Assembly (NCBI GenBank): GCA_001786765.1
Contig: MFTH01000015.1
Location: forward strand, 1,548-65,547
Direction: 5' to 3'
Length of the DNA stretch: 64,000 bases
DNA from: Candidatus Nomurabacteria bacterium RIFCSPHIGHO2_01_FULL_37_25
Lineage (GTDB): Bacteria > Patescibacteriota > Minisyncoccia > Phycocordibacterales > UBA9973
Translations under genes and position numbers: made by a program
Shown: one piece after another, positions 1 through 64,000 of the stretch
Position numbering within the stretch: position 1 is the first letter of the stretch
Layout: the number at the start of each line of letters is the position of its first letter
The notes under the pieces: model-generated
Database searches by the model: none
What the model was told of the DNA's origin: nothing
The model's input: the letters and a program-made list of their open reading frames with translations, nothing else

Positions 1-16
1 CCAACTTGTTGATCTT

Positions 17-235
17 TTGATAGGTGCTGTGACTTATGATATTAAATTTTCTAAAAATCTCGTTGATGGGTCAAAATATAAGCTTGAAGTTGTTGATTAT
101 TTAAAGAGGAAACTGGGAGCAGATTCTTTTCTCAAAGGGTTTAAGAATCATAATTTTAATATCTTTGTAGACAAAACAGACCATTTAGATATAAGTCAAA
201 ATAATGAAGCAAATGAAAAGGGGCTATCGTCCTAA
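17..235 (+). CDS. hypothetical protein, possibly the 3' part of a gene that starts upstream of the window
   Basis: ORF runs from near the window edge; no recognisable motif; a hairpin terminator follows it. Confidence 0.3.
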   Translation: MIGAVTYDIKFSKNLVDGSKYKLEVVDYLKRKLGADSFLKGFKNHNFNIFVDKTDHLDISQNNEANEKGLSS

Positions 236-256
236 CGGTCGACGCCCCTTTTCTAT
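216..256 (+). terminator. rho-independent terminator-like hairpin (AAAAGGGGC..GCCCCTTTT) followed by a T-tract
   Basis: Inverted repeat 216-224/244-252 overlaps the stop codon of the upstream ORF, then TTTTCT. Confidence 0.5.
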
Positions 257-468
257 ACTGTATATTTAGTATATCAAGCGGTCGGTGTAAGTCAATAGTT
301 ATCCACAGTTTAATTTTATGGCACTACACAAAAATTTCCCAAAAGACCCATTTGTGATAAAAATGGCAACAGGCGCGGGCAAGACCACAGCGAAAATAGC
401 TTGAATCGGTAGTCTCTCCCCAGCCGAGAAATTATTGGAATATAAAAGTAAAAAATAACGAAACGAAT

Positions 469-1758
469 ATGGCCAGAATTTGGAATCATTCGACAAAACT
501 CATGACAGGTAAACACAAACAATCATCCTTCGACTACGCTCAGGACAGGAATACCCCTCTTAAACCCCATACCAGTTCGCTACGGGGCAAGCGAAAAGTC
601 TTCGTAGCAATATCAGGAGGGGTAGATAGCGCAGTTTCTGCGGCTTTACTTTTGAAAAAAGGTTACGAAGTCGTCGGGGTTTTTATTAAGACTTGGCACC
701 CGGATTTTTTAGAGTGTAACGAAGAAGAAGAGCGACGCGACGCTATGCGTATAGCGGCTCATTTAGACATTCCATTTTTGACTTTTGATTTCGAAGATGT
801 CTATAAAAAAGAAGTGGCGGATTATATGATTTCTGAATATAAAAAGGGGCGAACGCCAAATCCGGATGTAATGTGCAATAAAGAAGTAAAATTTGGCGCA
901 TTTCTTAAAAAAGCTATTTCAATGGGGGCAGATTTTGTGGCGACTGGGCATTATGCTCGTAATGAAAATTCAAAGAATTTTCCCGCCTTCGCCCTCGGAG
1001 ACATAGGACAGGGGACCCACGGCTCCCAAAATTCTTTGAATTTTCATTTACTAAAAGGTATTGATTTTTCTAAAGATCAAAGTTATTTTTTATGGACATT
1101 AAAACAAGAACAATTAAAAAAAATCTTATTCCCAATTGGGCATTTAAAAAAAATAGAAGTTCGTAAATTAGCTAAAAAATTTAATTTACCAGTAGCAGTA
1201 AAAAAGGATAGTCAAGGGATATGTTTTTTAGGCGATATAAATTTAAAAGAATTCTTAAAACATTATATTAAAGAAAAAAGAGGAAAAGTGCTTAACGAAA
1301 AGAGAGAAGTAATAGGATATCATAATGGGGTAGTTTTTCACACACTTGGAGAACGACATGGTTTTAGCATTACCAAAAAAAATCCAAATGATGGGCCGTA
1401 TTATATAATCGGTAAAAATATTAAAAAAAATATTCTGATAGTTTCGCAAAACAAAAATTTAATAAATTCCCCCGCCTTCGCCCTCGGAGACATAGGACAG
1501 GGGACCCACGGCTCCTCAAATTTATTAAATTTTGTTTTCCTGATAAAAAATGTAAATTGGATTCACGAAACACCAAAATTAAATAAAACTTACACAGCTC
1601 AAATTCGTTATCATGGAGAATTACTTTCTTGTAAGGTAAAAATTACTGGCAAAACAAAAGCAGAGATTGTTTTTCAAAAGCCAATATTAGTCGCTTCCGG
1701 TCAATCTTGCGTCATCTATGATGGGGATATTTGTTTAGGTGGAGGAGTGGCGCATTAA
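469..1758 (+). CDS. mnmA: tRNA-specific 2-thiouridylase MnmA
   Basis: PP-loop motif VFVAISGGVDSAV, C-terminal MnmA-like region; 429 aa is longer than typical because of two inserted repeats. Confidence 0.85.
   Translation: MARIWNHSTKLMTGKHKQSSFDYAQDRNTPLKPHTSSLRGKRKVFVAISGGVDSAVSAALLLKKGYEVVGVFIKTWHPDFLECNEEEERRDAMRIAAHLDIPFLTFDFEDVYKKEVADYMISEYKKGRTPNPDVMCNKEVKFGAFLKKAISMGADFVATGHYARNENSKNFPAFALGDIGQGTHGSQNSLNFHLLKGIDFSKDQSYFLWTLKQEQLKKILFPIGHLKKIEVRKLAKKFNLPVAVKKDSQGICFLGDINLKEFLKHYIKEKRGKVLNEKREVIGYHNGVVFHTLGERHGFSITKKNPNDGPYYIIGKNIKKNILIVSQNKNLINSPAFALGDIGQGTHGSSNLLNFVFLIKNVNWIHETPKLNKTYTAQIRYHGELLSCKVKITGKTKAEIVFQKPILVASGQSCVIYDGDICLGGGVAH
982..1026 (+). repeat. GC-rich 45-nt repeat copy 1, in frame inside mnmA
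   Basis: cccgccttcgccctcggagacataggacaggggacccacggctcc is identical to the copy at 1472-1516; encodes PAFALGDIGQGTHGS. Confidence 0.8.
1472..1516 (+). repeat. GC-rich 45-nt repeat copy 2, in frame inside mnmA
   Basis: Identical 45-mer, with flanking AT-rich similarity to copy 1 (aatt..caaatt..aatttt). Confidence 0.8.
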
Positions 1759-1800
1759 TCTTTCTTTTTTATTTTTTTTATTATACAATCTTAGGATGCA

Positions 1801-1921
1801 ATCCCGTTAGAAGCTGCAGTAGCAATTTTATTCATAAATCATGTTTATAAAAAATATAAAATTTACTAATATAATCAGGCATAGTTGCAATTTACTGACT
1901 GCGACTTGCTTCTAACGGGAT
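1801..1921 (+). repeat. Family A palindromic element (ATCCCGTTAGAAGC...GCTTCTAACGGGAT), copy A1
   Basis: 14-bp terminal inverted repeats plus internal extended stem; flanked by direct repeat ggatgcaatcc (1794-1804 and 1918-1928); right end overlaps the alaS ATG. Confidence 0.8.
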
Positions 1922-3701
1922 GCAATCCAATGAAATAAGATCAAGATTTTTAAAATTTTTTGAAAATCGTGGACATAAAATAATTCCTTCGGCTTCGCTT
2001 GTTCCTCACAATGACCCTTCTGCGCTTTTTAATACGGCTGGAATGCAACCTCTAGTGCCTTATTTAATGGGACAAAAACATCCGACAGGAAAGCGTATTG
2101 CAGACGTGCAGAAATGCGTGCGCACAGGAGATCTGGATGATATTGGCGACAACAGGCATCTTTCTTTTTTTGAAATGATGGGCAACTGGTCTCTTGGAGA
2201 TTATTTTAAGGAAGATGCTATCAAGTGGAGTTACGAATTTTTGACTTCAAAAAAAGAAGGTCTTGGGCTTGATCCAAACCGGCTTTATTTTACAGTTTTT
2301 GAAGGAAATGAAAATGCGCCATATGATGAAGAATCAAAAAAAATTTGGATGAATTTGGGAATTCCAGAACATCGTATTTATGCGCTTCCAGCAGATGACA
2401 ATTGGTGGAGTCCGGGAGACAATGGTCCATCAGGCCCGTGTAGTGAAATGTTTTATGATATGGTAGGTGATGTGGGTGACATAAATCATAAAGAATTTTT
2501 GCTCGCAATTAAAGAAGAGCATGTAGTCGAAATCTGGAATGATGTGTTCATGGAATACGAAAAGAAAAATGGAAAAGTTGTTGGTAAATTAAAACAAAAA
2601 AATGTTGATACTGGCGCTGGACTTGAGAGAATTACAGCGGTGATGCAAGGCAAAAAAACTGCTTATGATACGGATTTATTTAAACCTGTAATGGAAATCA
2701 TAAAAGCCAAATCAAAAAATTACAATGCTAAATCGGCTCGTATAATCGCAGACCATTTGCGCGCTAGTATTTTTATAATTTCCGAAGGCGTATTGCCTTC
2801 TAATAATGGTAGAGAATACATATTGCGTCGTCTATTGCGCAGGGCTGTTAGGCATGCGGATAATATTGGTTTTCCAGAGAATAAACTTGCTCTTAGTTTG
2901 GCAGTGATATTCATAAAACAGTACGCTGAAATTTATCCAGAATTAAAAGAAAAAAAAGATTTAATCACAGGGCAGATTCTAAAGGAAGAAAACAGATTCA
3001 GGGAAACATTGTCTAAAGGTTTAAAAGAATTTGGAAAAGGCACAGATCCGTTTATTTTATTTACGACTTATGGTTTTCCAATAGAACTCACTCTTGAACT
3101 TGCAAAAGAAAAAGGAGTAAAAATTAATATTGAAGATTTTAATAGAAAGATGATAGAACATCAGAAACTTTCTCAAACTGCATCAGCAGGGATGTTTAAG
3201 GGGGGATTAGCGAATCATAATGAAAAGACAATCAAGCTTCACACCGCGCACCATTTGCTTTTGGCCGGACTTCAAAGTGTTGTAGATAAAAATGTAAAAC
3301 AGCGAGGCAGTAATATCACTGAAGAAAGGTTGCGAATAGATTTCACTTGTGACCATAAATTGACCGAGGAAGAAAAGAAAAAGGTGGAAGATTGGGTAAA
3401 TGATAAAATTAAACGGGGGTTAAATGTCGTGCGTAAAGAGATGCCACTTAAAGATGCAGAAAAAATTGGAGCAGAAATGGAATTTGGCGCTAAATACACA
3501 GATATAGTGTCTGTGTATTTTATAGAAGATAAAGCTGGCAATATTGTGTCAAAAGAATTTTGCGGTGGTCCGCATGTCAAGAATACGACAGAATTGTATT
3601 CTTCATTACGAGAAAAATCTGGGGATAATAGCCCATTTAAAATTCAAAAAGAAGAAGCAGTAGCGCAAGGAATTCGACGCATCAAAGCTGTACTTTTGTG
3701 A
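1920..3701 (+). CDS. alaS: alanyl-tRNA synthetase, short form lacking the C-terminal C-Ala domain
   Basis: N-terminal class II core (FNTAGMQP), editing-domain HxxxH (HTAHHLL) and GGPHV; only 593 aa. Confidence 0.85.
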   Translation: MQSNEIRSRFLKFFENRGHKIIPSASLVPHNDPSALFNTAGMQPLVPYLMGQKHPTGKRIADVQKCVRTGDLDDIGDNRHLSFFEMMGNWSLGDYFKEDAIKWSYEFLTSKKEGLGLDPNRLYFTVFEGNENAPYDEESKKIWMNLGIPEHRIYALPADDNWWSPGDNGPSGPCSEMFYDMVGDVGDINHKEFLLAIKEEHVVEIWNDVFMEYEKKNGKVVGKLKQKNVDTGAGLERITAVMQGKKTAYDTDLFKPVMEIIKAKSKNYNAKSARIIADHLRASIFIISEGVLPSNNGREYILRRLLRRAVRHADNIGFPENKLALSLAVIFIKQYAEIYPELKEKKDLITGQILKEENRFRETLSKGLKEFGKGTDPFILFTTYGFPIELTLELAKEKGVKINIEDFNRKMIEHQKLSQTASAGMFKGGLANHNEKTIKLHTAHHLLLAGLQSVVDKNVKQRGSNITEERLRIDFTCDHKLTEEEKKKVEDWVNDKIKRGLNVVRKEMPLKDAEKIGAEMEFGAKYTDIVSVYFIEDKAGNIVSKEFCGGPHVKNTTELYSSLREKSGDNSPFKIQKEEAVAQGIRRIKAVLL

Positions 3702-3713
3702 TACAATTAAGCG

Positions 3714-4913
3714 ATGGGAATTTTTTCGAGAAATAAAGAAAAAAGCAAATTAGTTCTGGTTTTTGATATTGGTTCTTCTTCTGTCGGGGGAACACTTTTT
3801 TATATGGAGAAGTCCAGAATTCCTAAAATAATTATGTCCCTCCGTGAGCCCATAATTTTACAAAAAACTCTTAATATTGATAAGTTTTTATCTTCAACCG
3901 CAAAATCTCTCGATATTGTCGTTAATAAAATTTATAAAGCAGGTATCGGGAAACCCGAAGCGATTTTTTGTGTTCTTTCGTCGCCTTGGCATGTTTCTCA
4001 AATTAGAGTTATCAGACTTGAAAAAAATACACCTTTCATTTTTACTACCAAGCTAGCTGATGATTTAATTCAAAAAGAAATAGCTCTTTTCAAAGAAGAG
4101 TATTTAGCAAAATATTTACACACAGAAAGCCCGGTGAGATTAATTGAATTCAAAAATATCAAAACAATGCTAAATGGCTATGAAACACTAAGTCCCCTAG
4201 AACAAAAAACTAAAGAATTTGAAATGACTATTTTTATTTCAGTTAGCTCAGAGTATATTTTAAAAAAAATAGAAGAAACAATCAGAAAATATTTTCATTT
4301 TAAAAATGTAAAATTCTCTTCTTTTACACTGTCTTCTTTTGCGGTAGCGCGTGATATAGATATTAACCAAAAGAATTTTCTTTTAATTGATATTGGCGGG
4401 GAAGTAACAGATATTTCTATGATAAAAAAGAATGCATTACATGAATCAATTTCTTTTCCATTAGGTCGTAATTTTATAGTACGAAAAGTTGCGTCCGCCT
4501 TAAGTTGTTCGCTTAGTGAAGCGCAATCATACATTTCTCTTTTACAAGACGGACATGCGACTGATTTTATGACAAAAAAACTTAAACCAGTTATAAATAA
4601 ATTCCAATTAGAATGGTTGTATGAGTTCCAGAAATCTTTAGCCAATCTTTCTAGTGATATTTTTATTCCCGCGACTATTTATCTGACTACAGATAAAGAC
4701 TTACTAGATTTTTTTCGTCAAACAATTGAAGCTGAACAGTTTAATCAATATACCTTAACCGAATCAAAATTTAAAGTTATTTTTTTGAGCGCGGAAGTTT
4801 TTCGTAATATGGTGGTATTTGGAAATGGTGTAATTCGTGACCCTAGCCTGATTATTGATTCTATTTATATAAATCGGTTTTTAACTGACTCCGTTTTATC
4901 GGAGCGAGTATAA
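3714..4913 (+). CDS. actin-like ATPase, PilM/FtsA-like (putative)
   Basis: N-terminal LVFDIGSSSVGG phosphate-1-like motif; length about 400 aa; weak call. Confidence 0.35.
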   Translation: MGIFSRNKEKSKLVLVFDIGSSSVGGTLFYMEKSRIPKIIMSLREPIILQKTLNIDKFLSSTAKSLDIVVNKIYKAGIGKPEAIFCVLSSPWHVSQIRVIRLEKNTPFIFTTKLADDLIQKEIALFKEEYLAKYLHTESPVRLIEFKNIKTMLNGYETLSPLEQKTKEFEMTIFISVSSEYILKKIEETIRKYFHFKNVKFSSFTLSSFAVARDIDINQKNFLLIDIGGEVTDISMIKKNALHESISFPLGRNFIVRKVASALSCSLSEAQSYISLLQDGHATDFMTKKLKPVINKFQLEWLYEFQKSLANLSSDIFIPATIYLTTDKDLLDFFRQTIEAEQFNQYTLTESKFKVIFLSAEVFRNMVVFGNGVIRDPSLIIDSIYINRFLTDSVLSERV

Positions 4914-4917
4914 TTTT

Positions 4918-6249
4918 ATGTCAAAATATTTACTGCAAGATATGATAAAAGCAAAAAATGCAAATCAGCAGACGCAAATACCTCAAAAAAAGGCTCGTTT
5001 TGACACTGTATTGTCAATAAAAAATTCTGCAAGAAACAATACAGATAATGTTTCGAGGGGGCAAGTAAATGGAACGCGGTACACACTTTGGTCTGTGGCA
5101 ATTATATCAATAATATTTTTTCTTTTTTCTCTTTCGTATTTATTTTTGAGCGCAGTGGTTACAGTAAATCCTAAAATACAAGAGATAACTTTGAACGAAA
5201 GTTTATCTGCTACCAAAGACTCCAATAAGGATGGTTTATTTTTCAATTTACTAGTAGACAATGTTTCTGGAGAAGAGAAGAGAGATATTCAAGCGAATGA
5301 GCAAAAAGATGTTTCAAATAAAGCCGTAGGCACTGCTGTCATTTTTAATTTTTTTAGTTCTTCTCCTCAAAGACTTTCCATAGACACAAGGCTTGAAGGT
5401 TCAAATGGTAAAATTTATAAAACACAGAAACAGTTAATCGTGCCGGGAATGAAAAATGACACTCCCGGGTCTATAGAAGTGGACATTTATGGAGCTGAAG
5501 CGGGCGAAGAATATAATAGTGGTCCGCTTGATTTTTCCATTTTTGGTTTTAAAGGAAGCCCTAAGTATTCTAAGTTTAAAGTGAGGACAAAGACTGGAAC
5601 AAAAATAACTGGTGGATTTATTGGAAAAGTTAATGTTATATCTGATACTGATAAGGCAGCTATTTTGACCGAATTAAATTCATCTCTTAAAACAAAGCTT
5701 TTAGCTAAAGCTACCAATCAGATTCCACCCGGTTTTATTCTTTTTAAAGATGCTATTTTTTTGAATACTGAAGAACCCATTATTTCTCTTACCCCGGATC
5801 AAAATAATAATTTTACAATAACACTCAAAGGCACTCTTTTCGGTTTTTTGTTGAATGAACAAAAATTGACACAAAAAATCGCGCAAGACAATATTGATAA
5901 ATATGATGGCAGTGACGTGTATATATCAAATATTAGAAATTTAACTTTTTCTATTTCTACCGTGCATGCGCAAGAATGGCAGACGAACCTTTCTGATAAA
6001 AAAAATATTCCTGTTGAAAATTTACAAAAGATAGATTTTAATTTATCTGGTGTTGCAAAAATCGTTTGGAAATTAGATGAGAATCAGCTGATAAATGATT
6101 TCTTGGGAAAATCAAAAAAAGATTTCAACCAAATACTATCAGAATATGACAACATTGATTCTGCTAATTTAAAAATCAGTCCTTTTTGGAAAACTTCTTT
6201 GCCTGATAAAATAAAAAATATAAAAATAATTATAAACTATCCTAAGTAA
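4918..6249 (+). CDS. membrane-anchored hypothetical protein (one N-terminal TM helix)
   Basis: Hydrophobic segment YTLWSVAIISIIFFLFSLSYLFL after a polar N-terminus; no recognisable catalytic motif. Confidence 0.4.
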   Translation: MSKYLLQDMIKAKNANQQTQIPQKKARFDTVLSIKNSARNNTDNVSRGQVNGTRYTLWSVAIISIIFFLFSLSYLFLSAVVTVNPKIQEITLNESLSATKDSNKDGLFFNLLVDNVSGEEKRDIQANEQKDVSNKAVGTAVIFNFFSSSPQRLSIDTRLEGSNGKIYKTQKQLIVPGMKNDTPGSIEVDIYGAEAGEEYNSGPLDFSIFGFKGSPKYSKFKVRTKTGTKITGGFIGKVNVISDTDKAAILTELNSSLKTKLLAKATNQIPPGFILFKDAIFLNTEEPIISLTPDQNNNFTITLKGTLFGFLLNEQKLTQKIAQDNIDKYDGSDVYISNIRNLTFSISTVHAQEWQTNLSDKKNIPVENLQKIDFNLSGVAKIVWKLDENQLINDFLGKSKKDFNQILSEYDNIDSANLKISPFWKTSLPDKIKNIKIIINYPK

Positions 6250-6251
6250 TC

Positions 6252-6388
6252 ATGAATTACGAAACTCGTCGAAGGCATGTCTTTTTTAGGGGGTTTCGAG
6301 GCTGTCGAGCCGAGAACTTCAGGATTTTTCAAGCTTCGAAAAATCCGTACCCTAGAAAAAGACATGCCTAGAAAGAGTTTCGTAATTC
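6252..6388 (+). repeat. Family B MITE-like element, copy B1 (full length)
   Basis: Terminal inverted repeats gaattacgaaactc/gagtttcgtaattc; internal core ggggtttcgaggctgtcgagccga shared with four other loci. Confidence 0.75.
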
Positions 6389-6487
6389 AAAGTAAGTAAA
6401 ATATATCTCTTCTTGCGTTTGTGCTTTGTTTATATTGTGATATGATATAAATATGAAAAAGAGGAAAATAAAAGGTAAAATATTTTC

Positions 6488-6754
6488 ATGAGCGACCACA
6501 AGAATGAAAAATTGTTAATTGTTAAGGGAGCTATAACCGAAGCTTTACCCTCTACTTTATTTAAAGTGAAAATACTTACTAATAATGCTCCGCATAACAA
6601 TGCAAACTCCGAAGATAAAGAAAAAGAGCAGGAAATTTTAGCTTACCTTTCAGGGAAAATGCGTATGCATAGAATTAAAGTTTTAATTGGGGATTTAGTC
6701 GAAATTGTGCTTGATCCTTATGGAGGAAAGGGGAGGATAGTTAAAAGGTTGTAA
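6488..6754 (+). CDS. infA: translation initiation factor IF-1 with an internal ~18-aa insertion
   Basis: S1-like IF-1 signature ...LSGKMRMHRIKVLIGDLVEIVLDPYGGKGRIV; sits upstream of rpmJ-rpsM as in alpha operons. Confidence 0.8.
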   Translation: MSDHKNEKLLIVKGAITEALPSTLFKVKILTNNAPHNNANSEDKEKEQEILAYLSGKMRMHRIKVLIGDLVEIVLDPYGGKGRIVKRL

Positions 6755-6844
6755 TTTTTTTAAGAATAGTGTATTATGATGGAACGGTTTTAAAAAGAGT
6801 AATAGTATCCAAAAAATAAGGGTTTTTTCCTTGTTTTTTATTTT

Positions 6845-6955
6845 ATGAAAATTAAATCAGCGATAAAAAAAATTTGCGATAATTGTAAAGTTATCAGACG
6901 TCAAAGGCACTTAAGAGTGACTTGTTCTAATCCTAAGCATAAGCAAAAACAATAA
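6845..6955 (+). CDS. rpmJ: 50S ribosomal protein L36
   Basis: Not in the ORF track (37 aa); translation [36 protein letters not shown] matches the L36 zinc-ribbon pattern. Confidence 0.85.
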
Positions 6956-6966
6956 TTTTATTTATT

Positions 6967-7347
6967 ATGAGAATACTTGGAATCACAATACCAAATGAAA
7001 AGAGGCTTGAAATCGGTCTGACTTGTCTTTATGGTATTGGTATTTCAAAAGCTCGTAAAATTTTAGATCAGTCTGGTATTGATCGTGGTCGTCGCGCAAA
7101 AGATTTAACTTTAGATGAAGAGAATAAAATTCGTATTGTAATTGAAGGAATTCTAATTGAAGGAAATTTAAAGAGAGAAATCGGAGCAAATATAAAGAGA
7201 ATAAAAGATATTAAAAGCTACCGAGGTATTCGTCATATAAAAAGATTGCCGGTTCGGGGACAAAGAACGAAAACAAATTCTAGAACTGTTCGGGGCAATG
7301 TCCGAAGGACAATGGCGTCAGGTAAAAGAAAAGAAAGCAAGACGTAA
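6967..7347 (+). CDS. rpsM: 30S ribosomal protein S13
   Basis: MRILGITIPNEKRLEIGLTCLYGIG, typical S13 N-terminus, and operon position. Confidence 0.9.
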   Translation: MRILGITIPNEKRLEIGLTCLYGIGISKARKILDQSGIDRGRRAKDLTLDEENKIRIVIEGILIEGNLKREIGANIKRIKDIKSYRGIRHIKRLPVRGQRTKTNSRTVRGNVRRTMASGKRKESKT

Positions 7348-7407
7348 AATATAAAAATCTTAGAGTATCAAGCAAATAGAAAAAGTTAAAGTCTAAAGCT
7401 TAAACAA

Positions 7408-7839
7408 ATGTCAAAAACTAAAACAACAGAAGAAATAAAAGTAGAAACTGAAACAGAAGCCAAAAAGGCTTCACCAAAAACACCTAAAAAGAAAGTAATT
7501 TCTGGCACTCTATCTATTGATGCTACTTTTAATAACACTAAAGTTCTTTTAGCGGATAAGACGGGTAATACATTGTTTTGGTCGAGCGCGGGAAGTTTAG
7601 GTTTTAGGGGAGCAAAAAAAGGAACTCCTTTCGCAGCTTCTAAAGTAGGTGATATTATTGGAGGTAAAGCCGCAATGCTTGGAATCAAAGATGTGAATGT
7701 AGTGGTTATGGGAGTTGGGTCTGGTCGTGAGCCTGCAATTAGAGCGTTTATGGCTCATGGAATGGAAATTACTTCTGTTGCTGACGCGACACCAGTTCCT
7801 CATAATGGACCGAAGGCTAAAAAACCTAGAAGGGTATAG
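7408..7839 (+). CDS. rpsK: 30S ribosomal protein S11
   Basis: Conserved S11 core (GTLSIDATFNNT..., GFRGAKKGTPFAA). Confidence 0.9.
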   Translation: MSKTKTTEEIKVETETEAKKASPKTPKKKVISGTLSIDATFNNTKVLLADKTGNTLFWSSAGSLGFRGAKKGTPFAASKVGDIIGGKAAMLGIKDVNVVVMGVGSGREPAIRAFMAHGMEITSVADATPVPHNGPKAKKPRRV

Positions 7840-7874
7840 AAGAATTATAAAATTATTAGAGTATAATTTTAAAA

Positions 7875-8480
7875 ATGTTAAGTAAACCAAAATTCAAAAT
7901 TTGCAGAAGGTTAGGCCCCGGTGTTTATGACAAGTGTCAAACTGCTAAATTTTCGGCTACCACTGGCAAGATGGCTTTGGCCGGCGCGCGTCGTCCTAAA
8001 GCCCCGACTGAATACGGCACACAGCTTATTGAAAAACAAAAAATAAGATTTTCATACGGAATTACTGAACGTCAACTCTCTAATTATGTTAAAAAGGCTT
8101 CTAGCGCCAAAGGCGCTGGCACCGCAGAAAAACTCTATGAAAGATTAGAATTTCGTCTTGATAATGCAATTTACAGAATGGGTCTCGGAGCAAGTCGTCG
8201 CGCTACCAGACAAATGGTTTCCCATGGGCATTTCATTGTTAATGATAAAAGGGTTACTATTCCGTCATATGAATTAAAATTTGGAGACATTATAAAAATT
8301 CGCGAAGGTTCTAAAGGAAAGAAAATTTTTAATAAAATAGCCGAAAATTTAAAAGATTACAATTCTCCAGCTTGGGTAAGTTTTGATATTAATAGCATGG
8401 AGGGGAAAATTTTAGATAAACCGAAAAATATGGAAGGTTTTATTGATCTTAATGCTGTGCTTGAATTTTATAGTCGTTAA
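7875..8480 (+). CDS. rpsD: 30S ribosomal protein S4
   Basis: S4 N-terminus (KFKICRRLG) and S4 domain; operon position. Confidence 0.9.
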   Translation: MLSKPKFKICRRLGPGVYDKCQTAKFSATTGKMALAGARRPKAPTEYGTQLIEKQKIRFSYGITERQLSNYVKKASSAKGAGTAEKLYERLEFRLDNAIYRMGLGASRRATRQMVSHGHFIVNDKRVTIPSYELKFGDIIKIREGSKGKKIFNKIAENLKDYNSPAWVSFDINSMEGKILDKPKNMEGFIDLNAVLEFYSR

Positions 8481-8538
8481 ATTATTCCACTAGAGGTGGA
8501 CAAGTATTATTAAAATTAAAAGTAACTTTATATAAATT

Positions 8539-9522
8539 ATGCCTGAATATAAAATTGTTATGCCTTCCAAACCTCGTATTTTAGTAGAGGAGGGAAATAA
8601 GGGAGTTTTTGAAATAGACGGTCTATATCCGGGGTATGGTCATACTCTAGGAAATAGTTTGAGGAGAATTATTCTTTCTTCACTACCGGGCGCTAGCCTC
8701 ACCTCTATCAAGATTGAAGGTGTAAATCACGAATTTCAAACGCTTGATGGAATCAAAGAAGATGTAATTGTGATGATTCTAAATTTAAAAAATATTCGTT
8801 TTAAGATGATATCTGATGAACCACAAGTAGTAACACTTTCTATTAAAGGTCCAAAAGAAGTTACAGCAGGACACATAACAACTGGTGGACAAGTAGAAAT
8901 TTTAAATCCCGAACTTCATATAGTGGAAGTTACTGGCAAAGTCAACTTAAATATTGAGATGAGAATTGAAAAAGGATTAGGATTTATTTCCAAAGAAATT
9001 TTTCAGAAAGAAAAAGTGGATGTCGGCACGATTGCTGTTGATGCTATTTTTACTCCCATTCGCCGAGTTTCTTATGAAGTTGAAAATATGCGTGTTGGTG
9101 ATAAAACTAACCACAATCGCTTAAGAATCTTGATTGAAACAGATGGAACACTAACACCACAGGAAGCGCTTTCGCAATCTATAGAAATTATGATAAACCA
9201 GTTAAAGGCTATTATTGATTTTAAAGAACCGGAAAAAATCAAAATTGGAAAAGATGAATTAAAAGAAGATGAAATGACTGGGGATATGGACAATGATATG
9301 AAAAAAGGGGCAGATTTTACTGATATTCTGAAAACTAGAACTGACAGTTTGGGTTTTTCTACTAGAACATTGAATGCTTTAACTGGCGCAAATATTCGCA
9401 CATTAGGAGGATTAGCCAGAAAGAAAAAAGAAGACTTGCTTGAAATTGAAGGTATTGGTGAAAAAGGAATTCATGAAATTAAAAAAGCGCTCAGTAAATT
9501 TGGGCTTAATTTAAAAGAATAG
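8539..9522 (+). CDS. rpoA: DNA-directed RNA polymerase alpha subunit
   Basis: N-terminal GHTLGNSLRRILLSSLPGA; C-terminal helix-hairpin-helix CTD. Confidence 0.9.
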   Translation: MPEYKIVMPSKPRILVEEGNKGVFEIDGLYPGYGHTLGNSLRRIILSSLPGASLTSIKIEGVNHEFQTLDGIKEDVIVMILNLKNIRFKMISDEPQVVTLSIKGPKEVTAGHITTGGQVEILNPELHIVEVTGKVNLNIEMRIEKGLGFISKEIFQKEKVDVGTIAVDAIFTPIRRVSYEVENMRVGDKTNHNRLRILIETDGTLTPQEALSQSIEIMINQLKAIIDFKEPEKIKIGKDELKEDEMTGDMDNDMKKGADFTDILKTRTDSLGFSTRTLNALTGANIRTLGGLARKKKEDLLEIEGIGEKGIHEIKKALSKFGLNLKE

Positions 9523-9531
9523 AAGAATAGT

Positions 9532-9885
9532 ATGAGACATAGCAATAACAAAAGAAAATTTGGTAGAGTTAAAAAAGTCAGGAATGCCTTGATTAATTCC
9601 TTGGCGCTTAATCTAATAGCGCGCGGAAAAATAAAGACGACTCTAGCTAAAGCTAAAGAAATGAGACCTTTTGTTGAAAAACTTGTGACTAGCGCCAAGC
9701 GTGGCGATATAGCTACTCGTCGACTTGTAATTTCATCACTTTCAAATCGAAGAAGCGAAGTCAAAAAACTTTTTGAAGTTATCGCGCCAAAGTACATAGA
9801 TAGAAAAGGAGGATACACAAGAATTTTAAAGTTGGGTCCGAGAATTTCAGACGGAGCTCAAATGGCAATTATAGAATTTATATGA
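9532..9885 (+). CDS. rplQ: 50S ribosomal protein L17
   Basis: MRHSNNKRKFGR... typical L17; follows rpoA. Confidence 0.9.
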   Translation: MRHSNNKRKFGRVKKVRNALINSLALNLIARGKIKTTLAKAKEMRPFVEKLVTSAKRGDIATRRLVISSLSNRRSEVKKLFEVIAPKYIDRKGGYTRILKLGPRISDGAQMAIIEFI

Positions 9886-9886
9886 T

Positions 9887-9998
9887 CCCGAACGAAATCG
9901 CGGACGCATAAAATAAGTAAAATTATGAAACTGATTAAATATTTTATAAATAATAATAAAAAGGACAACGAAGCGTAAGCGTACGCGTCCTATTTCGT
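9887..9998. repeat. imperfect inverted repeat in the rplQ-rplM spacer (tcccgaacgaaat...atttcgtacggga)
   Basis: Arms near 9887-9908 and 9977-9998 are near-complementary. Confidence 0.4.
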
Positions 9999-10003
9999 AC
10001 GGG

Positions 10004-10372
10004 ATGAAAAACACAAAAGAAATAATTAATATAAAAATAATAGACGCGCAAGGAAGAACTTTAGGCAGAGTGGCTTCAGAAATTGCGATGTCTTTAATGG
10101 GCAAGACCAAAGCTTCTTTTGAGCGTAATAAATATTCTGGCATACCCGTAAAAGTTATCAACGCGACGAAACTTCGTATTACTGCAAAAAAGTTAGAATC
10201 CATTTATCACACTAGATATTCAGGGATTCCGGGAGGATTGCGTATTACAAAAGGCACGGAAACCGTCCTCACAAAAGGATTCAAAGAATTAATCAGACTC
10301 GCAACATATCAAATGCTTCCGGCAAATAAATTGCGAAGAAAAATGATGAAAAATTTAACAATAACAGATTAA
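10004..10372 (+). CDS. rplM: 50S ribosomal protein L13
   Basis: L13 N-terminal pattern IDAQGRTLGRVASEIA. Confidence 0.9.
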   Translation: MKNTKEIINIKIIDAQGRTLGRVASEIAMSLMGKTKASFERNKYSGIPVKVINATKLRITAKKLESIYHTRYSGIPGGLRITKGTETVLTKGFKELIRLATYQMLPANKLRRKMMKNLTITD

Positions 10373-10376
10373 GTAT

Positions 10377-10850
10377 ATGCCAGAAGAATTAATTGAAAAA
10401 TCAAAACCTGCCCGCAATGCTTCGCATAGCGATACAGGCGGGGATAAATATATTGAAGCCGTAGGAAGACGAAAAACTTCGACTGCCAGAGTGCGTATTA
10501 CAAAATCCGCAAAAGCCAGTTTTTTAGTAAATGGTATTGATAGTAAAGAATATTTCAAAACAGAAGGAGAACGTCGTTTAATTTTAGATCCAATAATAAA
10601 GGGATTGAAGGGGGAACAAGGAAAGGCGAGTTTAAAATGGAATGTGGAAGTGCATGTTTCGGGTGGGGGAGTTCATTCTCAATCTGAAGCAATACGACAC
10701 GGACTTGCTCGCGCTCTTTCCGTATTTGACCCAGAGACTCGCGGAAATTTAAAAGATTTAGGATACTTAAAACGCGATCCGAGAGCCAAAGAACGTAGAA
10801 AATTCGGTCTTAAAAAAGCTCGCAAAGCTCCTCAGTGGAGCAAACGCTAA
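10377..10850 (+). CDS. rpsI: 30S ribosomal protein S9 with an N-terminal extension that carries a GC-rich repeat
   Basis: S9 core starts at ...GRRKTSTARVRI and ends with the basic C-terminus ...KKARKAPQWSKR; the first ~25 aa are extra. Confidence 0.85.
   Translation: MPEELIEKSKPARNASHSDTGGDKYIEAVGRRKTSTARVRITKSAKASFLVNGIDSKEYFKTEGERRLILDPIIKGLKGEQGKASLKWNVEVHVSGGGVHSQSEAIRHGLARALSVFDPETRGNLKDLGYLKRDPRAKERRKFGLKKARKAPQWSKR
10404..10443 (+). repeat. Family C GC-rich palindromic insert (aaacctgcccgcaatgcttcgcatagcgatacaggcgggg), in frame in rpsI
   Basis: Near-identical sequence at 40835-40874 inside scpB; encodes KPARNASHSDTGG versus KPAHNASHSDAGG. Confidence 0.8.
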
Positions 10851-11018
10851 CTGCTTAGCGTTTGCTGAGGTTCGCAATGAAAGCGAAATTGCCGATGTGA
10901 GCGTAGCGAACAGGCAATAACGGGACAACCGTTGATTTATTGCTATGTGTTAAGTGTCAAAATAATTAATAAAATATTAGCCCTTTCCGGAGGGGATTTT
11001 TTGTGCTAAAATAGACGC

Positions 11019-11597
11019 ATGAACGATGAAGAAGAAAAACCAAAGGAAACCGATTCTGAAGTTCTTGAATTTGAATTCAACGAAGATGGAGAGGAGGATT
11101 TGAAGAAAACTCTAAAGAAATTGAGAGAGGATTTGAAAGTGGCCAAAAAAGAGAAAGAAGAATATCTGACTGGCTGGCAAAAAGAACGGGCGGAATTTGT
11201 TAACTACAAAAAAGGGGAAGATGATAGAAAAGCCATGTTTTCAGAATCAATGCGTGAACGAATATTGACTAGATTTCTTACGGTAGTGGATAGTTTTAAT
11301 ATGGCCTTCGCCAATCGTGAGACTTGGGACAAAGTAGATGAAAACTGGAGAAAAGGCGTAGAATATATTTATGGACAGATGAATACAATTTTTGAAGAAT
11401 ACGGAGTGAAACCAATAGGCGAACTAGGAGAAGTTTTTAATCCAAATATTCATCAACCGATAGAAATGACACCAACAGAAAAAAAAGAGCAAGACTATAC
11501 GGTCTCCAATGTTATTCAAAAAGGATATAAATTAGGTGAGCGTGTTATGCGCCCTGCTCAAGTAAATGTTTATGAGTATAAAAAAGCAGAGAATTAA
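11019..11597 (+). CDS. grpE: nucleotide exchange factor GrpE
   Basis: Coiled-coil N-terminus, AEFVNYKKG (GrpE ADFENYRKR-like), upstream of dnaK. Confidence 0.8.
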   Translation: MNDEEEKPKETDSEVLEFEFNEDGEEDLKKTLKKLREDLKVAKKEKEEYLTGWQKERAEFVNYKKGEDDRKAMFSESMRERILTRFLTVVDSFNMAFANRETWDKVDENWRKGVEYIYGQMNTIFEEYGVKPIGELGEVFNPNIHQPIEMTPTEKKEQDYTVSNVIQKGYKLGERVMRPAQVNVYEYKKAEN

Positions 11598-11603
11598 AAG
11601 TTG

Positions 11604-12158
11604 TCACTTTCCAAAAGTCTCAAATAAAGATTTTTTTGTTTCTTCATCTACAAATTGAGTGACAATAATCATCATTTCTGTTGTTAAACCCAAATCTCTT
11701 TTTATATTTGTAAATAAATGTTCAAACGGAAAAGGGGAAATCCAAGCAGAATTTTTCAAACAAACAAAGCCAGCTTTTTTAAGAAGATAGCGTAGAGACT
11801 CACGTTCACTTTTTCTCGGCTCTGGCAGATCGAGTAAAATAATTCTCCAAAATCCATCCCATGAAGTATTTACTAGAGTCGTGTCGCTACCCAATTTCAA
11901 GCTATGCATTTTTCTCTTACCATCTTTTGTCAAACGCACAAATTCATTATGCGGAGATGGTATTTGTTCAATCAAACCAGCACCCTTAAGTCCCTTTAAA
12001 GAGCGCGTAATAGCATAATTATCACGAGACAATGCTTTAGACGTTACCTTAGCATCTAAAGCATTGTCTCGAATTTCAGATAGAGATATAGCATTTTTTT
12101 GCCCCAATATTCGTAATATTTTATTAGAATACTGAGTTTTTTGGTTTTTACTTGACAT
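11604..12158 (-). CDS. hypothetical protein, possible winged-helix regulator
   Basis: Sits between grpE and dnaK on the opposite strand; no confident motif. Confidence 0.35.
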   Translation of the reverse strand: MSSKNQKTQYSNKILRILGQKNAISLSEIRDNALDAKVTSKALSRDNYAITRSLKGLKGAGLIEQIPSPHNEFVRLTKDGKRKMHSLKLGSDTTLVNTSWDGFWRIILLDLPEPRKSERESLRYLLKKAGFVCLKNSAWISPFPFEHLFTNIKRDLGLTTEMMIIVTQFVDEETKKSLFETFGK

Positions 12159-12302
12159 ACCTATATATTATAATATATACTGCTTTTTAGCAAATATTTC
12201 GTGATTACTAAATACTTGCTAAAAATAAATTATTACTATATAATGGCTTTAATTAATTATTAACCCCAATTATCGGATTGGGATTTAAAATATAAAAATA
12301 TT

Positions 12303-14204
12303 ATGAGTAAAATAATAGGTATAGATTTGGGTACAACAAATTCAGCTGTGGCGGTGATTGAAGGAGGAGTGCCAAAAATTATTGAAAATATCGAAGGCAA
12401 TCGCACTACGCCTTCTGTAGTGGCGACTGCAAAAAATGGTGATCGTGTTGTTGGACTTTTGGCGCGAAGACAAGCTATTACAAATCCAGAAAATACAATT
12501 GCGGAAATCAAGCGTTTTATGGGGCATCGTTTTGATGATGGGGAGGTGCAGAAAGATCGTACTTCAACGTCATTTAAAATTGAAGCTAGCGATGGAGGAG
12601 GAGTGAAAATCAAAATGACAGATAAATTTTACCGACCGGAAGAAATTTCTGCGATGATTTTACAAAAAATAAAAACAGACGTTGAGGCAAAGCTGGGTGA
12701 AAAAATCACTGAAGCTGTCATCACCGTGCCTGCGTATTTTAACGATGCGCAAAGAAAGGCAACCAAAGACGCTGGAGCTATCGCGGGACTAGATGTTAAA
12801 AGAATAATCAATGAACCTACCGCGGCCGCGCTTGCTTATGGTTTTGATAAAAAGAAAAATGAAAAAATAGTGGTCTATGATTTCGGTGGAGGAACTTTTG
12901 ATGTGTCTGTCTTAGAGATAGGCGGGGATGTGATAGAAGTAAAGTCTATTGATGGAGACAGTCATATGGGTGGAGGTGATATTGATAGAAAAATAGTTAG
13001 ATGGATTTCTGACGAATATAAAAAGGAATCTGGCATTGATGTAACTAGAGACCCACTGGCGCATCAAAGATTACGAGAAGCGGCTGAAAAAGCAAAGCAT
13101 GAACTTTCTACGACGATCGAAGCGGAAATAAATATTCCTTTTATAACTTCGGACGCTACCGGACCAAAGCATTTACTTATGAAAATGTCTCGCGCTACTC
13201 TAGAGTCGCTTACGAAAGATTTGATTGATCGTTCTATTGAAATAACTAAAAGAGCGCTAGATGCTTCACCCTTCAAGATAAATGAAATAAATGAAATCAT
13301 TATGGTGGGTGGGCAGACTCGAATGCCTAAGATTGTGGAAGCTGTTAAAAATCTTTTTGGCAAAGAACCAAATATGTCTATCAACCCTGATGAAGTGGTA
13401 GCGCTCGGCGCCGCAGTTCAGGCAGGTGTGCTCGCTGGAGATGTGCGTGATGTGCTTTTGCTCGATGTCATACCACTTTCTTTGGGCATTGAGACACTTG
13501 GAGGGGTGGCTACAAAATTAATTGAAAGAAATACGACTATTCCATCAAATAAATCTCAAGTATTTTCCACAGCGGCTGATAATCAAACTTCTGTGGAAAT
13601 TCATATTGTCCAAGGGGAGCGTCCTATGGCATCCGACAACAGATCCTTAGGCCGATTTATCTTAGACGGAGTTCCGCCAGCTCCTAGAGGCATGCCTCAG
13701 ATTGAAGTGTCTTTTGATGTTGATGCAAATGGAATTTTGAATGTTACAGCTAAAGACAAGGCTTCTGGTAAAACTCAATCAATTAAAATAGAAGCGAGTT
13801 CTGGATTAAAAGACGAAGAAATTAAAAAAATGCAAAAAGATGCAGAACTTAACGCTACCGAAGATAAAAAAAAGAAAGAAGTTGTTGATATAAAAAATAC
13901 CGCGGAGATGATTATTTATACCGCTGAAAAAGCATTGAAGGATAATGAAACAAAAATTCCTGCTGAATTAAAAGACAGCGTCAATGCTAAAATTACTGCG
14001 CTAAAAACTGTAAAAGATGGAACTGATGGAGAAGCAATTAAAAAAGCTACAGAAGAACTATCTGCCGAAATGTCAAAAATAGGAGAAGCGATGGCAAAAG
14101 CCGGAACTCCTCCTCCATCTGGAGCTCCAGAAGAGCAAAATCCTGAAGTAAAAGACGCGGAATTTAAAGAGAAGAAAGAAGGAGAAGAAGAAACGCCAAA
14201 ATAA
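12303..14204 (+). CDS. dnaK: molecular chaperone DnaK (Hsp70)
   Basis: [29 protein letters not shown] Hsp70 signatures; 633 aa. Confidence 0.95.
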
Positions 14205-14223
14205 TAATTGTCTACATATAAAC

Positions 14224-14284
14224 TAGAAAGCACCAGAGAGCAGTGCTTTCTAGTGCTTGGTCATAATCCGGAGACCCGGATTAT
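14224..14284 (+). terminator. two consecutive perfect hairpins after dnaK (ctagaaagcac..gtgctttctag; ataatccgg..ccggattat)
   Basis: 11-bp and 9-bp perfect stems; no strong T-tract; may terminate dnaK and/or mark the island boundary. Confidence 0.45.
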
Positions 14285-14424
14285 GCCAATAATTAAAATT
14301 GACACTGTGATTATCGCTAACCAATATAATGCTGGCATAATCACCTCCAGTTGGAGTATAGCACAATATGGTTAACTGTACATGCTCTTGACACAGGTGA
14401 TACACTTTTGATACACTATCTTAT

Positions 14425-14646
14425 ATGACCACAATTAAAAAAAGAATAAATATTTCGTTATCACCAAGCTTAAATATAATGCTCTCTCGCATTGCAAAAC
14501 GTGATAATATTCCTCAAGCCACAAAAGCTATCCATCTTCTTGAGATGGCTCTTGAAATAGAAGAGGATTTTGTTTTTGATAAAATTGCGCGTGAGCGTGA
14601 TACAAAAAACGCTCGTTTTTTAGATCACAAACAAGTCTGGGCGTAA
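14425..14646 (+). CDS. putative antitoxin (ribbon-helix-helix-like) of a type II TA pair
   Basis: 73-aa ORF ending 4 nt before a RelE/ParE-like ORF; the N-terminal KRINISLSPSL is consistent with an RHH beta-strand. Confidence 0.5.
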   Translation: MTTIKKRINISLSPSLNIMLSRIAKRDNIPQATKAIHLLEMALEIEEDFVFDKIARERDTKNARFLDHKQVWA

Positions 14647-14649
14647 AAT

Positions 14650-14928
14650 ATGAGTTATAAAATATTATACGTAGATAAGGTTGTAAAAGATGATATTCCT
14701 AAAATATCAGGTTTATATAAGAGTCGTATTAAGCAAGCTATTGAAACAAGATTGGTTACTACGCCGGATTTATATGGAAAACCGCTACGAAAATCACTAA
14801 AGGGTTATTTGAAACTAAGGGTTGGTGATTACAGAATAATTTTTAGAATAGAAAATTTAAGGGTAAAAATTTTTGCAATTGCGCACCGCAAAATAGTTTA
14901 TGGAATTATTAGCGGAAGAATTTACTAG
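14650..14928 (+). CDS. RelE/ParE-family toxin
   Basis: 92 aa, ...GYLKLRVGDYRIIFRIENLRVKIFAIAHRK matches the RelE/ParE fold consensus; tightly coupled to the upstream small ORF. Confidence 0.7.
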   Translation: MSYKILYVDKVVKDDIPKISGLYKSRIKQAIETRLVTTPDLYGKPLRKSLKGYLKLRVGDYRIIFRIENLRVKIFAIAHRKIVYGIISGRIY

Positions 14929-14960
14929 ATTTTAATACTAAAATCACGTATAATTTAAGG

Positions 14961-16970
14961 ATGGATCTACCTGAAATACCCATAAATAAAGAGATTACAT
15001 ATCTTGGGCTCACCACTTATCGGGATAAGAATCAGCTTTTTGGTATCAAGCGTAAAGACAGACGTCAGCATGTTTATATTCTCGGAAAGTCTGGTACCGG
15101 TAAATCAGCATTGATGTTTAATATGATCATCCAGAACATCCAAAATGGCGACGGAGTTTGTATGGTTGATCCCCATGGAGAAAATGTCGAAGCAGTTCTC
15201 TCTGCTATTCCGCCACATCGAATGAAAGACGTAATTTATTTTAACCCAGCCGACGCAGATCATCATATTGGATTTAATGTCTTAGAACTTATTGACCCGC
15301 AATACAAACATTTAGTGGCTTCGGGACTAATGGGTATTTTCACTAAAATTTGGGCGAATGCGTGGAGCGCCCGAATGGAATATATTTTAAATAATTGTAT
15401 TTTGGCATTACTTGATACTCCGGGAACGACGCTCCTCGGAATCCCTCGTATGTTAGTGGACAAGGATTATCGTCAAAAAATAATTTCAAATTTAAAAGAT
15501 CCGGTGATTAAAGCTTTTTGGGTGCACGAGTATGAAGCTTGGCAGGATAAATTTAGAAATGAAGCTATTGCGCCGATCCAAAATAAAGTCGGACAATTCC
15601 TTTCCACTTCTATTATTCGAAATGTCGTTGGTCAATCCAAAAGTACTATAAATATTTTTGATATGATGAATGACGGAAAGATTTTTCTGGTGAATGTTTC
15701 AAAAGGACGCATTGGTGAAGACAATTCATCTTTGCTTGGTGGAATGATTATTACCAAAATCCAGCTTGCCGCTATGGAGCGTGTGCGTATCCCGGAAGAA
15801 TCTCGCAAAGATTTTTATCTTTATGTGGATGAATTTCAAAATTTTGTGACTGACGCTTTTGCCGGTATTTTATCTGAAGCTAGAAAATATAGATTAAATT
15901 TAACCGTTGCTCATCAATACACCGCTCAACTTATTTCAGACAAAAGTTCAGCGGTGCGGGACGCTGTTTTTGGCAACGTCGGCACAATGATAGTTTTTAG
16001 AGTTGGATCTGATGATGCAGAATTTTTAGAAAAAGAATTTGATCCAGAATTTACTCCGCAAGATATAGTGAATTTACCTAACTACAAGGTTTATTTAAAA
16101 TTAATGATAGATGGTGTGACCTCTCGTCCTTTTTCGGCGAAAACCTTACCGCCTTTGATAAAGTCAGGCGATCAAAAAATCGAAGCAGAAGTAATCAGGA
16201 CATCTCGCGAACTCTATTGCCGTCCCAAAGAAGTAGTGGAAAAAGAAATAAATGACTGGAGCGGAATGTCGCTAGGCAATGATAATGAGCATGGAAATGG
16301 AAATATGGAAAAATTTCCAGTGATATGTTCATTTTGCAAGAAAGAAACTACAGTGCCTTTCAAGCCGGAAAAAGGAAGGCCAGTTTATTGTAAAGACTGC
16401 ATAGCTAGAATAAAGTCCGGTGAGATAAAAGTAGAGAAAAGTTCGGAGAATCAAATTAAATATGATGAAACAAAATTTTTTAAACCGCTGGCTGATCTAG
16501 GCATAGAGTTTCAGCCAAAAAGTGAGCCTCTGCAGGCAAAAAAAATCCAAGAAGAAAGATATCCAGAGAGAGTTGATAAACATCAGATAGAGAAACCTCC
16601 TTCCGCCCTGCCTGTCCAAAAGGCGACTTTGGGCAAATCTGGAATATTGGGAACTATTAAAAAAGTTTTTAGTAAAAACAATACGACCTCAACAAAACCC
16701 GTCAAAGAAAATATTGCGTTAAGGGAAGTTTTAAATAAAATAAATGAACCGGTTTCACTCGACACACTAAAAAATAAAACTAAAAAAACTGCGCCCACAA
16801 AAGACCGCTCTGCTAGTCCTGAAGATATGAATAAATTAAAAGATTTGATTTTAGAAAAGACTGAAAAAACTAAAGAAACAGAAGTCAAAAAAGAAGAAAC
16901 AACTCCACCCGCTACTTCTAAAACTAAAGAAGTGCCAGAAGATGTTCTAAGAAAAATTTTAGAATCATAA
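14961..16970 (+). CDS. soluble T4CP/TrwB-like P-loop ATPase (type IV secretion DNA-binding-domain family) with C-terminal zinc ribbon and Lys-rich tail
   Basis: Walker A GKSGTGKS, downstream DPHGE (DPKGE-like of VirD4/TrwB), Walker B LYVDEFQNF; no TM helices; CSFCKK..(19)..CKDC ribbon; paralog of 19431-20981. Confidence 0.6.
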   Translation: MDLPEIPINKEITYLGLTTYRDKNQLFGIKRKDRRQHVYILGKSGTGKSALMFNMIIQNIQNGDGVCMVDPHGENVEAVLSAIPPHRMKDVIYFNPADADHHIGFNVLELIDPQYKHLVASGLMGIFTKIWANAWSARMEYILNNCILALLDTPGTTLLGIPRMLVDKDYRQKIISNLKDPVIKAFWVHEYEAWQDKFRNEAIAPIQNKVGQFLSTSIIRNVVGQSKSTINIFDMMNDGKIFLVNVSKGRIGEDNSSLLGGMIITKIQLAAMERVRIPEESRKDFYLYVDEFQNFVTDAFAGILSEARKYRLNLTVAHQYTAQLISDKSSAVRDAVFGNVGTMIVFRVGSDDAEFLEKEFDPEFTPQDIVNLPNYKVYLKLMIDGVTSRPFSAKTLPPLIKSGDQKIEAEVIRTSRELYCRPKEVVEKEINDWSGMSLGNDNEHGNGNMEKFPVICSFCKKETTVPFKPEKGRPVYCKDCIARIKSGEIKVEKSSENQIKYDETKFFKPLADLGIEFQPKSEPLQAKKIQEERYPERVDKHQIEKPPSALPVQKATLGKSGILGTIKKVFSKNNTTSTKPVKENIALREVLNKINEPVSLDTLKNKTKKTAPTKDRSASPEDMNKLKDLILEKTEKTKETEVKKEETTPPATSKTKEVPEDVLRKILES

Positions 16971-16971
16971 A

Positions 16972-17316
16972 ATGCGAATAAAAATAATAGATAAAAAAAT
17001 ATCAAAAGACGAACTTCAAGAAATTGCAAAGGAATTTTATGTTGTGATGATAAAAGGTGTTGTGGATGTCGAGCGTGACATTTTAGCCGTGGGTGGAGAA
17101 TACCACATGGATGCAAATAATGTTCTTATTGAAAATAATTCCAAACAGCAAAATATTTGGGGTTTTAACTGGTATTTAGATAAGTCCACAGAGGAATCTA
17201 TTGAATATGTTTCACTTATAAATATTCGTCCAGCGCAAGGCAATAGAGTAATGGAGGTACAAGATTCGTCTTTGCGTGATAAAATGAAATCCATAATATT
17301 AAAATATTTATCATGA
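16972..17316 (+). CDS. hypothetical protein
   Basis: 114 aa; start is 1 nt after the ATPase stop; overlaps the next ORF by 4 nt (ATGA). Confidence 0.4.
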   Translation: MRIKIIDKKISKDELQEIAKEFYVVMIKGVVDVERDILAVGGEYHMDANNVLIENNSKQQNIWGFNWYLDKSTEESIEYVSLINIRPAQGNRVMEVQDSSLRDKMKSIILKYLS

Positions 17317-17603
17317 ACACAACTAGAACACCTTTATTTTATATGGCTAATTTAGGAAGTGAAATGTCACGCGCCGTTTTGGCGTATCAAAAAGCAGATT
17401 TTACAAGTATGAACGATTCAATAATTCGCGCGAAAAATATAATTGAAAAAATCAAAGAATTTCCAGAAATGAAAGGAAGGACAAATGAACTAGAAATTTT
17501 AGAATCTATAGTGGAAAATATGAGACAAAAAAAATTCGAGATGGATAAAAATCAACTTCTAGATTATTTTTCTCCATTTGCCACTAGACTTATGTCTATC
17601 TAA
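17313..17603 (+). CDS. hypothetical protein
   Basis: 96 aa; translationally coupled to the upstream ORF. Confidence 0.4.
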   Translation: MNTTRTPLFYMANLGSEMSRAVLAYQKADFTSMNDSIIRAKNIIEKIKEFPEMKGRTNELEILESIVENMRQKKFEMDKNQLLDYFSPFATRLMSI

Positions 17604-17624
17604 ATATTTAATATTCATTAAATT

Positions 17625-19406
17625 ATGGTGTATGAAAATAAAAAGAAAATATGTCAAAACTGTAAACAAGAATTCACCATAGAACCAGAGGATTTTAATT
17701 TCTATGAAAAAATAAAAGTGCCAGAGCCAACTTTTTGCCCGGAATGTAGAATGATTCGTCGGATGACTTGGCGCAATGAACGTTCGCTTTTCAAACGACC
17801 TTGCGATAAAACTGGAAAACAAATCATTAGCATGTTTCACCCCGAAGCTAAGGTTGTAGTCTATGATCATGACATTTGGTGGTCTGACCAATGGGAGCCG
17901 ACTGATTACGGTAAAGATTACAACTTTAACCGTCCATTTTTTGAGCAATTTAAAGAACTGCTTTCTCAAGTTCCATTAGCCAATCTAGGAAATTCAAACA
18001 GTGTTGGCAGTCCTTATGGCAATCATAACGCAGATTGCAAAGACTGTTACTTATTATATGCCTCATTCGGAAGCGAGCGAACGCATTATTCTTATGGAGC
18101 AGTTCATTTGAAGGATTGCATGGATATGTATACTTGCCTTGATTCTGAATTGTGTTACGAAGACATTGTGAGCGCTGATTTATATAAAACTCATTTTTCT
18201 TATGATGCGGATGAATCCCTCAATTGCTTCTTTCTGAAATATTCCAAAAATATGCAAGACAGCATCGGCTGTATAAATTTAAGAAATAAAAAACGGTGTA
18301 TTTTAAATGTAGAATATTCGAAAGAAGAATATGAAAAAAGAAAAAAAGAATTAGATTTTGGTAGTTACCGTACACTATCTCAATTTGAAAATACTTTTCA
18401 TCAATTCGTCTTAAATTTTCCTTATAGATACGCGCACACAATGAAATCTCTAAATGTTACAGGGGATAATATTATAAATTCTAAAAATGCAAAAAACTGT
18501 TTTGATCTTTATGGAGGAGCTGAAGATGTGAAGTATGTAACTCATTTCGTAGAGGGAAAAGATAGCTATGATTTATACGGAGGGGGAGCAGGAGCATCTC
18601 TTATGTATGAAGGAGTTGACGTTGGAATACAAGCGTCTAAAGAATTATTTGCTGTATTTACTCATGGTTGCCTTGAAACTTATTATACTTACATGTGTTA
18701 CAGTTCTAAAAATCTTTTTGGATGCATCGGTATGCGTGGCAAGCAATACTGTATTTTAAATAAACAATATACTAAAGAAGAATATTTTAAACTTGTGCCG
18801 AAAATTATTGAACAAATGAATACCGTGCCGTATTTTGATAAAAAAGGAATAACTTATAAATATGGGGAATTTTTCCCCAGTGAATTATCTCCTTTTACTT
18901 ATAATGAAACTATTGCCCAAGAGTATTTTCCAAAAGAAAAAGAAGAAATTATTAGAAACGGATACAGCTACAGAGCATCGCTAGAAAAAGATTACCAAAC
19001 GACCATCGAAAGTGATGACTTGCCGGATCATATAAAAGATGTTTCAGAAGCAATCACAGAGGAGGTAATCGCTTGTCCTAATAACGGTAGTGTTCTGACT
19101 CAATGCGCTAAAGCTTATCGCATTATCAAATCGGAATTGGATTTTTTAAAAAACAACAATATAGCTTTGCCTCGATATTGTCCAAATTGTCGTCATTACA
19201 AGAGACTGAAACAAAGAAATCCATTTAAACTCTGGCATGCTAAATGCCAGTGTTTCGGGTCTAATTATAAAAATGAAAAATATAAAAATACGGTAGAGCA
19301 TATTCACGGAGATGAACCCTGTCCAAACGAATTTGAAACAAGTTATGCTCCAGACCGACCAGAAATTATTTATTGTGAGAAATGTTATCAGCAAGAAGTT
19401 TACTAA
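17625..19406 (+). CDS. cysteine-rich protein with N- and C-terminal zinc-ribbon motifs
   Basis: CQNC..(23)..CPECR..RR, CPNCRHYKR..., CEKC; the ribbon pattern (CxxC..F.P....C..C) resembles the C-terminal ribbon of the 14961 ATPase. Confidence 0.5.
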   Translation: MVYENKKKICQNCKQEFTIEPEDFNFYEKIKVPEPTFCPECRMIRRMTWRNERSLFKRPCDKTGKQIISMFHPEAKVVVYDHDIWWSDQWEPTDYGKDYNFNRPFFEQFKELLSQVPLANLGNSNSVGSPYGNHNADCKDCYLLYASFGSERTHYSYGAVHLKDCMDMYTCLDSELCYEDIVSADLYKTHFSYDADESLNCFFLKYSKNMQDSIGCINLRNKKRCILNVEYSKEEYEKRKKELDFGSYRTLSQFENTFHQFVLNFPYRYAHTMKSLNVTGDNIINSKNAKNCFDLYGGAEDVKYVTHFVEGKDSYDLYGGGAGASLMYEGVDVGIQASKELFAVFTHGCLETYYTYMCYSSKNLFGCIGMRGKQYCILNKQYTKEEYFKLVPKIIEQMNTVPYFDKKGITYKYGEFFPSELSPFTYNETIAQEYFPKEKEEIIRNGYSYRASLEKDYQTTIESDDLPDHIKDVSEAITEEVIACPNNGSVLTQCAKAYRIIKSELDFLKNNNIALPRYCPNCRHYKRLKQRNPFKLWHAKCQCFGSNYKNEKYKNTVEHIHGDEPCPNEFETSYAPDRPEIIYCEKCYQQEVY

Positions 19407-19430
19407 ATTTTATGTTAAAATAATTTCTAT

Positions 19431-20981
19431 ATGCCAAAGCCAAATCGAGTTCAAATAATAAAATACGGACCTCCGCCACCAGAATTACCTGTTTTTGGCA
19501 AGGTAAAACCGGAAGATGTTTCTTTTATTGGGCGGACAAATTATGTGGCTTCACTGGAAGAAAAGAAGTTTATTTTTGGCATTAAGCGAATAGACAGAAG
19601 ACGCCACCTTTATATCATAGGGAAGTCAGGTGTGGGTAAAACCAAGCTTCTCGAGCTCATGCTTCGACAGGATATTACGTACAAGCATGGGCTTTGCCTG
19701 ATTGACCCACACGGAGATGTGATAGAAGCAATGCTTGACTACATACCAAAAGAACGCATTGAGGACGTCTGCATAATAGACCCCACTGACCTTGATTTTC
19801 CAGCTTCTTTTAATCCGCTCGCGAATGTTGATCCATTATTCAAATTTCAACTAACTCAAGGATTAATCGAAGTTTTTCAAAAACAATTTGGAGCAAACTG
19901 GACACCAAGACTGGAGCACGTTTTCCGTTTTACTTGTCTCGCGCTTTTAGATTATCCGCATGCCACTATGCGCGGAATGATATCTATGCTAACAGATAGA
20001 AATTATCGGCAGAAGGTGGTGGAATATATTACGGACGACATGGTAAAAAGATTCTTCGCTATAGAATTCGCCGATTGGTCTGAAAAATTTGACACCGACG
20101 CCATCATTCCTTTAGTAAATAAACTCGGGCAGTTTCTTTCTGACCCGCTACTACGCAATATTTTTGGACAAAAGCAAAACAAGATAGATATCAGTAAATT
20201 GATGAATGATGAGAAAATTATTTTGATTAATCTTTCAAAAGGTCGCCTCGGTGAAGAAAACTCTTCTTTCCTCGGTTCTATATTTTTAACCAAGATCAAA
20301 CAAGCTGGTATGGAACGCGCCGCTATCCCTGAAAAAGAACGCAAGGACTTTTATATATATGTAGATGAGTTTCAAAATGTGGTAACGCAAACATTTGAAA
20401 ATATTCTCTCTGAAGCGCGCAAATACGGACTCAACCTTACTATGGCGCATCAGTATGTAGGTCAGATTATTACTAAGGTTCATCAAGCTGTGCTCGGCAA
20501 TTGTGGAAGCATCATAACCTTCCGCGTTGGCGGGGAAGACGCAGTTAAGATGAAACCCGAATTCTCTCCACTATTTGATGTGAAGGATATGATTAATCTT
20601 GCCGTGGCGGAATTCTACATAAAAATGACAATAGACGGTGAATCCTATGATCCATTTTCAGCCGAGACTCTACGGGTATTACCTCCAACTCATCCATCAT
20701 ATAAACAAGAAATAATTGACTCATCTCGTAGAAAATATTCTATTCCAAAAGGGGATGCGGCTAAACTCATTGCTGAAGAAGAAGCTACGATAATCAGAAG
20801 CGCAGAAGAAAAAGCGATTATTGAGAGTAAGGCTAAAAGGCTTGCCCGTAGCGCTACGTCCGAAGAAAAAGAGGGGAATGGGGTGGAAGCCCCAACGCTT
20901 GAAGAGGTCGGGGTCCCGACCGAAAGCGTCGGGGAAAAACCTAACCCAAAAACTTCGCAAGAAGCGGAGCCTATGATATAA
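19431..20981 (+). CDS. soluble T4CP/TrwB-like P-loop ATPase, paralog 2
   Basis: GKSGVGKT, DPHGD, IYVDEFQNV; shares long blocks with 14961-16970 (e.g. GQFLS.P.LRNI.GQ, SKGR.GE.NSS.LG); the C-terminus carries a GC-rich repeat. Confidence 0.6.
   Translation: MPKPNRVQIIKYGPPPPELPVFGKVKPEDVSFIGRTNYVASLEEKKFIFGIKRIDRRRHLYIIGKSGVGKTKLLELMLRQDITYKHGLCLIDPHGDVIEAMLDYIPKERIEDVCIIDPTDLDFPASFNPLANVDPLFKFQLTQGLIEVFQKQFGANWTPRLEHVFRFTCLALLDYPHATMRGMISMLTDRNYRQKVVEYITDDMVKRFFAIEFADWSEKFDTDAIIPLVNKLGQFLSDPLLRNIFGQKQNKIDISKLMNDEKIILINLSKGRLGEENSSFLGSIFLTKIKQAGMERAAIPEKERKDFYIYVDEFQNVVTQTFENILSEARKYGLNLTMAHQYVGQIITKVHQAVLGNCGSIITFRVGGEDAVKMKPEFSPLFDVKDMINLAVAEFYIKMTIDGESYDPFSAETLRVLPPTHPSYKQEIIDSSRRKYSIPKGDAAKLIAEEEATIIRSAEEKAIIESKAKRLARSATSEEKEGNGVEAPTLEEVGVPTESVGEKPNPKTSQEAEPMI
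20904..20935 (+). repeat. Family C3 GC-rich hairpin (gaggtcggggtcccgaccgaaagcgtcgggga), in frame at the C-terminus of ATPase paralog 2
   Basis: Encodes VGVPTESVGEK; same element in recR (25871-25917) encodes VGVPTASVGNK. Confidence 0.75.
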
Positions 20982-21020
20982 AAATTTTGATTTTTTAGTA
21001 TAATTTGATAATATAAAATT

Positions 21021-22121
21021 ATGAATAAAGATTATTACAATACCTTGGGTGTTAATAAGACTGCCTCAAAAGACGAAATAAAAAAGGCTTTTTATAAATT
21101 GGCGCATAAATATCATCCTGATAAAAAAGAAGGTAATGAGGCGAAATTTAAGCAAGTAAATGAGGCTTATCAGGTTCTTTCAGATGACACTAAGCGCTCC
21201 AAATACGATCAGTACGGGGCGGGTTTTGAAAATATAGGACAGGGATATGGCGGAGGTCAGCAAGGTGGCTTTGGTGGTTTTGATTTTTCTGGTGCTGGAG
21301 GTTTTGGAAATGGCAATGCTGAATTTGATTTTGCCAATCTGAATGATATTTTTAGTGATTTCTTTGGTGGTGGCGCGAGTCAAACGAGGAGGGAAGTAAG
21401 ACGAGGCCGAGATATTTCAACGGAAATCCAAATCTCTTTTTCTGATTCTATTTTTGGCGCTAATAGAAAAATTTTAATTACTAAAACATCAAATTGTCTG
21501 ACATGTCATGGTTCTGGAGCAAAAACAGGTTCGGGGGTGGTAACTTGTAAAACTTGCAATGGCCAAGGTCATGTTCGTGAATCAAAAAGAACAATTTTTG
21601 GAAATATTGCGAGTACAAAAATTTGTGAAATTTGTCTGGGAACAGGGGAAATACCTAAAGAGGTTTGTGAGACATGCAGAGGTAAAGGTGTCTTGCGTCG
21701 TGAAGAAGAAGTTTCAATTGTTATTCCAGCCGGGATAAGAGATGGAGAGATGATTCGAATGACAGGTTATGGTGAAGCAGTTTCAAAAGGAACAGCTGGT
21801 GACCTTTATATAAAAATAAATGTGGCGCCACACGCCGTATTCAAGCGTGATGGTAGCGATCTAGTGATGAATTTGAATTTAAAACTTTCTGACGCCCTTC
21901 TAGGCGCAGAATATCCAATTCAAACCTTAGATGGTGAAATCAAGGTTACTATTCCAGAAGGTGTATCAATAAACGAAATTCTTCGCGTCAGAGGCAAAGG
22001 TGTGCCAACAGCCAAAAATAGACGCGGGGATCTTCTCATTAAACTCAACATAAAACTTCCTTCAAAAATTTCTCGCAAATCTCGCGAACTAATAGAAGAA
22101 CTAAAAAAAGAGGGCGTGTAA
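21021..22121 (+). CDS. dnaJ: chaperone DnaJ
   Basis: J-domain with HPD (YHPDKK), G/F-rich region, four CxxCxGxG zinc-finger repeats. Confidence 0.9.
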
Positions 22122-22124
22122 AAG

Positions 22125-22706
22125 ATGCTTCCTGAAAAAATTATCTATATTAGTTTAGTCATAACCTTAGTAGCATATTTTTTCTATTTCAAAGATATAC
22201 TTTTGGGAAATACTAAACCAAATTTAGTTTCGTGGTTTTTGTGGATGTTGGGGCCATTTCTTGGTGTATTTTTTCAAATTAAAGCTGGAGCGGGGCTTTC
22301 TGTAATTCCCGTATTTATTGCTGGTTTTGGACCTTTGCTTGTTGTTATTTTTACTGTTTTTAGAAAAAACGCATATTGGAAATTAAATATTTTAGATTTA
22401 TTTTGTGGAATATTTTCTATACTCGCATTAGTATTGTATGTTGTGACACATAATTTAGCATTATCAATTATTTTTGCAATTTTGAGCGACTTTTGGGCTT
22501 TCATACCAACTTATATAAAAGGATGGAAATTCCCGGAAACTGAAACAGCGAGTGTTTACTTGTCAGGTATATTTAATAATATTTTGGGTTTGCTTATTAT
22601 AAAAAATTGGTCTTTTACCATATATTCATTTGGGGTGTACCTAATAATTGCTAATATTATTATGGTTTATTTTTTATACAGAAAAAAGATTTTTAAACAA
22701 CTATGA
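22125..22706 (+). CDS. polytopic membrane protein, hypothetical
   Basis: Several hydrophobic helices; no motif recognised. Confidence 0.4.
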   Translation: MLPEKIIYISLVITLVAYFFYFKDILLGNTKPNLVSWFLWMLGPFLGVFFQIKAGAGLSVIPVFIAGFGPLLVVIFTVFRKNAYWKLNILDLFCGIFSILALVLYVVTHNLALSIIFAILSDFWAFIPTYIKGWKFPETETASVYLSGIFNNILGLLIIKNWSFTIYSFGVYLIIANIIMVYFLYRKKIFKQL

Positions 22707-23602
22707 CAGAAAATTATTTAGAAAAAAGAAAAATGAAAGTAAAAGTTTTTAGATTAAATTCTTTTACTAACACTCCAGAAGGTGGCAATCCTGCAGGAGT
22801 TGTTCTGGATGCGAAAGGTCTCTCAGAAGAACAAATGCTCTCTACAGCCCAAGCTGTTGGTTTTTCAGAAACTGCTTTTGTAACAGAATCAAACAAAGCA
22901 GATTTTAAAGTTAGATTTTTTACTCCAACAGATGAAGTAGATATTTGCGGTCATGCTACCATAGCAACTTTTTCCTTTATGCACACAAATCATCAAATTA
23001 AAAATGGAAATTACACACAGGAAACCAAGGCCGGGATTTTAGGGATTGAGATACAAAATGATGGAACAGTATTCATGAGTCAAAATGCACCAGAATATTT
23101 TGAAGAATTAGATAAAACTGAAATTGCTGATAGTTTAAACATCCCTCCAGAATATCTGGATAATGAATTACCCATTCAGATTGTTTCAACCGGAGCGAGA
23201 GATATTTTTATTCCAATTAAATCGCTTCATTATTTATCGGAAATAAAGCCAGACATGGAAAAAATTGCAAATATTTGTAAAAAACATACAGCAATTAGCT
23301 ATCATATTTTTACCCTTGACTTATTACAGAAAAGTACTGCACACTGTAGAAATTTTGCTCCATTATATGGTATCCCAGAAGACTCCGCTACGGGAATTTC
23401 TACCGGAGCCTTAGCTTGTTATTTATTTAAGCATGGAAAGATTGAAAATAGTCAGCTATCTAAACTAGTTTTTGAACAAGGTGAATCTATGGGTAAACCG
23501 TCTGAAATATTAGTAAAATTAGTTGTTTCAGATGAAGAAATCAAGGAAGTGAAAGTAGGAGGCAAAGCAATTATTTCAAAAGAATTAGAAATTGAGGTTT
23601 GA
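22703..23602 (+). CDS. PhzF-family isomerase-like protein
   Basis: N-terminal VFRLNSFTNTPEGGNPAGVV and overall length match the PhzF/DAP-epimerase-like fold. Confidence 0.7.
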   Translation: MTENYLEKRKMKVKVFRLNSFTNTPEGGNPAGVVLDAKGLSEEQMLSTAQAVGFSETAFVTESNKADFKVRFFTPTDEVDICGHATIATFSFMHTNHQIKNGNYTQETKAGILGIEIQNDGTVFMSQNAPEYFEELDKTEIADSLNIPPEYLDNELPIQIVSTGARDIFIPIKSLHYLSEIKPDMEKIANICKKHTAISYHIFTLDLLQKSTAHCRNFAPLYGIPEDSATGISTGALACYLFKHGKIENSQLSKLVFEQGESMGKPSEILVKLVVSDEEIKEVKVGGKAIISKELEIEV

Positions 23603-23663
23603 AAAACATGTATTAAAACAAAAGTCTTGTTGTTAATTTTTGCATATGCGCGATTTAAAAACA

Positions 23664-25040
23664 CTAAATTTTAGAAACTTTCTGCCCTTCTGGCGTATCT
23701 GTTACTTCGTATCCTAGGGAATTTATTTTTTTTCTAAGTTCATCGGATTTTGTGAAATCTTTATTTTGACGAGCTTGTTCTCGTTCTTCTATTAGTTCTT
23801 GTATCTCTTTTGGGATTTTTTCTGTTCTTATTTTTTCTATATCTTTCTTTGTTTGTTCAAATCCAAGTCCTAGCACTTTATCAAAGTCTAAAACTGTAGC
23901 TTTTTTGTCATCATTAGAAATATTTTCATCTTTGAGAATATCCCACAAAACGGTTAAAGCCTTTGGAGTATCTAGATCATCTTCTATACATTCTTTGAAT
24001 TTTTTCTGATATTCTTTATTAATTTTCCCAATATCCTTCCCGAGTCCTATGTATAGATTATAAAGGCGTTTTAAGGCTGTTTCTGCGCCCTCTAAGGCTT
24101 CCCAGACGAAATTCACCCTAGTGCGGTAGTTTGCCATCAAAAGCCAAAATCTGTAAGCTATGGGATTTATATCTCTATTTATAATATCTTTTAGAACATA
24201 GAAATTATTCTTGGATTTGGCCATTTTTTTCTTATCTACCAATAACCACTCATTATGCATCCAATACTTTACAAAATGCTTCCCGGTTACGCCTTCGGAT
24301 TGGGCAATTTCATTTTCATGATGAGGAAATATATTATCCACTCCGCCTGTGTGTAGGTCTATTTGTTCTCCAAGATTTGCCATAGACATTGCTGAACATT
24401 CGATGTGCCAACCCGGACGGCCTTTACCTAAAGTTGTTTTCCAAAAAACATCGCCATCTGTTTTATCCCAAGATTTCCAAAGAGCAAAGTCTTGCGCATT
24501 ATCCTTACCATATTCATCAGACTTGATTCTACCTGACGCATTCTCTTTCTGATTTTCCAGTATCAAACCAGATAGCTTGCCATAGTTCTTGAACTTTCTG
24601 ATGTTAAAGTACACAGACGCTTCTTCACTTTTGTAAGCCAAACCTTTTTTAAGCAGTTTTTTTATGATATCAACCATCTCGTGGATATAATCGGTGGCTT
24701 TAGTAAATTTAGTCGGATTTAATATATTGAGAGCTTTTATATCTTTGAAAAATTTTTCTGCATAGAATTGAGTAAATTCCTGTAGCGACTTTCCTTCGTT
24801 TTGCGAATTGCGAATAGTTTTATCATCAACATCAGTCAAATTCATTATATGTTTAACTTTATATCCTTCATACAATAAAACTCTTTTTAAGGTGTCAGCG
24901 AAAATATATGACCTATAATTCCCAATATGAGCATAATCATAGACTGTCGGTCCGCAGGTATACATCCTGACTTCTTTTTTATTGATAGGGGAGAAGTTTT
25001 CTTTTTTATGTGTTAAGGTGTTAAAGAATCTTAAAGCCAT
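23664..25040 (-). CDS. cysS: cysteinyl-tRNA synthetase
   Basis: MYTCGPTVYDYAHIGN (HIGH region) and KMAKSKNN (KMSKS). Confidence 0.9.
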   Translation of the reverse strand: MALRFFNTLTHKKENFSPINKKEVRMYTCGPTVYDYAHIGNYRSYIFADTLKRVLLYEGYKVKHIMNLTDVDDKTIRNSQNEGKSLQEFTQFYAEKFFKDIKALNILNPTKFTKATDYIHEMVDIIKKLLKKGLAYKSEEASVYFNIRKFKNYGKLSGLILENQKENASGRIKSDEYGKDNAQDFALWKSWDKTDGDVFWKTTLGKGRPGWHIECSAMSMANLGEQIDLHTGGVDNIFPHHENEIAQSEGVTGKHFVKYWMHNEWLLVDKKKMAKSKNNFYVLKDIINRDINPIAYRFWLLMANYRTRVNFVWEALEGAETALKRLYNLYIGLGKDIGKINKEYQKKFKECIEDDLDTPKALTVLWDILKDENISNDDKKATVLDFDKVLGLGFEQTKKDIEKIRTEKIPKEIQELIEEREQARQNKDFTKSDELRKKINSLGYEVTDTPEGQKVSKI

Positions 25041-25097
25041 TCTTATATATTAAGACATATTTGCTTTTTTTACAAATTTTGTATAATATAAATCAAT

Positions 25098-25424
25098 ATG
25101 AATACAGAGGAATTTGCAATCATACAAACAGGCGGAAAACAATATAAAGTCTCCAAAGGGAGCCTTGTTTTGATTGAAAAAATTAAAGGAAAATACACTA
25201 AAGGAGATAAGATTTCTTTTGATAAGGTTTTACTTGTTGATGATGGTAAAAATACAACTATAGGCACTCCTTATATAACAGGCGCTAAAGTAGATGCGGA
25301 AATTATAGAAATTAGCCGGACTAGAAAAATTCTCGTTGTAAAATACAAACAAAAATCTCGCTACTTACGTCGCAACGGTCACCGTCAGCCGTTTTTTAAA
25401 GTAAAGATACTTTCAATAAAATAA
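25098..25424 (+). CDS. rplU: 50S ribosomal protein L21
   Basis: FAIIQTGGKQYKV typical L21. Confidence 0.85.
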   Translation: MNTEEFAIIQTGGKQYKVSKGSLVLIEKIKGKYTKGDKISFDKVLLVDDGKNTTIGTPYITGAKVDAEIIEISRTRKILVVKYKQKSRYLRRNGHRQPFFKVKILSIK

Positions 25425-25452
25425 AAAATGTCGATATAAAAATCGACATTTT

Positions 25453-26100
25453 TTATTGTCTATTCTTCAGAGCATTTTTGAGAGTGTCATTGTCGGAGTA
25501 TTCGAGTTCGGTGCCAGTGGAAAGCCCTTTACCGAGAGAGGAAATTTTGATGCCAGATTTTTCTGCCGTATCTTTAAGTTGTTCTCGAATATAAGAATCA
25601 GTATGGTCGCCTTGAGGGCTTAAGGAAAAAGCTAAAATTATTTCTCTCAGTTTATTTGGGTTTTCATCTTTTGATATTTTTTGCTTCAATTCTTCAATCC
25701 TCACTCTATTTTTAGTATTTTTCTCAACAATAGGCACGAGTCCGCCTAAAATAAAATATTTACCATTATAAATTCTACTTTTTTTTACACTCTCTAAATC
25801 AGAGTCTTTTTCAACAATCATCAGAATGGAAGAGTCCATATTTTTATCAGAGCAGATTTCACATATCTTATTCCCGACGCTTGCGGTCGGGACTCCGACC
25901 CTATTAGGGCGTCGGAGAAAAAATCTAAAACATTCTTTACATTGCGATATATCTTTTTTTAAATCTAAAATTAAGCTAGATAAATTTTCTGTATAACCAT
26001 TAGTTCGAGACATTAAAAAATAAACAAAACGTCTTGCTTGCCTCTCTCCAATTCCCGGAAATTCTTTAAAAATTTCAGCTAATTTGTCTATAATATCCAT
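25453..26100 (-). CDS. recR: recombination protein RecR, with a repeat inserted between the two CxxC halves of its zinc finger
   Basis: HhH N-terminus, CKECF...(21 aa)...CEICSD, Toprim region; the start codon abuts element A2. Confidence 0.85.
   Translation of the reverse strand: MDIIDKLAEIFKEFPGIGERQARRFVYFLMSRTNGYTENLSSLILDLKKDISQCKECFRFFLRRPNRVGVPTASVGNKICEICSDKNMDSSILMIVEKDSDLESVKKSRIYNGKYFILGGLVPIVEKNTKNRVRIEELKQKISKDENPNKLREIILAFSLSPQGDHTDSYIREQLKDTAEKSGIKISSLGKGLSTGTELEYSDNDTLKNALKNRQ
25871..25917 (-). repeat. Family C3 GC-rich palindrome (tcccgacgcttgcggtcgggactccgaccctattagggcgtcggag), in frame in recR
   Basis: Self-complementary ends tcccgacgc/gcgtcggag; encodes RRPNRVGVPTASVGNK inside the RecR zinc finger. 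Confidence 0.75.
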
Positions 26101-26222
26101 CCCGTTAGAAGCAGATCGCGATCAATTCACGTATCTGATATTTTATATTATTAACTTTTCCAATATTACTTAATTTCATATTTTGTTTATATTTAAATTG
26201 CGATCGCGGCTTCTAACGGGAT
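26099..26222 (+). repeat. Family A palindromic element, copy A2
   Basis: atcccgttagaagc...gcttctaacgggat; the extended stem gcagatcgcgatca/ttgcgatcgcggc covaries with other copies; the left end overlaps the recR start codon (CAT on the plus strand). Confidence 0.8.
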
Positions 26223-26226
26223 CTAT

Positions 26227-27669
26227 TTAAAATTCATCTAAATCTCCTTTTACTTTTGATGGAGCGAATTCACTAATGTTGCTTTTTTCTAGAGTTTGGA
26301 AAGTCGTAGTTTTTTCATCGAAATAAAGCTCGACTTTTCCAGTAGGGCCATTCCTGTGTTTTTCAATTAGAATTTCAGCGATGTTTGTTTTTTCTGATTC
26401 TTCTTTTCCTTTATCATCCCTATGAATAAACATTACGACATCAGCGTCTTGTTCTATAGACCCTGAATCACGAAGGTCGGAGAGTCTTGGTTTACCACCT
26501 CTTGATTCTACCGCGCGAGAAAGTTGAGAAAGCGCGAGAACTGGCACATTTAGCTCTTTTGCTAAACTTTTCAATGATCTTGAAATTTCTGTCACTTGAT
26601 TGACCATTGAATCGTAGTTTTTTGAAGTTGTCATAAGTTGCAAATAATCAACCACAATAAGGTCAAGTCCTTTTTCCATTTTTAATCTGCGAGAGAGAGC
26701 TTTCATTCTAACAATAGAGTTTCCGGGTTGGTCGTCAATATAGATTTTAGCTTTGGCGAGTTTATCTAATGAATCTCGAAGTTGAGAAAATTCTCTATCA
26801 GAAGACAAACGTCCCGTACGCAAGTTCCAAGCATTTACTCGGCTTTCAGCGGAGAGCATTCTGTCCACTAACTGTTGAGAAGACATCTCTAAAGAAAATA
26901 TTACTACGGATTTTTCATGAGTAGTTGATGCCATGCGAGCAATATCCAGAGCCAAAGTAGTTTTACCCATGCTCGGTCTTGCCGCAATAATAATCAAATC
27001 TGCTTTTTGTAAGCCCGAAAGTATAGTGTCCAAATCTCTAAAACCAGTCGGAAGTCCGCGTAGCATTCCTTTGTGTTCATGCAGTTTTTCAAGACGCTCC
27101 CAAGCTTCCGGTAACGCATCTTTTAAGTTCACAAATTTTTGATTCTTTGGAGATGAAACTACGTTGAAAATTTTCTTTTCTGCCATATCCAGAATGTCAT
27201 TCATATGGTCATCACCCTCTTCAAAAGCAAGCTCTGACACATAGTCTGCCGCTTCTATCAAACTTCTAAGAACATATTTTTTTTGCACGATATCGGCGTA
27301 GTGTTTGACATTAATACTTGAAGGAACAACATTCACTATTTCTGCTAGATAAACATTACCCCCAATATTATCAAGCAACTTCTGCTCATTTAGTTTGGTG
27401 GACAAAGAAAGCATATCTATCGGTTCATTTTTAAGAGAGAGATCTAGCATGGCTTTAAAAATCATTTTATGTTTTTCAACATAAAATGAATCTGGAGACA
27501 AAATATCTTCTACTTCATGCATCGCATCTTTGCGGAGCATTATTGATCCTAAAACCGCTTGTTCTGACTCTATGCTCTGCGGCGGAATGCGTAGATTAGT
27601 TTTATTATTTTTTATTGTATTTTGTTTTCTAGTTACCATATTTTTATTATTGCATTTTAGCATAAACAA
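26227..27669 (-). CDS. dnaB: replicative DNA helicase DnaB
   Basis: Walker A ARPSMGKTTLAL, RecA-like fold motifs, DnaB N-terminal domain. Confidence 0.9.
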   Translation of the reverse strand: MFMLKCNNKNMVTRKQNTIKNNKTNLRIPPQSIESEQAVLGSIMLRKDAMHEVEDILSPDSFYVEKHKMIFKAMLDLSLKNEPIDMLSLSTKLNEQKLLDNIGGNVYLAEIVNVVPSSINVKHYADIVQKKYVLRSLIEAADYVSELAFEEGDDHMNDILDMAEKKIFNVVSSPKNQKFVNLKDALPEAWERLEKLHEHKGMLRGLPTGFRDLDTILSGLQKADLIIIAARPSMGKTTLALDIARMASTTHEKSVVIFSLEMSSQQLVDRMLSAESRVNAWNLRTGRLSSDREFSQLRDSLDKLAKAKIYIDDQPGNSIVRMKALSRRLKMEKGLDLIVVDYLQLMTTSKNYDSMVNQVTEISRSLKSLAKELNVPVLALSQLSRAVESRGGKPRLSDLRDSGSIEQDADVVMFIHRDDKGKEESEKTNIAEILIEKHRNGPTGKVELYFDEKTTTFQTLEKSNISEFAPSKVKGDLDEF

Positions 27670-27716
27670 AAAAATGTCAAAGTTAAAAAGTGCGTAAAAC
27701 TGTTATTAATGTGTGC

Positions 27717-27835
27717 AAAAACTAAAACATAACTTTTGAAGGGGTTTCGAGACTGACGAGCACTGAACTTCAAGATTTTTCAAGACTAATTTTTATTTGA
27801 AAAATCCGTACCGAAAAAAGTTCATGTTTTAGTTT
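27717..27835 (+). repeat. Family B MITE-like element, copy B2 (divergent ends)
   Basis: Core ggggtttcgagactgacgagc...aaaaatccgtacc shared with B1; own inverted ends ctaaaacataactttt/aaaagttcatgttttag. Confidence 0.65.
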
Positions 27836-27861
27836 TTATATTTTTATGTTAAAATCTAACT

Positions 27862-28815
27862 ATGTCTAAAAAAATATCATTATCAGGTATACAACCTTCA
27901 GGGAAACCACATATTGGTAATTATTTTGCCATGATGAAGCAACTAGTAGACCAACAGGAAGAATATGATGTCTATGCTCTTATTGTTGACTATCATGCAA
28001 TGAAATCAGTAAAAAATCCAAAAGTAATGAAAGAAAATATAATAAATGTTGTACTTGATTATTTAGCAATAGGCCTCGACCCAGAAAAAGTAACTTTCTT
28101 TAAACAAAGCGATGTCTCCGAACACACGGAGCTTTGTTGGATTTTTGACACTATTACCACAATGCCATACTTGATGCGCGCGCACGCTTTCAAAGATGCG
28201 CAAGCAAAGAACAAAGAAATTGATGTTGGAACTTTTAATTATCCAGTATTAATGGCGGCTGATATTTTACTCTATAACCCAGATATAATCCCAGTGGGCG
28301 CAGATCAGAAACAACATGTAGAAATAGCGCGAGACATAGCAGAAAAATTCAATAATAACTTTGGTCAAACTTTTAAACTACCTGAAGCGGTGATAATGAA
28401 AGATGTGGCAGTTGTGCCGGGAACCGACGGACGAAAAATGAGCAAAAGTTACAATAACACAATTCCTCTTTTTTCTGAATATGAAGAAATTAAAAAAATA
28501 GTAATGAGTATTGTTACAGATTCAAAAGAGGGAATTCCCAAAAATGTCTATGCAATACACAATCTACTTCGTCCAGCAACAGAGCTTCTGCCTTTATATG
28601 AAAGTAAGGCTGGAAAATATAAGGAATTGAAAGAATTATTGATAGAAGATTTAGAAAAATTTATTGCGCCGCTAAGAGAAAAGCGGAAAGAATTTGCAAA
28701 GGATATTCCAAAAGCTCTGGCAATACTAAAAACAGGCGGCAAAAAAGCTAAAAAAATTGCATCTCTCAAAATGAATGAAGTGCGAGAAAAAATTGGAGTA
28801 AATGTTTATGAGTAA
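27862..28815 (+). CDS. trpS: tryptophanyl-tRNA synthetase
   Basis: HIGN (PSGKPHIGNY) and KMSKS motifs; about 317 aa. Confidence 0.9.
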   Translation: MSKKISLSGIQPSGKPHIGNYFAMMKQLVDQQEEYDVYALIVDYHAMKSVKNPKVMKENIINVVLDYLAIGLDPEKVTFFKQSDVSEHTELCWIFDTITTMPYLMRAHAFKDAQAKNKEIDVGTFNYPVLMAADILLYNPDIIPVGADQKQHVEIARDIAEKFNNNFGQTFKLPEAVIMKDVAVVPGTDGRKMSKSYNNTIPLFSEYEEIKKIVMSIVTDSKEGIPKNVYAIHNLLRPATELLPLYESKAGKYKELKELLIEDLEKFIAPLREKRKEFAKDIPKALAILKTGGKKAKKIASLKMNEVREKIGVNVYE

Positions 28816-28831
28816 TTTCAATAATACAAAT

Positions 28832-28853
28832 ATCAGCGTACTAGTATGCTGAT
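28832..28853 (+). promoter_or_regulatory. 22-bp perfect palindrome ATCAGCGTACTAGTATGCTGAT, candidate TrpR-family operator and/or trpS terminator stem
   Basis: Contains the ACTAGT core of the classical trp operator half-sites; lies 15 nt upstream of the TrpR-like ORF. Confidence 0.45.
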
Positions 28854-28867
28854 ATTTAAAAAATAAA

Positions 28868-29152
28868 ATGAAAAATAATTCTGATCAATACAAAAAGGAA
28901 TTAATTGAAGTAATTTATAAAATTGCCAAAAACAAACAACTTTTGGCGGATTTTATTAGAGATATATTAACGCCTAGAGAATTTGAAAATATTGGAGTAC
29001 GTTGGCAGATAGTGAAGCGTTTGGCAAAAGGGGAGCATCAGACAGCTATTGCGGAAGACCTACATCTTGGAGTAGCGACAGTCACGCGTGGCTCCCGCGA
29101 GATGCGTAAAAAAGAAGGAGGGTTTAGACGCACTCTCAAGATTATCAAATAA
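28868..29152 (+). CDS. TrpR-family (YerC/YecD-like) transcriptional regulator
   Basis: 94 aa; ...LTPREFENIGVRWQIVKRLAKGEHQTAIAEDLHLGVATVTRGSRE fits the TrpR/YerC HTH pattern. Confidence 0.65.
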   Translation: MKNNSDQYKKELIEVIYKIAKNKQLLADFIRDILTPREFENIGVRWQIVKRLAKGEHQTAIAEDLHLGVATVTRGSREMRKKEGGFRRTLKIIK

Positions 29153-29167
29153 AAGTTATCCACATGT

Positions 29168-29198
29168 GAGCAAGTTTTATCCTTGCTTTTATTTTTTA
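29168..29198 (+). terminator. rho-independent terminator (gagcaag..cttgc + TTTTATTTTTT)
   Basis: Stem 29170-29174/29182-29186 followed by a T-run; 16 nt after the TrpR-like stop. Confidence 0.6.
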
Positions 29199-29206
29199 TA
29201 TATACT

Positions 29207-29222
29207 AGCATACTAGTATGCT
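29207..29222 (+). promoter_or_regulatory. second ACTAGT-centred palindrome AGCATACTAGTATGCT
   Basis: Perfect 16-bp palindrome sharing the core CATACTAGTATG with the one at 28832-28853. Confidence 0.4.
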
Positions 29223-29385
29223 GATAATAAGAAAGTTAAAGATTAATAAAGTATATAAAGTATGCGAAGTATGTAAAATCAGAAAATCTTGGTGGGGCGC
29301 AGAGCTTGATGCTTTTGCGCTGTTCTGTTGATTTCTTCAGTCCCTAGAACCTAACCTAGGCACTAACCTATAAGGAATCCATTAA

Positions 29386-37308: not shown

Positions 37309-39885
37309 TTATTTATCCAAAAACTTCTCAATAATTTTTTCATCTCTTTTTAGCCAAGCGATATTGCCTTCTAGTCGCTCTAGGACTTGCTCTATAGCGC
37401 GTTTAGCGCCCGGAGCATCATGAGTGGTAAAGAATTTTTTGAAAGACCTCAAGTGTTTTACTTCTGCAGTTCCCCCTATCGCTTTGACTAATCGCGACAA
37501 TGTATGTCCACCGTCGCCATAGCGTAAGACAAGTGTCTTCCAGTTTTTTCGAATAAAATCAAACCAAATATCACGACCCACCACATTTCCTCCTACAGAG
37601 AAAATGATGCTGATGCTGTCTTGAGCGCGGACGTGTTTTGATAATGAAAATTCACAAGCGAGTTTTAATAACTTAGGATCTTGGAAATCTCCCAAGGCGT
37701 TGCCAATTCTATTTTTCTCCTCATGCAAAGTTTCTCGCTTGTATTTTTTTATAAAAGTTTGATATTCTTTTCTGCCGCCATTTGTGGCTACAACTGCATA
37801 TATGCTTGCGCGAATATCAGGATTAATATAGCCTCCAGATTGCATTTTTGCAAATTTTTTTCTCGCTTCAGAAATTATTTTTTTATCACCAGAACGTCCA
37901 GCGCGAGAAATCGCAAGTGAACGAAGTAAAGTATCAGTATGAGTTTCATTTTTCTTTTTTTCCCAACCGAGCTTCGTAGCGAGAGGGGAGAATAATTTGA
38001 GTATTAGCCCACCCAATTTAATTTTCATTTTCGTTTTAGCGAGAAGGGCTTCGAGTCTTCCGAGACCCATCGCAAGCTCAAGCCAAACACTATAATTATC
38101 TTCATTTTCATAGCTAGATAAAAATTCCAATGCATAACTCGTAGAAATAGCGCCTGCTTCTGCTAGAGCGAAAAGGTCTCTGATGATACCAAGTCTATCG
38201 CGAGGAGATAAGAGTTTGTTTTTTACAGGTATTTTTAGTTTTTCTAAAAGTTCTCTGGAATACGCTGTTCGATAAAAACCAGCCTCACCAAAGTTTAGTT
38301 TCAGAAAATTCTTTCTTAGTGCAAATTTTCTCTCAACGCGAATATTTTTCTGCTGAAAAATTGCTATACTCGGCTCGACAGCCTGCGCAATGTTTCGCGA
38401 AAATTGCACTTGCGACGAATTTTTGATAGGCACTTGCCATAAAGTTTTATCTTTTATTTTAGATTTAGAAATAGGGCTTGCAAAAAATCTTTCTTGAGAC
38501 AAATTTATTTTTTTATTTACAATATCTGCTCTTATCACCGGATAGCCAGATTTTGAAGTCCAGTTATGCATTATTTTTGTAACGGGCTTTTTGGAAACTT
38601 TTTCAAATGCTTGCCAAAGATGGAGAGTTTCTGTATTTTTATAACTATGCTTTTTTAAATAATACCGCAGTCCGTCTCTAAAATCTTTTTCTCCTAAATA
38701 ATCAGCAAGCATGCGAATGATTGACGCTCCTTTGGCATACGATACTTCATCAAATATTTCACCAATTTCATCAGGATGATATACTTCGATTTCAATAGGA
38801 TGAGTATTAAGAAGAGCGTCTAGCCGTAATGCCGCGCCTAATTCGTTAGTAGAAAATTGAGTCCAAATGTCCCATTTGGGAAAAAGTTTATCAACAGCTA
38901 AATATTCTATATAGGAAGCAAAACCTTCATTTAACCATAAATGCGTCCACCACTGCATCGTCACTAAATTGCCAAACCATTGATGCGCTATCTCGTGCGC
39001 AATAACAAGCGCGACCCATTGTTTATTTGATAGAGATGAATGATCTTCGTCAACCAAAAGCGCGCTTTCTCGGTAGGTGATTGCGCCCCAATTTTCCATC
39101 GCCCCAGATGTAAAGTCTGGTATAGCTATCATGTCTAGTGCAGGTAGGGGGTAAGCAATGTTAAAATATTCATTATAAAATTCTAAGGTTTTCACTGCGC
39201 ACTCTAATGCAAATTTAGCTTGATGTTTTTTTCCAAAAGTAGTAAAAACACGCACCTTTATATTATTTTTTGTTTTAGATTCAAGATATTCAAAATCACC
39301 TACAATAAACGCTACTAAATATGTAGACATCTTTGGCGTGGGAGAAAATCTCACAATTTGGTATCCTCCTTCATGCTCCGATACTGAAACTGGTAAAGTG
39401 TTTGAAATAGCGCTTTTGCCTTTTTGGATAATAAGTGAAATATGGAAAATGGCTTTTTGCGCTGGTTCATCAAAACAAGGGAAAGCCCTTCTTGCATCTG
39501 TGGGCTCAAACTGCGTTGTTGCTATATGATGTTCTTTATCTAAAATAAAATATTTACTTTTGTAAAACCCTCGCATTTTATCATTGAGTATTCCTCTAAA
39601 TACGATAGTGAGTTTTGTTTTGCCAATAGGAATAAATTTAGAAAAAATAAAAGTTGCTGTTTCGTTTTTTTTATTATAAGACACTTCAGCGAACAGCTCA
39701 CCTATGCGAACTGTTGCTATTTCAAGCTCTTTTGAATGAAGAGTTAATGTTTTAGTTTTTTTAAAAACAGAAAATGTTATAGTTTCCACGCCTTCAAAAG
39801 TAAAATTATCCAAATCTGGCTTTAGCTCTATATTGTATTCTATCGGAATAATGTTTTTTGAAAGTCGGACTCCTTTTAATTTCAT
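37309..39885 (-). CDS. pepN: aminopeptidase N (M1 family zinc metallopeptidase)
   Basis: GAMENWG exopeptidase motif and HEIAHQWFGN...(18)...E zinc-binding motif. Confidence 0.9.
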   Translation of the reverse strand: MKLKGVRLSKNIIPIEYNIELKPDLDNFTFEGVETITFSVFKKTKTLTLHSKELEIATVRIGELFAEVSYNKKNETATFIFSKFIPIGKTKLTIVFRGILNDKMRGFYKSKYFILDKEHHIATTQFEPTDARRAFPCFDEPAQKAIFHISLIIQKGKSAISNTLPVSVSEHEGGYQIVRFSPTPKMSTYLVAFIVGDFEYLESKTKNNIKVRVFTTFGKKHQAKFALECAVKTLEFYNEYFNIAYPLPALDMIAIPDFTSGAMENWGAITYRESALLVDEDHSSLSNKQWVALVIAHEIAHQWFGNLVTMQWWTHLWLNEGFASYIEYLAVDKLFPKWDIWTQFSTNELGAALRLDALLNTHPIEIEVYHPDEIGEIFDEVSYAKGASIIRMLADYLGEKDFRDGLRYYLKKHSYKNTETLHLWQAFEKVSKKPVTKIMHNWTSKSGYPVIRADIVNKKINLSQERFFASPISKSKIKDKTLWQVPIKNSSQVQFSRNIAQAVEPSIAIFQQKNIRVERKFALRKNFLKLNFGEAGFYRTAYSRELLEKLKIPVKNKLLSPRDRLGIIRDLFALAEAGAISTSYALEFLSSYENEDNYSVWLELAMGLGRLEALLAKTKMKIKLGGLILKLFSPLATKLGWEKKKNETHTDTLLRSLAISRAGRSGDKKIISEARKKFAKMQSGGYINPDIRASIYAVVATNGGRKEYQTFIKKYKRETLHEEKNRIGNALGDFQDPKLLKLACEFSLSKHVRAQDSISIIFSVGGNVVGRDIWFDFIRKNWKTLVLRYGDGGHTLSRLVKAIGGTAEVKHLRSFKKFFTTHDAPGAKRAIEQVLERLEGNIAWLKRDEKIIEKFLDK

Positions 39886-39931
39886 ATGTTTCAGTATATC
39901 TTTTTTTACAAAAAATGCTACTATTATAAGG

Positions 39932-40672
39932 ATGGAAAAAGAAATTTATCAAATAAAGACAACTGGCTTTGAAGGTCCATTCGGTCTACTTTTAGAGTTA
40001 ATAGAGAAGCGAAAGCTTTTTATCAACGATGTATCACTTGCGAGTGTTACAGAAGATTACTTGAATTATATGCAAAAATTGGGCGGACTTAATAGCGCAG
40101 AAATCTCCTCTTTTGTTCTAGTGGCGTCAACATTGATTCTAATCAAATCAAAATCTCTTTTGCCAAATTTAAATCTAACAACAGAAGAAGAAGGAGATAT
40201 CAAAAATCTAGAAGAAAGATTGCGTTTGTATGAGCTATTTATAAAATTAAGCAGAAACATAAAAAATAATTTTGCTAAAAAAATAATTTTCGCGCCGCTT
40301 GAAAGAAAAAATGATGTTTTGGTATTTTTGCCAGATGACCAAATTACCAAAGAAAGTATGATGATTTTTGCTCGTAATGTCTTAGGAACAATACCTAAAA
40401 AAGTATTCTTGCCGAAAGTAGAAGTGCGAAAAGTCATCAGTATTGAAGAGATGATTGAAAAATTAACGCAAAGAATAAAAAATTCGCTAAAAATGAATTT
40501 CAAAGACCTAAATGGGGAAATAGCCACCCGTGAAGAAAAAATAGTTATGATTGTGGGATTTCTTGCTATGCTAGAGCTTGTTCGGCAAGGAATTATTCAT
40601 GCAGCGCAAGATAGCGGTTTTTCCGACATTATTCTAGAGAAAACGGAAACTAAAGAAAATAATAATTTATGA
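39932..40672 (+). CDS. scpA: segregation and condensation protein A
   Basis: FEGPFGLLLELIEKRKLFINDVSL (ScpA N-terminus); start moved from the track's 39833 to the Met at 39932, because the longer ORF overlaps pepN. Confidence 0.8.
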   Translation: MEKEIYQIKTTGFEGPFGLLLELIEKRKLFINDVSLASVTEDYLNYMQKLGGLNSAEISSFVLVASTLILIKSKSLLPNLNLTTEEEGDIKNLEERLRLYELFIKLSRNIKNNFAKKIIFAPLERKNDVLVFLPDDQITKESMMIFARNVLGTIPKKVFLPKVEVRKVISIEEMIEKLTQRIKNSLKMNFKDLNGEIATREEKIVMIVGFLAMLELVRQGIIHAAQDSGFSDIILEKTETKENNNL

Positions 40673-41259
40673 TCACCTTAGAATCAAAAATTGAAGCAAT
40701 ACTTTTTTGGAAAGGGGAGCCAATTTCACGAAAGAAACTCGTAGAGATTTTAAAAGTTACTCCAAATGAAATAAACGAGGCAATAGAGAAATTAAAAATA
40801 AACTTGCAAAGTAGGGGAATAGTCTTATTAGAAAAACCCGCCCACAATGCTTCGCATAGCGATGCAGGCGGGGAAAACGAAATCACGCTCGGCACGGCGC
40901 CTGAGCTCTCTAAACTTATTGAGGATTTACAGAAAGAAGAATTAAATAAAGAACTTTCTAAAGCCAGCCTAGAAACACTCTCAATAATTCTTTATAAAAA
41001 TGGAGCAAATAGAGCTGAAATTGACTATATCAGAGGAGTCAACTCTAGTTTTACTTTGCGCGCTTTATCTATCAGGGGTCTCGTAGAGAAAAATCTAGAT
41101 TCTAAAGATAGTAGAAGGTATATTTATAAACCGAGTTTTGAATTAATGTCTTATATGGGCATAAAATCTATGGAAGAATTACCTGACTATGGTGAAGTTA
41201 ACAGCTCAATAAATACTGCAGTAAAAAATTTAGAAGAGGAGGATAATGGGAAGGAATAA
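40669..41259 (+). CDS. scpB: segregation and condensation protein B, carrying a GC-rich insert
   Basis: Tandem winged-helix pattern; ATGA overlap with scpA. Confidence 0.75.
   Translation: MITLESKIEAILFWKGEPISRKKLVEILKVTPNEINEAIEKLKINLQSRGIVLLEKPAHNASHSDAGGENEITLGTAPELSKLIEDLQKEELNKELSKASLETLSIILYKNGANRAEIDYIRGVNSSFTLRALSIRGLVEKNLDSKDSRRYIYKPSFELMSYMGIKSMEELPDYGEVNSSINTAVKNLEEEDNGKE
40835..40909 (+). repeat. Family C GC-rich palindromic insert, in frame in scpB (aaacccgcccacaatgcttcgcatagcgatgcaggcgggg + gc-rich tail)
   Basis: 37/40 identical to the rpsI copy; followed by a second GC-rich stretch cgctcggcacggcgcctgagctc. Confidence 0.8.
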
Positions 41260-41404
41260 TAATAAGAAGAATAATACGGAAGAAAAAATAGAATAAAAAA
41301 AATGTTTAACCAAATACTTACAACTCTGCTATCGCAGAAATATAAGTAAAAATGAAATAAGTTATGAATAATAATAAACAAGATAATTATCAGCAAGAAG
41401 TGTA

Positions 41405-42215
<811 letters not shown>

Positions 42216-42217
<2 letters not shown>

Positions 42218-42335
42218 CCCGTTAGAGACAGGTCGCAGTCTTCGCTTTCTGTGAATTATTTTTAATATAGTTGATTGTCATAGTAATATTGATTTATTTA
42301 TTATATCCCATTGCGACCGCGGTCTCTAACGGGAT
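42216..42335 (+). repeat. Family A palindromic element, copy A3
   Basis: atcccgttagagac...gtctctaacgggat (a/g covariation keeps pairing); the left end overlaps the start codon of 41405-42217. Confidence 0.8.
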
Positions 42336-42356
42336 TCACTTAAAAACAATAACACA

Positions 42357-43454
42357 TTGCTGTATTTTAATCAAAAAAATGTTATATTTACTCATATGTA
42401 TTTCAATTTGATTAAAATATTTTTGCCAACGACAGTGGCTTTTTTCTTAGGTCTTTCCTTCACGCCGATAGCCACCCATTTTTTTTACAAATACAAAATG
42501 TGGAAAAAATATTCCAGAAGCGCAATAACAACCACTTCTTCCGACTTTTCAAAAATCCATAATGAAAAAGCTGAATTAAAAACTCCTCGGATAGGCGGAA
42601 TAATAATCTGGATTTCTGTTCTTGCAACTGTTATTATTTTTTATTTTATATCAATTTTATTCCCATCAACGGGAAGTTCGGAAATAAATTTTCTAAGTAG
42701 AAACCAGACTTTTATACCACTCTTTACCCTTATCGCAGGGTCTTTGATTGGATTATTGGACGATCTAATTCAAATCTACGGAACAGGAAAATTTGCTCGC
42801 GATGATAAATCTTGGCGTAAATGGAAAGCTTTTTTAGTAGGGTTTCTTTCTCTTCTTATTGGTATTTGGTTTTTTTATAAATTAGGAATGACTTCTATTC
42901 ATATTCCATTTATGGGAGAAATGTATTTGGGTATTTTAATTATTCCATTTTTTATAATAGTCGCCTTGGCGACTTTTTCTGGGGGAGTGATAGATGGAAT
43001 AGACGGACTCTCTGGAGGAGTTTTAGCTTCAATTTTCGCGGCTTACTCCACGATAGCGTATGCCAACAGTCAAATAGACCTTGCCGCATTTTCTGCTGTT
43101 ATAACTGGAGCAATACTGGCATTTCTTTGGTTTAATATTCCACCAGCCAGATTCTATATGGGTGAAACAGGTATTATGGGACTTACGATAACTTTAGCGA
43201 CACTAGCCTTTTTAACTAACACAGTTTTGATTCTTCCGATTGTTGCATTACCCCTTGTTGTTACATCTCTTTCTGTTATTTTACAACTAGCTTCAAAAAA
43301 ATTGCGAGGGGGTAAAAAAATATTCAAACTAACGCCGATTCATCACCATTTTGAAGCGATTGGATGGTCATCGTATAAAGTAACCATGCGTTTCTGGATT
43401 CTTTCAGTCGTATTTGCCATAATTGGTATAATTTTAGCAATTATCAGCAGGTAA
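42357..43454 (+). CDS. mraY: phospho-N-acetylmuramoyl-pentapeptide transferase
   Basis: Polytopic; IHHHFE motif and the D-rich cytoplasmic loops. Confidence 0.9.
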   Translation: MLYFNQKNVIFTHMYFNLIKIFLPTTVAFFLGLSFTPIATHFFYKYKMWKKYSRSAITTTSSDFSKIHNEKAELKTPRIGGIIIWISVLATVIIFYFISILFPSTGSSEINFLSRNQTFIPLFTLIAGSLIGLLDDLIQIYGTGKFARDDKSWRKWKAFLVGFLSLLIGIWFFYKLGMTSIHIPFMGEMYLGILIIPFFIIVALATFSGGVIDGIDGLSGGVLASIFAAYSTIAYANSQIDLAAFSAVITGAILAFLWFNIPPARFYMGETGIMGLTITLATLAFLTNTVLILPIVALPLVVTSLSVILQLASKKLRGGKKIFKLTPIHHHFEAIGWSSYKVTMRFWILSVVFAIIGIILAIISR

Positions 43455-43478
43455 ATATATGCTAAAAAATAAATAATA

Positions 43479-44585
43479 ATGAAAGAGAAAAAGATAGATA
43501 GATTTTTTTTAATAATCCTCGGCCTCTTGCTCGTTATTGGAATTTCTATGTTTGTTTCCGCGTCATTGGGAGTCTTAATAAGAAATGAAAAACTTTTTTA
43601 TTCAGTGCTTTTTAGCCAGTTAGTTCTCGGTCTTGGTTTGGGGCTTCTTGGCATGTATTTTTGTTTAAAAATAAATTATAAATTTTGGCGCAGATATTCT
43701 TTTCTGATTTTTTTAGGTTCGATATTATTAACAGCATCCGTCTTTATTCCTTATTTAGGATGGACTCATGGGGGAGCGCAGAGATGGATAAAATTGGGGA
43801 ATTTTTCTTTTCAGCCCGTTGAGATTTTAAAATTTGGATTTATAATTTATTTTGCGGCTTGGTTATCTTGGGTTAAAAATAAAGTGCAAGATTTTAGGTT
43901 TGGAATTTTACCATTTGGTATAATGCTTGCGATTATCGCTACAATTTTACTCAAACAACCTGATATTAAAAGTTTCATTTTAATTACAGTAACTGGAACC
44001 TCAATGCTTTTTATTTCTGGAGTCCCTGTAAAATATATTTTAGGAGTGGGAATGGGGGCTTTACTTGTTTTAGGATCTCTTGTATTTTTTACACCGTATC
44101 TTCAAGAACGAGTAAAAACTTTTATTAATCCGGAAGCTGACCCCCGAGGGTCCTCTTATCAAATTCAACAATCCCTTATTGCCTTAGGGTCAGGCGGAAT
44201 AATTGGAAGAGGTTTTGGTCAAAGTATTCAAAAATTCGGTTATCTTCCAGAACCACAAGGAGATTCTATTTTCGCTGTTATAGGTGAGGAATTTGGTTTT
44301 ATTGGAACAAGTGTTACAATATTTCTTTTTTTGCTTTTTGCTTTGCGAGGATTTCGTATTGCCAATAATTCTCCAAATCTTTTTAGTAGACTTTTGGTCT
44401 CTGGAATTGTTATACTGATAACAGCGCAGTCATTTATGCACATTGCCTCCATTACTGGAGTATTTCCATTGACGGGGGTACCGCTTCCTTTTATGAGTCA
44501 TGGAGGCACTTCGCTTATGATATATCTTATAGCAACAGGTATTATTCTTAATGTATCAAAATTTCAAAAGCATGAATCCCGTTAG
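43479..44585 (+). CDS. ftsW: SEDS-family peptidoglycan polymerase (FtsW/RodA)
   Basis: 10 TM; conserved ...PEPQGDSIFAVIGEEFGF...; the stop codon TAG lies inside element A4. Confidence 0.8.
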   Translation: MKEKKIDRFFLIILGLLLVIGISMFVSASLGVLIRNEKLFYSVLFSQLVLGLGLGLLGMYFCLKINYKFWRRYSFLIFLGSILLTASVFIPYLGWTHGGAQRWIKLGNFSFQPVEILKFGFIIYFAAWLSWVKNKVQDFRFGILPFGIMLAIIATILLKQPDIKSFILITVTGTSMLFISGVPVKYILGVGMGALLVLGSLVFFTPYLQERVKTFINPEADPRGSSYQIQQSLIALGSGGIIGRGFGQSIQKFGYLPEPQGDSIFAVIGEEFGFIGTSVTIFLFLLFALRGFRIANNSPNLFSRLLVSGIVILITAQSFMHIASITGVFPLTGVPLPFMSHGGTSLMIYLIATGIILNVSKFQKHESR

Positions 44586-44696
44586 AAGTCGTGATCAGGA
44601 TTGAAATATAAACAAAATATGAAATCAAATATTGAAAAAATTAATAACATAAAATATCAGATACGCGAGTTGATCGCGACCTGCTTCTAACGGGAT
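44576..44696 (+). repeat. Family A palindromic element, copy A4
   Basis: atcccgttagaagtcgtgatcagg...gatcgcgacctgcttctaacgggat; the left end supplies the ftsW stop, the right end overlaps the murG ATG. Confidence 0.8.
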
Positions 44697-45837
44697 GAAA
44701 ATAGTTTTTACAGGTGGCGGAACAGGCGGACATTTTTATCCCATTATTGCCATCGCTCAAAAAGTAAATCAAATAATAGATCGTGAACATATACTAGAAG
44801 GAAAGCTCTTTTATATTTCTGATAGCCCTTATGATAGGGAAATGCTTTTTGAAAATGGACTTTTGTATGAAGAAATTAATACTGGTAAGATGCGCACTCA
44901 TTTTTCCTTTAAAAGTTTTTTCCTGAATTTTTTTGATATTTTTAAAGTTTTTTTTGGTGTTATAAACGCATTTTACAAAGTTTTTTCTATTTATCCAGAT
45001 GTTGTTTTTGGTAAAGGCGGATATGCTTCATTCCCAACAATTTTTGCCGCTATAGTTTTACGTATTCCGGTTGTGATTCATGAATCAGATTCTGCGCCCG
45101 GACGGGTAAATAAGTGGGCTGGGTATTTTGCTAAAAAAATAGCTGTTTCTTTTATAGAAACAGCTGATTATTTTCCCAAAAAAAATGTAGCTTGGACGGG
45201 TCAACCCATAAGAATTGAAATAGAACATCCCGCAAATCAAAAGGAAGCGCTTGATTATTTCAAACTGGAGAAAGATGTGCCGGTCATACTTATTTTAGGA
45301 GGCTCTCAAGGCGCAGAACTTATTAATAATACTATCTTAGACGCATTGCCAAAACTTGTTAAAGATTATCAAATTATCCACCAAACTGGTGTTAAAAATT
45401 TTAAAATGGTCACAAATATGGCAAAAATTGCATTAACCGACAATCAACATGAATTGAGATATCTATCTATGGCTTTTTTAAATCCTTTAGCTATGAAAAT
45501 GGCTGCGGGTGTGGCAACTATAGTTATTTCTAGAGCTGGCTCAATGTTATTTGAAATAGCGTCTTGGGGTGTGCCATCTATTTTAATACCTATAACAAAT
45601 ACAAATATGGATCATCAAAAAAAGAATGCTTTTAATTATGCTCGAGCGGGAGCTTGTAGTGTTATTGAAGAGATGAATATGACTGCTAATATTTTAACTT
45701 CAGAAATTAAAAGAATAACAGAGAATAAAGTAATATATGAAACTATGGCTCAAAATGCTAAATCTTTTGCTAAAGGAGATGCTGCGATGAAAATTGCGCG
45801 CGTGTTAGTGAACATAGCTTTAAGTCACGAGAAATAA
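44695..45837 (+). CDS. murG: UDP-GlcNAc:lipid I GlcNAc transferase MurG
   Basis: FTGGGTGGH N-terminus, GT-B C-terminal domain. Confidence 0.85.
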   Translation: MKIVFTGGGTGGHFYPIIAIAQKVNQIIDREHILEGKLFYISDSPYDREMLFENGLLYEEINTGKMRTHFSFKSFFLNFFDIFKVFFGVINAFYKVFSIYPDVVFGKGGYASFPTIFAAIVLRIPVVIHESDSAPGRVNKWAGYFAKKIAVSFIETADYFPKKNVAWTGQPIRIEIEHPANQKEALDYFKLEKDVPVILILGGSQGAELINNTILDALPKLVKDYQIIHQTGVKNFKMVTNMAKIALTDNQHELRYLSMAFLNPLAMKMAAGVATIVISRAGSMLFEIASWGVPSILIPITNTNMDHQKKNAFNYARAGACSVIEEMNMTANILTSEIKRITENKVIYETMAQNAKSFAKGDAAMKIARVLVNIALSHEK

Positions 45838-45853
45838 ATGCTAAAATGGTTTT

Positions 45854-47311
45854 ATGTCTAATAAAGTTATTACACGATATGCGCCTAGTCCTACAGGACT
45901 ACCTCATTTAGGCACCACAATGTATGCTTTGCTTAACTATATTTATGCTCGCCAAAATAATGGTGAAGTGATTATGCGTTCTGAAGATACTGATCCTATT
46001 CGTTCAAAACCTGAATTTGAAGAAGCTATAAAAGAAGGACTCGCTTGGGTGGGAATCAAATTTGATAAGTTTGTTCGTCAATCTGAACGTAAAGATATTT
46101 ATAAAAAATACATTGCAAAAATGGTTGAAGAAAAAACAGCCTATATATCTAGAGAAAAAAATGAAGAAGGAATAGAAAGAGACCTTGTAAGATTTAAAAA
46201 TCCAAATAAAATTATAACTTTCCATGATATGGCTCGAGGTGATATATCAGTAGATACCACAGACCTTGAGGATTTTATAATTGCTCGCGATATAAATTCT
46301 CCTCTTTACCATCTGACAGTTGTGGTGGATGATTTTGAGATGGGAATAACTCACATTATTCGCGGTGAAGACGGTTTAGCAAACACACCTCGTCAGATTT
46401 TGATTCAAGAAGCTATCGGCGCGCCCAGACCAATATATGCTCATTATCCTTTTGTTCTTATGTCTAATAAAAAAAAGATGGGCAAGAGAAATGGCGCTGT
46501 GAGTCTGCAAGATTACAGAGCGCAAGGGTATTTACCTGAAGCTATAATAAATTTCACTATGTTGCTTGCTTGGCATCCTAAAGATGATAGAGAACTTTTC
46601 TTGCTGGAAGACTTAATAAAAGAATTTCAACTGGAGAGAATTGGCAAAAGTGGAGCTATCTTAGGTGATGATAAATTAAATTGGTTTAATAAAGAATATA
46701 TAAAAAAATTAAGTGAATCTGAATTTCTTAAAAAAGCAAAGTCGTACATTAATCCAGATACAAAAATTATAAAAAAATTAAGTGAATCTGAATTTGATAA
46801 ACTGATTCTTCAATTTAGAGAGAGAATTAATAAATTTAATGATTTAAATAATCTTATTTTAGGCAGTGCCAACACTACTGATAGTTCTTTTTTTTCAACA
46901 ACAACTGAACACTTAAAAACTACCCCAGATAGCTCAATTATCCAAGAAAAAACCATAATCGTTTCCGGGCCAAATGATTATTTACTCAAAGATAAAGACC
47001 CAATCATTAATGATATAAAAATATTAATTCCAAAAGACGTGAGAAAAGAAGATGTTGTAATATATTTAAAGAATATTAAAGATTTAATAGAAAAAAATGA
47101 TTGGGGGAAAATTATAGAAAAAAATGATGAAAATAATTTATGGATGTATGCTAGTAAAGAGGGAAGGGGAAAAGTGCTTTGGCCACTTAGAGTCGCTTTA
47201 TCTGGTGAACTAAAATCTTCTGATCCTTTTGAAATTATGAAACTAATAGATAAAGATTCTTCTTTGCGAAGAATAGAAAAAGGAATAGAAAAACTAATTC
47301 ATTTACATTAA
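45854..47311 (+). CDS. gltX: glutamyl-tRNA synthetase
   Basis: RYAPSPTGLPHLG (HIGH), KMGKRNG (KMSKS-like); contains an internal 60-nt tandem duplication (IKKLSESEF x2). Confidence 0.85.
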   Translation: MSNKVITRYAPSPTGLPHLGTTMYALLNYIYARQNNGEVIMRSEDTDPIRSKPEFEEAIKEGLAWVGIKFDKFVRQSERKDIYKKYIAKMVEEKTAYISREKNEEGIERDLVRFKNPNKIITFHDMARGDISVDTTDLEDFIIARDINSPLYHLTVVVDDFEMGITHIIRGEDGLANTPRQILIQEAIGAPRPIYAHYPFVLMSNKKKMGKRNGAVSLQDYRAQGYLPEAIINFTMLLAWHPKDDRELFLLEDLIKEFQLERIGKSGAILGDDKLNWFNKEYIKKLSESEFLKKAKSYINPDTKIIKKLSESEFDKLILQFRERINKFNDLNNLILGSANTTDSSFFSTTTEHLKTTPDSSIIQEKTIIVSGPNDYLLKDKDPIINDIKILIPKDVRKEDVVIYLKNIKDLIEKNDWGKIIEKNDENNLWMYASKEGRGKVLWPLRVALSGELKSSDPFEIMKLIDKDSSLRRIEKGIEKLIHLH

Positions 47312-47338
47312 AACTTTAATTTGTTATAGTTATAAATC

Positions 47339-47710
47339 ATGTTAAAAGTTAATTTTTTACATATTTGTGAAAATGCAATAGTAGAACAGGGGAGTGGCAA
47401 TCTTTCTATTATTGGTATTTTTGAGAATATCAATGCGCAAAGTTTTCCGGCAATGCACCCCACCATGAGTGTCGTTGTTGGGTTTGAAAATAATAATCCT
47501 GGTATTTATGATACTGAACTTATATTTTTAGATGAAAAAGAGGAAATATTAAAAATCCAAGCGAAAATTACTATTGGTTCTAATCTAAAAGGTAACTGGA
47601 TATATAAGATAGTCGGCTATCAAATTCCGCGTGAAATGACTCAAAAAATAAAATTAAATTACGAAGGGAAAACTATTTGCTCCGGATACCTAACGATAAA
47701 TAACAAATAA
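47339..47710 (+). CDS. hypothetical protein
   Basis: 123 aa, no recognisable motif. Confidence 0.35.
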   Translation: MLKVNFLHICENAIVEQGSGNLSIIGIFENINAQSFPAMHPTMSVVVGFENNNPGIYDTELIFLDEKEEILKIQAKITIGSNLKGNWIYKIVGYQIPREMTQKIKLNYEGKTICSGYLTINNK

Positions 47711-47753
47711 ATCTATTACAGTATTTCAAGTAACTTTGTTATAATAATTAGTA

Positions 47754-48470
47754 ATGAAAACAAATTTACCTAACAAGGGTAAGAATTTAATAATAGAAGT
47801 TGCTGGTCAAAAATACGCTAGAATACCAATCAAGACGAACCTTGTAAATTTTGGCGATGATCTAATGTCAATTATAGAAAAATATATCTCACTAGAATTT
47901 GGAGAATTCCAAAATAAAGATTATTTAGTTATTTCAGAAAAAATAATTTCTGTCTGCCAAAATAATTTTCGTCACATTAGCACTGTGAAAGTCGGCTGGT
48001 TAGCTAAGCTCATTGTGAAAGGAGTAAAAAAGTATCCAAATGATATAGGTTTTTCTCGAGCAGAAAAAATGCAAGTGGCAATAGACATTTCAGGTAGACC
48101 CAGAATGATTTTAGCGATGATTTTAGGAATACTTGGAAAAATTGTTGGAATAAGGGGAATTTTTTGGATTGTGGCAGGGAAGCGAGTATCAGAAATTGAC
48201 GGCTTTAATCCGGACGCAATGGATATGTATAAAGAGCATGCTATTTTACCACCGGAAAATCCTGTGAAAACTTGCCAAGAAATTGAAAACAAATTTGATT
48301 TTCCGACAGTAATTATAGATGGAAATAATATAAATACAAAAATTCTTGGTAAAAGCAAAAAAGTCTTATTAAATGAAAAAGAGCTCAGGCTTATATTACT
48401 CGACAACCCAATGGGTCAAAATGACGAAATGACGCCCTTTATTGTCATCCGAAAAATGCAAAAAGAATAG
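47754..48470 (+). CDS. CofE-like (F420-0:gamma-glutamyl ligase family) protein
   Basis: ARIPIKTNLVNFGDDL...GDYLVISEKIIS pattern typical of the family; moderate. Confidence 0.45.
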   Translation: MKTNLPNKGKNLIIEVAGQKYARIPIKTNLVNFGDDLMSIIEKYISLEFGEFQNKDYLVISEKIISVCQNNFRHISTVKVGWLAKLIVKGVKKYPNDIGFSRAEKMQVAIDISGRPRMILAMILGILGKIVGIRGIFWIVAGKRVSEIDGFNPDAMDMYKEHAILPPENPVKTCQEIENKFDFPTVIIDGNNINTKILGKSKKVLLNEKELRLILLDNPMGQNDEMTPFIVIRKMQKE

Positions 48471-48492
48471 ATTATGATATAATTTAAGTATT

Positions 48493-48696
48493 ATGAAAAA
48501 TAATATAACAAATAATAAAGAAAAAGGTTTTATAGAATTGATAATAATCATTATCATCGCTCTTCTTTTGATGAAATATTTTGGTCTTACTATAACTGGG
48601 ATTCTAAATTATTTTCATCTAACTTGGCCTGAAATTCTAAATTGGCTCAAACAAGCTCTAAATTGGTTCAAGGATTTAGTTTATAGTGTATTATAA
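48493..48696 (+). CDS. small membrane protein, hypothetical
   Basis: 67 aa with one TM helix. Confidence 0.3.
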   Translation: MKNNITNNKEKGFIELIIIIIIALLLMKYFGLTITGILNYFHLTWPEILNWLKQALNWFKDLVYSVL

Positions 48697-48762
48697 GAGC
48701 TCCTTGTATATTCTAAGTTGTTATTAATTGCACTAAAGATATATTGTGCGACATGATATGTT

Positions 48763-49170
48763 TTATTTGCACGAACTCGAAAACTCATATCCTGCCTTCT
48801 CTGCCTCTTCCCTTGTAAAAAAATAAACTCTATTTTCTTGTTTGATTGTTTTGCCAGCAGAACAACTAAAAGAATAATATTTACTTCCCCGATTGGAAGC
48901 GAAAAAATTTTTTCCAGAATTTGAATTCTGAACTTGAACAGTTTTTGTACTTATGTCAAAGATGCCCTTTGATATGCTATCAGTCGCAGATATTACATTG
49001 GTTTCTTGATTCGGATATTCTATCTTAATGCCTGAACTTATATTGTTTTTTGATAATCTACCTAACTCAAACGACCCCAAACCTAATAAAATAACAATCA
49101 GAACTATTAAAATGTCTTTCCCTTTCTCATTTTCTAAGCTATATGTTATTATTTGCTTGATTTTTTCCAT
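48763..49170 (-). CDS. membrane-anchored hypothetical protein
   Basis: N-terminal TM, C-terminal ...YFFTREEAEKAGYEFSSSCK. Confidence 0.4.
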   Translation of the reverse strand: MEKIKQIITYSLENEKGKDILIVLIVILLGLGSFELGRLSKNNISSGIKIEYPNQETNVISATDSISKGIFDISTKTVQVQNSNSGKNFFASNRGSKYYSFSCSAGKTIKQENRVYFFTREEAEKAGYEFSSSCK

Positions 49171-49196
49171 GAAATTGTTTATACTGTATCACACAT

Positions 49197-49469
49197 ATGG
49201 CACATAGAAAAGCTGGCGGAACCGCCAAAAATTTAAGAGATTCTAACCCACAATATCTCGGTATTAAGCTTTCTGATGGGCAAAGGGCTCAATCTGGCTC
49301 TATTATCGTCAGACAACGCGGTACAGCCATTATGGCAGGCAATAATGTCTCTGTAGGCAAAGACCACACACTTTTTGCCCTAAAACCCGGTATAGTAAAA
49401 TTTGGCTCTAAACGCAAAATTTCTTTTAATGGCACAACAGTAGAAAAAAAAGTAGTGAATGTAAATTAA
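49197..49469 (+). CDS. rpmA: 50S ribosomal protein L27
   Basis: [12 protein letters not shown]...IIVRQRGT...[12 protein letters not shown]. Confidence 0.9.
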
Positions 49470-49490
49470 TTTAAGATCTTGAGTTTCTTA

Positions 49491-49934
49491 TTATATCTTC
49501 TCTATAATAAGTTGGAAAGACGATTTTTTGTTTTTTATCTCAATTGGAATTTTAAACTCCCCTACTTCTTTGATTGGTTTTTCTAAAATAATGAATTCTT
49601 CGTTAATTTCTATATGATGTCGTTTAGACATTTCATCTAGAATTTCTTTTTTATGAATTGCGGAAAAAAGATGACCTTGATCATTCGTTTTACATTTTAT
49701 TATAACAGCCTTATCTTTTATTTCCTCTAAATTTTTCATTAAAAGATCCTCTTGCACTTCCCTTTCAATAATAATTTCTTTTTTCTTCATTTCAAGTTCT
49801 GCCACGGCTTTTGGTGTAGCAACAACAGCTAATTTCCTAGAAAATAAAAAATTCATGGCGTAGCCGTCATTTACTTCCTTGATGTCATATTTTCTTCCCA
49901 CCCTCGGCACATCTTTTAAGAATATTACTCGCAT
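49491..49934 (-). CDS. rplI: 50S ribosomal protein L9
   Basis: MRVIFLKDVPRVGRKYDIKEV.DGYA.NFL. Confidence 0.85.
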   Translation of the reverse strand: MRVIFLKDVPRVGRKYDIKEVNDGYAMNFLFSRKLAVVATPKAVAELEMKKKEIIIEREVQEDLLMKNLEEIKDKAVIIKCKTNDQGHLFSAIHKKEILDEMSKRHHIEINEEFIILEKPIKEVGEFKIPIEIKNKKSSFQLIIEKI

Positions 49935-49948
49935 AATTAGGTTCTTTT

Positions 49949-51169
49949 CTAGGGGCTAGGTTCTAATAATAGTTGTGTCGCTTTATCTAATTGTGGATCC
50001 TTTTTATCTTCTAAATCTTTTTTAATAAACTCCACTTCATAATCCGGCGTGAGTCCTTTTCCTTCAATCAAATTTCCATTAGGTGTGAGCCATTTAGCCA
50101 CCGTAATTTTAAGAAGAGTGTCTGGGGTAATTTTTATTGCTTCCTGCACTGAGCCTTTTCCAAAGCTTTGCTTCCCTACCAACTTTGCAATTTTATAATC
50201 TTGCAGAGCCCCAGCCAAGATTTCAGATGCCGAAGCAGATCCACCATCTATCAAGACAACAAACTTTAATTTGTCATTAAATACATCATAACCTCGACTT
50301 CTAAATACTTCTGGTTTTGTGTTGTTGCCATAATCTTCAGTTACAATAATTTTCCCTCCGGGCAAGAACCAGCTTGCCATATCCACCGCCGCATCTAAAT
50401 ATCCACCAGGGTTTCCTCGTAGATCCAGTAACAATTTATCAGTCCCCGATTCGGCAAATTCTTTGATTGCATTACGGAAAAGACTGGCTGAGTTAGCAGA
50501 AAAACTATAAAGTTTTATTACAAAAATACCGTTTGATTGGAGTTCTGTATCAAGGGTTGGAACATCAATGACATCTCTTACAATTTTTATTTCTATCGGA
50601 TCTTTATTCCCCTCACGAAAGATTGTGAGTACAACTTCTGTGCCCTTCTCCCCTCTTATTAATTTAATTGCTTTTTCAATACTTAAACCAGAAGTGACTG
50701 TTTTGTCAATCTTCAAAATTTTATCACCAGGCTTAATGTTTGCCCTATAAGCGGGAGTGTCTTTGAGTGGAGCGATAACTGTGAGAACTTTGTCTTTTAT
50801 GCCAACCTCCATGCCAACTCCAGTAAAGTTGCCAGCTATTTCATCTTCAAAAGCTTGCGCGTCATCCGGGTTAAAAAACACACTGTATGGGTCGTCTAAA
50901 GAGCTCATCAAACCCGAGATAGCGCCATAAATTTTATCTTGGTCAGATGTTTCATCAGCTCTGGGATATTTTTCGTTAATAGTGTTCCAGACCTTCCAAA
51001 AAGAAGCAAAATCTGCATTTGTTGCGATTTGCGTTTCTTTATTAGAAAGACCTATAACTTTATCTATTTCTGGACGATTGTGAACACCAACATAAACACC
51101 AAAAATAAAAAATAAAACAACAAGAAAAACAACAGTAGGAATATATCTTGTTTTTGAGAATTGCTCCAT
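49949..51169 (-). CDS. ctpA: carboxy-terminal processing protease (S41)
   Basis: N-terminal TM, PDZ, GNPGGYL and LIDGGSASASEI S41 motifs. Confidence 0.85.
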   Translation of the reverse strand: MEQFSKTRYIPTVVFLVVLFFIFGVYVGVHNRPEIDKVIGLSNKETQIATNADFASFWKVWNTINEKYPRADETSDQDKIYGAISGLMSSLDDPYSVFFNPDDAQAFEDEIAGNFTGVGMEVGIKDKVLTVIAPLKDTPAYRANIKPGDKILKIDKTVTSGLSIEKAIKLIRGEKGTEVVLTIFREGNKDPIEIKIVRDVIDVPTLDTELQSNGIFVIKLYSFSANSASLFRNAIKEFAESGTDKLLLDLRGNPGGYLDAAVDMASWFLPGGKIIVTEDYGNNTKPEVFRSRGYDVFNDKLKFVVLIDGGSASASEILAGALQDYKIAKLVGKQSFGKGSVQEAIKITPDTLLKITVAKWLTPNGNLIEGKGLTPDYEVEFIKKDLEDKKDPQLDKATQLLLEPSP

Positions 51170-51184
51170 AATCTAAATCAGATA

Positions 51185-51421
51185 TTATATTTCTTTTTTT
51201 ATTTCTTCTCTGTTAAAAAAGTTATTTTCTGAAAAGTTGTCAAAAGTTTTTTCTTCATTATTTTCTTTTACTTTTGATTCTTTATATAGTGTATAACTTA
51301 TGTAAATAAGCCCCAACCCGGAAAGAGTCGTTAAAACATCCTTCCAAGAATATGGAAAGCCTAGATATGGCAATACTGCCACCCAGATGCCTAAAATTAA
51401 AAGTGTGTAGACTTTACGCAT
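51185..51421 (-). CDS. small two-TM membrane protein
   Basis: 78 aa, co-directional with the fibre cluster. Confidence 0.35.
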   Translation of the reverse strand: MRKVYTLLILGIWVAVLPYLGFPYSWKDVLTTLSGLGLIYISYTLYKESKVKENNEEKTFDNFSENNFFNREEIKKEI

Positions 51422-51461
51422 AGAAACATTATACTTTATGATTAAGATATATGCAACGAGA

Positions 51462-52841
51462 TTATTCTTTGAATTTCTTTAGGCAGTATATTAAAAGAGA
51501 AATTACAAAAGCAATTAATAAAACAGGTAGAATGCAATATTCTTGAATCAAGCTAGCTAAAATCATCACCAAAAAAGAAGAACCTACAAAAAAAAGGTAG
51601 AATCTATTCCAAATTTCCTTTTCTGGCATTCTAGATTCTTCATACTTTTTTCTAATCCATAAATGCCAAATCATATATAATGCTAAAAGTATGAGAATGC
51701 CAATTAAAGTACAAATCGATACTAGATTATCAAAACCAGAAAGCAATACATTAGCGACTAAATTATTATCTAAATCTAGATTATCATCTTCTATTTGAGA
51801 CGCATCCCCTTCAGAATTTGTGTCAGAAAATTCTGAGCTCGTCGGACTTGAAAACCCTTCAGAATCTGAACGGTCCGTTGATGAATCATCTGTGTTTACG
51901 GAGGAGTTTCCTCCGTCTATGTTTGGATTATTTGGATTATTCGTAGCGAGTAAAGGTACTGCGAAATATTTTTCAAAACTTATAGTCGGTGGTGAAGCGC
52001 GAGAAACAACACGATAAACATAAGTTTGTCCTGGAGTAAGTCCTGTTATTAATACAGAGTGATGCAAAACTTTGGTTGGGTCTTCAATAGTGCCAGATGG
52101 GTATCCAAAATATAATGCATTCATATCCAGAGTATATAAAGGAGGAGTTGGTCCATAAACGACCTGACTAGTTGACAGAACATTCGTGTCCCAAGTTATT
52201 GTCGCTGTAGCTGTCGCTGGGAATCCGCCTACTTCCGTAATATCTACTGTTTTTTCATTAAATATAGTAAGAACTATTGGCCCTCCCCCACTTCCGCCTC
52301 CATTCGAAGGACCTCCGCCTGTCGAGGGGCCTCCGTCTGTATCATTTTCATCTCCCACAACAGTATCGCCACAATGTTTTGTCCCGCCTGAAAATCCAAC
52401 GCAGACATCAAAACCAAGAGTTTTCCCTTGATAAGAATTATCACTTGAATCAACAAAAGAAATAGTATAAGTAAAAACCTTGGATTCTCCGTTAGTAATT
52501 GCGCCTAAAGAAACTTCACCGGCAGTTGAGAGAAAATTAGCAAGAGTATCATCAAATAAAATTCCGCTAGTTCCTGCTATTTCAAGATGCAAAAGACTGC
52601 CAAAATTATCATTGTCTGTTACATTAATTGCTTCAGTTAAAATAGTCTGTGACGCTCCAGAATTATTGGTGACTGTTATCTCTCCATTTGTTTCATCGCT
52701 AGGTAGAAAGTTGGGTTTGTTAAATAATGGATCCGGGACAAATGTTACCTGAAGCGGCGCGGCGAAAACATTCGAAGTAAAACCAAAGAGCGTTATTATT
52801 GTGAGTACAGAGAATATAAATTTTTGAATTAATGTTTTCAT
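51462..52841 (-). CDS. secreted surface protein with Gly/Pro/Ser linker, acidic S/D-rich region and C-terminal TM anchor
   Basis: Classical signal peptide (..SNVFAAP), DGGPSTGGGPSNGGGSGGGP linker, C-terminal hydrophobic helices. Confidence 0.45.
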   Translation of the reverse strand: MKTLIQKFIFSVLTIITLFGFTSNVFAAPLQVTFVPDPLFNKPNFLPSDETNGEITVTNNSGASQTILTEAINVTDNDNFGSLLHLEIAGTSGILFDDTLANFLSTAGEVSLGAITNGESKVFTYTISFVDSSDNSYQGKTLGFDVCVGFSGGTKHCGDTVVGDENDTDGGPSTGGGPSNGGGSGGGPIVLTIFNEKTVDITEVGGFPATATATITWDTNVLSTSQVVYGPTPPLYTLDMNALYFGYPSGTIEDPTKVLHHSVLITGLTPGQTYVYRVVSRASPPTISFEKYFAVPLLATNNPNNPNIDGGNSSVNTDDSSTDRSDSEGFSSPTSSEFSDTNSEGDASQIEDDNLDLDNNLVANVLLSGFDNLVSICTLIGILILLALYMIWHLWIRKKYEESRMPEKEIWNRFYLFFVGSSFLVMILASLIQEYCILPVLLIAFVISLLIYCLKKFKE

Positions 52842-52845
52842 ATTT

Positions 52846-55335
52846 TTATGGTTGTGGTTCTGTGGCTATTACTTCCGGCGCTGACTCTATAATTTGTTCT
52901 ACTTCACCCGCGGTAGCTTCCGGTAAAGGTTGGGATTCTATAATAGCTCCTTCTGGTTCACTTGCGATAACAGGTTCACTTTCTGTTACTAAAACGGGAA
53001 CCTCTTCAGTTTCGGGCTCTGGTGTTGGAGGTGGTGTGACAGATTCTACTATAGTATCTACTACTTCTAATATTTTTGTTACTGCTTCTGGTACTACTGC
53101 CGGAGGAACATCTTCTATAATTTCTCTCATGGTTTCTTCTGTATTTACTTCGGGATTTATATTTCCTGCTGTCGTCATCTCTACCACTGTTTCTTCTTCT
53201 AGAAGGGTCTCTCCTTTTTCTGCAAGTAAAGCAATGATTAGTTGTATTGTGCCCTCGTCAAGTCCCGCATTTATCAAATCTTGCATACTTACACGATTTG
53301 ACTCCCCGGGTGTTGGTTCTGGGTCAACCCAAATACCGCCGTTTGGAATACGCTGATGTGATTTGCCAACTGCAGTACTTGGATATGCATGTCCATCCAT
53401 AAATATATTTGTAGAATTATATAGACGCACAGTATCACCTGTATTATTTAGACGAGCTGTCAAATTTCCAAACTCAAGAACAAGCAATCCGCCAGACGGA
53501 ATGATTGTACTTGCTCCAGCATACGGCTGTACTTGATTGGCAGTCGCTCCTGAAGCGACCACAGAGTAAAATGTTTCCGTCGCTCCTGCTATTTCTGAAA
53601 TTTTCCAATCTAAAACATCAATAGAAGAAGCGGTGGTGTTGTAAAGTTCTATCCACTCACGATCGCTCGGCGCAACACCACCGGCAGGACTAGGGTAGAT
53701 TTCATTCAGCGCTATATCAGAGACATTAGAAGGAACCGAATAAATTCCAAAGAATGGACCAACGAGAGTTATATTATTAGCGCCTCCAAGTCGTATTTGC
53801 TCAGCGCTGTAAAGCGCGCCCCAAACATCAGTGTTATTGCCTGTGGTAATGCCAAACTCATTGGGTAAGTTACTTTTAGTTGAATAAATTGTGCCGTACC
53901 AATCGTTGCTACCACCTAAACTTACCACGCCACCACTTTCTAAATATATTTTATCTGCAGTTCCACCCGTAAGATTAAAGTCAAGATTGCTACCGGTAGT
54001 TACATCGCCTACTACAAATATGAGTATCTCCCCGCCGGACACATCAGCATTTATAATATTATTCCCAGCTAGACTGAAGGAACGAAAGACGTAAGTTCCC
54101 GCAGTCAAGTTAAGTGTCTTACTGTTAGTACTTGTTAAGTCACGATAAATGCCCGGAGCTAAAGTGAGCGGAGAATTATCGGTATTTATATTTATGTCTT
54201 TACCCGCATCGGCATTTGCGCTAAAAATATTTGGTGTTGGTAGAGAAATATCAGTAAAAGTATCTGGAGTCGCTGGAAGTGGTGTCCCATCATTATTGAG
54301 TGTTCCGACGGTAGCATCACCGACAAGCGTCGGCAATACAGTATTCGGCAATGTAAGAGTTCCTAAAATATCAGCGCTGTTGCCCAAAGTAGCGCTCTGC
54401 GCATCCACATCCAAAGACGCCTGTGTGTTAGCGCCTGTAGAAAATAATCCGCCAGACACAACATCTCCATTAAGATTAGTACTGCTACCGACAGTTACGC
54501 TTGCGCCATGAACACTGCCATTTATAATGTTAGATCCACCTAGTGTCACTGAACCGTTTACGATAATTCCTTTTGCGCCTATTGTAACGTTGTCGTGGGT
54601 AGTTACCTTACTCCCTGCCCGAATGCCGAGCTGTACATTCAAGCTACCAATTTCAACGCTTCTATTACTGCCTATCATTCCACCTACAATGTATGAGCTA
54701 TTGCCTGTTTCAGTTTCATTAGTATCACTTACATCACTTGCGCCAAATACAGCAAAATCCTCAATAGGTCCATAATCCAATCCCCAAGTTTCAGCTGTGA
54801 CTGTATTAGTAATAGTTTCTGTATCGTTAAAGCCTATGGGCGATGGCCCAGTTAAATCCGTCTGCCAACCGAAATATTCAAAATTAAATTCACAAGTCAT
54901 TCCTTCTAATTCAGGCGCGTCTGATGTGAGTGTGGCGGTAAAATCCCAATTTTCTGGCGCGTTAAAATTAAACGGGCCAATTTCAAAAGTGGAGAGCGAC
55001 TCGGTAACTGGCAATCCCCCATCTAAAGAAGCTGATAAATCCAAAGCGTCACACAGACCACCTATCACGCCAGTTGTTTTTATTGTGTATTGAAATCCTA
55101 AACTTCCATCATTTGAAATTGAAATGCTTCGCAGGGCATTAATTTCTGGATTCACCTCCGGCGCAAAGTCAGCGTCAGAGTTGAGTGAAAAATCTAAAGA
55201 GGAAGTAGAGAAAAAATTACCACCGGAAGTTTCTTTATCATCATAATATGCATTTGTTTTTTCTACTCCAGAAAAGCCTAAGGTTAGAAGCAAAATTAAA
55301 GTCAAAGCTATTATTTTATTAGACTTCTTTTTCAT
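52846..55335 (-). CDS. large secreted protein: SipW-cognate-type signal peptide, beta-helix repeats, lamin-tail domain (LTD), acidic Pro/Glu-rich tail
   Basis: N-terminus ...NAYYDDKETSGGNFFSTSSLDF; repeated G-x-hydrophobic beta-helix-like segments (NVTIGAKGIIVNGSVTLGGSNIINGSVHG...); LTD signature LNEIYPSP...EWIELYN...LLVLEF...LNNTGDTVRLYN. Confidence 0.55.
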   Translation of the reverse strand: MKKKSNKIIALTLILLLTLGFSGVEKTNAYYDDKETSGGNFFSTSSLDFSLNSDADFAPEVNPEINALRSISISNDGSLGFQYTIKTTGVIGGLCDALDLSASLDGGLPVTESLSTFEIGPFNFNAPENWDFTATLTSDAPELEGMTCEFNFEYFGWQTDLTGPSPIGFNDTETITNTVTAETWGLDYGPIEDFAVFGASDVSDTNETETGNSSYIVGGMIGSNRSVEIGSLNVQLGIRAGSKVTTHDNVTIGAKGIIVNGSVTLGGSNIINGSVHGASVTVGSSTNLNGDVVSGGLFSTGANTQASLDVDAQSATLGNSADILGTLTLPNTVLPTLVGDATVGTLNNDGTPLPATPDTFTDISLPTPNIFSANADAGKDININTDNSPLTLAPGIYRDLTSTNSKTLNLTAGTYVFRSFSLAGNNIINADVSGGEILIFVVGDVTTGSNLDFNLTGGTADKIYLESGGVVSLGGSNDWYGTIYSTKSNLPNEFGITTGNNTDVWGALYSAEQIRLGGANNITLVGPFFGIYSVPSNVSDIALNEIYPSPAGGVAPSDREWIELYNTTASSIDVLDWKISEIAGATETFYSVVASGATANQVQPYAGASTIIPSGGLLVLEFGNLTARLNNTGDTVRLYNSTNIFMDGHAYPSTAVGKSHQRIPNGGIWVDPEPTPGESNRVSMQDLINAGLDEGTIQLIIALLAEKGETLLEEETVVEMTTAGNINPEVNTEETMREIIEDVPPAVVPEAVTKILEVVDTIVESVTPPPTPEPETEEVPVLVTESEPVIASEPEGAIIESQPLPEATAGEVEQIIESAPEVIATEPQP

Positions 55336-55891
55336 TTTGTATATTTTCTACAACTTCTTCTTTTTGTTTACCCTGAGCTTGTCGAAGGGCTCGCATTTTT
55401 TTAACTTCACTAAATATTTTCATCCCTTCGTCATAAATAACAATAATTGCTGGAAGGATAATAAGAACCGCAAATCCAAGAGGTTTGCGAGCCAAGTCTA
55501 TGATGTAACCCAAAAACGGAATATTAAATAAAACTTTTCCGTGAATATCATTCTGGCGTATTTCATTTGTGTCAGAGTCTTCATTGGCATCCCCTTTGGT
55601 GGTGAACATTATCACCCCACTTTGCGCGCGACTAGAGACTATGCGGTGGGTAGTCGGAATATCTTTTTTTGTGTCTTTGCCAAAAGTCACAACATCTCCC
55701 ACTGTATAATTTAGGCTTGGCTTTATGACAACAATGCTTCCTGTCTTAATGCTCGGTTCCATTGAACCAGATTGCACAATTTTTATTTGATAATTGCCTT
55801 TAATCGGGAAAAGAGCAATCAGTAAAAAAGCGATGACAATAATGATTGTTATGTAAAATGTTGTATAAAGAATTTTAAAGGCTTTATCCAT
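55319..55891 (-). CDS. sipW: signal peptidase I, SipW/Sec11 (ER-type) family
   Basis: N-terminal TM, SGSMEP catalytic-Ser motif, THRIV His motif, C-terminal TM. Confidence 0.75.
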   Translation of the reverse strand: MDKAFKILYTTFYITIIIVIAFLLIALFPIKGNYQIKIVQSGSMEPSIKTGSIVVIKPSLNYTVGDVVTFGKDTKKDIPTTHRIVSSRAQSGVIMFTTKGDANEDSDTNEIRQNDIHGKVLFNIPFLGYIIDLARKPLGFAVLIILPAIIVIYDEGMKIFSEVKKMRALRQAQGKQKEEVVENIQNEKEV

Positions 55892-55985
55892 TTTTTACAG
55901 GCTTTTTAAAAGCCTTATCCTCCCTCACATACTCGATTGCATATGAGGGATTATAAAACTTCAAAATTAATTGAAAATTTTAGTA

Positions 55986-56732
55986 TTATAGATTCACATC
56001 CGCGCACTTGAAGTTTGGATTGTTGCGATACTGTTCACCATAGATAACAAGATCAGCCGAAAGTGAATCGGTTTGAGCCTTGTCGTTCATAGATCCGCCG
56101 TTACATGTTACTTCTCCGCCAAAACCTGCGCCGGGAGCAACTACATGATTTCCTCCACATAGACTCATAGCGAGAAGTTCTGTCTGAATAGGATCAGTAG
56201 GACCATTCCCTGTTGTTGAGTCTCGAAGCGGTAAATCAGTAAAGACATCAAAGAAAGAATCAATGAGAATCGGTTCGTTGGTCTGATGCACTAGGTCCGG
56301 AACAATTTCTTTCCAAACGAGCACATGCACATTTTGACTCAATTCCCCGACAGATGCTGTTGTGTCTCCAGCGTCATCTTCGGCTTCGTTTATGCCATTC
56401 TCTTGATCGTTAAGATTTTTTTTACCGATACAGAGCCAAGCTGGATTACTAGAAACGTGGGCGCTGATACTTCGGTTGTAAATATCAGCCGGCTTTAAAT
56501 CTTCTAAAGTAAAGAATTTCTCATTCGTCAAGTTCATCGCAGGCCAACTCGCATCTTGCACGAGCGCGCCATTGTAAGTCGCTCCGAAAGAGTCAACAGT
56601 AAGATCAACTGAACCAGCGGTAAAGATATTGCCTGTTGAAGTTTCGGTATCATTAAAGAAAGCAACAGTGCCTCCTGCGACAGCTCCGGCAACGACAATA
56701 ATCACAGCCATGCTTAATAATATCTTTTTCAT
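55986..56732 (-). CDS. TasA/camelysin-like protein with SipW-cognate class signal peptide
   Basis: MKKILLSMAVIIVVAGAVAGGTVAFFNDTETSTGNIFTAGSVDL matches the AFFSDTE-type SipW-cognate N-terminus; 248 aa. Confidence 0.7.
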   Translation of the reverse strand: MKKILLSMAVIIVVAGAVAGGTVAFFNDTETSTGNIFTAGSVDLTVDSFGATYNGALVQDASWPAMNLTNEKFFTLEDLKPADIYNRSISAHVSSNPAWLCIGKKNLNDQENGINEAEDDAGDTTASVGELSQNVHVLVWKEIVPDLVHQTNEPILIDSFFDVFTDLPLRDSTTGNGPTDPIQTELLAMSLCGGNHVVAPGAGFGGEVTCNGGSMNDKAQTDSLSADLVIYGEQYRNNPNFKCADVNL

Positions 56733-56758
56733 AGTTTTTTTAGTTAACTAATAAAAGA

Positions 56759-57679
56759 TTAAAGATCAAATGGGCTAGGGTTATTTCTGTGTTGTTCAAC
56801 TTCAAACGCAATATCACCACTTAGGCTGTCAGTTTGGACTTCATTACCAGTACTCCAAGGAAGATTCCAATTTAGACCAAAGTAATAAGTCGTGCTTCCA
56901 ACCATTCTTCCATCTAAAGCTAGACCGTGACAAAGAAGATAATTATTATGACCATCTACACTTCCTCCTAAATCACCACAAGAATCTTCACCGTCTCCGG
57001 TATTATATGCATTTGTTAAGACTGAAGAAAATTCTTTTTCATCAGTTAAACTCCATGGTTGTCCTTCGTATGACTGCCAAACATTATCTCCTTCTGTTGT
57101 ATCAGGACAACTTACTACTGGAACTCCATCAGGACCTACACACTGAAATCCAGGAGTAGAACCTTGGTCAAGCCACATAGAGAATCCAGGAAGCATTGCG
57201 CTTAATAATTCTCCATCAGAATCACAACCAGGATTATTTTCTGCACTTCCTTCCGGCTCCGTACAGGTGTTATCTAAACTACCACCCAATGTCATTAAAA
57301 CTCTCCCCCACGCATCGTTGTCATAAACATGAAGAGAAATTGTGTCCTCTCCTTTGTCTCCTGGTTTAAGATCATCAAAGCTAAAGAATTTATGTACCCC
57401 ATTTTCAAGATCAGTTTCTGACCAATTGCCCATTACTACTGGACCAGTTTCGTCAGGATCTGTACAACCAACATCTACGTATCCATCTCCATTTGGTCCT
57501 GATTGTCCACCAACATATTGGTAATAATGACACTGACTGTCAACTTTCAAATCAATTGCGCCAGCGGTAAAGGTGTTACCTGTTGATGTCTCTGTATCAG
57601 AGAAAAATGCGCCTGTTGCGCCAGCAACTACAACTCCGACCACTGCTATCATACTCAAACTAAGTAATATTTTTTTCAT
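56759..57679 (-). CDS. TasA/camelysin-like protein, paralog 2
   Basis: MKKILLSLSMIAVVGVVVAGATGAFFSDTETSTGNTFTAGAIDL; 306 aa; 63% identical N-terminus to paralog 1. Confidence 0.7.
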   Translation of the reverse strand: MKKILLSLSMIAVVGVVVAGATGAFFSDTETSTGNTFTAGAIDLKVDSQCHYYQYVGGQSGPNGDGYVDVGCTDPDETGPVVMGNWSETDLENGVHKFFSFDDLKPGDKGEDTISLHVYDNDAWGRVLMTLGGSLDNTCTEPEGSAENNPGCDSDGELLSAMLPGFSMWLDQGSTPGFQCVGPDGVPVVSCPDTTEGDNVWQSYEGQPWSLTDEKEFSSVLTNAYNTGDGEDSCGDLGGSVDGHNNYLLCHGLALDGRMVGSTTYYFGLNWNLPWSTGNEVQTDSLSGDIAFEVEQHRNNPSPFDL

Positions 57680-57840
57680 AATTTTATTTTTTTTAATTTA
57701 TAATTTTTAATTTATAATTTTTTCTCGACCTTACGAATTCTTGGTTTTCTGCGAAAACCATAATTTATTTATACACAAGTAGATTATACTCACCTTTTTA
57801 TCCTGTCAAGCTAGGGTGTGAATTGGAAAGTGGATAAAAA

Positions 57841-57915
57841 AATTACGAATTATCCTGAATTACGAAACTTGTCGAAGGCGTGTCTTTTTTAGGGGGTTTC
57901 GAGGCTGTCGAGCCG
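57841..57915 (+). repeat. Family B element, copy B3 (left half only, truncated at the PBP2 stop)
   Basis: gaattacgaaacttgtcgaaggcgtgtcttttttagggggtttcgaggctgtcgagccga is near-identical to the left half of B1. Confidence 0.7.
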
Positions 57916-57916
57916 A

Positions 57917-59626
57917 TTATTTGAAATATTCAGGAGTATTAATAGACATCCAATCCAGCAATTGACGCATTATAGATGAAGCGCTAGCCCCACCTGAGGG
58001 TCCGGATTCCATTAATATTGTAAAAGCGTATTTTGGATTTTCATACGGAAAAAAACCTATCACCCAGGAGTTCACTCTCTTTCTGGCGACTCCAAGTTCA
58101 GCTGTGCCTGTTTTAGCAGCAACCTTTACATAAGGCACATTAAGAGCTACCGCAGTGCCATAAGTGACTGCTTGTCGCATACCATCATGCACTATGTCAA
58201 AATATTCTTTTTTTATATTTTCAATTTGATTTTTCTCTTCCATTTTTTTATCACCTAAAATAAAATGCGGGGTAACGAGCGCGCCATAATTAGCGATTGC
58301 TGATACTGCTCTCACTATACCTATTGGAGTAACTTGAAACCCATACTGCCCAATAGAGGTATGATATGTATTCCCAATACGCCAAGGATCACCTGGAAAA
58401 TTTTTTATTTTCCATTCTGGACTTGGAATAACACCCTGCTTTTCACTCGATAAGTCAACTCCCGTCGCCTCTCCGATACCAAAAAGTTTGGCATATTTTT
58501 CAATATTCATAATCCCAAGACCTTTTTGGTCTCCAAAACCCCCTCCAATGCTATAAAAATACACGTCAGAAGAAACAGCTATGGCTTCCGTCATATTTGT
58601 CCAGCCATTTACTCTCCAATCTTTAAAAATAGTTTTCTGATCTGGAAAATAAGGATTCGGAATTGAAATAGAACCAGTTGAAAGAATTTCCTTGTATTGG
58701 TCAATCACACCTTCTGTCAAAGCGCCTAAGCTTAAAAATGGTTTTATAATCGAACCTGGAGTATAAAGCCCCGATATATTTCTATCTAAAAAAAACTTTC
58801 TTTTATCTGTTATATAATTATTAATTATATCTGCATCTTTACCTAAAGATAAAATCTCAGAATCATATTCCGGGAAACTGGTAGAAACTATAATCTCTCC
58901 ATTTTGAATATCCATTAATACCGCTCCCCCGCCTAAAAATCCACTGCGTTGTGATAAATCTTTAATCAAAGTAAATAACTCCATTTGAATTCGTGAATCA
59001 ATGGTTGTTGTTAAATCATTGCCAACCTTTGGAGTATTGATAATATTTTCAGAATGCACAATCCCTCTTGCGTCTGTTTCTATTATTTTTGAACCATTCT
59101 CACCGCTAATCTTTTCATTGTATTGTTTTTCTAATCCAGCTTTACCTATAAATTCGTTTTGCCAATAATTCCCTGAGCTATCTTTGGCTGGATAACTAAT
59201 ATAACCAAGAACATGAGAAAATCCGGGTGATAAATAAGAGCGTGTATATAAGCTAGATGGGTCATCATTTTTTTTATTCCAAACTAATTTTTCTTTATTT
59301 CTATCATAAATCATCCCTCTTTCGGCAAAAATATTTATTTTTTTAAGAATATTATTTTCACTTCTTTTTCTATAAGAATCTCCATTTTGTACTTGAAGAT
59401 TTATCAAACGAATACTAAATATAGATATTATCAATATAAAAAAAATACCGAGATAATTTATTGTTTTCTTAGAGATTGCTTTTTCTATTCTGCCTTCAAA
59501 CTGTTGCGTGTTAAAATTTTCTAAATTTTTTGAATCAAGAAAAATTTCATCCGGTTCCATAAAAGTATTTTTAATTTTATTTACCCCTCTATAATGGCGG
59601 TTTTTTGTAAATTTTTGAAAAATCAT
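57917..59626 (-). CDS. mrdA: penicillin-binding protein 2 (peptidoglycan D,D-transpeptidase)
   Basis: SIIKP (SxxK), SSD (SxN), KTGTAE (KTG) motifs; N-terminal TM plus dimerisation domain. Confidence 0.85.
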   Translation of the reverse strand: MIFQKFTKNRHYRGVNKIKNTFMEPDEIFLDSKNLENFNTQQFEGRIEKAISKKTINYLGIFFILIISIFSIRLINLQVQNGDSYRKRSENNILKKINIFAERGMIYDRNKEKLVWNKKNDDPSSLYTRSYLSPGFSHVLGYISYPAKDSSGNYWQNEFIGKAGLEKQYNEKISGENGSKIIETDARGIVHSENIINTPKVGNDLTTTIDSRIQMELFTLIKDLSQRSGFLGGGAVLMDIQNGEIIVSTSFPEYDSEILSLGKDADIINNYITDKRKFFLDRNISGLYTPGSIIKPFLSLGALTEGVIDQYKEILSTGSISIPNPYFPDQKTIFKDWRVNGWTNMTEAIAVSSDVYFYSIGGGFGDQKGLGIMNIEKYAKLFGIGEATGVDLSSEKQGVIPSPEWKIKNFPGDPWRIGNTYHTSIGQYGFQVTPIGIVRAVSAIANYGALVTPHFILGDKKMEEKNQIENIKKEYFDIVHDGMRQAVTYGTAVALNVPYVKVAAKTGTAELGVARKRVNSWVIGFFPYENPKYAFTILMESGPSGGASASSIMRQLLDWMSINTPEYFK

Positions 59627-59631
59627 TTTCT

Positions 59632-59907
59632 TTATTTTGAGTGAAATCTTAATTTCTTTTTTAATAATTCTAAAATTATAAAACAGATAAGCATCAGACT
59701 TAGAGAAACAAAAACTATATTAAAAAGATATGATTCAGGCGCTCCATAAAGCAAATCTGACAGGAAAAATAAGAAAACAGCTTCTAGAAAAAATGAAAAA
59801 TATGCCATACTCGCAAATGCCAAAACGAGAGACAGCCAAAGAGGCATAAAAAGTATTGAGAAAAACAGAAAAATAGAAGCCAAAACTCTAAGTGTTACTT
59901 TTGACAT
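59632..59907 (-). CDS. small polytopic membrane protein, possibly MreD-like
   Basis: 91 aa hydrophobic; position immediately upstream of PBP2. Confidence 0.3.
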   Translation of the reverse strand: MSKVTLRVLASIFLFFSILFMPLWLSLVLAFASMAYFSFFLEAVFLFFLSDLLYGAPESYLFNIVFVSLSLMLICFIILELLKKKLRFHSK

Positions 59908-59916
59908 GCTTTTATA

Positions 59917-61332
59917 TTACCTTGAAGCAAGCTTGGAAGCTAGACCAGTATAGTTCTCTGGAGTTATTTTCAACAATTCTTTTTTTATTTTATCACTGAC
60001 GGACAAATCATTTATAAATTTATGAATCTCCACAAGTGTCACCCTTTTACCCCGAGTTAATTCCTTTAATTTCTCATACGGCATAGCTACTTTCTCGCGT
60101 CGGAGAATAGTCTGGATAGCTTCAGTGATAACTTCTGGATGATTATCTAAATCTTGTTTTACGATATTTTCATCCACAGTAATTCCAGCTAATCCTTTTA
60201 ATAAATTTTTATAGGCCACCAAACAATGTCCAAAAGCGGACCCAAAGTTTCTCTCCACCGTAGAATCAGAAAGATCGCGCTGAAGTCTAGAGATTGGTAA
60301 TTTGCGAGCAAAAAACTCAAAAAGCGCGTTGGCTAAGCCTAGATTGCCTTCGCTATTCTCAAACTTAATCGGATTTATTTTATGAGGCATAGTTGAAGAA
60401 CCGACGGCATCCTTTATAAATTTTTGCGTAATCCATCCATCGCTAATATACCGCCAGATATCTTGATTGAAATCAATCAAGATAGTGTTAATTCTGCGTA
60501 AATTATCAAAGATTTCCACTTCACTATCATGAGGGTCGATTTGCGTTGCCGTAAGATTTAATTCAAGTTCTATATTCCTGTTTGTGTTTAATTTTTTAAT
60601 AAAATTTTTAGCAAAAAAAATCCAATCAATTTTTGGAAAAGCAACTATGTGAGCATTGAAGTTCCCTGAAGCGCCACTAAATTTAACAGAAATTTTCTGA
60701 CTCTTTAATTTAATAAGTTGTTTTTTTAGTCTTTCGCTAAAGACTTTGAATTCCTTGCCAAAAGTGGTCGGAGACGCAGGCTGACCGTGCGTGCGCGCGA
60801 GCATTGGCAACCCACTGTATTTTTTTGCAAAGTTATCTATTTTTTTTATGATATGTTCAATTTCGGGTACAATTATTTTTGTTAAAACATCACTTAGCAT
60901 CATACCCCTTGCCAGAGTGTTTGTGTCATAAGAAGTTAAAGCAAAATGTATCCATTCTGAAATATCTACTAAGCTCGTCTTAGACAACTTATATTTTATA
61001 TAATATTCTATTGCTTTTACATCGTGGTCGGTGGCCTTGAAATTTTTGTATCCTTTAATTTCTATATCAGAAATAATTTGCGCGTCTTTTTCTGATAAGT
61101 TGTACAAAGATCTAATTAAACTTTTTTCTTTGTCAGAAAATTTCTTAAGCAGTTTTATATCTGAAAGAGCTATAAGATATTCGCTTTCTACGATGATGCG
61201 ATACTTCATCAACGCCATTTCGCTAAAGTACATACTCAGAACTTCAGTATATTTCTTATAACGTCCGTCTATTGGTGAAATTGAGTTTAATGAATTTGCC
61301 ATGATTTTCTCTATTTTTGAATTACTATTCAT
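59917..61332 (-). CDS. purB: adenylosuccinate lyase
   Basis: Fumarate-lyase family signature GSSTMPHKINP; long-form PurB. Confidence 0.85.
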   Translation of the reverse strand: MNSNSKIEKIMANSLNSISPIDGRYKKYTEVLSMYFSEMALMKYRIIVESEYLIALSDIKLLKKFSDKEKSLIRSLYNLSEKDAQIISDIEIKGYKNFKATDHDVKAIEYYIKYKLSKTSLVDISEWIHFALTSYDTNTLARGMMLSDVLTKIIVPEIEHIIKKIDNFAKKYSGLPMLARTHGQPASPTTFGKEFKVFSERLKKQLIKLKSQKISVKFSGASGNFNAHIVAFPKIDWIFFAKNFIKKLNTNRNIELELNLTATQIDPHDSEVEIFDNLRRINTILIDFNQDIWRYISDGWITQKFIKDAVGSSTMPHKINPIKFENSEGNLGLANALFEFFARKLPISRLQRDLSDSTVERNFGSAFGHCLVAYKNLLKGLAGITVDENIVKQDLDNHPEVITEAIQTILRREKVAMPYEKLKELTRGKRVTLVEIHKFINDLSVSDKIKKELLKITPENYTGLASKLASR

Positions 61333-62263
61333 TTAAATTATATTTTTTTAAATTATTTTCAATTCTTTTTTCAATATCTCCTATTTCTATTTTAAAAGGC
61401 TCTCCAGTAATTTGCTCGCAAATTCTGACATATCTGCTAGAAAGTTCCATTACCATATTAAATGGAGCTTCTGGGAGTTTTTCATTTTTATATGGATCGC
61501 AATTGTCCCTAAACCATAAACGCAGAAATTCTTTATCAAAATTTTCTGGTTCTAGTCCCTCGTCTATTCGCTTTTGATATGAGCTAGCTTGCCAATAACG
61601 GGAAGAGTCCGGAGTGTGAATCTCATCTATGAGCATAATTTCTCTTTCTGGTGTAAGTCCAAATTCATATTTAGTATCCACTAAAATTAATCCCCTTTTC
61701 AAAGCGACCTCTTGCCCTCTCTCAAAAAGTTTCAAAGCAATCTGGCAAACTTTTTGCCAAATTGCTGGTTCCATAAACTTTTCTTCTATCACCATTTTAC
61801 TAGTTAGATTTCTGTCATGCATTTCATGTTTTGTAGTTGGAGTGATGACAGGTTTATCTAATTTTTGATTTTTTTTCATTCCCTCGGGTAAAACAAAATC
61901 TCCAAAATCTCTCTGACCTTTTTGATAATTCACCCAAAGAGAAGTGGAAGTCACTCCAGTAATATACCCCCGCACCACCATCTCCACGGGAAGCACCGCG
62001 CATTTTTTACCCACCACCACATTCGGATCTGGAAAATCTATCACATGATTCGACACAATGTCGCGCGTTTGTTCAAACCAGAATTTACTAGTCTGTGTTA
62101 GAACTTGTCCCTTGTATGGTATCAACGCGAGATTGCGATCAAAAGCCGAATATCTATCAGTTGAAACCATAATTATCTTGTCTTTCTGTATATAGACATC
62201 CCTCACCTTGCCAGTATATTTTTCCCCGAGATTTTTAAAATTTGTTTTTTCTAGAATATTCAT
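61325..62263 (-). CDS. purC: SAICAR synthetase
   Basis: YTGKVRDVY...MVSTDRYSAFD N-terminal signature. Confidence 0.85.
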   Translation of the reverse strand: MNILEKTNFKNLGEKYTGKVRDVYIQKDKIIMVSTDRYSAFDRNLALIPYKGQVLTQTSKFWFEQTRDIVSNHVIDFPDPNVVVGKKCAVLPVEMVVRGYITGVTSTSLWVNYQKGQRDFGDFVLPEGMKKNQKLDKPVITPTTKHEMHDRNLTSKMVIEEKFMEPAIWQKVCQIALKLFERGQEVALKRGLILVDTKYEFGLTPEREIMLIDEIHTPDSSRYWQASSYQKRIDEGLEPENFDKEFLRLWFRDNCDPYKNEKLPEAPFNMVMELSSRYVRICEQITGEPFKIEIGDIEKRIENNLKKYNLNE

Positions 62264-62284
62264 CTTATAAAAAATTAAAAATAA

Positions 62285-63406
62285 TTATTTTCCCGGCGGT
62301 GTAAGAATTATTTTTTCCGGTTCAAATATAACTTGCCGTTTACCTGCCTCTACAATACCGATATCCGCAAGAGTATACCCGCTATTTTTGCCTATTTTCA
62401 GTATTTTAGCAACTTCTTCTCTTGGCGCAAAAATATAATACCCTACTCCCCAATTAAAAGTTTTTAAACAATCTTCTATAGGAATGCCAATTTTTTTATG
62501 AAAATATTCCATAAGCGGCGGAACCGAAAGCCATGAATGAATTCTGTATGTGAATGGTCTTTTGTCAAAAGCTATTTTCCCCACACCATCGCCTGTGCCA
62601 GGCAGTAATGCATGAATCTTTATTTTGTTTTTTAATAATGACTCAACGAGCTTTACATATGAACGAGTAGGGATGAGGGCTTCTGCGCCAATAGTATTTC
62701 CATTTGCTAATTTTGTTAGAAATTGTTTTGGAAGTTCAAGAGATTTTTTAATAACTAAACTTATACCGTTTGCATGAAGCCCAGATGATGCTACGCCAAT
62801 AATATGGTCACCAACGGCTAAATCTTGTCCGGTAATTAAATTTTCTTTTGGCGCAACAAGACCGGTAACTGAACCACTCAAGCTGGCTATTTCCTTGACA
62901 GGACTTTTGGGATTAATTAAATATGTAACACTCGCGGACTCTCCAGCTGGCAATGCCATGCCTACTTCTTTACAGATTTTCAAAAATCCATTTGCAAAAT
63001 CTTTTGACCTTTTTTTATCTCCATACCAATCGCTTCGACTTGCTTCCAGTTGGTCAGTAAAAACTACCGGCATAGCGCCTTGAGCAATGACGTCGTTCAC
63101 CACAATGAGCGCAGTATCAATAGCGATAGAATCATAATAAGATTTACCGGTTTTCTGATACATCCATTCCGCAATCCAATTTTTATTACCGAGGTCTTCC
63201 TGAGTTTGGCACCAGATATGACTTTTTCCTCCGCGGTATTCAAATACTGCGCCATGCGCGTGTGTTGCGTCTTTATTAATGAACACGCCTCTTTTATTTG
63301 GAAACTTTAAAGTTTTTTTTCCCGCTGTGATCATTGCCATTTTGAATGGCTCCATAACAGTATAATCTACCCCCGCCTTTGCATACTCGCTTTTTTTATT
63401 GCTCAT
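62285..63406 (-). CDS. purM: AIR synthetase-family protein (PurM-like)
   Basis: AGVDY, DTALIVVNDVIAQGAMPV, SSGLHANGISLV resemble PurM motifs. Confidence 0.6.
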   Translation of the reverse strand: MSNKKSEYAKAGVDYTVMEPFKMAMITAGKKTLKFPNKRGVFINKDATHAHGAVFEYRGGKSHIWCQTQEDLGNKNWIAEWMYQKTGKSYYDSIAIDTALIVVNDVIAQGAMPVVFTDQLEASRSDWYGDKKRSKDFANGFLKICKEVGMALPAGESASVTYLINPKSPVKEIASLSGSVTGLVAPKENLITGQDLAVGDHIIGVASSGLHANGISLVIKKSLELPKQFLTKLANGNTIGAEALIPTRSYVKLVESLLKNKIKIHALLPGTGDGVGKIAFDKRPFTYRIHSWLSVPPLMEYFHKKIGIPIEDCLKTFNWGVGYYIFAPREEVAKILKIGKNSGYTLADIGIVEAGKRQVIFEPEKIILTPPGK

Positions 63407-63927
63407 TATTTATTTTCCAAGTATTTTTTAAATCCAATTTTTAGAAGTTTTTCTCCTTTAATTTTATTATCTTCTTCTAGCTTTTTTTTATAAATAATCA
63501 TTTTATTTTCTAAACTTTTGTCACTTATCGCAAGTATTTGCAGAGCTAAGATTCCAGCATTTTTCGCCGCATTTATTCCGACGGTTGCGACCGGCACTCC
63601 GGGAGGCATTCCCACAGTTGAGAGCAAGGAATCAAGTCCGTCTAAAGTTTTTGCTTTTGTTGGTACCCCAATAATAGGGAGAGTCGTGAGAGATGCTGCC
63701 ACCCCTGCCAAATGCGCCGCTCCGCCGGCGCCCGCTATAATAATTTTAATTCCTCTGTTTTTAGCATTAGTTACATATTTGCGCGCCAATTCTGAACTTC
63801 GATGCGCAGAAGCGACTGTCATTTCGTAAAATACGCCAAATTCCTCAAGTATTTTTGCCGCTTCAGACATTACTTCTAAATCTGAATCTGAACCCATAAT
63901 TATTCCAACTTTAATGTCTTTTTTCAT
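63406..63927 (-). CDS. purE: N5-CAIR mutase PurE
   Basis: [11 protein letters not shown]...AGGAAHLAG signature. Confidence 0.9.
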
Positions 63928-63977
63928 TATTTTATCTTAGCATTATTTTGATATAAAACAATAACAAACTTTCAATC

Positions 63978-64000
63978 ACGAAACTCTAAAAATATAACTT
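63978..64000 (+). repeat. probable start of another Family B element (atcacgaaactct...) running off the window
   Basis: Matches the acgaaactc terminus shared by B1/B3/B4. Confidence 0.3.

What the first reader, a model, noticed from the sequence alone, without database searches (positions are those of the whole stretch)
982..40909. GC-rich mini-palindromes inserted in frame inside conserved housekeeping genes (RPE-like behaviour)
Several conserved genes in this roughly 33% GC genome contain short islands of about 65% GC that are shared between unrelated genes and keep the reading frame. The same roughly 40-mer (aaacc[ct]gccc[ga]caatgcttcgcatagcgat[ag]caggcgggg) sits in the N-terminal extension of rpsI (10404-10443) and in the middle of scpB (40835-40874). 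The hairpin gtcggga..tcccgac occurs in the RecR zinc finger (25871-25917, encoding VGVPTASVGNK) and in the ATPase-2 tail (20904-20935, VGVPTESVGEK). It also occurs in a small-peptide gene (30272-30305). infA has an 18-aa insertion containing aatgctccgcata, similar to the rpsI/scpB core. The encoded peptides sit at positions expected to be surface loops or termini. This is the pattern described for Rickettsia palindromic elements and would be notable in this lineage.
Basis: partly seen in the sequence, partly recalled or inferred. Interest (0 to 1): 0.7.

Follow-up and report, generated by a model that had tools for sequence, protein, structure and literature searches.

The report
Mobile GC-rich hairpins inside essential genes
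Short GC-rich hairpin repeats (36 to about 80 bases) have inserted in frame into surface loops of essential genes of this AT-rich Nomurabacteria genome, and near-identical copies occur in other candidate-phyla bacteria and, for the 36-base one, in unrelated phyla such as Verrucomicrobia.

Summary
Three repeat families sit in frame in six housekeeping genes of a ~35% GC Candidatus Nomurabacteria contig.

- B is 36 nt (CCTGCCCGCAATGCTTCGCATAGCGATGCAGGCGGG): intact in rpsI and scpB, decayed in infA.
- C is a 45-46 nt double hairpin in recR and in a VirD4-like ATPase tail.
- A is a 45-nt GC core between AT-rich inverted arms, present twice in mnmA.

Orthologue alignments show all are insertions. 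Most ScpB and RecR orthologues have the empty site. B entered the ScpB loop at two positions 6 nt apart in different lineages, each time exactly 36 nt with no target duplication.

B's core occurs in more than 118 genome loci with unrelated flanks: many CPR lineages, Verrucomicrobiota, Kiritimatiellia, Lentisphaerae and others. It lies in about 60 unrelated host proteins, 43 in one frame (PARNASHSDAGG). C occurs in at least 116 metagenome loci, 44 of 48 host clusters in sense.

Best reading: REP/RPE-like, non-autonomous selfish hairpin elements, filtered by selection to tolerant loops and benign reading frames. No mobilising enzyme was found. The 30272 hairpin is not a demonstrable member, and 40873-40909 is native scpB. 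No prior description was found by sequence or concept search.

The parts
965..1044 (+). Element A, copy 1, in mnmA (469-1758). Left AT-rich arm 965-981, 45-nt GC core 982-1026, right arm 1028-1044. Encodes NSKNF-PAFALGDIGQGTHGS-QNSLNF. Compared with the empty allele in L125, 63 nt (982-1044) are extra.
   Evidence: for the repeat. One search shows a 19-aa gap in solved MnmA structures. Searches show orthologues with and without the insert.
1454..1533 (+). Element A, copy 2, in mnmA. Arms 1454-1468 and 1518-1533, with the same 45-nt core at 1471-1515. The arms differ from copy 1 at three compensated positions and remain complementary.
   Evidence: One search gives within-genome identity of the two sites as 0.85, against 0.64 between genomes.
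6575..6628 (+). 18-codon insertion in infA (6488-6754). The first 36 nt (6575-6610) are a decayed B copy that has lost its GC stems.
   Evidence: One search finds the core with 3 mismatches. In one search, IF1 homologues align to residues 9-29 and 48-87 only. In one search, L077 and L078 have an intact B at this site.
10407..10442 (+). Element B (36 nt) in the N-terminal extension of rpsI (10377-10850), encoding PARNASHSDTGG.
   Evidence: In one search, S9 homologues align from residue 23-28 onward. One search shows the same site filled in L025. One search finds it on 19 contigs.
20889..20934 (+). Element C (double hairpin; the first hairpin carries one G>A change) in the C-terminal tail of a VirD4/TraD-like ATPase (19431-20981), encoding APTLEEVGVPTESVG.
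   Evidence: (I12). In one search, orthologue L247 carries C at the same place.
25872..25917 (-). Element C (two tandem hairpins, 46 nt) between the two Cys pairs of the RecR zinc finger (recR 25453-26100), encoding LRRPNRVGVPTASVG.
   Evidence: One search shows a 14-aa gap in solved RecR. One search shows a spacer of 13 aa in 49 of 120 orthologues, against 22 here.
40837..40872 (+). Element B (36 nt) in a turn of scpB (40669-41259), encoding PAHNASHSDAGG.
   Evidence: Searches show the empty allele GAAAAA|GATAAT in L248 and exactly 36 nt extra here.
30272..30305 (.). Stable intergenic hairpin named in the finding. It shares only the GTCGGGA/TCCCGAC arm sequence with C, and membership is not shown.
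   Evidence: (no related copies in 1.6 Mb of loci).

Best explanation
These are several families of small, non-autonomous, selfish GC-rich hairpin repeats. They resemble REP elements and the short Rickettsia palindromic elements in kind.

They get copied into new sites as exact units with no target duplication. They are later homogenised between copies and finally eroded by AT-biased mutation.

Inside genes, only a subset survives. The length must be a multiple of three. The site must be a surface loop or a terminus. The orientation and frame must give a short, hydrophilic, Gly/Ser/Pro/Ala-rich peptide, which is translated as part of the protein.

Shown here: insertion relative to orthologues, independent insertions at neighbouring sites, unrelated flanks, nesting, frame and orientation filtering, decay, and within-genome homogenisation.

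Inferred: the copying step itself. I think the most likely route is a hairpin-shaped single-stranded DNA intermediate handled by a structure-specific enzyme acting in trans, which recognises the shared terminal stems (CCYGCC...GGCRGG for the B superfamily). That enzyme was not found.
For: Insertions, not ancestral sequence
- About 95 of 120 ScpB orthologues have the empty site. The RecR zinc-finger spacer is 13 aa in 49 of 120 orthologues.
- Some MnmA orthologues lack the insert at site 1, others at site 2.

Independent, exact insertions
- B lies between AAA|GAA in the window.
- In L250 it lies 6 nt further on. Each insertion is exactly 36 nt with no duplication.
- In L249 a 39-nt element with the same CCCGCC...GGCGGG ends but a different interior occupies the first position.

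Dispersal
- B's core is in more than 118 loci of species-representative genomes with unrelated flanks. There is no target consensus and no excess of flank complementarity.
- Hosts include CPR classes, 15 Verrucomicrobiota loci (one on a closed 4.18-Mb chromosome), Kiritimatiellia and Lentisphaerae.
- C is in at least 116 metagenome loci.
- Nested copies occur in L054, L094 and L075.

Selection filter
- B lies in 60 unrelated host-protein clusters, 43 of them in one of five open frames (p = 8e-18).
- That frame is the most benign: GRAVY -1.11 and no Cys.
- Sense versus antisense is 45:7 inside ORFs and 18:9 between co-directional genes. For C the figures are 64:1 and 7:4 (Fisher p = 0.001).
- Hosts include EF-P, SecA, several aminoacyl-tRNA synthetases, GyrA, topoisomerase I, an RNA polymerase subunit (Pfam RNA_pol_Rpb2_6) and RF.

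Turnover
- infA holds a decayed copy.
- The two mnmA copies share genome-specific variants.

Precedent
- Intragenic REPs are documented in Opitutus terrae and Rickettsia conorii (PMC3733652).
Against: - No transposase or other recurrent gene lies next to intergenic B copies: 116 neighbouring proteins fall into 137 Pfam families, none seen more than 3 times.
- No IS200-like TnpA was found by tblastn in 1.75 Mb of loci. This is a weak test, because the query was written from memory.
- There is no conserved flanking tetranucleotide such as IS200/IS605 and GTAG REPs have.
- The density seen is about one per 10 kb for all three families together in the window. B-like stems occur roughly once per 60 kb in loci not chosen for B. 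Whole-genome copy numbers were not measured.
- Near-identity of B across phyla is unusual for REP-type repeats. Part of it comes from searching with an exact 18-mer, since variants with other interiors exist.
- The 44:4 sense bias of C is not explained by peptide hydropathy.
Confidence: 0.75

Rival explanations
1. The hairpins are functional modules kept by selection. They could be binding sites for a conserved protein, or mRNA structures that tune stability, termination or translational pausing, recruited repeatedly into genes and spacers.
For: - B's sequence is highly conserved at the nucleotide level across phyla, including at synonymous positions.
- The C hairpin-1 stems occur as two fully paired states, T-A in 27 copies and C-G in 36, with few intermediates. 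95% of stem pairs are Watson-Crick.
- Orientation is biased towards sense, 2:1 even between genes.
- The arms of A stay complementary through three compensated changes.
- B recurs in tRNA-leader arrays.
Against: - Close orthologues differ in presence and absence. Different families are interchangeable in the same loop.
- The infA copy has decayed.
- Hosts have nothing in common beyond being housekeeping genes.
- There is no excess of G.U over A.C pairs on the sense strand: 10 versus 9.
- No Rfam family matches.
Confidence: 0.12
2. The elements are selfish and mobile, but without a dedicated transposase. New copies would arise through host replication or repair, either by template switching to an ectopic copy or by capture of hairpin oligonucleotides at breaks. 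Gene conversion would then keep copies alike.
For: - No mobilising gene was found.
- There is no target motif and no target duplication.
- The two mnmA copies are homogenised within each genome.
- B is associated with local tandem duplications upstream of tRNA genes.
- CGTC-type REPs also lack a known transposase (PMC3733652).
Against: - The boundaries are exact and identical in more than 100 copies. The imperfect-hairpin signature is conserved: T3.G34 in 97 of 109 copies and C7.A30 in 87 of 109. This looks like recognition by a specific enzyme.
- Families with different interiors share the same ends.
- Spread across phyla is hard to explain by intragenomic repair alone.
Confidence: 0.2
3. The shared segments are ancestral or convergent low-complexity protein linkers, not inserted DNA.
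For: The peptides are loop-like and sit where loop length varies among homologues.
Against: - Identity is at the nucleotide level and includes non-coding copies.
- The majority of orthologues have empty sites.
- The same DNA is read in other frames in other hosts.
Confidence: 0.02
4. Assembly or sequencing artefact, for example chimeric reads or adaptor-like sequence.
For: The same short sequence appears in many unrelated MAGs.
Against: - The identical rpsI, scpB and mnmA products were recovered from 17-22 contigs assembled in different projects.
- Copies occur in a single-cell genome (L056) and on a closed chromosome (L091).
- Copies are in frame, show frame bias and occur as sequence variants.
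- Nothing matches in phage or plasmid collections.
Confidence: 0.01

Closest known systems
Intragenic REP elements, including the short Rickettsia elements RPE-4 and RPE-6 (CGTC-type REPs) and the GTAG REPs of Opitutus terrae (Di Nocera et al. 2013, PMC3733652)
   Same: Both are 20-40 nt imperfect GC-rich palindromes, alone or as dimers, found between genes and also inside genes for known proteins. Inside genes they add 10-30 residues. Several families can share one genome, and CGTC REPs have no known transposase.
   Different: B and C have no unpaired GTAG or CGTC tag and no CCA tail. About 60% of the B copies found lie inside ORFs. No RAYT was found. One 36-nt sequence type is shared by several phyla.
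Rickettsia palindromic element RPE-1 (Ogata et al. 2000; cited from my own knowledge and as reference 14 of PMC3733652)
   Same: A palindromic repeat inserted in frame into many unrelated, often essential, genes. It is translated and tolerated at surface positions. No transposase is known.
   Different: RPE-1 is about 100-150 bp and confined to Rickettsia. Here the inserts are 36-63 nt, belong to several families, and occur in CPR bacteria and other phyla. Sequence relatedness to RPE-1 was not tested.
GC clusters and hairpin elements of AT-rich mitochondrial genomes in yeast, sponges and placozoans (e.g. PMC4478555 and PMC7813641, seen; details from my own knowledge)
   Same: Short GC-rich palindromes that multiply in very AT-rich genomes, enter coding regions and show presence/absence polymorphism.
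   Different: These are organellar and of unrelated sequence. Some mitochondrial elements are bypassed or disrupt the frame. Here the frame statistics indicate translation.
Bacterial MITEs (e.g. Correia, ERIC, Coxiella QMITEs; PMC5896051, PMC10969869)
   Same: Non-autonomous repeats with inverted ends that can lie inside ORFs. Element A, with its inverted arms around a core, looks most MITE-like.
   Different: MITEs are usually 100-400 bp, have sequence-conserved terminal inverted repeats and make target-site duplications. B makes none, and A's arms vary in sequence while staying complementary.

Membership tests
REP elements (GTAG/CGTC super-families, RAYT-associated) | Imperfect palindrome of 20-40 nt that forms a GC-rich stem-loop | tested here: met
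   B is 36 nt, with MFE -16.9 and -20.3 kcal/mol and z -2.5 and -4.1. The C hairpins are 21-25 nt each.
REP elements (GTAG/CGTC super-families, RAYT-associated) | Unpaired GTAG or CGTC tetranucleotide at one end, and a short CCA-like tail for CGTC REPs | tested here: not met
   Base counts at the 12 positions either side of 109 B copies show no conserved base outside the 36 nt. The CGTC in C is inside the stem-loop junction, not a terminal tag.
REP elements (GTAG/CGTC super-families, RAYT-associated) | Predominantly extragenic, downstream of genes, at tens to thousands of copies per genome | tested here: inconclusive
   45-52 of about 110 B copies and 64 of 103 C copies lie inside long ORFs. 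The window holds 7 copies in 64 kb. Whole-genome counts are not available.
REP elements (GTAG/CGTC super-families, RAYT-associated) | Associated Y1 (RAYT) transposase gene flanked by the repeats | tested here: inconclusive
   There is no IS200-like hit in 1.75 Mb (query from memory) and no recurrent family next to intergenic copies. The rest of the genomes was not searched.
Rickettsia palindromic elements (RPE-1 type) | Palindromic repeat inserted in frame in unrelated protein genes, read as part of the protein | tested here: met
   Translation is inferred from the frame bias and was not observed.
Rickettsia palindromic elements (RPE-1 type) | Insert lies at tolerant (surface, loop or terminal) positions | tested here: met
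   The positions are the gap between the RecR zinc-finger Cys pairs, two MnmA loops, the S9 N-terminal extension, an IF1 turn and the ScpB turn. The AlphaFold model of MnmA was too poor to add anything (pLDDT 52.8).
Rickettsia palindromic elements (RPE-1 type) | Length about 100-150 bp and sequence homology to the Rickettsia families | tested here: not met
   The inserts are 36, 45-46 and 63 nt. Homology to RPE consensus sequences was not tested.
MITE | Target-site duplication flanking the element | tested here: not met
   Comparing empty and filled ScpB alleles shows a clean 36-nt (or 39-nt) insertion. The same holds for AlaRS in L074 against the window.
MITE | Sequence-conserved terminal inverted repeats derived from an IS | tested here: inconclusive
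   The B superfamily shares the terminal stems CCYGCC...GGCRGG across different interiors. A's arms covary instead of being conserved. No parent IS was seen.
Known structured RNA families (Rfam 15) | Match to a covariance model at or near its gathering score | tested here: not met
   There are no hits in the window at gathering thresholds. Around B, only chance-level hits appear at E > 0.6.

The most novel reading that the evidence does not exclude
B (and perhaps C) would be a pan-bacterial mini-element. It would be a 36-nt hairpin kept almost invariant while moving between phyla as different as Patescibacteria and Verrucomicrobiota. Its copying would depend on a conserved or horizontally shared structure-specific machinery not yet linked to any repeat family.

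The near-exclusive sense orientation in genes and the recurrent insertion into tRNA-leader fragments would then hint at a transcript-linked step in its spread or function.
Probability: 0.25. Interest if true: 0.85.

Novelty: new variant of a known kind. Interest (0 to 1): 0.66.

Why it matters
- It extends the Rickettsia-style phenomenon of selfish palindromes living inside essential proteins to the Candidate Phyla Radiation. In these genomes it reshapes loops of ribosomal proteins, translation factors, aminoacyl-tRNA synthetases, SecA, gyrase and RecR.
- One exact 36-nt unit is shared across phyla. That makes the mobilisation mechanism directly testable by co-occurrence genomics.
- In practice, these inserts create spurious "lineage-specific insertions". 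They link unrelated proteins in similarity searches, for example through PARNASHSDAGG and VGVPTESVG. They also mark permissive sites for protein engineering in organisms that cannot be cultured.

Tried and rejected
- Rfam at gathering thresholds, and at E up to 10 around B: nothing.
- tRNA scan of the window: none found.
- Intron-like removal. After deleting B in silico, only 3 copies in the stop-containing frame restore an ORF. All three have short upstream parts, and two of the three are labelled Verrucomicrobia MAGs (L022, L084), so there is no support.
- B interrupting functional tRNA genes. ARAGORN finds no tRNA across the junction after removing B. The fragments are truncated duplicates upstream of intact tRNAs.
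- Preference for insertion into hairpin loops. Mean flank complementarity equals the shuffled value. Only 4.6% of copies have complementary flanks, against 1% in shuffles.
- Conserved target motif or target duplication: none.
- Cultured phage and plasmid collections: no match to B. IMG/VR gave 3 core matches, of which 2 are full copies.
- Transposase hunt: tblastn with IS200 TnpA and a Pfam census of 116 neighbours were both negative.
- Strand asymmetry of G.U versus A.C pairs in C. A first count suggested 11:1, but a stricter count gave 10:9, so I dropped the claim.
- AlphaFold2 of MnmA with 25 orthologues gave mean pLDDT 52.8. This is too poor for structural mapping.
- The GC-rich ORF at 35143-35751 as a candidate mobilising gene: no Pfam or NCBIfam family.
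- Literature: searches for the exact sequence and the peptide gave 0 papers. Concept searches found no description in CPR bacteria.
Full report
**What is in the window**

The window has 35.4% GC and a gene order typical of the end of the ribosomal-protein operon. ScpB is 100% identical to a protein of Candidatus Nomurabacteria bacterium RIFCSPHIGHO2_01_FULL_37_2x. A self-comparison and a scan for small GC islands give three repeat families inside genes.

- Family B is a 36-nt hairpin, CCTGCCCGCAATGCTTCGCATAGCGATGCAGGCGGG. It lies at 10407-10442 in rpsI and at 40837-40872 in scpB. A degenerate copy lies in infA. The core gives 3 matches against 0.1 expected.
- Family C is GGTCGGRGTCCCGACCGMAAGCGTCGGG plus an upstream hairpin. 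It lies at 20889-20934 in the tail of a VirD4/TraD-like ATPase and, on the other strand, at 25872-25917 in recR.
- Family A is a 45-nt non-palindromic GC core between AT-rich inverted arms. It occurs twice in mnmA, at 965-1044 and 1454-1533.
- All copies keep the host frame. The two copies of each family are read in the same frame.

**They are insertions**

- Solved RecR structures have a 14-residue gap exactly between the two Cys pairs of the zinc finger.
- Solved MnmA structures have gaps of 19 and about 17 residues at the two A sites.
- S9 homologues align only from residue 23-28 onward.
- IF1 homologues skip residues 30-47.
- Among 120 close ScpB orthologues, about 95 have the short turn EK-(E/D)N-E.
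- Among 120 RecR orthologues, the spacer between Cys pairs is 13 aa in 49 and 22 aa here.
- MnmA orthologues mostly carry A at both sites, but some lack site 1 and others lack site 2.

DNA of empty and filled ScpB alleles settles the anatomy.
- The empty allele reads GAAAAA|GATAAT|GAA.
- The window has exactly 36 nt after GAAAAA.
- L250 has exactly 36 nt six bases further on.
- L249 has a 39-nt element with the same CCCGCC...GGCGGG ends but another interior at the first position.

So there were at least three independent insertions into one loop, with no target duplication. The same loops of RecR, MnmA and ScpB hold many other GC-rich inserts in other orthologues. Many follow the pattern PA[RS]...[AG]GG, which is the translation of the shared stems.

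**Not an artefact**

The exact rpsI, scpB and mnmA products occur on 19, 22 and 17 contigs from different assemblies. B also occurs in a single-cell genome and on a closed 4.18-Mb chromosome.

**Distribution of B**

In about 110 of them the whole 36 nt is present with only a few variable positions, and the flanks are unrelated.

According to the record titles, the hosts include the following.
- Most CPR classes: Nomura-, Davies-, Woese-, Moran-, Levy-, Gottesman- and Saccharibacteria, among others.
- 15 Verrucomicrobiota loci, with flanks at high GC.
- 4 Kiritimatiellia loci and 1 Lentisphaerae locus.
- MAGs labelled Bdellovibrionales and Gammaproteobacteria.

Part of this identity comes from searching with an exact word. 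In loci not chosen for B, 36-39-nt relatives with the same ends and covarying interiors occur. There is no conserved flanking motif. Flank complementarity does not exceed shuffled pairs, and nested copies exist.

**Distribution of C**

It usually appears as [CYCCGACG-loop-GTCGGR][GTCCCGACCGMAAGCGTCGGG]. The modal length is 43 nt counted from the first stem base. The first stem position is either T-A (27 copies) or C-G (36 copies).

**Selection on what survives in genes**

- B lies in 60 unrelated host-protein clusters, 43 of them in the single frame PARNASHSDAGG. Five frames are open, and p = 8e-18.
- That frame is hydrophilic and free of Cys. The other open frames are hydrophobic or rich in Cys, His and Tyr.
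- Hosts with Pfam matches include EF-P, SecA, Met-, Trp/Tyr-, Ile/Leu/Val-, Ala- and Phe-tRNA synthetases, GyrA, topoisomerase I, TGT, an RNA polymerase subunit (Pfam RNA_pol_Rpb2_6), DprA, KsgA, a release factor and RNase J.
- C lies in 48 host clusters, 44 in sense. It is read in two frames, APTPxGVGVPTESVG and PRRxxGSGSRPxASG.
- Orientation bias is much weaker between co-directional genes: B 18:9 and C 7:4, against 45:7 and 64:1 inside ORFs.
- This points to a filter acting through translation. For C, however, the antisense peptides do not look worse, so that part remains unexplained.
- Copies in the frame with a stop codon do not look like removable introns.

**Turnover**

The infA copy has lost its stems, while orthologues keep an intact B at that site. 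The two A copies in one mnmA gene share genome-specific variants. Identity is 0.85 within genomes against 0.64 between genomes. This indicates gene conversion or repeated replacement.

A's arms differ between copies at three positions but stay complementary. A Saccharibacteria intergenic copy has quite different, yet complementary, AT-rich arms. Empty alleles keep one arm-like stretch or a short AT palindrome. I therefore cannot tell apart three routes: insertion into a palindrome, inverted duplication of the flank, or deletion between the GAATTTT direct repeats.

**Mechanism**

The behaviour fits REP/RPE-type selfish hairpins. This rests on four features:
- exact ends;
- no target duplication;
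- shared ends with variable interiors;
- a conserved imperfect hairpin (T3.G34 wobble in 97 of 109 copies and C7.A30 mismatch in 87 of 109).

Together these suggest recognition of a folded single strand by an enzyme acting in trans. I did not find that enzyme. Neighbours of intergenic copies are ordinary housekeeping genes, and a crude search for IS200-like TnpA was negative. Cultured phages and plasmids lack B, and only two IMG/VR contigs carry a full copy. A repair or template-switch route without a dedicated enzyme therefore stays open.

**Comparison with what is known**

Di Nocera et al. (PMC3733652) describe intragenic REPs, most abundant in Opitutus terrae and Rickettsia conorii (RPE-4 and RPE-6). 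They note that CGTC REPs lack a transposase. B and C lack the GTAG or CGTC tag that defines those super-families. RPE-1 behaves the same way but is three to four times longer and restricted to Rickettsia (from my own knowledge). GC clusters of AT-rich mitochondria are an organellar parallel.

Searches for the exact sequence and peptide returned no papers. Concept searches found no description for CPR bacteria.

**Verdict**

The thing is a new variant of a known kind. What stands out is:
- the small exact unit;
- the strength of the frame filter;
- the hot-spot loops in essential proteins;
- the presence of one sequence type in several phyla.

Two details of the finding do not hold. The 30272 hairpin is not shown to belong to family C. 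The stretch 40873-40909 is native scpB.

Noticed in passing
window 526-549 and 566-586 (5' end of the mnmA ORF): The mnmA ORF has a 38-codon N-terminal extension that orthologues lack. It is built from two further GC-rich motifs, TCCTTCGACTACGCTCAGGACAGG (encoding SFDYAQDR) and CCCATACCAGTTCGCTACGGG. Near-identical copies occur in a Verrucomicrobia locus (L100), a Daviesbacteria locus (L096) and a Moranbacteria locus (L093).
   Followed up: partly
L081 3134-3390; L028 3630-3950; L111 760-945: In three unrelated MAGs, B sits at the D-loop position of a truncated tRNA 5' fragment. The fragment is repeated in tandem together with the promoter region, upstream of an intact tRNA gene (Arg in L081, Thr in L028, by ARAGORN; the intact tRNA in L111 was read by eye only). 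The units are 89 nt and 120 nt long in L081 and L028. No tRNA spans the junction once B is removed.
   Followed up: partly
window 6249-6400, 27734-27784, 34936-35094, 57852-57936: A larger intergenic repeat family is partly palindromic (34-nt arms around a core), with four full or partial copies in the window. Copies at 85-95% identity occur in a Nomurabacteria locus (L063) and a Saccharibacteria locus (L051).
   Followed up: partly
window 35143-35751 (-) and 30616-31080 (+): A 202-aa ORF with 60-65% GC sits in a 35% GC genome, next to a copy of the intergenic repeat. It is a paralogue (31% identity, E 4e-18) of an AT-rich 154-aa ORF 4 kb away. Neither has a Pfam or NCBIfam family. It may be a foreign copy of a local gene.
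   Followed up: partly
window 26093-26222 versus 44576-44702 (inverted), and 42200-42345: A 125-nt stretch upstream of recR is repeated at 87% identity, inverted, upstream of the gene at 44695. Part of it also lies near 42200-42345. Its core, CATCCCGTTAGAAGCAGATCGCGATC, recurs in other loci (L033, L068 and others). It may be a shared promoter or leader.
   Followed up: no
window 30002-30616: A 614-nt spacer without a credible ORF holds two adjacent very stable hairpins at 30228-30305 (-52.7 kcal/mol, z -8.75). They are bracketed by 99-nt direct repeats of 85% identity (30045-30142 and 30458-30555). No Rfam match.
   Followed up: partly
L054 3950-4030; L094 3360-3440; L075 2230-2340: These are nested elements. 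In L054 a 30-nt relative lies inside a B copy. In L094 a B copy lies in the loop of a 32-nt relative. In L075 up to three degenerate copies are telescoped.
   Followed up: no
window, around 46-48 kb: Cumulative GC skew peaks here, and gene orientation switches from mostly + to mostly -. This is as expected at a replication terminus.
   Followed up: no
L035, L008, L068 (B copies): A minority of B copies have the stem asymmetry swapped (CCCGCCTGC...GCGGGCAGG) relative to the core. It looks as if the central 18-20 nt had been inverted between the arms, a flip/flop arrangement.
   Followed up: no

Follow-up and report, generated by a model that had tools for sequence, protein, structure and literature searches.

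Palindromic repeats at start codons of ultra-small bacteria: probable derivatives of a very small GIY-YIG element

The palindromic repeats described here (family A) are probably MITE-like, non-autonomous derivatives of a very small GIY-YIG element that lands at ATG-R-A start codons. No description of such an element was found in the searchable literature, and a tiny mobile element inserting exactly at start codons across many ultra-small (CPR) bacteria is apparently undescribed.

Results

Copies in the window

The window (the whole 64-kb stretch of DNA analysed) contains six copies of family A. Five had been described in an earlier note on this DNA, and their positions and terminal inverted repeats were confirmed; a sixth, variant copy in front of rplM had been missed. 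The ...CGGGAT|G terminus of each of the six forms the ATG of a real gene, and those adjoining copies A1 to A5, named in the same note, are all supported by Pfam/NCBIfam matches. The terminus ATCCCGTTAGAAG has 11 matches at two or fewer mismatches against 1.45 expected, a number reached by none of 100 shuffles. Copies, mini-ORFs and adjoining genes are as follows.

1796-1800, + strand: ATGCA, relic of the original alaS start (duplicate copy at 1920-1924)
1801-1921, + strand: copy A1, 121 bp, terminal inverted repeat 14/14, in the orientation of alaS
1841-1915, + strand: A1 mini-ORF, 24 codons, MFIKNIKFTNIIRHSCNLLTATCF, ending at the TAA of the 3' repeat
1920-3701: alaS, start adjoining A1
9885-10005, + strand: sixth copy, 121 bp, variant repeats ATCCCGAACGAAAT/ATTTCGTACGGGAT, arms 13/14
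25453-26100, - strand: recR, start adjoining A2
26099-26222, - strand: copy A2, 124 bp, in the orientation of recR
26105-26179, - strand: A2 mini-ORF, 24 codons, MKLSNIGKVNNIKYQIRELIAICF, ending at the repeat's TAA
31753-31819, + strand: copy A5, 67 bp, short degenerate variant; rebuilt aspS ATG at 31818
31818-33173: non-discriminating aspS, start adjoining A5
41405-42217, - strand: VanY/M15 peptidase gene, start adjoining A3
42216-42335, - strand: copy A3, 120 bp, in the orientation of the VanY/M15 peptidase gene
42222-42281, - strand: A3 mini-ORF, 19 codons, MTINYIKNNSQKAKTATCL, ending at the repeat's TAA
44576-44696, + strand: copy A4, 121 bp, in the orientation of murG
44619-44690, + strand: A4 mini-ORF, 23 codons, MKSNIEKINNIKYQIRELIATCF; frame kept in 8/8 distinct subfamily copies (six loci)
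44695-45837: murG, start adjoining A4

The 14-bp terminal repeats said to be common to the five copies are fully complementary in A1, A2 and A3 (14/14) but not in A4 (13/14) or the short A5 (12/14). A -10-like TACAAT lies 6 nt upstream of the alaS relic start, as would fit a leaderless-type promoter. The 11-bp direct repeat reported around A1, GGATGCAATCC, does occur twice (1794-1804 and 1918-1928), but taking all of it as target duplication overstates a true duplication of only 2-3 bp: what is really duplicated at A1 is only ATGCA, the start codon plus two nucleotides. The A1 mini-ORF stops at a TAA 4 nt before the alaS ATG at 1920. The sixth copy is situated between rplQ and rplM; its relic ATG (9882-9884) shares bases with the stop codon of rplQ, rplM has its rebuilt ATG at 10004, and the 3' repeat of this copy has no TAA. 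In A2, the rebuilt ATG (26100-26098) is accompanied by a decayed relic, ATAG (26226-26223), and dnaB ends 4 nt upstream. A3 has its rebuilt ATG at 42217-42215 and a relic GTGA at 42339-42336; no other repeat in the window comes as near as its AGAGAC to the AGAGAT of the autonomous element (see below). In A4, with its relic ATGA at 44572-44575 and its rebuilt ATG at 44695, the ftsW ORF does take its TAG stop (44583-44585) from the 5' repeat.

Target site

Many CPR lineages carry the same termini, with more than 118 contigs represented, and the association with start codons persists on this scale: one end forms an ATG in 129 of 132 census copies, and an ORF of 30 codons or more follows in 117 of 130. 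The census retained copies with both 11-nt termini intact, TAA included, and so favours young or constrained ones. In the target logo, the upstream flank reads ATGR and the downstream flank ATG-R-A; position +4 is A in 107/117 copies. The R is identical on both flanks in 83/117 copies and cross-mismatched in only 1-2; the duplication measures 2 bp in 90/117, if symmetric element ends are assumed. Thus, the gene-start targeting proposed earlier stands, although the target is ATG-R-A rather than GGATG/CATCC, with a 2-bp (GR) duplication, and the element lies in the same direction as the gene. Its terminal ...AT, together with the duplicated GR, rebuilds the ATG at the 3' end, while the relic ATGR stays at the 5' end. 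Tandem and nested insertions are seen at the same ATG. Among copies with similar interiors, 27 pairs agree in their orientation relative to the gene and 2 pairs are opposed.

The pattern might arise with no start-codon specificity at all, from a loose preference for ATGRA (or GR) combined with lethality of in-gene hits and fast loss of intergenic copies; the bias would then reflect retention, since copies at starts cannot be lost imprecisely and streamlined genomes delete the others. ATGRA occurs 436 times in the window, about 6% of the sites being gene starts, and therefore cannot be the sole target determinant; three census copies (L016, L059 and L065) lie at ATAAA-like non-start sites, and the intact-termini census itself favours retained copies. 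ATGRA preference plus removal of coding hits, however, predicts 23-50% of copies at starts against 93% observed (p ~2e-62). Moreover, 14 of 15 copies lie at ORF starts in loci picked without regard to the element, and a position at starts is also seen in copies marked as young by filled and empty sites among relatives, one of them at a site that a 99%-identical strain has empty. We regard this explanation as possible but unlikely.

Site polymorphism and hairpin structure

Sites are filled or empty among close relatives. The empty ...ATGAAAATAG site is found in 72 of 80 murG relatives and is filled in 8, and it is empty in a strain whose MurG is 99% identical. The eight filled sites represent at least four different subfamilies; the same start codon has thus been struck independently by different subfamilies. 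This polymorphism, like the parent element and the spread over many CPR lineages, goes beyond the earlier note.

That note had argued for selection on the hairpin, a view upheld by covariation at repeat positions 12-14 (93-96% Watson-Crick pairing, four pair types) and by compensatory changes in the inner stem. Covariation between the repeats could also come from shared recognition by a protein rather than from pairing. In the window subfamily, a 14-bp stem is followed by a 4-nt bulge on the 3' arm and then by an inner stem of 8 bp, four of whose eight pairs show double changes (15 copies, several genomes). Compensation in the inner stem is therefore real in this subfamily but not universal: family-wide, about half of the copies lack the inner stem, and the interior has a z-score of only -1.07. 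The fold of the autonomous element is comparable, also with a stem in two tiers.

The strong fold (z about -5.6 to -7.5), the covariation and the constant position at starts are what one would expect of host-selected regulatory RNA hairpins in 5' leaders, acting in translation control or as processing sites, rather than of mobile DNA. That reading is scarcely tenable in the face of filled and empty sites among close relatives, duplications, tandem and nested copies and an ORF-bearing form; in addition, the interior is unconserved and tracks genome GC, and no Rfam family matches even at E<=1.

A GIY-YIG-encoding form

The full-length form of the element is 280/281 bp long. Its terminal inverted repeats of 13-14 bp, ATCCCGTTAGAGAT...ATCTCTAACGGGAT, enclose one ORF only, an 84-aa stand-alone GIY-YIG nuclease gene of the UPF0213/Slx1-like type, and the TAA stop of this ORF falls within the 3' repeat, 4 nt ahead of the rebuilt host ATG. 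ORFs of 83-92 aa occur between the same repeats at seven distinct loci, all seven at the start of a same-strand gene; the junction is exactly TAA-CGGG-ATG in six and TAA-ACGGG-ATG in L209. The 92-aa isoforms use the relic host ATG as their start, so that the 5' repeat is read as M(N/D)PVRD. Some of the short copies can be recognised as deletion derivatives of the nuclease form (MFY...NLKISYF, then stop). The protein matches PF01541 (E=1e-17), and its nearest solved sequence is UPF0213 BH0048 (1ZG2, E=4.5e-10); the best structural match of its AlphaFold model (pLDDT 87.7) is again 1ZG2, then Slx1 and HIGLE, both of them branch-specific nucleases, with I-TevI and UvrC ranking lower. No variation is seen at the GIY/YIG/R/H/E positions. 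From this sequence and model evidence, mobility would be driven by the nuclease, and the short copies are probably non-autonomous derivatives of the element encoding it. No GIY-YIG gene is present in the 64-kb window; a trans-acting copy elsewhere in this genome is therefore assumed.

Alternatively, family A could consist of ordinary MITEs that depend on a conventional transposase (DDE, HUH or recombinase) encoded at another place, with the GIY-YIG ORF as a passenger or an unrelated selfish gene lying between the repeats by chance. To our knowledge, there is no precedent for a DNA transposon driven solely by a GIY-YIG nuclease; the protein consists of the catalytic domain only, and its gene is absent from the window. 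This alternative nevertheless appears improbable, as the ORF occupies the whole 280-bp element with its stop inside the 3' repeat, the nuclease family, at 80-90% identity, shows strong purifying selection, and the 118 loci contain no longer repeat-bounded element and no other transposase. Neither TA duplication (IS630 type) nor duplication-free insertion (IS200/IS605 type) fits.

Classical homing, in which an empty allele of the same locus, in a different cell or on a second DNA copy, is cut by the nuclease and recombination copies the element in, would have to ascribe the many loci to rare ectopic events. GIY-YIG enzymes are well known as homing endonucleases, there is a weak NCBIfam match to group I intron endonucleases, and CPR bacteria exchange DNA, with GIY-YIG genes listed among those transferred (PMC12455944). 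Yet hundreds of unrelated genes with only ATGRA in common have been struck; the precise 2-bp duplication, inverted repeats and gene-less derivatives are features of transposons; and the protein has no separate DNA-binding domain of the kind that gives homing enzymes their long recognition sites. We consider homing quite improbable.

Mini-ORFs and expression of the host gene

An ORF ending at the repeat's TAA is found in 56 of 117 short copies, about three times the shuffle mean of 17.4 (maximum 27). ORFs running from the relic ATG to this TAA (22 against 4.7 in shuffles) or to a TGA overlapping ATGA (8 against 2.0) are likewise in excess, whereas in-frame fusions to the host protein are depleted (8 against 18.3). 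In the window's subfamily the same mini-ORF is kept in 8/8 copies, and internal length changes are multiples of 3 nt. The excess suggests that termination-reinitiation may keep the host gene translated. The earlier idea that the element's end acts as a translation-initiation context is thus borne out in spirit, through the TAA 4 nt ahead of the rebuilt ATG. A coupled ORF is missing from about 40% of the short copies, and a TAA from the rplM copy; coupling can therefore not be the sole route of host gene expression. SD-like motifs are not enriched upstream of genes in element-bearing loci, and -10-like hexamers are most frequent 5-8 nt upstream of ATGs. About half of Parcubacteria are reported to lack the anti-SD motif (PMC9297842).

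Discussion

Bacterial MITEs such as the Correia elements (NEMIS) of Neisseria, pneumococcal RUP and enterobacterial ERIC are similar to family A in size (~100-150 bp), terminal inverted repeats, short target duplication, multiple copies, hairpins when co-transcribed with their neighbours and status as non-autonomous derivatives of a coding element. They are, however, tied to DDE-type insertion sequences or without a known partner and duplicate TA or similar anywhere between genes, whereas family A would have a GIY-YIG-only partner and targets ATG-R-A starts, always one way round, where it restores the ATG and brings a stop-N4-start junction with it. GIY-YIG homing endonuclease genes (I-TevI, the free-standing Seg endonucleases of T4) are also selfish elements with the nuclease as sole product, and such enzymes typically cut with a short 3' stagger. 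Unlike family A, with its 84-aa protein and hundreds of different genes struck, they have a long DNA-binding domain, one cognate site of ~30-40 bp and recombination into the same locus, and lack inverted repeats, duplications and gene-less derivatives.

Closest in sequence (1ZG2) and fold (1ZG2, Slx1-Slx4, HIGLE) are the stand-alone UPF0213/YhbQ and Slx1/HIGLE nucleases. Slx1 cuts branched DNA and Holliday junctions, the type of structure that a palindromic element can extrude; these relatives, however, are host repair or orphan proteins, and we know of no description of them as mobile or flanked by inverted repeats. IS200/IS605 with its PATE derivatives and the REP/REPIN-RAYT systems share very small size, DNA hairpins, short specific targets and abundant gene-less palindromic derivatives, but use HUH tyrosine transposases, have subterminal hairpins instead of terminal inverted repeats and insert 3' of a tetra- or pentanucleotide without duplication, between genes and not at start codons. 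Rickettsia palindromic elements, also ~100-150 bp and tolerated in essential genes of reduced genomes, are translated in frame within the host protein; family A lies before the protein, and in-frame fusions are depleted (8 against 18 expected). Operons with termination-reinitiation coupling likewise place a stop 4 nt upstream of, or overlapping, the next AUG and require upstream translation to unmask a stem-buried start, but there the junction evolved in the operon, whereas here it is brought by the terminal repeat of a mobile element.

In the mechanism we propose, the two repeats and the subterminal stem would fold into a hairpin or cruciform with its base exactly at the element boundaries, and an Slx1-like branch-specific nuclease would cut there and, with a short stagger, at a target ATGRA. 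The non-palindromic overhang would impose one-way insertion and a matched R on both sides. Having no general promoter or ribosome-binding site, the element would rely on the start codon region of hosts in which Shine-Dalgarno use appears largely absent and leaderless-type promoters often present. Ribosomes translating the nuclease ORF, or the mini-ORF of a short copy, would open the 3' arm, terminate at the UAA of the 3' repeat and, 4 nt further on, begin again at the restored host AUG. Insertion would therefore be nearly harmless, even in essential genes such as alaS, rplM, murG and aspS.

Palindromic elements that end on start codons

The earlier note described five Family A palindromic elements in the window, each with one end coinciding with a start codon. 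All five coordinates were borne out in the sequence, and a scan for ATCCC...GGGAT pairs with complementary arms added a sixth copy, with variant repeats, between rplQ and rplM.

1801-1921, copy A1, ending on the start of alaS
9885-10005, sixth copy, ending on the rplM ATG
26099-26222, copy A2, ending on the start of recR
31753-31819, copy A5 (short), ending on the start of non-discriminating aspS
42216-42335, copy A3, ending on the start of a VanY/M15 peptidase gene
44576-44696, copy A4, ending on the start of murG

In all five noted copies the terminal ...CGGGAT joins a G to make the ATG of a gene with family support (alaS, recR, the VanY/M15 peptidase gene, murG, aspS), and the N-terminal residues read from the sequence agree with the respective families, for example MKIVFTGGGTGGH in MurG. 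With the rplM copy, a start codon is adjoined by 6/6 copies in 64 kb. The 13-nt terminus is matched 11 times in the window at no more than two mismatches, against 1.45 expected, a count reached by no shuffle. The arms of the terminal inverted repeats are complementary at 14 of 14 positions in A1, A2 and A3, at 13 in A4 and at 12 in the short A5, and at 12-14 of 14 across all six copies. A4 does supply the stop of ftsW, a TAG inside its 5' repeat. The 11-bp direct repeat at A1, once considered a possible target duplication, resolves into ATGCA plus chance or repeat-derived extensions. The window comes from a Candidatus Nomurabacteria-like member of Parcubacteria; its short copies measure 67-124 bp, and their coding content is confined to mini-ORFs of 19-24 codons. 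No tRNA or tmRNA genes were found in the window.

Filled and empty sites

The Family A element is mobile. Of 80 relatives of the ftsW-murG region from metagenomes, 72 are empty and read ...ATGAAAATAG, while 8 are filled by at least four different subfamilies (one of these is 69 bp long), each with a relic ATGA, the old host start, upstream. A strain with 99% identical MurG has an empty murG site. Tandem or nested copies occur at a single ATG in several loci of other genomes (L061, L087, L108 and L074) and show that the rebuilt site was struck repeatedly. When the window is compared with L234, a locus outside it, MurG is 99% identical and the 3' end of ftsW just upstream differs markedly, its C-terminus reading ...KFQKHESR* in the window (44540-44585) and ...RFQRN* in L234 (60-127); the A4 boundary may coincide with a recombination breakpoint.

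Distribution among CPR bacteria

Searching other CPR genomes, as the earlier note had advised, was productive. The pattern ATCCCGTTAGA-N80-110-TCTAACGGGAT, applied to one genome per species and not including the G of the ATG, matched in at least 118 contigs. The matches listed include Nomura-, Kaiser-, Lloyd-, Wolfe-, Kerfeld-, Yanofsky-, Taylor-, Zambryski-, Harrison-, Campbell-, Jorgensen-, Lipton-, Vogel-, Moran- and Levyibacteria, many bins labelled Saccharibacteria, and a few non-CPR bins (Sedimentisphaerales, Omnitrophota, WOR-3). Among these matches an ATG is formed at one end in 129/132 copies and an ORF of at least 30 codons follows in 117/130; copies lacking such an ORF are mostly the upstream partners of tandem or nested pairs. 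In the 80 loci fetched via MurG, a set chosen independently of the element, 14 of 15 copies lie at ORF starts. Other than in tandem or nested arrangements and in the GIY-YIG forms described below, the 118 loci listed yielded no larger element with Family A termini. As to carriage by phage, viral contigs gave no match to the short or the 280-bp element pattern.

Target site and duplication

Flanks were analyzed in 117 copies, each oriented according to the gene that follows it. The flank before the element closes with A-T-G-R (A in 99, T in 100 and G in 95 copies); on the 3' side the sequence is ATG-R-A, and position +4 is A in 107/117. R is identical on both flanks in 83 copies and cross-mismatched in only 1-2; since it varies in concert, it belongs to a true duplication and not to a fixed element end. 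With symmetric ends (ATCCCG...CGGGAT) the duplication amounts to 2 bp in 90/117 copies and 3 bp in 6, the rest being decayed. The start codon is rebuilt from the element's terminal AT and the duplicated G, and on the left side ATGRA is completed by the element's first A. Of the two parts of the suggestion that the element targets GGATG/CATCC at gene starts, the location is therefore upheld and the motif is not, the flanks showing ATG-R-A. This pentanucleotide is far from confined to starts: ATGRA occurs 436 times in the window (26 at starts, 24 in non-coding DNA), and in 866 kb of loci 188 occurrences lie at starts and 616 in non-coding DNA. If insertions into coding regions were simply purged, 23-50% of the copies would be expected at starts; the observed share is 93% (p ~2e-62). 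Either targeting senses something specific to true starts, or copies elsewhere vanish much faster.

Structure of the repeats

Repeat positions 1-14 are paired in 93-100% of the 117 copies. Positions 12-14 are 93-96% Watson-Crick despite variation among subfamilies, with A-T, G-C, C-G and T-A all represented. The subfamily of the window (15 copies from several genomes) has a 14-bp outer stem, an 8-bp inner stem and a conserved 4-nt bulge, AYCT, on the 3' arm; in its alignment the proposed covariation check revealed double compensatory changes at 6 pairs in all. The compensatory inner stem claimed for the elements thus holds within this subfamily and not family-wide, where the interior is unconserved, follows genome GC and is only mildly structured. 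Among alignable copies the interior has the same orientation relative to the gene in 27 pairs and the opposite one in 2, so the element is directional.

A GIY-YIG gene inside the full-length element

A lone terminus in L014, a locus of another genome, proved to be the end of a GIY-YIG ORF, and in a second locus, L073, an 84-aa GIY-YIG ORF fills a 280-bp element with variant repeats. Both loci also have a short copy, within a few kb of the element or element end that bears GIY-YIG. A protein search returned 373 close homologues of 83-92 aa, the best 120 of the 373 being 80-100% identical to the query. Seven distinct encoding loci in other genomes share a common layout.

Layout of the autonomous element at seven loci, 5' to 3'
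1. Relic ATGR (degenerate at three of the seven loci)
2. ATCCCGTTAGAGAT (GTCCCG... at two loci) and, some 5 nt further on, the nuclease ATG
3. Nuclease ORF, whose end is ...TATCTCTAA
4. CGGG (L209 has ACGGG), followed by the ATG of a host gene on the same strand

Where both termini fit the scan exactly, this element measures 280 or 281 bp. It folds into an outer stem and an inner stem, GGAAGCGCCUAAAUC/GAUUAGGCGCUUCC. The 281-bp form places the ORF in frame with the relic host ATG; the repeat then encodes MNPVRD or MDPVRD, which accounts for the 92-aa isoforms. Some short copies are plain deletion derivatives of the nuclease element (e.g. MFY...NLKISYF*).

The ORF matches PF01541 above the family cut-off (E=1.3e-17), and its nearest solved sequence is UPF0213 BH0048. 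The best match to the predicted fold (pLDDT 87.7) is 1ZG2; the branch-specific nucleases Slx1-Slx4 and HIGLE come next, and I-TevI and UvrC rank below them. Positions Y4-T5-Y6, Y17-T18-G19, R25/R27, H31, E51 and E63 are invariant. Together, the motifs and the modeled alpha/beta fold assign the putative nuclease to the GIY-YIG superfamily. No GIY-YIG gene was found in the window, from which we infer that its six copies must depend on one elsewhere in the genome. The contig of L186, which contains short copies, measures 598,563 bp, exactly as much as the longest contig on record for nuclease P0033; the short copies and this nuclease may reside in one genome.

The L073 element (RAAC4_OD1_1, 3857-4166) has variant repeats, ACCCCGTTAGAG...CTCTAACGGGGT, forms no ATG and has a second, truncated 5' end behind it; it is a decayed copy or else belongs to a sub-lineage that has another target. 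Further small GIY-YIG genes (L012 2150-2520 and L004 4380-4760, both on the minus strand) have other surroundings: one is flanked by copies of a perfect palindrome of 18 bp, CTCCGCCAGCTGGCGGAG, and another comes directly after a tRNA-like 5' half (GGGCCCATAGCTCATCCGGTAGA...). A link to repeats may be a wider trait of small GIY-YIG genes.

Comparison with known systems

The short copies show all the defining features of a MITE: terminal inverted repeats, target duplication, filled and empty sites, no enzyme-coding capacity and, at the seven loci in other genomes, an autonomous element of 280/281 bp with the same termini. MITEs derived from IS630/Tc1-mariner elements have a TA target and a TA duplication, whereas the flanks here are ATGR and GRA and the empty sites read ATGAAAATAG, with no TA duplication. 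PATEs of the IS200/IS605 type lack terminal inverted repeats and insert, with no duplication, on the 3' side of a fixed tetra- or pentanucleotide; Family A has perfect 14-bp terminal repeats and a true duplication. REP/REPIN-RAYT systems combine species-specific intergenic REPs with a single-copy RAYT (Y1 transposase) gene. Family A has 11-nt termini common to many phyla-level CPR lineages, its copies sit at start codons, and its ORF is GIY-YIG and not Y1, although a RAYT could still exist elsewhere in the genome. Integron attC sites lie downstream of the cassette ORF and have the core-site order 5'-RYYYAAC ... GTTRRRY-3'; on both strands Family A reads 5'-GTTAGAAG ... CTTCTAAC-3', the opposite order, and no cassette array is present. 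Homing endonucleases of the I-TevI type have a C-terminal DNA-binding domain, recognize one long cognate site and spread at the same locus. The 84 aa found here comprise the catalytic domain only, and many unrelated genes are targeted; the TIGR01453 score is 21.7 against a cut-off of 56. Rickettsia palindromic elements are in-frame insertions translated into the host protein, whereas in-frame fusions by Family A number 8 against a shuffle mean of 18.3. A known structured RNA finds no backing in Rfam 15 covariance models, which gave no match in the window at gathering score, nor at E<=1 for A4 or the autonomous element.

Full-text literature searches, including one with the terminal sequence itself, found no description; most subscription journals were outside their scope and an earlier description is possible. 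Given this and the mismatch with the defining features of the IS630-type, IS200/IS605-type, REP-RAYT, attC, Rickettsia palindromic and classical homing endonuclease systems, we rate the family as lying outside the known kinds; the nuclease would have a role in mobility, as the architecture suggests.

Expression of the host gene

The elements have neither a general promoter nor a terminator or SD of their own. A gene-directed sigma-70-like site is present in A3 only and in none of A1, A2 and A4, the counts are no higher than in shuffles, and no intrinsic terminators were found at the elements. A Shine-Dalgarno sequence carried by the element, or brought near by its hairpin, is disfavored: an SD-like motif precedes the rebuilt ATG in only 6/117 elements. 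SD-like motifs before genes are no commoner than at random positions in these loci, and the anti-SD motif is reported to be absent in about half of Parcubacteria (PMC9297842). In 866 kb of CPR contigs (L001-L118), -10-like hexamers (TAnnnT) lie with their 3' end 5-8 nt upstream of the ATG that opens a long ORF in 126/596 genes, a peak with the signature of leaderless starts, suggesting that these lineages have many leaderless genes. In the window, alaS has TACAAT-N6-ATG (region 1770-1798). Promoters of this type are only weakly enriched at targeted genes (31% vs 21%, p=0.04).

The 3' repeat sets a TAA 4 nt 5' of the host ATG, and reading frames end there far more often than in shuffled sequences.

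Reading frames in 117 elements (observed; shuffle mean, maximum)
Ending at the repeat's TAA: 56; 17.4, 27
From relic host ATG to the repeat's TAA: 22; 4.7, 11
From relic ATG to a TGA overlapping ATGA: 8; 2.0, 6
In-frame fusion to host protein: 8; 18.3, 30

The depletion of fusions, none of which begins at a relic ATG, contradicts the idea that the entire element is translated to extend the host protein at its N-terminus. Element lengths that leave a remainder of 2 on division by 3 are over-represented. Each of the four full-length Family A copies in the window has a mini-ORF of 19-24 codons, and in the A2/A4 subfamily the same mini-ORF recurs in 8/8 distinct copies, with internal length changes in multiples of 3 nt. 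Coupling between stop and restart appears the best reading. Ribosomes would enter either at the captured start or, within the loop, at an internal AT-rich ATG; translation of the nuclease ORF or mini-ORF would melt the 3' arm, and the ribosomes would stop at the UAA and restart at the rebuilt AUG. A coupled ORF is absent in ~40% of the copies and the TAA is absent in the rplM copy, so coupling is not the whole story.

A possible mode of movement

The stem base of the palindromic element, which coincides with its boundaries, and the Slx1-like nuclease suggest that the enzyme would cut where a hairpin or cruciform, once extruded, has its base; the target would be cut at ATGRA as well. Short 3' staggers are common among the products of GIY-YIG enzymes. 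If the overhang were non-palindromic and 2 nt long (GR), the 2-bp duplication, the agreement of R between the two flanks and insertion in a single direction would all be accounted for. A filled site has ATGRA at each of its junctions, so precise excision would be possible too. The part played by the nuclease is read here from the architecture of the element and is put forward as probable.

Other repeats in the window

A second palindromic family occurs at three positions, and three further repeats at two positions each.

6249-6389, 27717-27837 and 57852-57936, second palindromic family
965-1052 and 1454-1541, 88-nt repeat
10403-10447 and 40833-40877, 45-nt repeat
30042-30142 and 30455-30555, 101-nt direct repeat

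The second family has outer arms TGAATTACGAAAC.../...GTTTCGTAATTCA (34 nt, 88% complementary at 6253-6389) and a common core, GGGGGTTTCGAGRCTGWCGAGC...GATTTTTCAAG; its copy at 6249 starts directly after ...ATCATGA, and the family has no Rfam match at gathering score. The 88-nt repeats are 85% alike, with a GC-rich core and inverted arms of 20-21 nt that are 90-100% complementary (AATGAAAATTCAAAGAATTTT/AAAATTCTTTGAATTTTCATT). Both lie within the mnmA ORF (469..1758; 429 aa) and so look like palindromic insertions tolerated in coding sequence. The 45-nt repeat (91% identity, AAAACCYGCCCRCAATGCTTCGCATAGCGATRCAGGCGGGGAWAA) forms a GC-rich stem; its first copy falls at the 5' end of the S9 ORF as annotated, ahead of the Pfam match, so that the true rpsI start may be downstream. 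The 101-nt repeats are 78% identical, in a largely ORF-poor region with several hairpins (about 29700-30600) that may be a non-coding RNA locus.

Discussion

The joint reading, which we hold to be evenly poised between right and wrong, is that Family A represents a new class of prokaryotic DNA transposon, whose autonomous form, at 280 bp, would be smaller than any other known. The only protein it encodes, an 84-residue Slx1-like GIY-YIG nuclease, would act on the element's own hairpin or cruciform. The element would home to start codons, possibly by way of the leaderless, SD-free starts of CPR bacteria, and hide by handing translation back to the host gene through a stop-N4-start arrangement, while gene-less derivatives pepper the starts of essential genes across the CPR. 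If this is true, a stand-alone GIY-YIG protein joins the short list of enzymes driving DNA transposition, and a new lower size limit is set for an autonomous mobile element. The element would also be, to our knowledge, the first mobile one to have the start codon itself as target.

Gene callers can be misled by these elements, as by the 92-aa and 84-aa nuclease isoforms, the relic ATGs and the element-supplied ftsW stop. The elements also mark recent strain-level differences, and a 5-nt-specific, orientation-specific, self-rebuilding insertion module could find use as a genetic tool. They stand before essential genes in a large share of CPR genomes and, if the joint reading is true, would offer a direct handle on translation start in bacteria that largely do without Shine-Dalgarno pairing and in which genetics is not yet feasible.

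Follow-up and report, generated by a model that had tools for sequence, protein, structure and literature searches.

Gene content of the dnaK-dnaJ region

The window analyzed here is a 64,000-nucleotide stretch of a Candidatus Nomurabacteria genome, and all ORFs, motifs, and hairpins listed in a preliminary description of it were confirmed in place (Table 1). Comparisons were made with 82 non-redundant loci (designated by L numbers), mostly from one bacterial class, which were seeded only by similarity to the Cys-rich 593-aa protein of the window, hereafter Cys593. The dnaK and dnaJ genes are indeed separated by a set of genes, as had been described, and grpE and dnaK, which had been taken to be adjacent, have a PaaX-like gene between them on the opposite strand. 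The latter gene is syntenic in all Nomurabacteria-type loci, and the gene for the 193-aa membrane protein, which had no Pfam match, follows dnaJ in nearly all of them. The window grpE was 71-75% identical (tblastn) to grpE of L004, L008, L010, L035, L063, and L078, and dnaK identity across related loci was 78-93%.

Table 1. Features of the dnaK-dnaJ region in window coordinates
Feature	Coordinates	Strand	Remarks
grpE	11019..11597	+	ORF; L004 ortholog with Pfam GrpE; upstream flank of chaperone locus
PaaX-like wHTH/Cas2-like regulator	11604..12158	-	Pfam PaaX_M, E = 3.8e-19; divergent from dnaK
dnaK (HSP70)	12303..14204	+	ORF; orthologs with Pfam HSP70
Two perfect hairpins directly after dnaK	14222..14285		12-nt arms 14222-14233/14243-14254; 10-nt arms 14262-14271/14276-14285
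Third inverted repeat behind dnaK	14279-14288/14333-14342
Sigma-70-like promoter match	14388..14417	+	TTGACA-18-TACACT with TG; consensus match only
Antitoxin-like ORF, 73 aa	14425..14646	+	basic; 3 nt upstream of ParE; putative
ParE/RelE-fold toxin, 92 aa	14650..14928	+	Pfam ParE_toxin
ATP1, 669 aa	14961..16970	+	soluble T4CP-family ATPase; Pfam and motifs
Zinc ribbon of ATP1 (aa 456-480)	16326-16400	+	CxxC-x17-CxxC treble-clef (TIGR04272 / zf_Tbcl_2)
DUF5674 protein, 114 aa	16972..17316	+	Pfam DUF5674, E = 5.6e-36
96-aa ORF	17313..17603	+	overlaps DUF5674 gene by 4 nt
Cys593, 593 aa	17625..19406	+	Cys-rich, 27 Cys
ATP2, 516 aa	19431..20981	+	soluble T4CP-family ATPase; Pfam and motifs
dnaJ	21021..22121	+	orthologs with Pfam DnaJ, DnaJ_C, DnaJ_CXXCXGXG; downstream flank
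193-aa multi-pass membrane protein	22125..22706	+	hydropathy; starts 3 nt after dnaJ

The two hairpins placed earlier at the left edge of the block proved to be perfect; no T-run follows them on the plus strand, and thus they do not form a canonical terminator. The promoter match lies 8 nt upstream of the antitoxin-like ORF. ParE scored above the Pfam cut-off (E = 1.8e-8; 35.2 bits versus 23), which, with the small ORF preceding it, upholds the proposed ParE-type toxin-antitoxin pair. The antitoxin-like ORF matched RelB/ParD only below threshold (16 bits versus a cut-off of 60) and could not be assigned to a family. No homolog of it was retrieved from related loci, and ParE was absent from the equivalent position in all of them. 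The pair is a strain-specific insert in a variable spacer behind dnaK, an add-on outside the cassette. One distant ParE was observed elsewhere, in L021.

The two ATPases

ATP1 and ATP2 both scored above the Pfam cut-offs for TrwB_AAD_bind, T4SS-DNA_transf, DUF87, and TraG-D_C, and neither contains a 19-residue window with hydropathy above 1.6 (maxima of 1.13 and 1.06), in agreement with their earlier placement in the T4CP superfamily as members without transmembrane segments. The motifs GKSG(T/V)GK(S/T) (Walker A, aa 42-49 of ATP1) and DPHG(E/D) are present in both as reported, but the Walker B motif of ATP1 reads LYVDEFQN and not (Y/I)YVDEFQN. The zinc ribbon of ATP1 has a spacing of x17 instead of x19, and the basic, disordered tail behind it (aa 484-669, pI 9.4) measures 186 aa instead of about 200 aa. 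ATP2 has no zinc ribbon and an acidic tail (pI 4.6). The two proteins are 46% identical over 432 aa, and ATP1-type and ATP2-type orthologs were distinct in every locus examined, with a ribbon at approximately aa 450-480 in the full-length ATP1-type orthologs of Cys593-linked cassettes and in no ATP2-type gene of the cassette loci examined. The suggested paralogy therefore stands, but the duplication is ancient, not recent; the two types constitute two stable orthologous groups.

Among the 120 best 90%-identity clusters, ATP2 orthologs were 83-95% identical to the window protein, and conservation of ATP2 and of the anchor Cys593 ortholog equals that of DnaK. At NCBI, one of the names given to ATP2 orthologs is 'type IV secretion system DNA-binding domain-containing protein', and the nearest solved sequence to the ATPases was TrwB, in the P-loop only (E = 5e-5).

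The Cys593 family and small accessory proteins

Cys593 has a pair of treble-clef zinc fingers at each end, flanking a duplicated beta-solenoid core. Zf_Tbcl-like fingers occupy aa 10-60 and 484-541, the C-terminal finger is of the CxxC-x17 type (C566/C584/C587), and the solenoid modules span approximately aa 133-240 and 281-391, the internal duplications being detected by hhalign at 1.6e-35 and 2.5e-15. The AlphaFold model had a pLDDT of 84 and a pTM of 0.84; no structural relative was found, and the window copy matched no Pfam family above threshold. The family is undescribed and much duplicated, comprising no fewer than 5,149 clusters at 50% identity and giving more than 7,900 matches at 90% clustering, and most of its variation falls in the solenoid segments. 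A tandem array of at least 20 copies extends over 36.6 kb and terminates at ATP1; the window, with one copy, represents the minimal form. Family members contain 24-27 Cys, and a CxxCxxCxxC motif occurs in about 90% of the paralogs; in the window ortholog the central Cys motif has been lost (S207, M210, S213). Of 225 members of the Cys593 family, 55 were matched by an HMM of the ATP1 ribbon (best E = 1e-7, versus approximately 1 for a control with reversed sequences), the window protein giving a degenerate match only. The overall pI of Cys593 is mildly acidic (6.0). By eye, its zinc-finger regions contain many Arg and Lys residues.

A DUF5674 gene was also found beside ATP2 in L040, L043, and L086, and homologs of the 96-aa protein, for which there was no family match, are located directly upstream of ATP2 in L040, L043, L061, and L086. 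By its gene overlap, the 96-aa protein is translationally coupled to DUF5674, and both are optional accessories of the cassette.

Conservation of the cassette

An ATPase gene was present in 44 of the 82 loci and both ATPase genes in 27, although such counts are not independent because the loci are phylogenetically related. In 19 of these 27, which come from different genera, ATP1 and then ATP2 are located between dnaK and dnaJ with zero to four Cys593 genes between them; the same order occurs in other contexts in three, and the order ATP2-array-ATP1 in five. A Cys593 gene lies within two genes of 32 of the 37 ATP1 genes and 32 of the 34 ATP2 genes, and the arrays consistently expand between ATP1 and ATP2. 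The dnaK-dnaJ block was also seen in the closest relative, L086, and in L004; the Staskawiczbacteria-type loci have the cassette behind secD-secF, not dnaK. In RAAC4, a more distant relative, dnaK and dnaJ are adjacent, and therefore the cassette entered this site at some past time. In RAAC4 and some other genomes, Cys593 is a single gene and no ATPase is encoded within 10 kb of it, and some Cys593 genes and arrays elsewhere likewise lack an ATPase within that distance.

The block has the GC content of its flanks; neither an integrase nor a tRNA gene was seen at it, it had no match in IMG/VR viral contigs, and the toxin-antitoxin region had none in a plasmid collection. The preliminary description had viewed the block as an island and had stated that these genes in the corresponding position of related genomes would be evidence to the contrary; such an arrangement was found in 19 related loci, and thus the island reading fails for the core genes. 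A defense or mobile-island role fits only the toxin-antitoxin pair, which related loci lack at that position. The remark that the gene set resembles no named system was borne out by PADLOC, which gave single-protein mad8/HerA matches only. The core genes very probably form a conserved, non-mobile, vertically inherited cassette of the Paceibacteria (Parcubacteria; candidate phyla radiation).

Proposed function and alternatives

Gene adjacency suggests that the ATPases and Cys593 are probably coupled in function, and we lean toward an explanation in which they belong to a hitherto undescribed, lineage-wide system, with Cys593 proteins as the targets of the ATPases. The cassette comprises two membrane-anchor-less ATPases bracketing one to many cytoplasmic Cys593 paralogs of approximately 590 aa with variable solenoid surfaces, and in the Nomurabacteria-type lineage its tight packing inside the grpE-dnaK-dnaJ operon would permit co-transcription with the chaperones. 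ATP1 and ATP2 would form TrwB-like ring ATPases that recognize, and then thread or remodel, Cys593 proteins as cargo or cargo adaptors; recognition could proceed via the zinc-ribbon module common to ATP1 and the Cys593 family together with oppositely charged tails, DnaK/DnaJ may aid folding or unfolding, and the most attractive destination would be the Patescibacteria type IV secretion apparatus. The cargo or translocation step is tentative and rather doubtful: the ATPases lack the membrane anchor with which true coupling proteins attach to the channel, the large neighboring ORFs of the loci included no VirB4 family, conservation at the level of DnaK, as in ATP2 and the anchor Cys593 ortholog, would not normally be expected of secreted effectors, and proteins rich in zinc fingers make awkward cargo for secretion. 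Such conservation fits a housekeeping, perhaps nucleic-acid-related, role at least as well.

An unlikely alternative makes ATP1 and ATP2 soluble translocases of DNA (or RNA), acting as FtsK, HerA, and T4CPs do on DNA, with Cys593 proteins as zinc-finger nucleic-acid-binding partners or specificity factors, in chromosome or DNA-uptake handling by these nucleotide-scavenging bacteria. Membership of the ATPases in the T4CP/FtsK/HerA superfamily, the basic ATP1 tail, and fingers that look Arg/Lys-rich agree with this, treble-clef fingers often bind nucleic acids, and the very high conservation of ATP2 fits a motor on a universal substrate. However, it is left unexplained why as many as 20 or more divergent paralogs, differing in their beta-solenoid surfaces, are kept between the motors, genes for nucleases, recombinases, relaxases, or competence do not recur in the loci, and Cys593 is mildly acidic overall.

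A role in metal or thiol homeostasis, with the Cys-rich proteins as zinc or iron-sulfur scaffolds or stores that the ATPases and DnaK/DnaJ would load and unload by analogy with HscA/HscB, is improbable. The Cys content, the CxxCxxCxxC motif, the position inside an Hsp70 operon, and a glutaredoxin gene after ATP2 in L087 are consistent with it, as are CutA1 genes adjoining arrays in 11 loci and ABC exporters as the commonest large neighbor, both raw counts with no genome-wide background; but the highly conserved window ortholog has lost the central Cys motif, Cys593 is large, slowly evolving, and structured, unlike metallothioneins, and no Suf or Isc genes recur. Less probable still is a chance association of functionally unrelated genes through inherited gene order, for which the single class contributing most loci and the Cys593 genes remote from any ATPase could speak, since the linkage persists across three different flanking contexts and also where the two ATPases are in inverted order, the ribbon module is common to both partners, and arrays grow between the two ATPases. 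A horizontally acquired 6.8-kb module for defense, DNA handling, or host interaction that recently split the dnaK-dnaJ operon, as first proposed, would accommodate the RAAC4 arrangement, the strain-specific toxin-antitoxin pair and hairpins, and the weak PADLOC matches, but is very improbable given the same block and site in 19 loci of different genera, the native GC content, the lack of integrase, tRNA gene, and viral or plasmid matches, the DnaK-like conservation of ATP2, and no complete PADLOC system.

Comparison with known systems

The ParE_toxin-family gene with its small upstream ORF resembles ParDE/RelBE type II modules, differing in an antitoxin of no assignable family and in being an add-on to the cassette. 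ATP1 and ATP2 matched mad8 of MADS (PADLOC, E = 3.6e-16 and 5.1e-12) and, weakly, HerA, but partner genes of any such defense system are absent from the cassette, and the ATPases are core, syntenic, and extremely conserved instead of patchy. The EssC/EccC ATPase of T7SS is accompanied by arrays of substrate paralogs, and the DotL coupling complex of Dot/Icm by small adaptor proteins. The cassette may be analogous to both in placing an FtsK/T4CP-type motor beside a diversified, presumed client family accompanied by small accessory proteins (the DUF5674 and 96-aa proteins), but its motors are soluble and export is hypothetical; to our knowledge, it is unrelated in sequence to WXG100, LXG, or Icm proteins.

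Assembly into hexameric rings is expected of T4CP-family proteins. With T4CPs (TrwB/VirD4/TraD/TraG) the two ATPases share the P-loop domain containing the TrwB all-alpha insertion, as well as TraG-D_C, whereas they lack an N-terminal transmembrane anchor and relaxase or VirB4/VirB6 neighbors, score far below every NCBIfam TraD/VirD4 cut-off (e.g., 49 bits versus 366), and form an obligate pair, with a zinc ribbon and a long disordered tail on ATP1. A survey of 2,918 Patescibacteria genomes reported 5,713 VirD4-type homologues, about two per genome, of which only 148 were near virB4 (Quinonero-Coronel et al. 2025, PMC12102498). The portions of that survey available to us do not describe the split into ATP1 and ATP2, the absence of transmembrane segments, the position within the dnaK operon, or the location of Cys593 arrays between the two ATPases; its authors suggest that the homologues were possibly co-opted for another function, and ATP1 and ATP2 are almost certainly among these genes.

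Organization of the dnaK-dnaJ block

The window belongs to a Candidatus Nomurabacteria genome, of the class Paceibacteria in the candidate phyla radiation. All ORFs listed in the preliminary description were found in it, and since the hairpins, Pfam families and motifs were found as well, that observation is confirmed with small corrections only. The ribbon of ATP1 (the first, 669-aa ATPase of the block) is present with the spacing CxxC-x17-CxxC rather than x19, and the ATPase motifs stand except that Walker B of ATP1 reads LYVDEFQN. grpE and dnaK, described as one run, are separated by a divergent gene for a PaaX-like (PaaX_M/wHTH) regulator. This gene keeps its place in every Nomurabacteria-type locus and may control the dnaK operon; strong promoter-like sites lie in the spacer that it shares with dnaK. 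Many relatives carry an extra paralog of Cys593, the 27-Cys protein of the block, between grpE and the PaaX-like gene, and the window is without one.

Genes run in one direction from the antitoxin to dnaJ and past it, the gaps between window ORFs ranging from -4 to 39 nt. Two perfect hairpins lie 3' of dnaK. A third perfect inverted repeat (10 nt, 44-nt spacer) overlaps the second hairpin, and a TG-extended promoter-like site, TTGACA-18-TACACT, lies 8 nt before the antitoxin; judged from sequence, these could be operator and promoter elements of the toxin-antitoxin pair. No Rfam family was found in the window. Starting 3 nt after dnaJ is the gene for a multi-pass membrane protein of 193 aa without a Pfam family. 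Almost every Nomurabacteria-type locus has it in this place (52-82% identity), and it could be either a membrane partner of the cassette or a mere operon neighbour. Elsewhere in the window, an 829-aa lamin-tail-domain protein adjoins a 459-aa purple-acid-phosphatase N-domain protein, and the two may form a surface or nutrient-scavenging pair.

Coordinates of features in the window and in related loci compared with it (L numbers)
Feature	Sequence	Coordinates	Strand	Assignment	Also in
593-aa ORF, not Cys593	window	1920-3701	+		homologs within a few kb of a Cys593 gene: L026, L047, L055, L056, L076
PaaX-like regulator	window	11604-12158	-	PaaX_M/wHTH	L004, L008, L010, L035, L063, L078
Promoter-like sites, PaaX-like/dnaK spacer	window	12147-12244
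dnaK	window	12303-14204
Third inverted repeat	window	14279-14288 / 14333-14342
Promoter-like site	window	14388-14417
73-aa ORF, putative antitoxin	window	14425-14646
ParE-family toxin	window	14650-14928		Pfam
ATP1, 669 aa	window	14961-16970		Pfam T4CP families
DUF5674, 114 aa	window	16972-17316		Pfam	with h96: L040, L043, L086
h96, 96-aa ORF	window	17313-17603			alone: L061
Cys593, 593 aa, 27 Cys	window	17625-19406
ATP2, 516 aa	window	19431-20981		Pfam T4CP families
dnaJ	window	21021-22121
193-aa membrane protein	window	22125-22706	+
459-aa phosphatase-N-domain protein	window	51462-52841	-
829-aa lamin-tail protein	window	52846-55335	-
dnaK-ATP1 spacer, protease and hydrolase	L087	154-1641
Glutaredoxin after ATP2	L087	11578-11811
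CutA1	L025	11752-12078			L007, L009, L014, L017, L033, L041, L059, L066, L074, L081
ABC exporter	L019	8125-9918
ABC exporter	L022	4489-6288
ABC exporter	L061	1363-3129
ABC exporter	L078	12087-13865
ABC exporter	L003	5545-7344			others
464-aa TM protein	L025	4614-6008			L014, L017, L021, L024
Fused ATPase, 787-921 aa	L032	4452-6815			L054, L080
Cys593 array, at least 20 copies	JALLOO010000001.1	4-38260

Conservation and synteny of the cassette

A scan of 185,579 species genomes, with the Cys593 alignment as the sole seed, yielded over 582 relatives; 80 loci were retained, all but one (L079) labelled Patescibacteria/Paceibacteria-type or unclassified bacteria. The window proteins were then mapped onto these loci, together with contigs located by looking up identical proteins, giving 82 non-redundant loci. 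Either ATPase was present in 44 of the 82 and both were present in 27. The order dnaK-(variable small ORFs)-ATP1-(0-4 Cys593, mostly 2)-ATP2-dnaJ-(193-aa membrane protein), which is the architecture of the window, was found in 19 of these 27. The nearest relative with genomic context (L086, Cys593 80% identical) reads 143aa-ATP1-Cys586-Cys593-DUF5674-96aa-ATP2-83aa-179aa-dnaJ. The block had earlier been taken for a mobile island splitting the dnaK-dnaJ operon, a reading that fails because the same genes stand at the same place in related genomes: a conserved core block at this site was looked for in relatives and was found in the 19 loci. Deviant composition was not seen (GC 0.31-0.43 inside the block versus 0.30-0.42 outside), no tRNA gene that could serve as a target was found in the window, and no integrase family was found among the block proteins or the neighbouring ORFs scanned.

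Staskawiczbacteria-type loci have the order secD-secF-(sigma-70 region 4 plus HARE-HTH protein)-(464-aa TM protein)-ATP1-Cys593 xN-[CutA1]-ATP2-Cys593 xN, and five loci show the reversed order ATP2-array-ATP1. A Cys593 gene lies within two genes of 32 of the 37 ATP1 genes and of 32 of the 34 ATP2 genes. The real unit is ATPase-array-ATPase, and the linkage between ATPase and Cys593 survives these changes of context. Together the loci show a conserved and ancient cassette.

The more distant genome RAAC4_OD1_1 (L001, L012) has dnaK and dnaJ adjacent. Its single Cys593 lies inside a polyamine-biosynthesis cluster (Orn/Arg decarboxylases, saccharopine dehydrogenase-like, CN_hydrolase and agmatine deiminase genes), with no ATPase within 10 kb.

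The paired ATPases

Both ATPases pass the Pfam cut-offs of TrwB_AAD_bind (ATP1 42.3 bits and ATP2 30.5 bits, cut-off 20.5), DUF87 (32.3 and 25.3 bits, cut-off 23.2), T4SS-DNA_transf and TraG-D_C. Walker A, DPHG and Walker B (VDEFQN) are kept in both, and Walker A starts at aa 42 in ATP1 and aa 64 in ATP2. A TM anchor was sought in both proteins and none was found; the maximum of the Kyte-Doolittle 19-residue window is 1.13 in ATP1 and 1.06 in ATP2, with none above 1.6. The treble-clef zinc ribbon of ATP1 (aa 450-483) matches PF23477 at 48.2 bits (cut-off 27) and TIGR04272 at 50.6 bits (cut-off 36), and is followed by a 186-aa tail rich in Lys, Glu and Thr with a pI of 9.4. The C-terminal tail of ATP2 is acidic (pI 4.6).

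ATP1 and ATP2 are 46% identical over 432 aa, which bears out the paralogy proposed in the preliminary description. The two types form separate orthologous groups, and a recent duplication was rejected. Every full-length ATP1-type gene beside a Cys593 array has a ribbon at about aa 450-480 followed by a long tail, and ATP2-type genes lack both; this split, with the separate orthologous groups, places the duplication far back. Conservation of ATP2 is exceptionally high, the best 120 clusters at 90% identity being 83-95% identical to the window protein. Within the loci, identity is 84-92% for ATP2, which is similar to DnaK (78-93%) and above DnaJ (50-83%).

In a PDB sequence search ATP1 matched only the TrwB P-loop (PDB 1E9R family) and ATP2 had no match. 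The sole strong PHROGs match was phrog_5156 (824 aa, function unassigned), which matches ATP1 with 1.9e-61 over profile positions 385-805 and is much longer than the ATPase domain; weaker matches include the terminase large-subunit family phrog_2666. A third ATPase class is fused and 787-921 aa long. Its N-terminal extension is homologous (E = 4e-9) to the 464-aa TM protein encoded directly upstream of ATP1 in Staskawiczbacteria-type loci, so this ATPase family can be tethered to the membrane in trans, which suggests that a membrane-tethered ATPase exists in split and fused versions. phrog_5156, whose ATPase match falls in its C-terminal half, may have the layout of the fused class. No homolog of the 464-aa protein was found in the window.

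The Cys593 protein family

The window Cys593 scores below the cut-off of every Pfam and NCBIfam family. Its family gave more than 7,900 matches at 90% clustering, and an exhaustive profile search gave 5,149 clusters at 50% identity (E <= 1e-3; 2,260 at E <= 1e-30); almost every full-length member has a length of about 550-600 aa. The structure was predicted by AlphaFold with pLDDT 84 and pTM 0.84 when 128 more diverse homologs were supplied, a shallow 25-sequence alignment having given pLDDT 50.6. A solenoid module at about aa 133-240 aligns with a second one (about aa 281-391; hhalign E = 1.6e-35), both of them closing with GCxxLRNKxYCIxNxxYxKEEY, and the N-terminal finger (aa 12-61) matches the C-terminal finger (aa 493-542; E = 2.5e-15). 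The N-terminal finger is zf_Tbcl, sub-threshold in the window copy (15.3 bits versus 24) and above the Pfam cut-off in paralogs P0172, P0208 and P0228 (26-27 bits). In a set of 65 paralogs with less than 50% identity, conservation falls on the fingers and the two motif regions, and variation on the solenoid segments 121-200 and 241-360. No hydrophobic segment or TM helix was found in Cys593, which together with the N-terminal zinc finger suggests a cytoplasmic location. A PDB sequence search returned the marginal match 3frm.

An HMM of the ATP1 ribbon matched 55 of 225 Cys593 members (best E 1e-7; reversed sequences, best E about 1), at sites that directly follow the N-terminal finger, lie at the very C-terminus, or both, indicating a zinc-finger module common to ATP1 and its neighbours; the window Cys593 keeps these sites in degenerate form only. 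An array in SAG AH-259-L05 (L038, L069, L029) runs head to tail through 20 or more tandem paralogs in 36.6 kb, from the contig end to ATP1. No Cys593 relative was found in IMG/VR viral contigs.

A further 593-aa ORF of the window was considered as a second Cys593 copy and rejected, as it has no match to Cys593. By eye it reads as a short alanyl-tRNA synthetase, and the equal length is a coincidence; homologs lie near a Cys593 gene in five loci.

Toxin-antitoxin pair and accessory genes

The toxin matches ParE_toxin at 35.2 bits (cut-off 23) over profile positions 8-89 of 89. The 73-aa ORF ends 3 nt before it, and its RelB/ParD match is sub-threshold (16.1 bits versus 60). The pair occupies the spacer between dnaK and ATP1, whose small ORFs differ from genome to genome; no related locus has a counterpart at this site, and the region has no plasmid match. 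The pair is the only strain-specific part of the block. The DUF5674-h96 pair recurs in three loci and h96 alone in a fourth, adjoining ATP2 rather than ATP1, which marks it as an optional, movable accessory; a PDB sequence search with both proteins gave nothing useful.

In L087 (ATP2 90% identical) the dnaK-ATP1 spacer encodes a Trypsin_2 protease and a HAD hydrolase in place of a toxin-antitoxin pair, and a glutaredoxin gene follows ATP2. The spacers of the cassette are hot spots for accessory genes, as this locus illustrates. CutA1 (divalent-ion tolerance, PII-like) lies inside or beside Cys593 arrays in 11 loci by raw count. The large neighbour most often seen beside the arrays is a half-size ABC exporter (ABC_membrane plus ABC_tran), which accounts for 11-12 of 47 large unlabelled ORFs; several of these exporters lie between Cys593 genes or adjoin an ATPase.

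Proposed function and significance

Type IV coupling proteins (T4CPs) form hexamers, and by analogy with TrwB (PDB 1E9R family) ATP1 and ATP2 would be ring motors. The bracketing of the arrays, the common ribbon module and the complementary tails point to recognition of Cys593 proteins by the rings, and we tentatively consider that the rings could thread or remodel these proteins, either as cargo or as adaptors whose binding surfaces have diversified; folding of Cys593 would be the task of the surrounding Hsp70 genes. Against a cargo mechanism, the ATPases have no membrane anchor, none of the neighbourhoods examined contained VirB4, and the conservation fits housekeeping proteins better than effectors. 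A nucleic-acid translocase with zinc-finger partners would fit this conservation and the ATPase superfamily but leaves the paralog arrays unexplained, and we regard it as rather unlikely. A metal or thiol role of the cassette, hinted at by CutA1 in 11 loci, the recurrent ABC exporters, the one glutaredoxin and the CxxCxxCxxC motif of the Cys593 family, is improbable; this motif is lost in the window's conserved ortholog. Coincidental adjacency of the ATPases and Cys593 is disfavoured by the synteny data and is very improbable. The island or defence reading, disfavoured by the same data, is scarcely credible.

A broader proposal is put forward as one possible account: the cassette may be a previously unrecognised Paceibacteria-specific machine in which two T4CP-derived soluble ring ATPases service the large and diversifying zinc-finger/beta-solenoid family of Cys593, the latter being cargo or cargo adaptors of the essential type IV secretion system (T4SS), or else a new Hsp70-tied cytoplasmic system.

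Patescibacteria make up a large share of bacterial diversity. A survey reports 5,713 VirD4-type homologues in 2,918 of their genomes, only 148 of them near virB4, and raises their co-option for another function (PMC12102498). About two VirD4-like genes per genome lie away from virB4, and the Patescibacteria T4SS is the first for which a requirement in the growth of its own carrier has been demonstrated; the accessible parts of the two reports name no substrates (PMC12102498, PMC12857230). With such unlinked homologues and an essential T4SS without named substrates, the cassette nominates candidate clients. T4CP homologues away from virB4 are already known; what appears new is that the ATPases are paired, anchor-less, inside the dnaK operon and bracketing a very large unannotated family. 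In Paceibacteria those VirD4-like ATPases are a fixed pair without membrane anchors, among the most conserved proteins of the genome, and they consistently bracket an undescribed family that can expand to at least 20 tandem copies. The 36.6-kb array is a very large outlay for genomes typically below 1 Mb (PMC12857230). Literature searches gave nothing on Cys593, on DUF5674 or on the arrangement of these genes, and likewise nothing on zf_Tbcl, on TIGR04272 or on tandem Cys-rich paralogs of the candidate phyla radiation. A "hypothetical protein" family of at least 5,000 clusters at 50% identity merits a family definition, and the cassette raises the questions of whether ATP1 and ATP2 bind Cys593, whether Cys593 is exported and why the unit is wired into the Hsp70 operon.

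Comparison with known systems

The toxin-antitoxin pair resembles ParDE/RelBE modules in its ParE-fold toxin; the ORF just upstream is a putative antitoxin with a sub-threshold antitoxin-family match. With HerA/FtsK-type systems ATP1 and ATP2 have DUF87 in common. Those systems combine it with the partner nuclease NurA or a defence effector; no NurA, Sir2 or other HerA partner was found in the block, and NCBIfam HerA_antiphage scored 19 bits against a cut-off of 800. The possibility of a defence module, raised earlier, was checked with PADLOC-DB 2.0, which gave no complete system, ATPase-domain matches to mad8/HerA/DndH models only, and nothing for the other five block proteins.

With T4CPs (VirD4/TrwB/TraD) the two ATPases have in common the RecA-like P-loop, Walker A and B and the all-alpha domain. 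T4CPs have an N-terminal TM anchor, which ATP1 and ATP2 do not, and are typically linked to a relaxase or VirB4-type mating-pair-formation genes, and such linkage was not seen for ATP1 and ATP2. No relaxase or VirB4-type gene was found among the window ORFs scanned or among 57 large neighbouring ORFs of the loci (10 scanned in full, 47 by the most frequent 25 of 75 families). A T4SS fragment was rejected for lack of VirB4 and VirB6. The best NCBIfam TraD/VirD4 scores were 49-50 bits for SXT_TraD (cut-off 366) and 39-50 bits for CD1115 (cut-off 250). Because they differ in anchor, in mating-pair and relaxase linkage and in curated scores, ATP1 and ATP2 are filed not as coupling proteins proper but as a divergent soluble branch of the T4CP superfamily, T4CP-like at the level of fold.

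Follow-up and report, generated by a model that had tools for sequence, protein, structure and literature searches.

The locus downstream of trpS in Candidatus Nomurabacteria, a tiny-genome groundwater bacterium, probably encodes a two-tier tryptophan control circuit, in which a TrpR repressor acts at two operators and a trpL-type attenuator supplies a second layer of regulation. The main new result concerns the second of these sites, where an ATG within the candidate operator opens a leader peptide with tandem Trp codons that is followed by the predicted attenuator. Gene regulation in the CPR (Patescibacteria) is almost unstudied because the organisms are uncultured, and the locus would constitute a fully specified circuit, comprising a repressor with two operators, a promoter, a leader peptide on a leaderless mRNA, and an antiterminator–terminator pair. 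It suggests E. coli-style two-tier Trp control in a very distant, genome-reduced lineage. A literature search found no description of ribosome-mediated attenuation or of this system in the CPR; the only related remark found concerns TrpRS-A operons, some of which begin with a trp repressor gene (PMC5370408).

Coordinates refer to the window, the whole 64,000-nucleotide stretch of DNA that was analyzed. Comparisons cover 33 orthologous loci from species-level relatives (individual loci carry L numbers) and an alignment set of 34 sequences. The genes and candidate operators are as follows:

27862–28815, + strand: trpS, tryptophan–tRNA ligase (TIGR00233, 291 bits; Pfam tRNA-synt_1b, 1.3e-63)
28828–28857, no strand: site 1, candidate autoregulatory operator, a 30-bp palindrome with one mismatched pair and half-sites AAATATCAGCGTACT and AGTATGCTGATATTT
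28868–29152, + strand: trpR-like gene of the TrpR family, 94 amino acids (Pfam and NCBIfam profiles, AF2/Foldseek)
29200–29229, no strand: site 2, candidate operator, ATATACTAGCATACTAGTATGCTGATAATA, with a perfect palindrome at 29207–29222
35848–36246: second TrpR-family gene, YerC/YecD type (TIGR02531, 64.1 bits against a cut-off of 42.2)

A preliminary description of this DNA had placed a TrpR-family regulator directly downstream of trpS, and profile and structure comparisons support this assignment. The 94-residue protein matches Pfam Trp_repressor (PF01371; 3.7e-16, 59.4 bits against a cut-off of 27), with residues 11–91 aligned to profile positions 5–85 of 88. Its top NCBIfam match, TIGR01321, spans positions 1–90 of 94 and scores 45.7 bits against an equivalog cut-off of 67.25, so that the profiles identify a TrpR family member without certifying an E. 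coli-type orthologue. E. coli TrpR is also the top PDB sequence match (8e-7). An AF2 model of the monomer (pLDDT 91.7) contains six helices, and its top Foldseek matches are all E. coli TrpR (1zt9, 1tro, and 1trr; TM 0.82–0.84, rmsd 2.2–2.4 Å). As modeled, the protein has the all-helical TrpR fold, with helices D and E as the helix-turn-helix.

Absence of the TrpR DNA-reading residues, raised beforehand as a potential argument against operator function, is not observed. The reading head of helix E, Gly78-Ile79-Ala80-Thr81-Ile82-Thr83-Arg84-Gly85-Ser86 in E. coli, is G-V-A-T-V-T-R-G-S in the 94-residue protein, which keeps the pattern G-[IV]-A-T-[IV]-T-R-G-S in the alignment. Among CPR TrpR homologues, Thr81 and Arg84 are invariant, and the conservation of Gly78, Ala80, Thr83, and Gly85 is 90% or higher. 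In the L-tryptophan pocket, Thr44, Arg54, Arg84, and Gly85 are retained and Ser88 is replaced by Glu. Two substitutions map to helix D, Arg69 to Thr and Lys72 to Ala, at positions that contact DNA in E. coli TrpR; their loss is consistent with the different bases that flank the CTAG boxes (CATACTAG here, GAACTAG/GTACTAG in E. coli). The protein is predicted to be a tryptophan-activated TrpR repressor, which would bind DNA with Trp as corepressor. The second TrpR-like gene, also noted previously, proves to be of the YerC/YecD type. The 94-residue protein scores only 21.2 bits with TIGR02531, which places the two genes in different subfamilies. In the YerC/YecD paralogue, the reading helix carries Thr83 to Ala and Gly85 to Ile, and the gene's own promoter contains a different palindrome, ACTAAAGTACTTTAGT.

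The original placement of the palindromes is correct: ATCAGCGTACTAGTATGCTGAT (28832–28853) lies between the trpS stop codon (28813–28815) and the TrpR-like start codon (28868), and AGCATACTAGTATGCT (29207–29222) lies just past the regulator's terminator (29168–29198). Perfect symmetry had been reported for both, which holds for the 16-mer of site 2 but not for site 1, where G28838 stands opposite T28847 as the lone non-complementary pair. Nor do the sites share CATACTAGTATG, as had been stated; site 1 reads CGTACTAGTATG instead, and the exact sequence common to both is the 16-mer TACTAGTATGCTGATA (28839–28854 and 29211–29226). Site 1 has a central CTAG (28841–28844), with TCAG and CTGA 8 bp away on either side, and ends 10 nt 5' of the trpR ATG. 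Site 2 contains CTAG boxes at 29205–29208 and 29213–29216, 8 bp apart, followed by CTGA at 29221–29224. The E. coli trp operator was confirmed as ACTAGTTAACTAGTAC, and its two CTAG boxes are likewise 8 bp apart.

Within the window, perfect 16-mer palindromes are not rare (5, compared with 2.3 ± 1.6 in dinucleotide shuffles), whereas 30-bp palindromes with at most one mismatch are (2, compared with 0.05 expected from shuffles). ACTAGT occurs 8 times against 8.3 expected, which rules out an over- or underrepresented restriction-type site. The decisive argument for the sites is their conservation across species rather than these statistics. Site 2 is retained in all 33 orthologous loci, with at most one mismatch in its 12-mer core and with unalignable flanks; the alignment consensus is cTTGcTTT.tTTTTtatatATACTAgCATACTAGTATGaTgaTAtt. 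More than 40 exact 12-mers were seen, nearly all of them flanking trpR, against an expectation, estimated from base composition, of about 0.02 in about 200 kb. In more distant CPR TrpR genes (about 35–45% identity), CTAG-N4-CTAG or CTAG-N4-CTGA occurs inside their own promoters, between or over the −35 and −10 boxes. The trpR promoters of L066, where trpR heads a trpR-trpB-trpA operon, L068, and L070 contain the pattern, and in the latter two it lies between −35 and −10, in a register that differs from that of site 2. Together with the fold, the reading helix, and the conservation of site 2, these motifs agree with the earlier proposal that the palindromes are operators, and both are very probably bound by TrpR. 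The motif could also be used for regulon prediction.

Site 1 is less widely distributed. It was found in about half of the orthologous loci (approximately 14 of 33), 20–42 nt 5' of trpR, as well as in trpS-trpR spacers of metagenome contigs, and is missing from loci in which the two genes touch or overlap. A search of the window sequence revealed no convincing −35 box for it; TTGACA-18-CAGCAT is present at this position in L001, and the pattern is not general. Autoregulation, known for E. coli trpR, is the probable function of site 1; TrpR bound there would hold down its own expression, by acting on a weak internal promoter or by blocking polymerase that reads through from trpS. Control of trpS itself, suggested as a possibility in the preliminary description, is unsupported, since no CATACTAGTATG-like site occurs upstream of trpS in any of the 33 loci and the gene has its own promoter of the leaderless type (TGTTAAAAT, 6 nt, ATG).

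Site 2 coincides with a predicted promoter, for which the following elements were identified:

29156–29164, + strand: TTATCCACA, which matches the DnaA-box consensus exactly and lies 18 nt 5' of the −35 box
29168–29198, + strand: trpR intrinsic terminator, a hairpin (29168–29188) plus a T-run
29183–29218, + strand: inferred promoter, TTGCTT (29183–29188), 17-nt spacer, TAGCAT (29206–29211), 6 nt, ATG

The −35 box, TTGCTT, doubles as the 3' arm of the trpR terminator hairpin, and a −35-like TTGNNT is present at a fixed column and distance from site 2 in all 34 sequences. We infer that the A of the ATG (29218) is +1 of a leaderless mRNA, in which case site 2 would span about −14 to +12. In the same genome, TANNNT lies exactly 6 nt 5' of the ATG in 18.5% of long ORFs, compared with a background of 3%, and SD-like motifs precede only 3% of the same gene set. 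The −10/6 nt/ATG geometry is also enriched at distant trpR genes. These properties yield annotation rules for such genomes, with leaderless starts 6 nt after TANNNT and leader peptides that gene callers miss. The predicted arrangement is compact in that operator, −10 box, transcription start, and start codon overlap. Codons of the downstream ORF (M-L/M-I-L/V) take up the right arm of site 2, and the −10 box takes up its left part; conservation of the site is therefore partly due to other causes. Among the 23 copies of the trp promoter that have the exact 9-mer TTATCCACA upstream, 22 keep it at a spacing of 17–19 nt, whether it falls inside the trpR coding sequence or after its stop codon. It recurs 18 nt 5' of the YerC/YecD −35 box and 8 nt 5' of the promoter of a Phe-codon leader described below, and is likely to be a conserved upstream promoter element (−62 to −54), for which DnaA and the YerC/YecD protein are candidate binders.

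The earlier suggestion that the palindromes control the downstream small-peptide genes applies in a stronger sense than proposed, as site 2 overlaps both the promoter and the start codon of a Trp-codon leader. The predicted transcript downstream of the ATG contains the following elements:

29218–29331, + strand: leader-peptide ORF of 37 codons, MLIIRKLKINKVYKVCEVCKIRKSWWGAELDAFALFC, with tandem Trp codons at 29290–29295 and the stop codon TGA at 29329–29331
29294–29305 and 29311–29322, + strand: attenuator regions 1 (GGGGCGCAGAGC) and 2 (GCTTTTGCGCTG), from RNAalifold
29327–29382, + strand: long-range helix P3, in which GTTGATTTCTT (29327–29337) pairs with AAGGAATCCAT (29372–29382)
29385–29420, + strand: regions 3 and 4, forming an intrinsic terminator, AGTGGCGC-AACGAA-GCGCCACT (29385–29406) with the tail ATTTTGTTCTTTGG

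The leader ORF is conserved and apparently leaderless, with its ATG inside site 2. In 26 of the 34 sequences, the same ATG opens an in-frame ORF of 25–51 codons that contains W[WR], and 27 of 34 retain the frame once L003, which has a single W, is counted. The leader of L007 qualifies when read by eye in the adjacent register, and that of L005 runs off the end of its contig. All 24 ATG-to-TGG distances measured are multiples of 3, and the stop codon varies among TGA, TAG, and TAA at one alignment column. With its clustered Trp codons, the locus is predicted to be a trpL-type ribosome-mediated attenuator.

Alignment of the RNA supports a set of alternative helices. Directly 3' of the Trp codons, RNAalifold places the 1:2 hairpin (pairs 20-54 to 27-47), the 20-54 pair being GC in 10 sequences, GU in 9, and AU in 6. 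The 5' strand of P3 contains the leader stop codon, and the helix encloses a variable insert. It is paired in 92% of alignment cells, compared with 39–52% in slid controls, with compensatory changes in seven pairs; the 3:4 terminator is paired in 89.6% of cells, with compensatory changes in four. The 2:3 duplex is more stable than its shuffled counterparts in 23 of 29 sequences and, combined with P3, would form the antiterminator. Columns 20, 54, 154, and 171 covary through all three pairings (1:2, 2:3/P3, and 3:4).

Folding with masked ribosome positions yields the terminator in 24 of 25 sequences for free RNA, in 23 of 25 with a ribosome at the stop codon, and in 7 of 25 with a ribosome stalled at WW; 18 of 25 switch from terminator to antiterminator. 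For the window's own attenuator, the terminator persists at equilibrium with region 1 masked (−30.2 versus −22.8 kcal/mol). A co-transcriptional fold of the same sequence arrives at the antiterminator (−25.6 kcal/mol) and is the only model that produces the switch there. No Rfam family matches the window at its gathering score, and within 29150–30100 there is no relevant match at E ≤ 10, where only chance matches (snoR104, RsaF, and others) appear. The predicted trpL-type attenuator thus has no counterpart in Rfam, Trp_leader included. Further copies were sought in the window and none was found.

Based on these features, a simple model would combine repression with attenuation. Holo-TrpR, probably as tandem dimers on the CTAG/CTAG/CTGA boxes at 8-bp spacing, would occupy site 2 across the −10 box and start point and exclude RNA polymerase. 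Once initiated, the leaderless transcript would begin at the AUG inside the operator, which opens the 37-codon leader with its two adjacent Trp codons. When charged tRNA-Trp is scarce, a ribosome would stall on UGG-UGG and mask region 1, allowing region 2 and the P3 strand to pair with P3' and region 3 as the antiterminator and resulting in read-through. When Trp is plentiful, the ribosome would reach the stop codon inside the 5' strand of the antiterminator and the 3:4 terminator (29385–29406) would form. Without translation, the 1:2 hairpin would fold and the terminator would form again. Starvation for Trp would thereby induce the downstream genes at two tiers, by relief of both repression and attenuation.

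Alternative explanations for the palindromes were weighed against this model. Conservation of site 2 could reflect only a core promoter and a leaderless ORF start, with attenuation alone and no bound repressor. TAGCAT, the ATG, and the codons ATG-MTG-ATA-TTA all fall within the conserved block, and leaderless starts are common in the genome. Such constraints account neither for the invariant ATACTAG 5' of the −10 box nor for the dyad symmetry, and the motif recurs at site 1 without such an ORF or promoter, in another register in the distant trpR promoters of L068 and L070, and as orphan 20-mers, which together render the explanation unlikely. The orphans bear on a different possibility, that another factor, either the YerC/YecD paralogue or a CPR-wide protein, binds the palindromes and that their adjacency to trpR is historical. 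Among 32 metagenome contigs with the exact 20-mer palindrome, 19 (GC 0.33–0.56) have neither trpR nor trpS nearby, and the neighboring genes are unrelated to Trp; a second TrpR-family gene does exist. However, the motif follows TrpR genes across about 35–45% sequence divergence and invariably lies within or next to their promoters, an 8-bp spacing of CTAG boxes is the signature of E. coli TrpR, and the paralogue has an altered reading helix and a palindrome of its own, so that another binding factor seems quite improbable. A role of the palindromes as RNA hairpins, whether terminators, processing sites, or stabilizers, is the least credible proposal. Both can fold as stable stems, and site 1 sits at the 3' end of trpS, its copy in L032 remaining beside trpS with trpR displaced by 1.9 kb. 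Widespread terminator stems had been raised as a counter-explanation in the preliminary description; against this, neither palindrome is called terminator-like or is followed by a T-run, and the reading as terminators was rejected. Moreover, trpR has its own terminator, RNA started at the predicted +1 inside site 2 would retain only half of that site, and it is the exact sequence with its CTAG core that is conserved, without compensatory stem changes.

For the RNA 3' of site 2, the alternative to a translated leader is an untranslated riboswitch that senses a ligand or a tRNA, T-box-like through UGGU/UGGC. A conserved structure with a terminator upstream of variable cargo genes would suit such an element, and the alignment would in theory allow TGG[TC]GG to base-pair with the GCCA terminus of tRNA-Trp. 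In contrast, neither T-box nor any other Rfam family matches, even at E ≤ 10, and upstream there is no Stem I or specifier, only about 50–80 nt of variable A-rich sequence. This variable 5' stretch keeps an open frame, every spacer being divisible by 3 and the stop being TGA, TAG, or TAA, and a sister element replaces WW by FFF and precedes a pheA-like PDT. A riboswitch is accordingly very unlikely. The T-box-like reading through UGGN was dropped, TGGTGG being in-frame Trp codons, and a closing helix for the riboswitch, CUUGGUGG/CCAUUAAG, was likewise abandoned, as its U-to-C variants (TGGCGG) are uncompensated and RNAalifold prefers P3.

The predicted repressor–attenuator circuit resembles E. 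coli trp control in its repressor, which has the TrpR fold and shares the reading helix and the corepressor arginines, in CTAG boxes 8 bp apart within an operator over the −10 box and start site, and, as in trpL, in two adjacent Trp codons followed by mutually exclusive 1:2, 2:3, and 3:4 helices and an intrinsic terminator. In contrast to E. coli, the leader mRNA is predicted to be leaderless with its AUG inside the operator, the leader comprises 25–51 codons rather than 14, and the antiterminator has a long-range helix that surrounds a variable insert and includes the stop codon. Further differences are the lack of a match to Rfam Trp_leader, the absence of Arg69 and Lys72, the operator flanks, the position of trpR between trpS and the cassette, and cargo that is often not a trp gene.

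A parallel in gene order is trpRBA of Chlamydia trachomatis, also a host-dependent organism with reduced biosynthesis, where trpR is followed directly by an intergenic regulatory region and trpBA. Repression by TrpR responds to Trp in C. trachomatis, and attenuation between trpR and trpB adds another layer, in which the iron-dependent repressor YtgR takes part (PMC7755916). CPR locus L066, trpR-trpB-trpA, matches this gene order. Unlike in C. trachomatis, the second layer here would be an RNA-structure attenuator with its own predicted TrpR-controlled promoter, and only the CPR loci show linkage to trpS and non-trp cargo. Attenuators with leaderless leader peptides are represented in Actinobacteria by polycysteine sORFs of mycobacteria (bioRxiv 10.1101/834739) and in Deinococcus by D. 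deserti (PMC4007540). They share with the present locus a short regulatory leaderless ORF with runs of codons for the sensed amino acid that controls downstream genes; they belong to other phyla and sense another amino acid, and the abstracts on them mention no repressor operator over the start codon. In Sinorhizobium meliloti, the trpL attenuator produces trans-acting rnTrpL and peTrpL with roles beyond the adjacent gene (PMC6614838, PMC7298713), a precedent for orphan cassettes like that of the window, where the terminator is followed by no trp gene. The S. meliloti trpL nevertheless still precedes trpE(G), and for the present locus action in trans would be speculative.

The genes downstream of the cassette differ among relatives. 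In this genome, the cargo is as follows:

29440–29549, + strand: SD AGGAGG (29440–29445), Trp-rich mini-ORF MLWDIEEWFI with its stop codon (29450–29482), hairpin (29482–29510), and unconditional terminator (29519–29549)

The cargo therefore consists solely of a Trp-rich ORF of 10 codons and the terminator behind it, and no trp gene (trpB, trpE) or PDT occurs within the 64-kb window. Analogous W-rich mini-ORFs are found in L017 (MLWDPEWC), L027 (MWWPWFWWI), and L012 (MGWSSLDDWWCLGL). A second attenuator at the mini-ORF was considered and rejected; because the terminator persists in all modeled ribosome states, in all four loci, the mini-ORF is treated as cargo. A Trp-rich peptide is a paradoxical product to induce upon Trp starvation. 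In relatives, the cargo consists of trpB, trpE, an amino-acid racemase, or small genes of no assigned function: the cassette precedes trpB in L002 and L004 (TIGR00263, 584–597 bits), trpB identified by N-terminal sequence only in L033, and trpE in L015. The better conservation of the cassette than of its cargo marks Trp supply as a key signal for host-dependent cells and flags the small proteins and micropeptides as a candidate starvation-induced set. More speculatively, and with considerable doubt, the cassette in Trp-synthesis-deficient Nomurabacteria might be a free-standing sensor of Trp starvation. Its output could be the RNA, the leader peptide, Trp-rich micropeptides (MLWDIEEWFI, MWWPWFWWI, and similar), or small proteins with C-terminal Gly-Trp, acting in trans or as episymbiotic signals, and the same TrpR might govern a wider CPR regulon marked by the orphan 20-bp palindromes beside 580-aa Cys-rich proteins and other non-Trp genes.

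A second leader in the window (29656–29736; ...IFFFNYF...) has a GTG start, is leaderless, and precedes a 52-aa Cys-rich ORF rather than pheA. In L023, its homologue, a paralogous FFF-leader, precedes prephenate dehydratase, indicating that the lineage uses leader-peptide attenuation. In E. coli, the pheL-pheA attenuator likewise places a Phe-codon leader upstream of pheA, whereas the leader in the window is leaderless and starts with GTG.

In the window, the preliminary description had placed a TrpR-family gene directly downstream of trpS, bracketed by two palindromes regarded as candidate operators. The gene order and coordinates of trpS, the TrpR-like ORF, and both palindromes match the sequence:

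27862–28815, + strand: trpS
28832–28853: site 1, ATCAGCGTACTAGTATGCTGAT, within the 52-nt trpS–trpR spacer
28868–29152, + strand: TrpR-like ORF, 94 codons
29168–29198: hairpin and T-run 3' of the TrpR-like ORF
29207–29222: site 2, AGCATACTAGTATGCT
29218–29331, + strand: leader ORF MLIIRKLKINKVYKVCEVCKIRKSWWGAELDAFALFC, 37 codons
29450–29482: Trp-rich mini-ORF, AGGAGG-N4-ATG, encoding MLWDIEEWFI, then a hairpin and terminator
29605–29836: second leader element (leader ORF 29656–29736)

Both palindromes had been called perfect, which holds for site 2 but not for site 1, where G28838 stands opposite T28847. Nor do they have CATACTAGTATG in common, as had been proposed; site 1 instead reads CGTACTAGTATG, and the exact sequence common to both is TACTAGTATGCTGATA. 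With the same single mismatch, site 1 widens to a 30-bp palindrome (28828–28857). Palindrome statistics from the window alone are mixed: ACTAGT is not enriched (8 occurrences vs. 8.3 expected), perfect 16-mer palindromes number 5 vs. 2.3 in shuffles, and 30-mer palindromes, one mismatch being allowed, occur 2 times vs. 0.05. The sole other palindrome of 30-bp size in the window, CTTGTAAATAAGAAATTTCTTATTTACAAG (33518–33547, one mismatch), lies between one ORF that ends at 33528 and another that begins at 33549.

Among 33 species-level loci orthologous to the trpS–trpR region, site 2 was present in all, with at most one mismatch in its 12-mer core and 38–122 nt downstream of the trpR stop codon. 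Its consensus is cTTGcTTT.tTTTTtatatATACTAgCATACTAGTATGaTgaTAtt, and the neighboring intergenic DNA is unalignable. Site 1 occurs in about 14 of the 33, 20–42 nt upstream of trpR, and is missing from loci in which trpS directly adjoins or overlaps trpR. Across ~200 kb, nearly all hits with at most one mismatch lie beside trpR. A metagenome scan for the exact pattern TCAGCRTACTAGTATGSTGA returned 32 contigs, in 13 of which a trpS and/or TrpR gene adjoins the site; 2 of these (L047 and L065; 46% tblastn identity to the window TrpR-like protein) carry the TrpR gene between two palindromes, as in the window. In the other 19, neither trpR nor trpS lies near the site. Four more distant TrpR genes were found, all of them carrying the motif within their own promoters, as in the following loci:

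L066, trpR-trpB-trpA operon: promoter TTGATA-17-TAGTAT-6-ATG with GTACTAGTATACTAGTATG
L068: promoter TTGACA-ctgtaCTAGtatgCTAG-TATAGT
L070: promoter TTGATT-ttgtaCTAGtacgCTGA-TATACT

The E. coli trp promoter/operator/trpL sequence used for comparison has matches of 100% identity in 5,422 genomes. Its operator, ACTAGTTAACTAGTAC, and the window sequence ACTAGCATACTAGTAT both have CTAG boxes 8 bp apart, and site 1 reads TCAG-N4-CTAG-N4-CTGA in the register of site 2 and the E. coli operator. By analogy, this box spacing would fit tandem-dimer binding of TrpR (PDB 1trr).

That the gene 3' of trpS encodes a TrpR-family regulator is borne out by Pfam (Trp_repressor, 3.7e-16), fold, and reading helix. 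The closest solved structure by sequence is E. coli TrpR (8e-7), and TM scores of 0.82–0.84 result when the AlphaFold model (pLDDT 91.7) is superimposed on E. coli TrpR and on the repressor–operator complexes. The reading helix, G-[IV]-A-T-[IV]-T-R-G-S, is kept whole, and Thr44, Arg54, Arg84, and Gly85 are retained in the alignment with E. coli TrpR. An identical 94-aa protein is on record from Candidatus Nomurabacteria, and more than 100 cluster representatives are 80–90% identical to it. Weak points of the TrpR assignment are the best NCBIfam match, TIGR01321 (TrpR), which at 45.7 bits falls under the equivalog cutoff of 67, and the substitution of Arg69, Lys72, and Ser88 in the same alignment.

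Site 2 coincides with a predicted promoter. A TTGNNT box occupies a fixed column 17 nt 5' of TAGCAT, which lies 6 nt 5' of the ATG (29218) inside the palindrome; for site 1 in the window, no −35 box was found. In a survey of 65 long ORFs across the whole window, 18.5% have TANNNT exactly 6 nt 5' of the ATG, vs. 3% of background ATGs, frequently within TGnTAnnnT, and SD-like motifs precede just 3%. Because the former is frequent and the latter are rare, leaderless mRNAs appear to be the norm in this genome, for trpS as well. Strong AGGAGG sites precede genes internal to attenuator transcripts.

An in-frame ORF begins at the site 2 ATG in 27 of 34 sequences (the 33 loci and the window). It spans 25–51 codons, with an N terminus M[ML]I[LV], a middle variable in sequence and length, and a tail SWWGA...AFALFC before the stop. 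The Trp position holds WW or WR in 26 of 34 and one W in L003; the L007 leader, read by eye, fits too in an adjacent register, and the L005 contig ends within its leader. The distance from ATG to TGG[TC]GG is divisible by 3 in 24 of 24 measured, and TGA, TAG, and TAA all occur in the stop column. Retention of frame, spacers divisible by 3, and synonymous stops together argue that the ORF, with its tandem Trp codons, is translated as a leader peptide. Downstream, an alignment of 29 elements defines the following parts:

1:2 hairpin, just 3' of the Trp codons: region 1 GGGGCGCAGAGC, region 2 GCTTTTGCGCT
Long-range helix P3: GTTGATTTCTT (holding the leader stop codon) with AAGGAATCCAT, a variable insert between
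Terminator: AGTGGCGC...GCGCCACT, then Ts
Conserved GTTCTTTG: after the terminator, running up to the following ORF's SD

Regions 1 and 3 are similar, so region 2 can also pair with region 3. This 2:3 duplex is stronger than shuffled controls in 23 of the 29 (median z −2.9); combined with P3, it is 92% paired (slid controls, 39–52%), and 7 of the pairs show compensatory changes. In the terminator helix, pairing reaches 89.6% and 4 pairs are compensatory; covariation across all three pairings is seen at columns 20, 54, 154, and 171. When 25 RNAs were folded with ribosome footprints, the terminator formed in 24 free RNAs, in 23 with the ribosome placed at the stop, and in just 7 with it on the second Trp codon. 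For the window element, equilibrium folding with a footprint retained the terminator, and the co-transcriptional fold before region 4 was the antiterminator (−25.6 kcal/mol).

The palindrome/operator feature is real, and a two-tier model of its function is quite probable: holo-TrpR on site 2 would cover the −10 box and +1 and block initiation, transcripts that escape would be gated by the WW-leader attenuator, and site 1 would mediate trpR autoregulation. It is unlikely that promoter and ORF constraints alone explain site 2, where TAGCAT and ATG overlap the palindrome; the original proposal of TrpR operators is backed by site 2 conservation, the distant TrpR promoters, and the E. coli-like boxes, and is extended here. 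Binding of the palindromes by another factor is slightly less likely still; the orphan palindromes beside non-Trp genes are a weak point of the TrpR-operator reading, and the motif recurs in the distant trpR promoters.

Very little probability attaches to a riboswitch in place of a translated leader, given the frame retention of the ORF; no Rfam family matches the attenuator region. Least probable is action of the palindromes as RNA hairpins.

Under the TrpR–attenuator model, the cassette (site 2 promoter/operator, WW leader, and attenuator) is predicted from sequence to work like E. coli TrpR plus trpL. The cargo gene that follows varies between genomes:

L002, L004: trpB (TIGR00263, 584–597 bits)
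L033: trpB (N-terminal sequence only)
L015: trpE
L020, L021: amino-acid racemase, translated straight from the operator ATG
Other loci: uncharacterized 220–370-aa proteins, or 50–70-aa proteins, several with a Gly-Trp C terminus

Homologues of trpB, trpE, the racemase, and prephenate dehydratase (PDT) are absent from the 64-kb window, whose cargo is the MLWDIEEWFI mini-ORF; its terminator holds in every modelled ribosome state. Trp-rich mini-ORFs with strong SDs also occur in L017, L027, and L012 (MLWDPEWC, MWWPWFWWI, and MGWSSLDDWWCLGL). Each is the last element of its unit, followed by an unconditional terminator. In L017, aspS comes next, apparently under its own promoter as judged from sequence, and the unit therefore lacks an enzyme gene. 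A Trp-rich peptide as the product induced by Trp starvation is paradoxical.

A sister element ~430 nt beyond the Trp cassette provides independent support for leader-peptide attenuation in the lineage. Its promoter, TTATCCACA-8-TTTACA-16-TAGATT-6-GTG (29656), precedes a leaderless ORF, MNKKLQANKIFFFNYFSKTRELIFAL, with a Phe/Tyr run, then alternative helices, a terminator, GTTCTTTGGAGG, and a 52-aa Cys-rich ORF (29838–29996). Homologues of this FFF leader occur in L011 (L011:4522) and L023 (L023:4106), the latter upstream of prephenate dehydratase (Pfam PDT, 1e-35), an order resembling pheL–pheA. In folding, a ribosome on FFF switched the window copy from terminator to antiterminator, and the L011 and L023 copies retained the terminator without a switch.

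Targeted literature searches on CPR, Patescibacteria, or Nomurabacteria yielded no description of the operator or attenuator there. New are the fusion of operator, −10 box, +1, and start codon; an antiterminator architecture unlike that of E. coli; linkage of the cassette to trpS–trpR; and variable cargo, frequently not a trp gene. Leaderless leader peptides are described for mycobacteria (10.1101/834739) and Deinococcus (PMC4007540), and attenuator products acting in trans are known in Sinorhizobium (PMC6614838, PMC7298713). The window locus echoes the Chlamydia trpRBA gene order (PMC7755916), and a trp repressor gene is reported to head some TrpRS-A operons in CPR (PMC5370408). Six relatives (L006, L017, L023, L026, L030, and L033) have a divergent trpS, 32–36% identical to the window TrpS, and maintain the trpS–trpR–cassette order; this trpS may be related to the non-canonical TrpRS genes reported from CPR (PMC5370408).

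The orphan contigs with the exact 20-bp TCAGCRTACTAGTATGSTGA fall within L035–L064 (GC 0.33–0.56). Several copies lie 10–90 nt 5' of genes for ~580-aa Cys-rich proteins that are paralogues of one another (CxxC...FYEKxKVPPPTxCPxCR), and others lie in apparent trmD–sodA spacers on higher-GC contigs, as judged by N-terminal sequences. They may belong to a TrpR regulon that extends further, or the motif may serve a second purpose.

TTATCCACA matches the DnaA-box consensus and recurs as a fixed element in the upstream part of promoters, with window copies at 29156–29164, 29605–29613, 36300–36308 (minus strand), and 299–307. It lies 18 nt (17–19) 5' of the trp-leader −35 box in 22 of 23 copies with the exact 9-mer, 18 nt upstream of the YerC/YecD gene −35, and 8 nt upstream of the Phe-leader −35, and is maintained in coding and non-coding contexts alike.

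The second TrpR-like gene reported at 35848–36246 is real and proves to be a YerC/YecD-type paralogue. Its leaderless promoter (TTGACT-17-TAAAGT-6-ATG; 36308–36246, minus strand) is overlapped at the −35 box and spacer by a perfect palindrome, ACTAAAGTACTTTAGT (36263–36278), a candidate separate operator faced by a 95-aa ORF (36373–36660). Nearby, a ~750-bp island (~35000–35750; 54–60% GC vs. 35% for the genome) encodes a 201-aa protein (35143–35751, minus strand), paralogous to a 154-aa ORF (30616–31080; 31% identity, E 4e-18); neither has a Pfam match. The island looks like a recent foreign acquisition.
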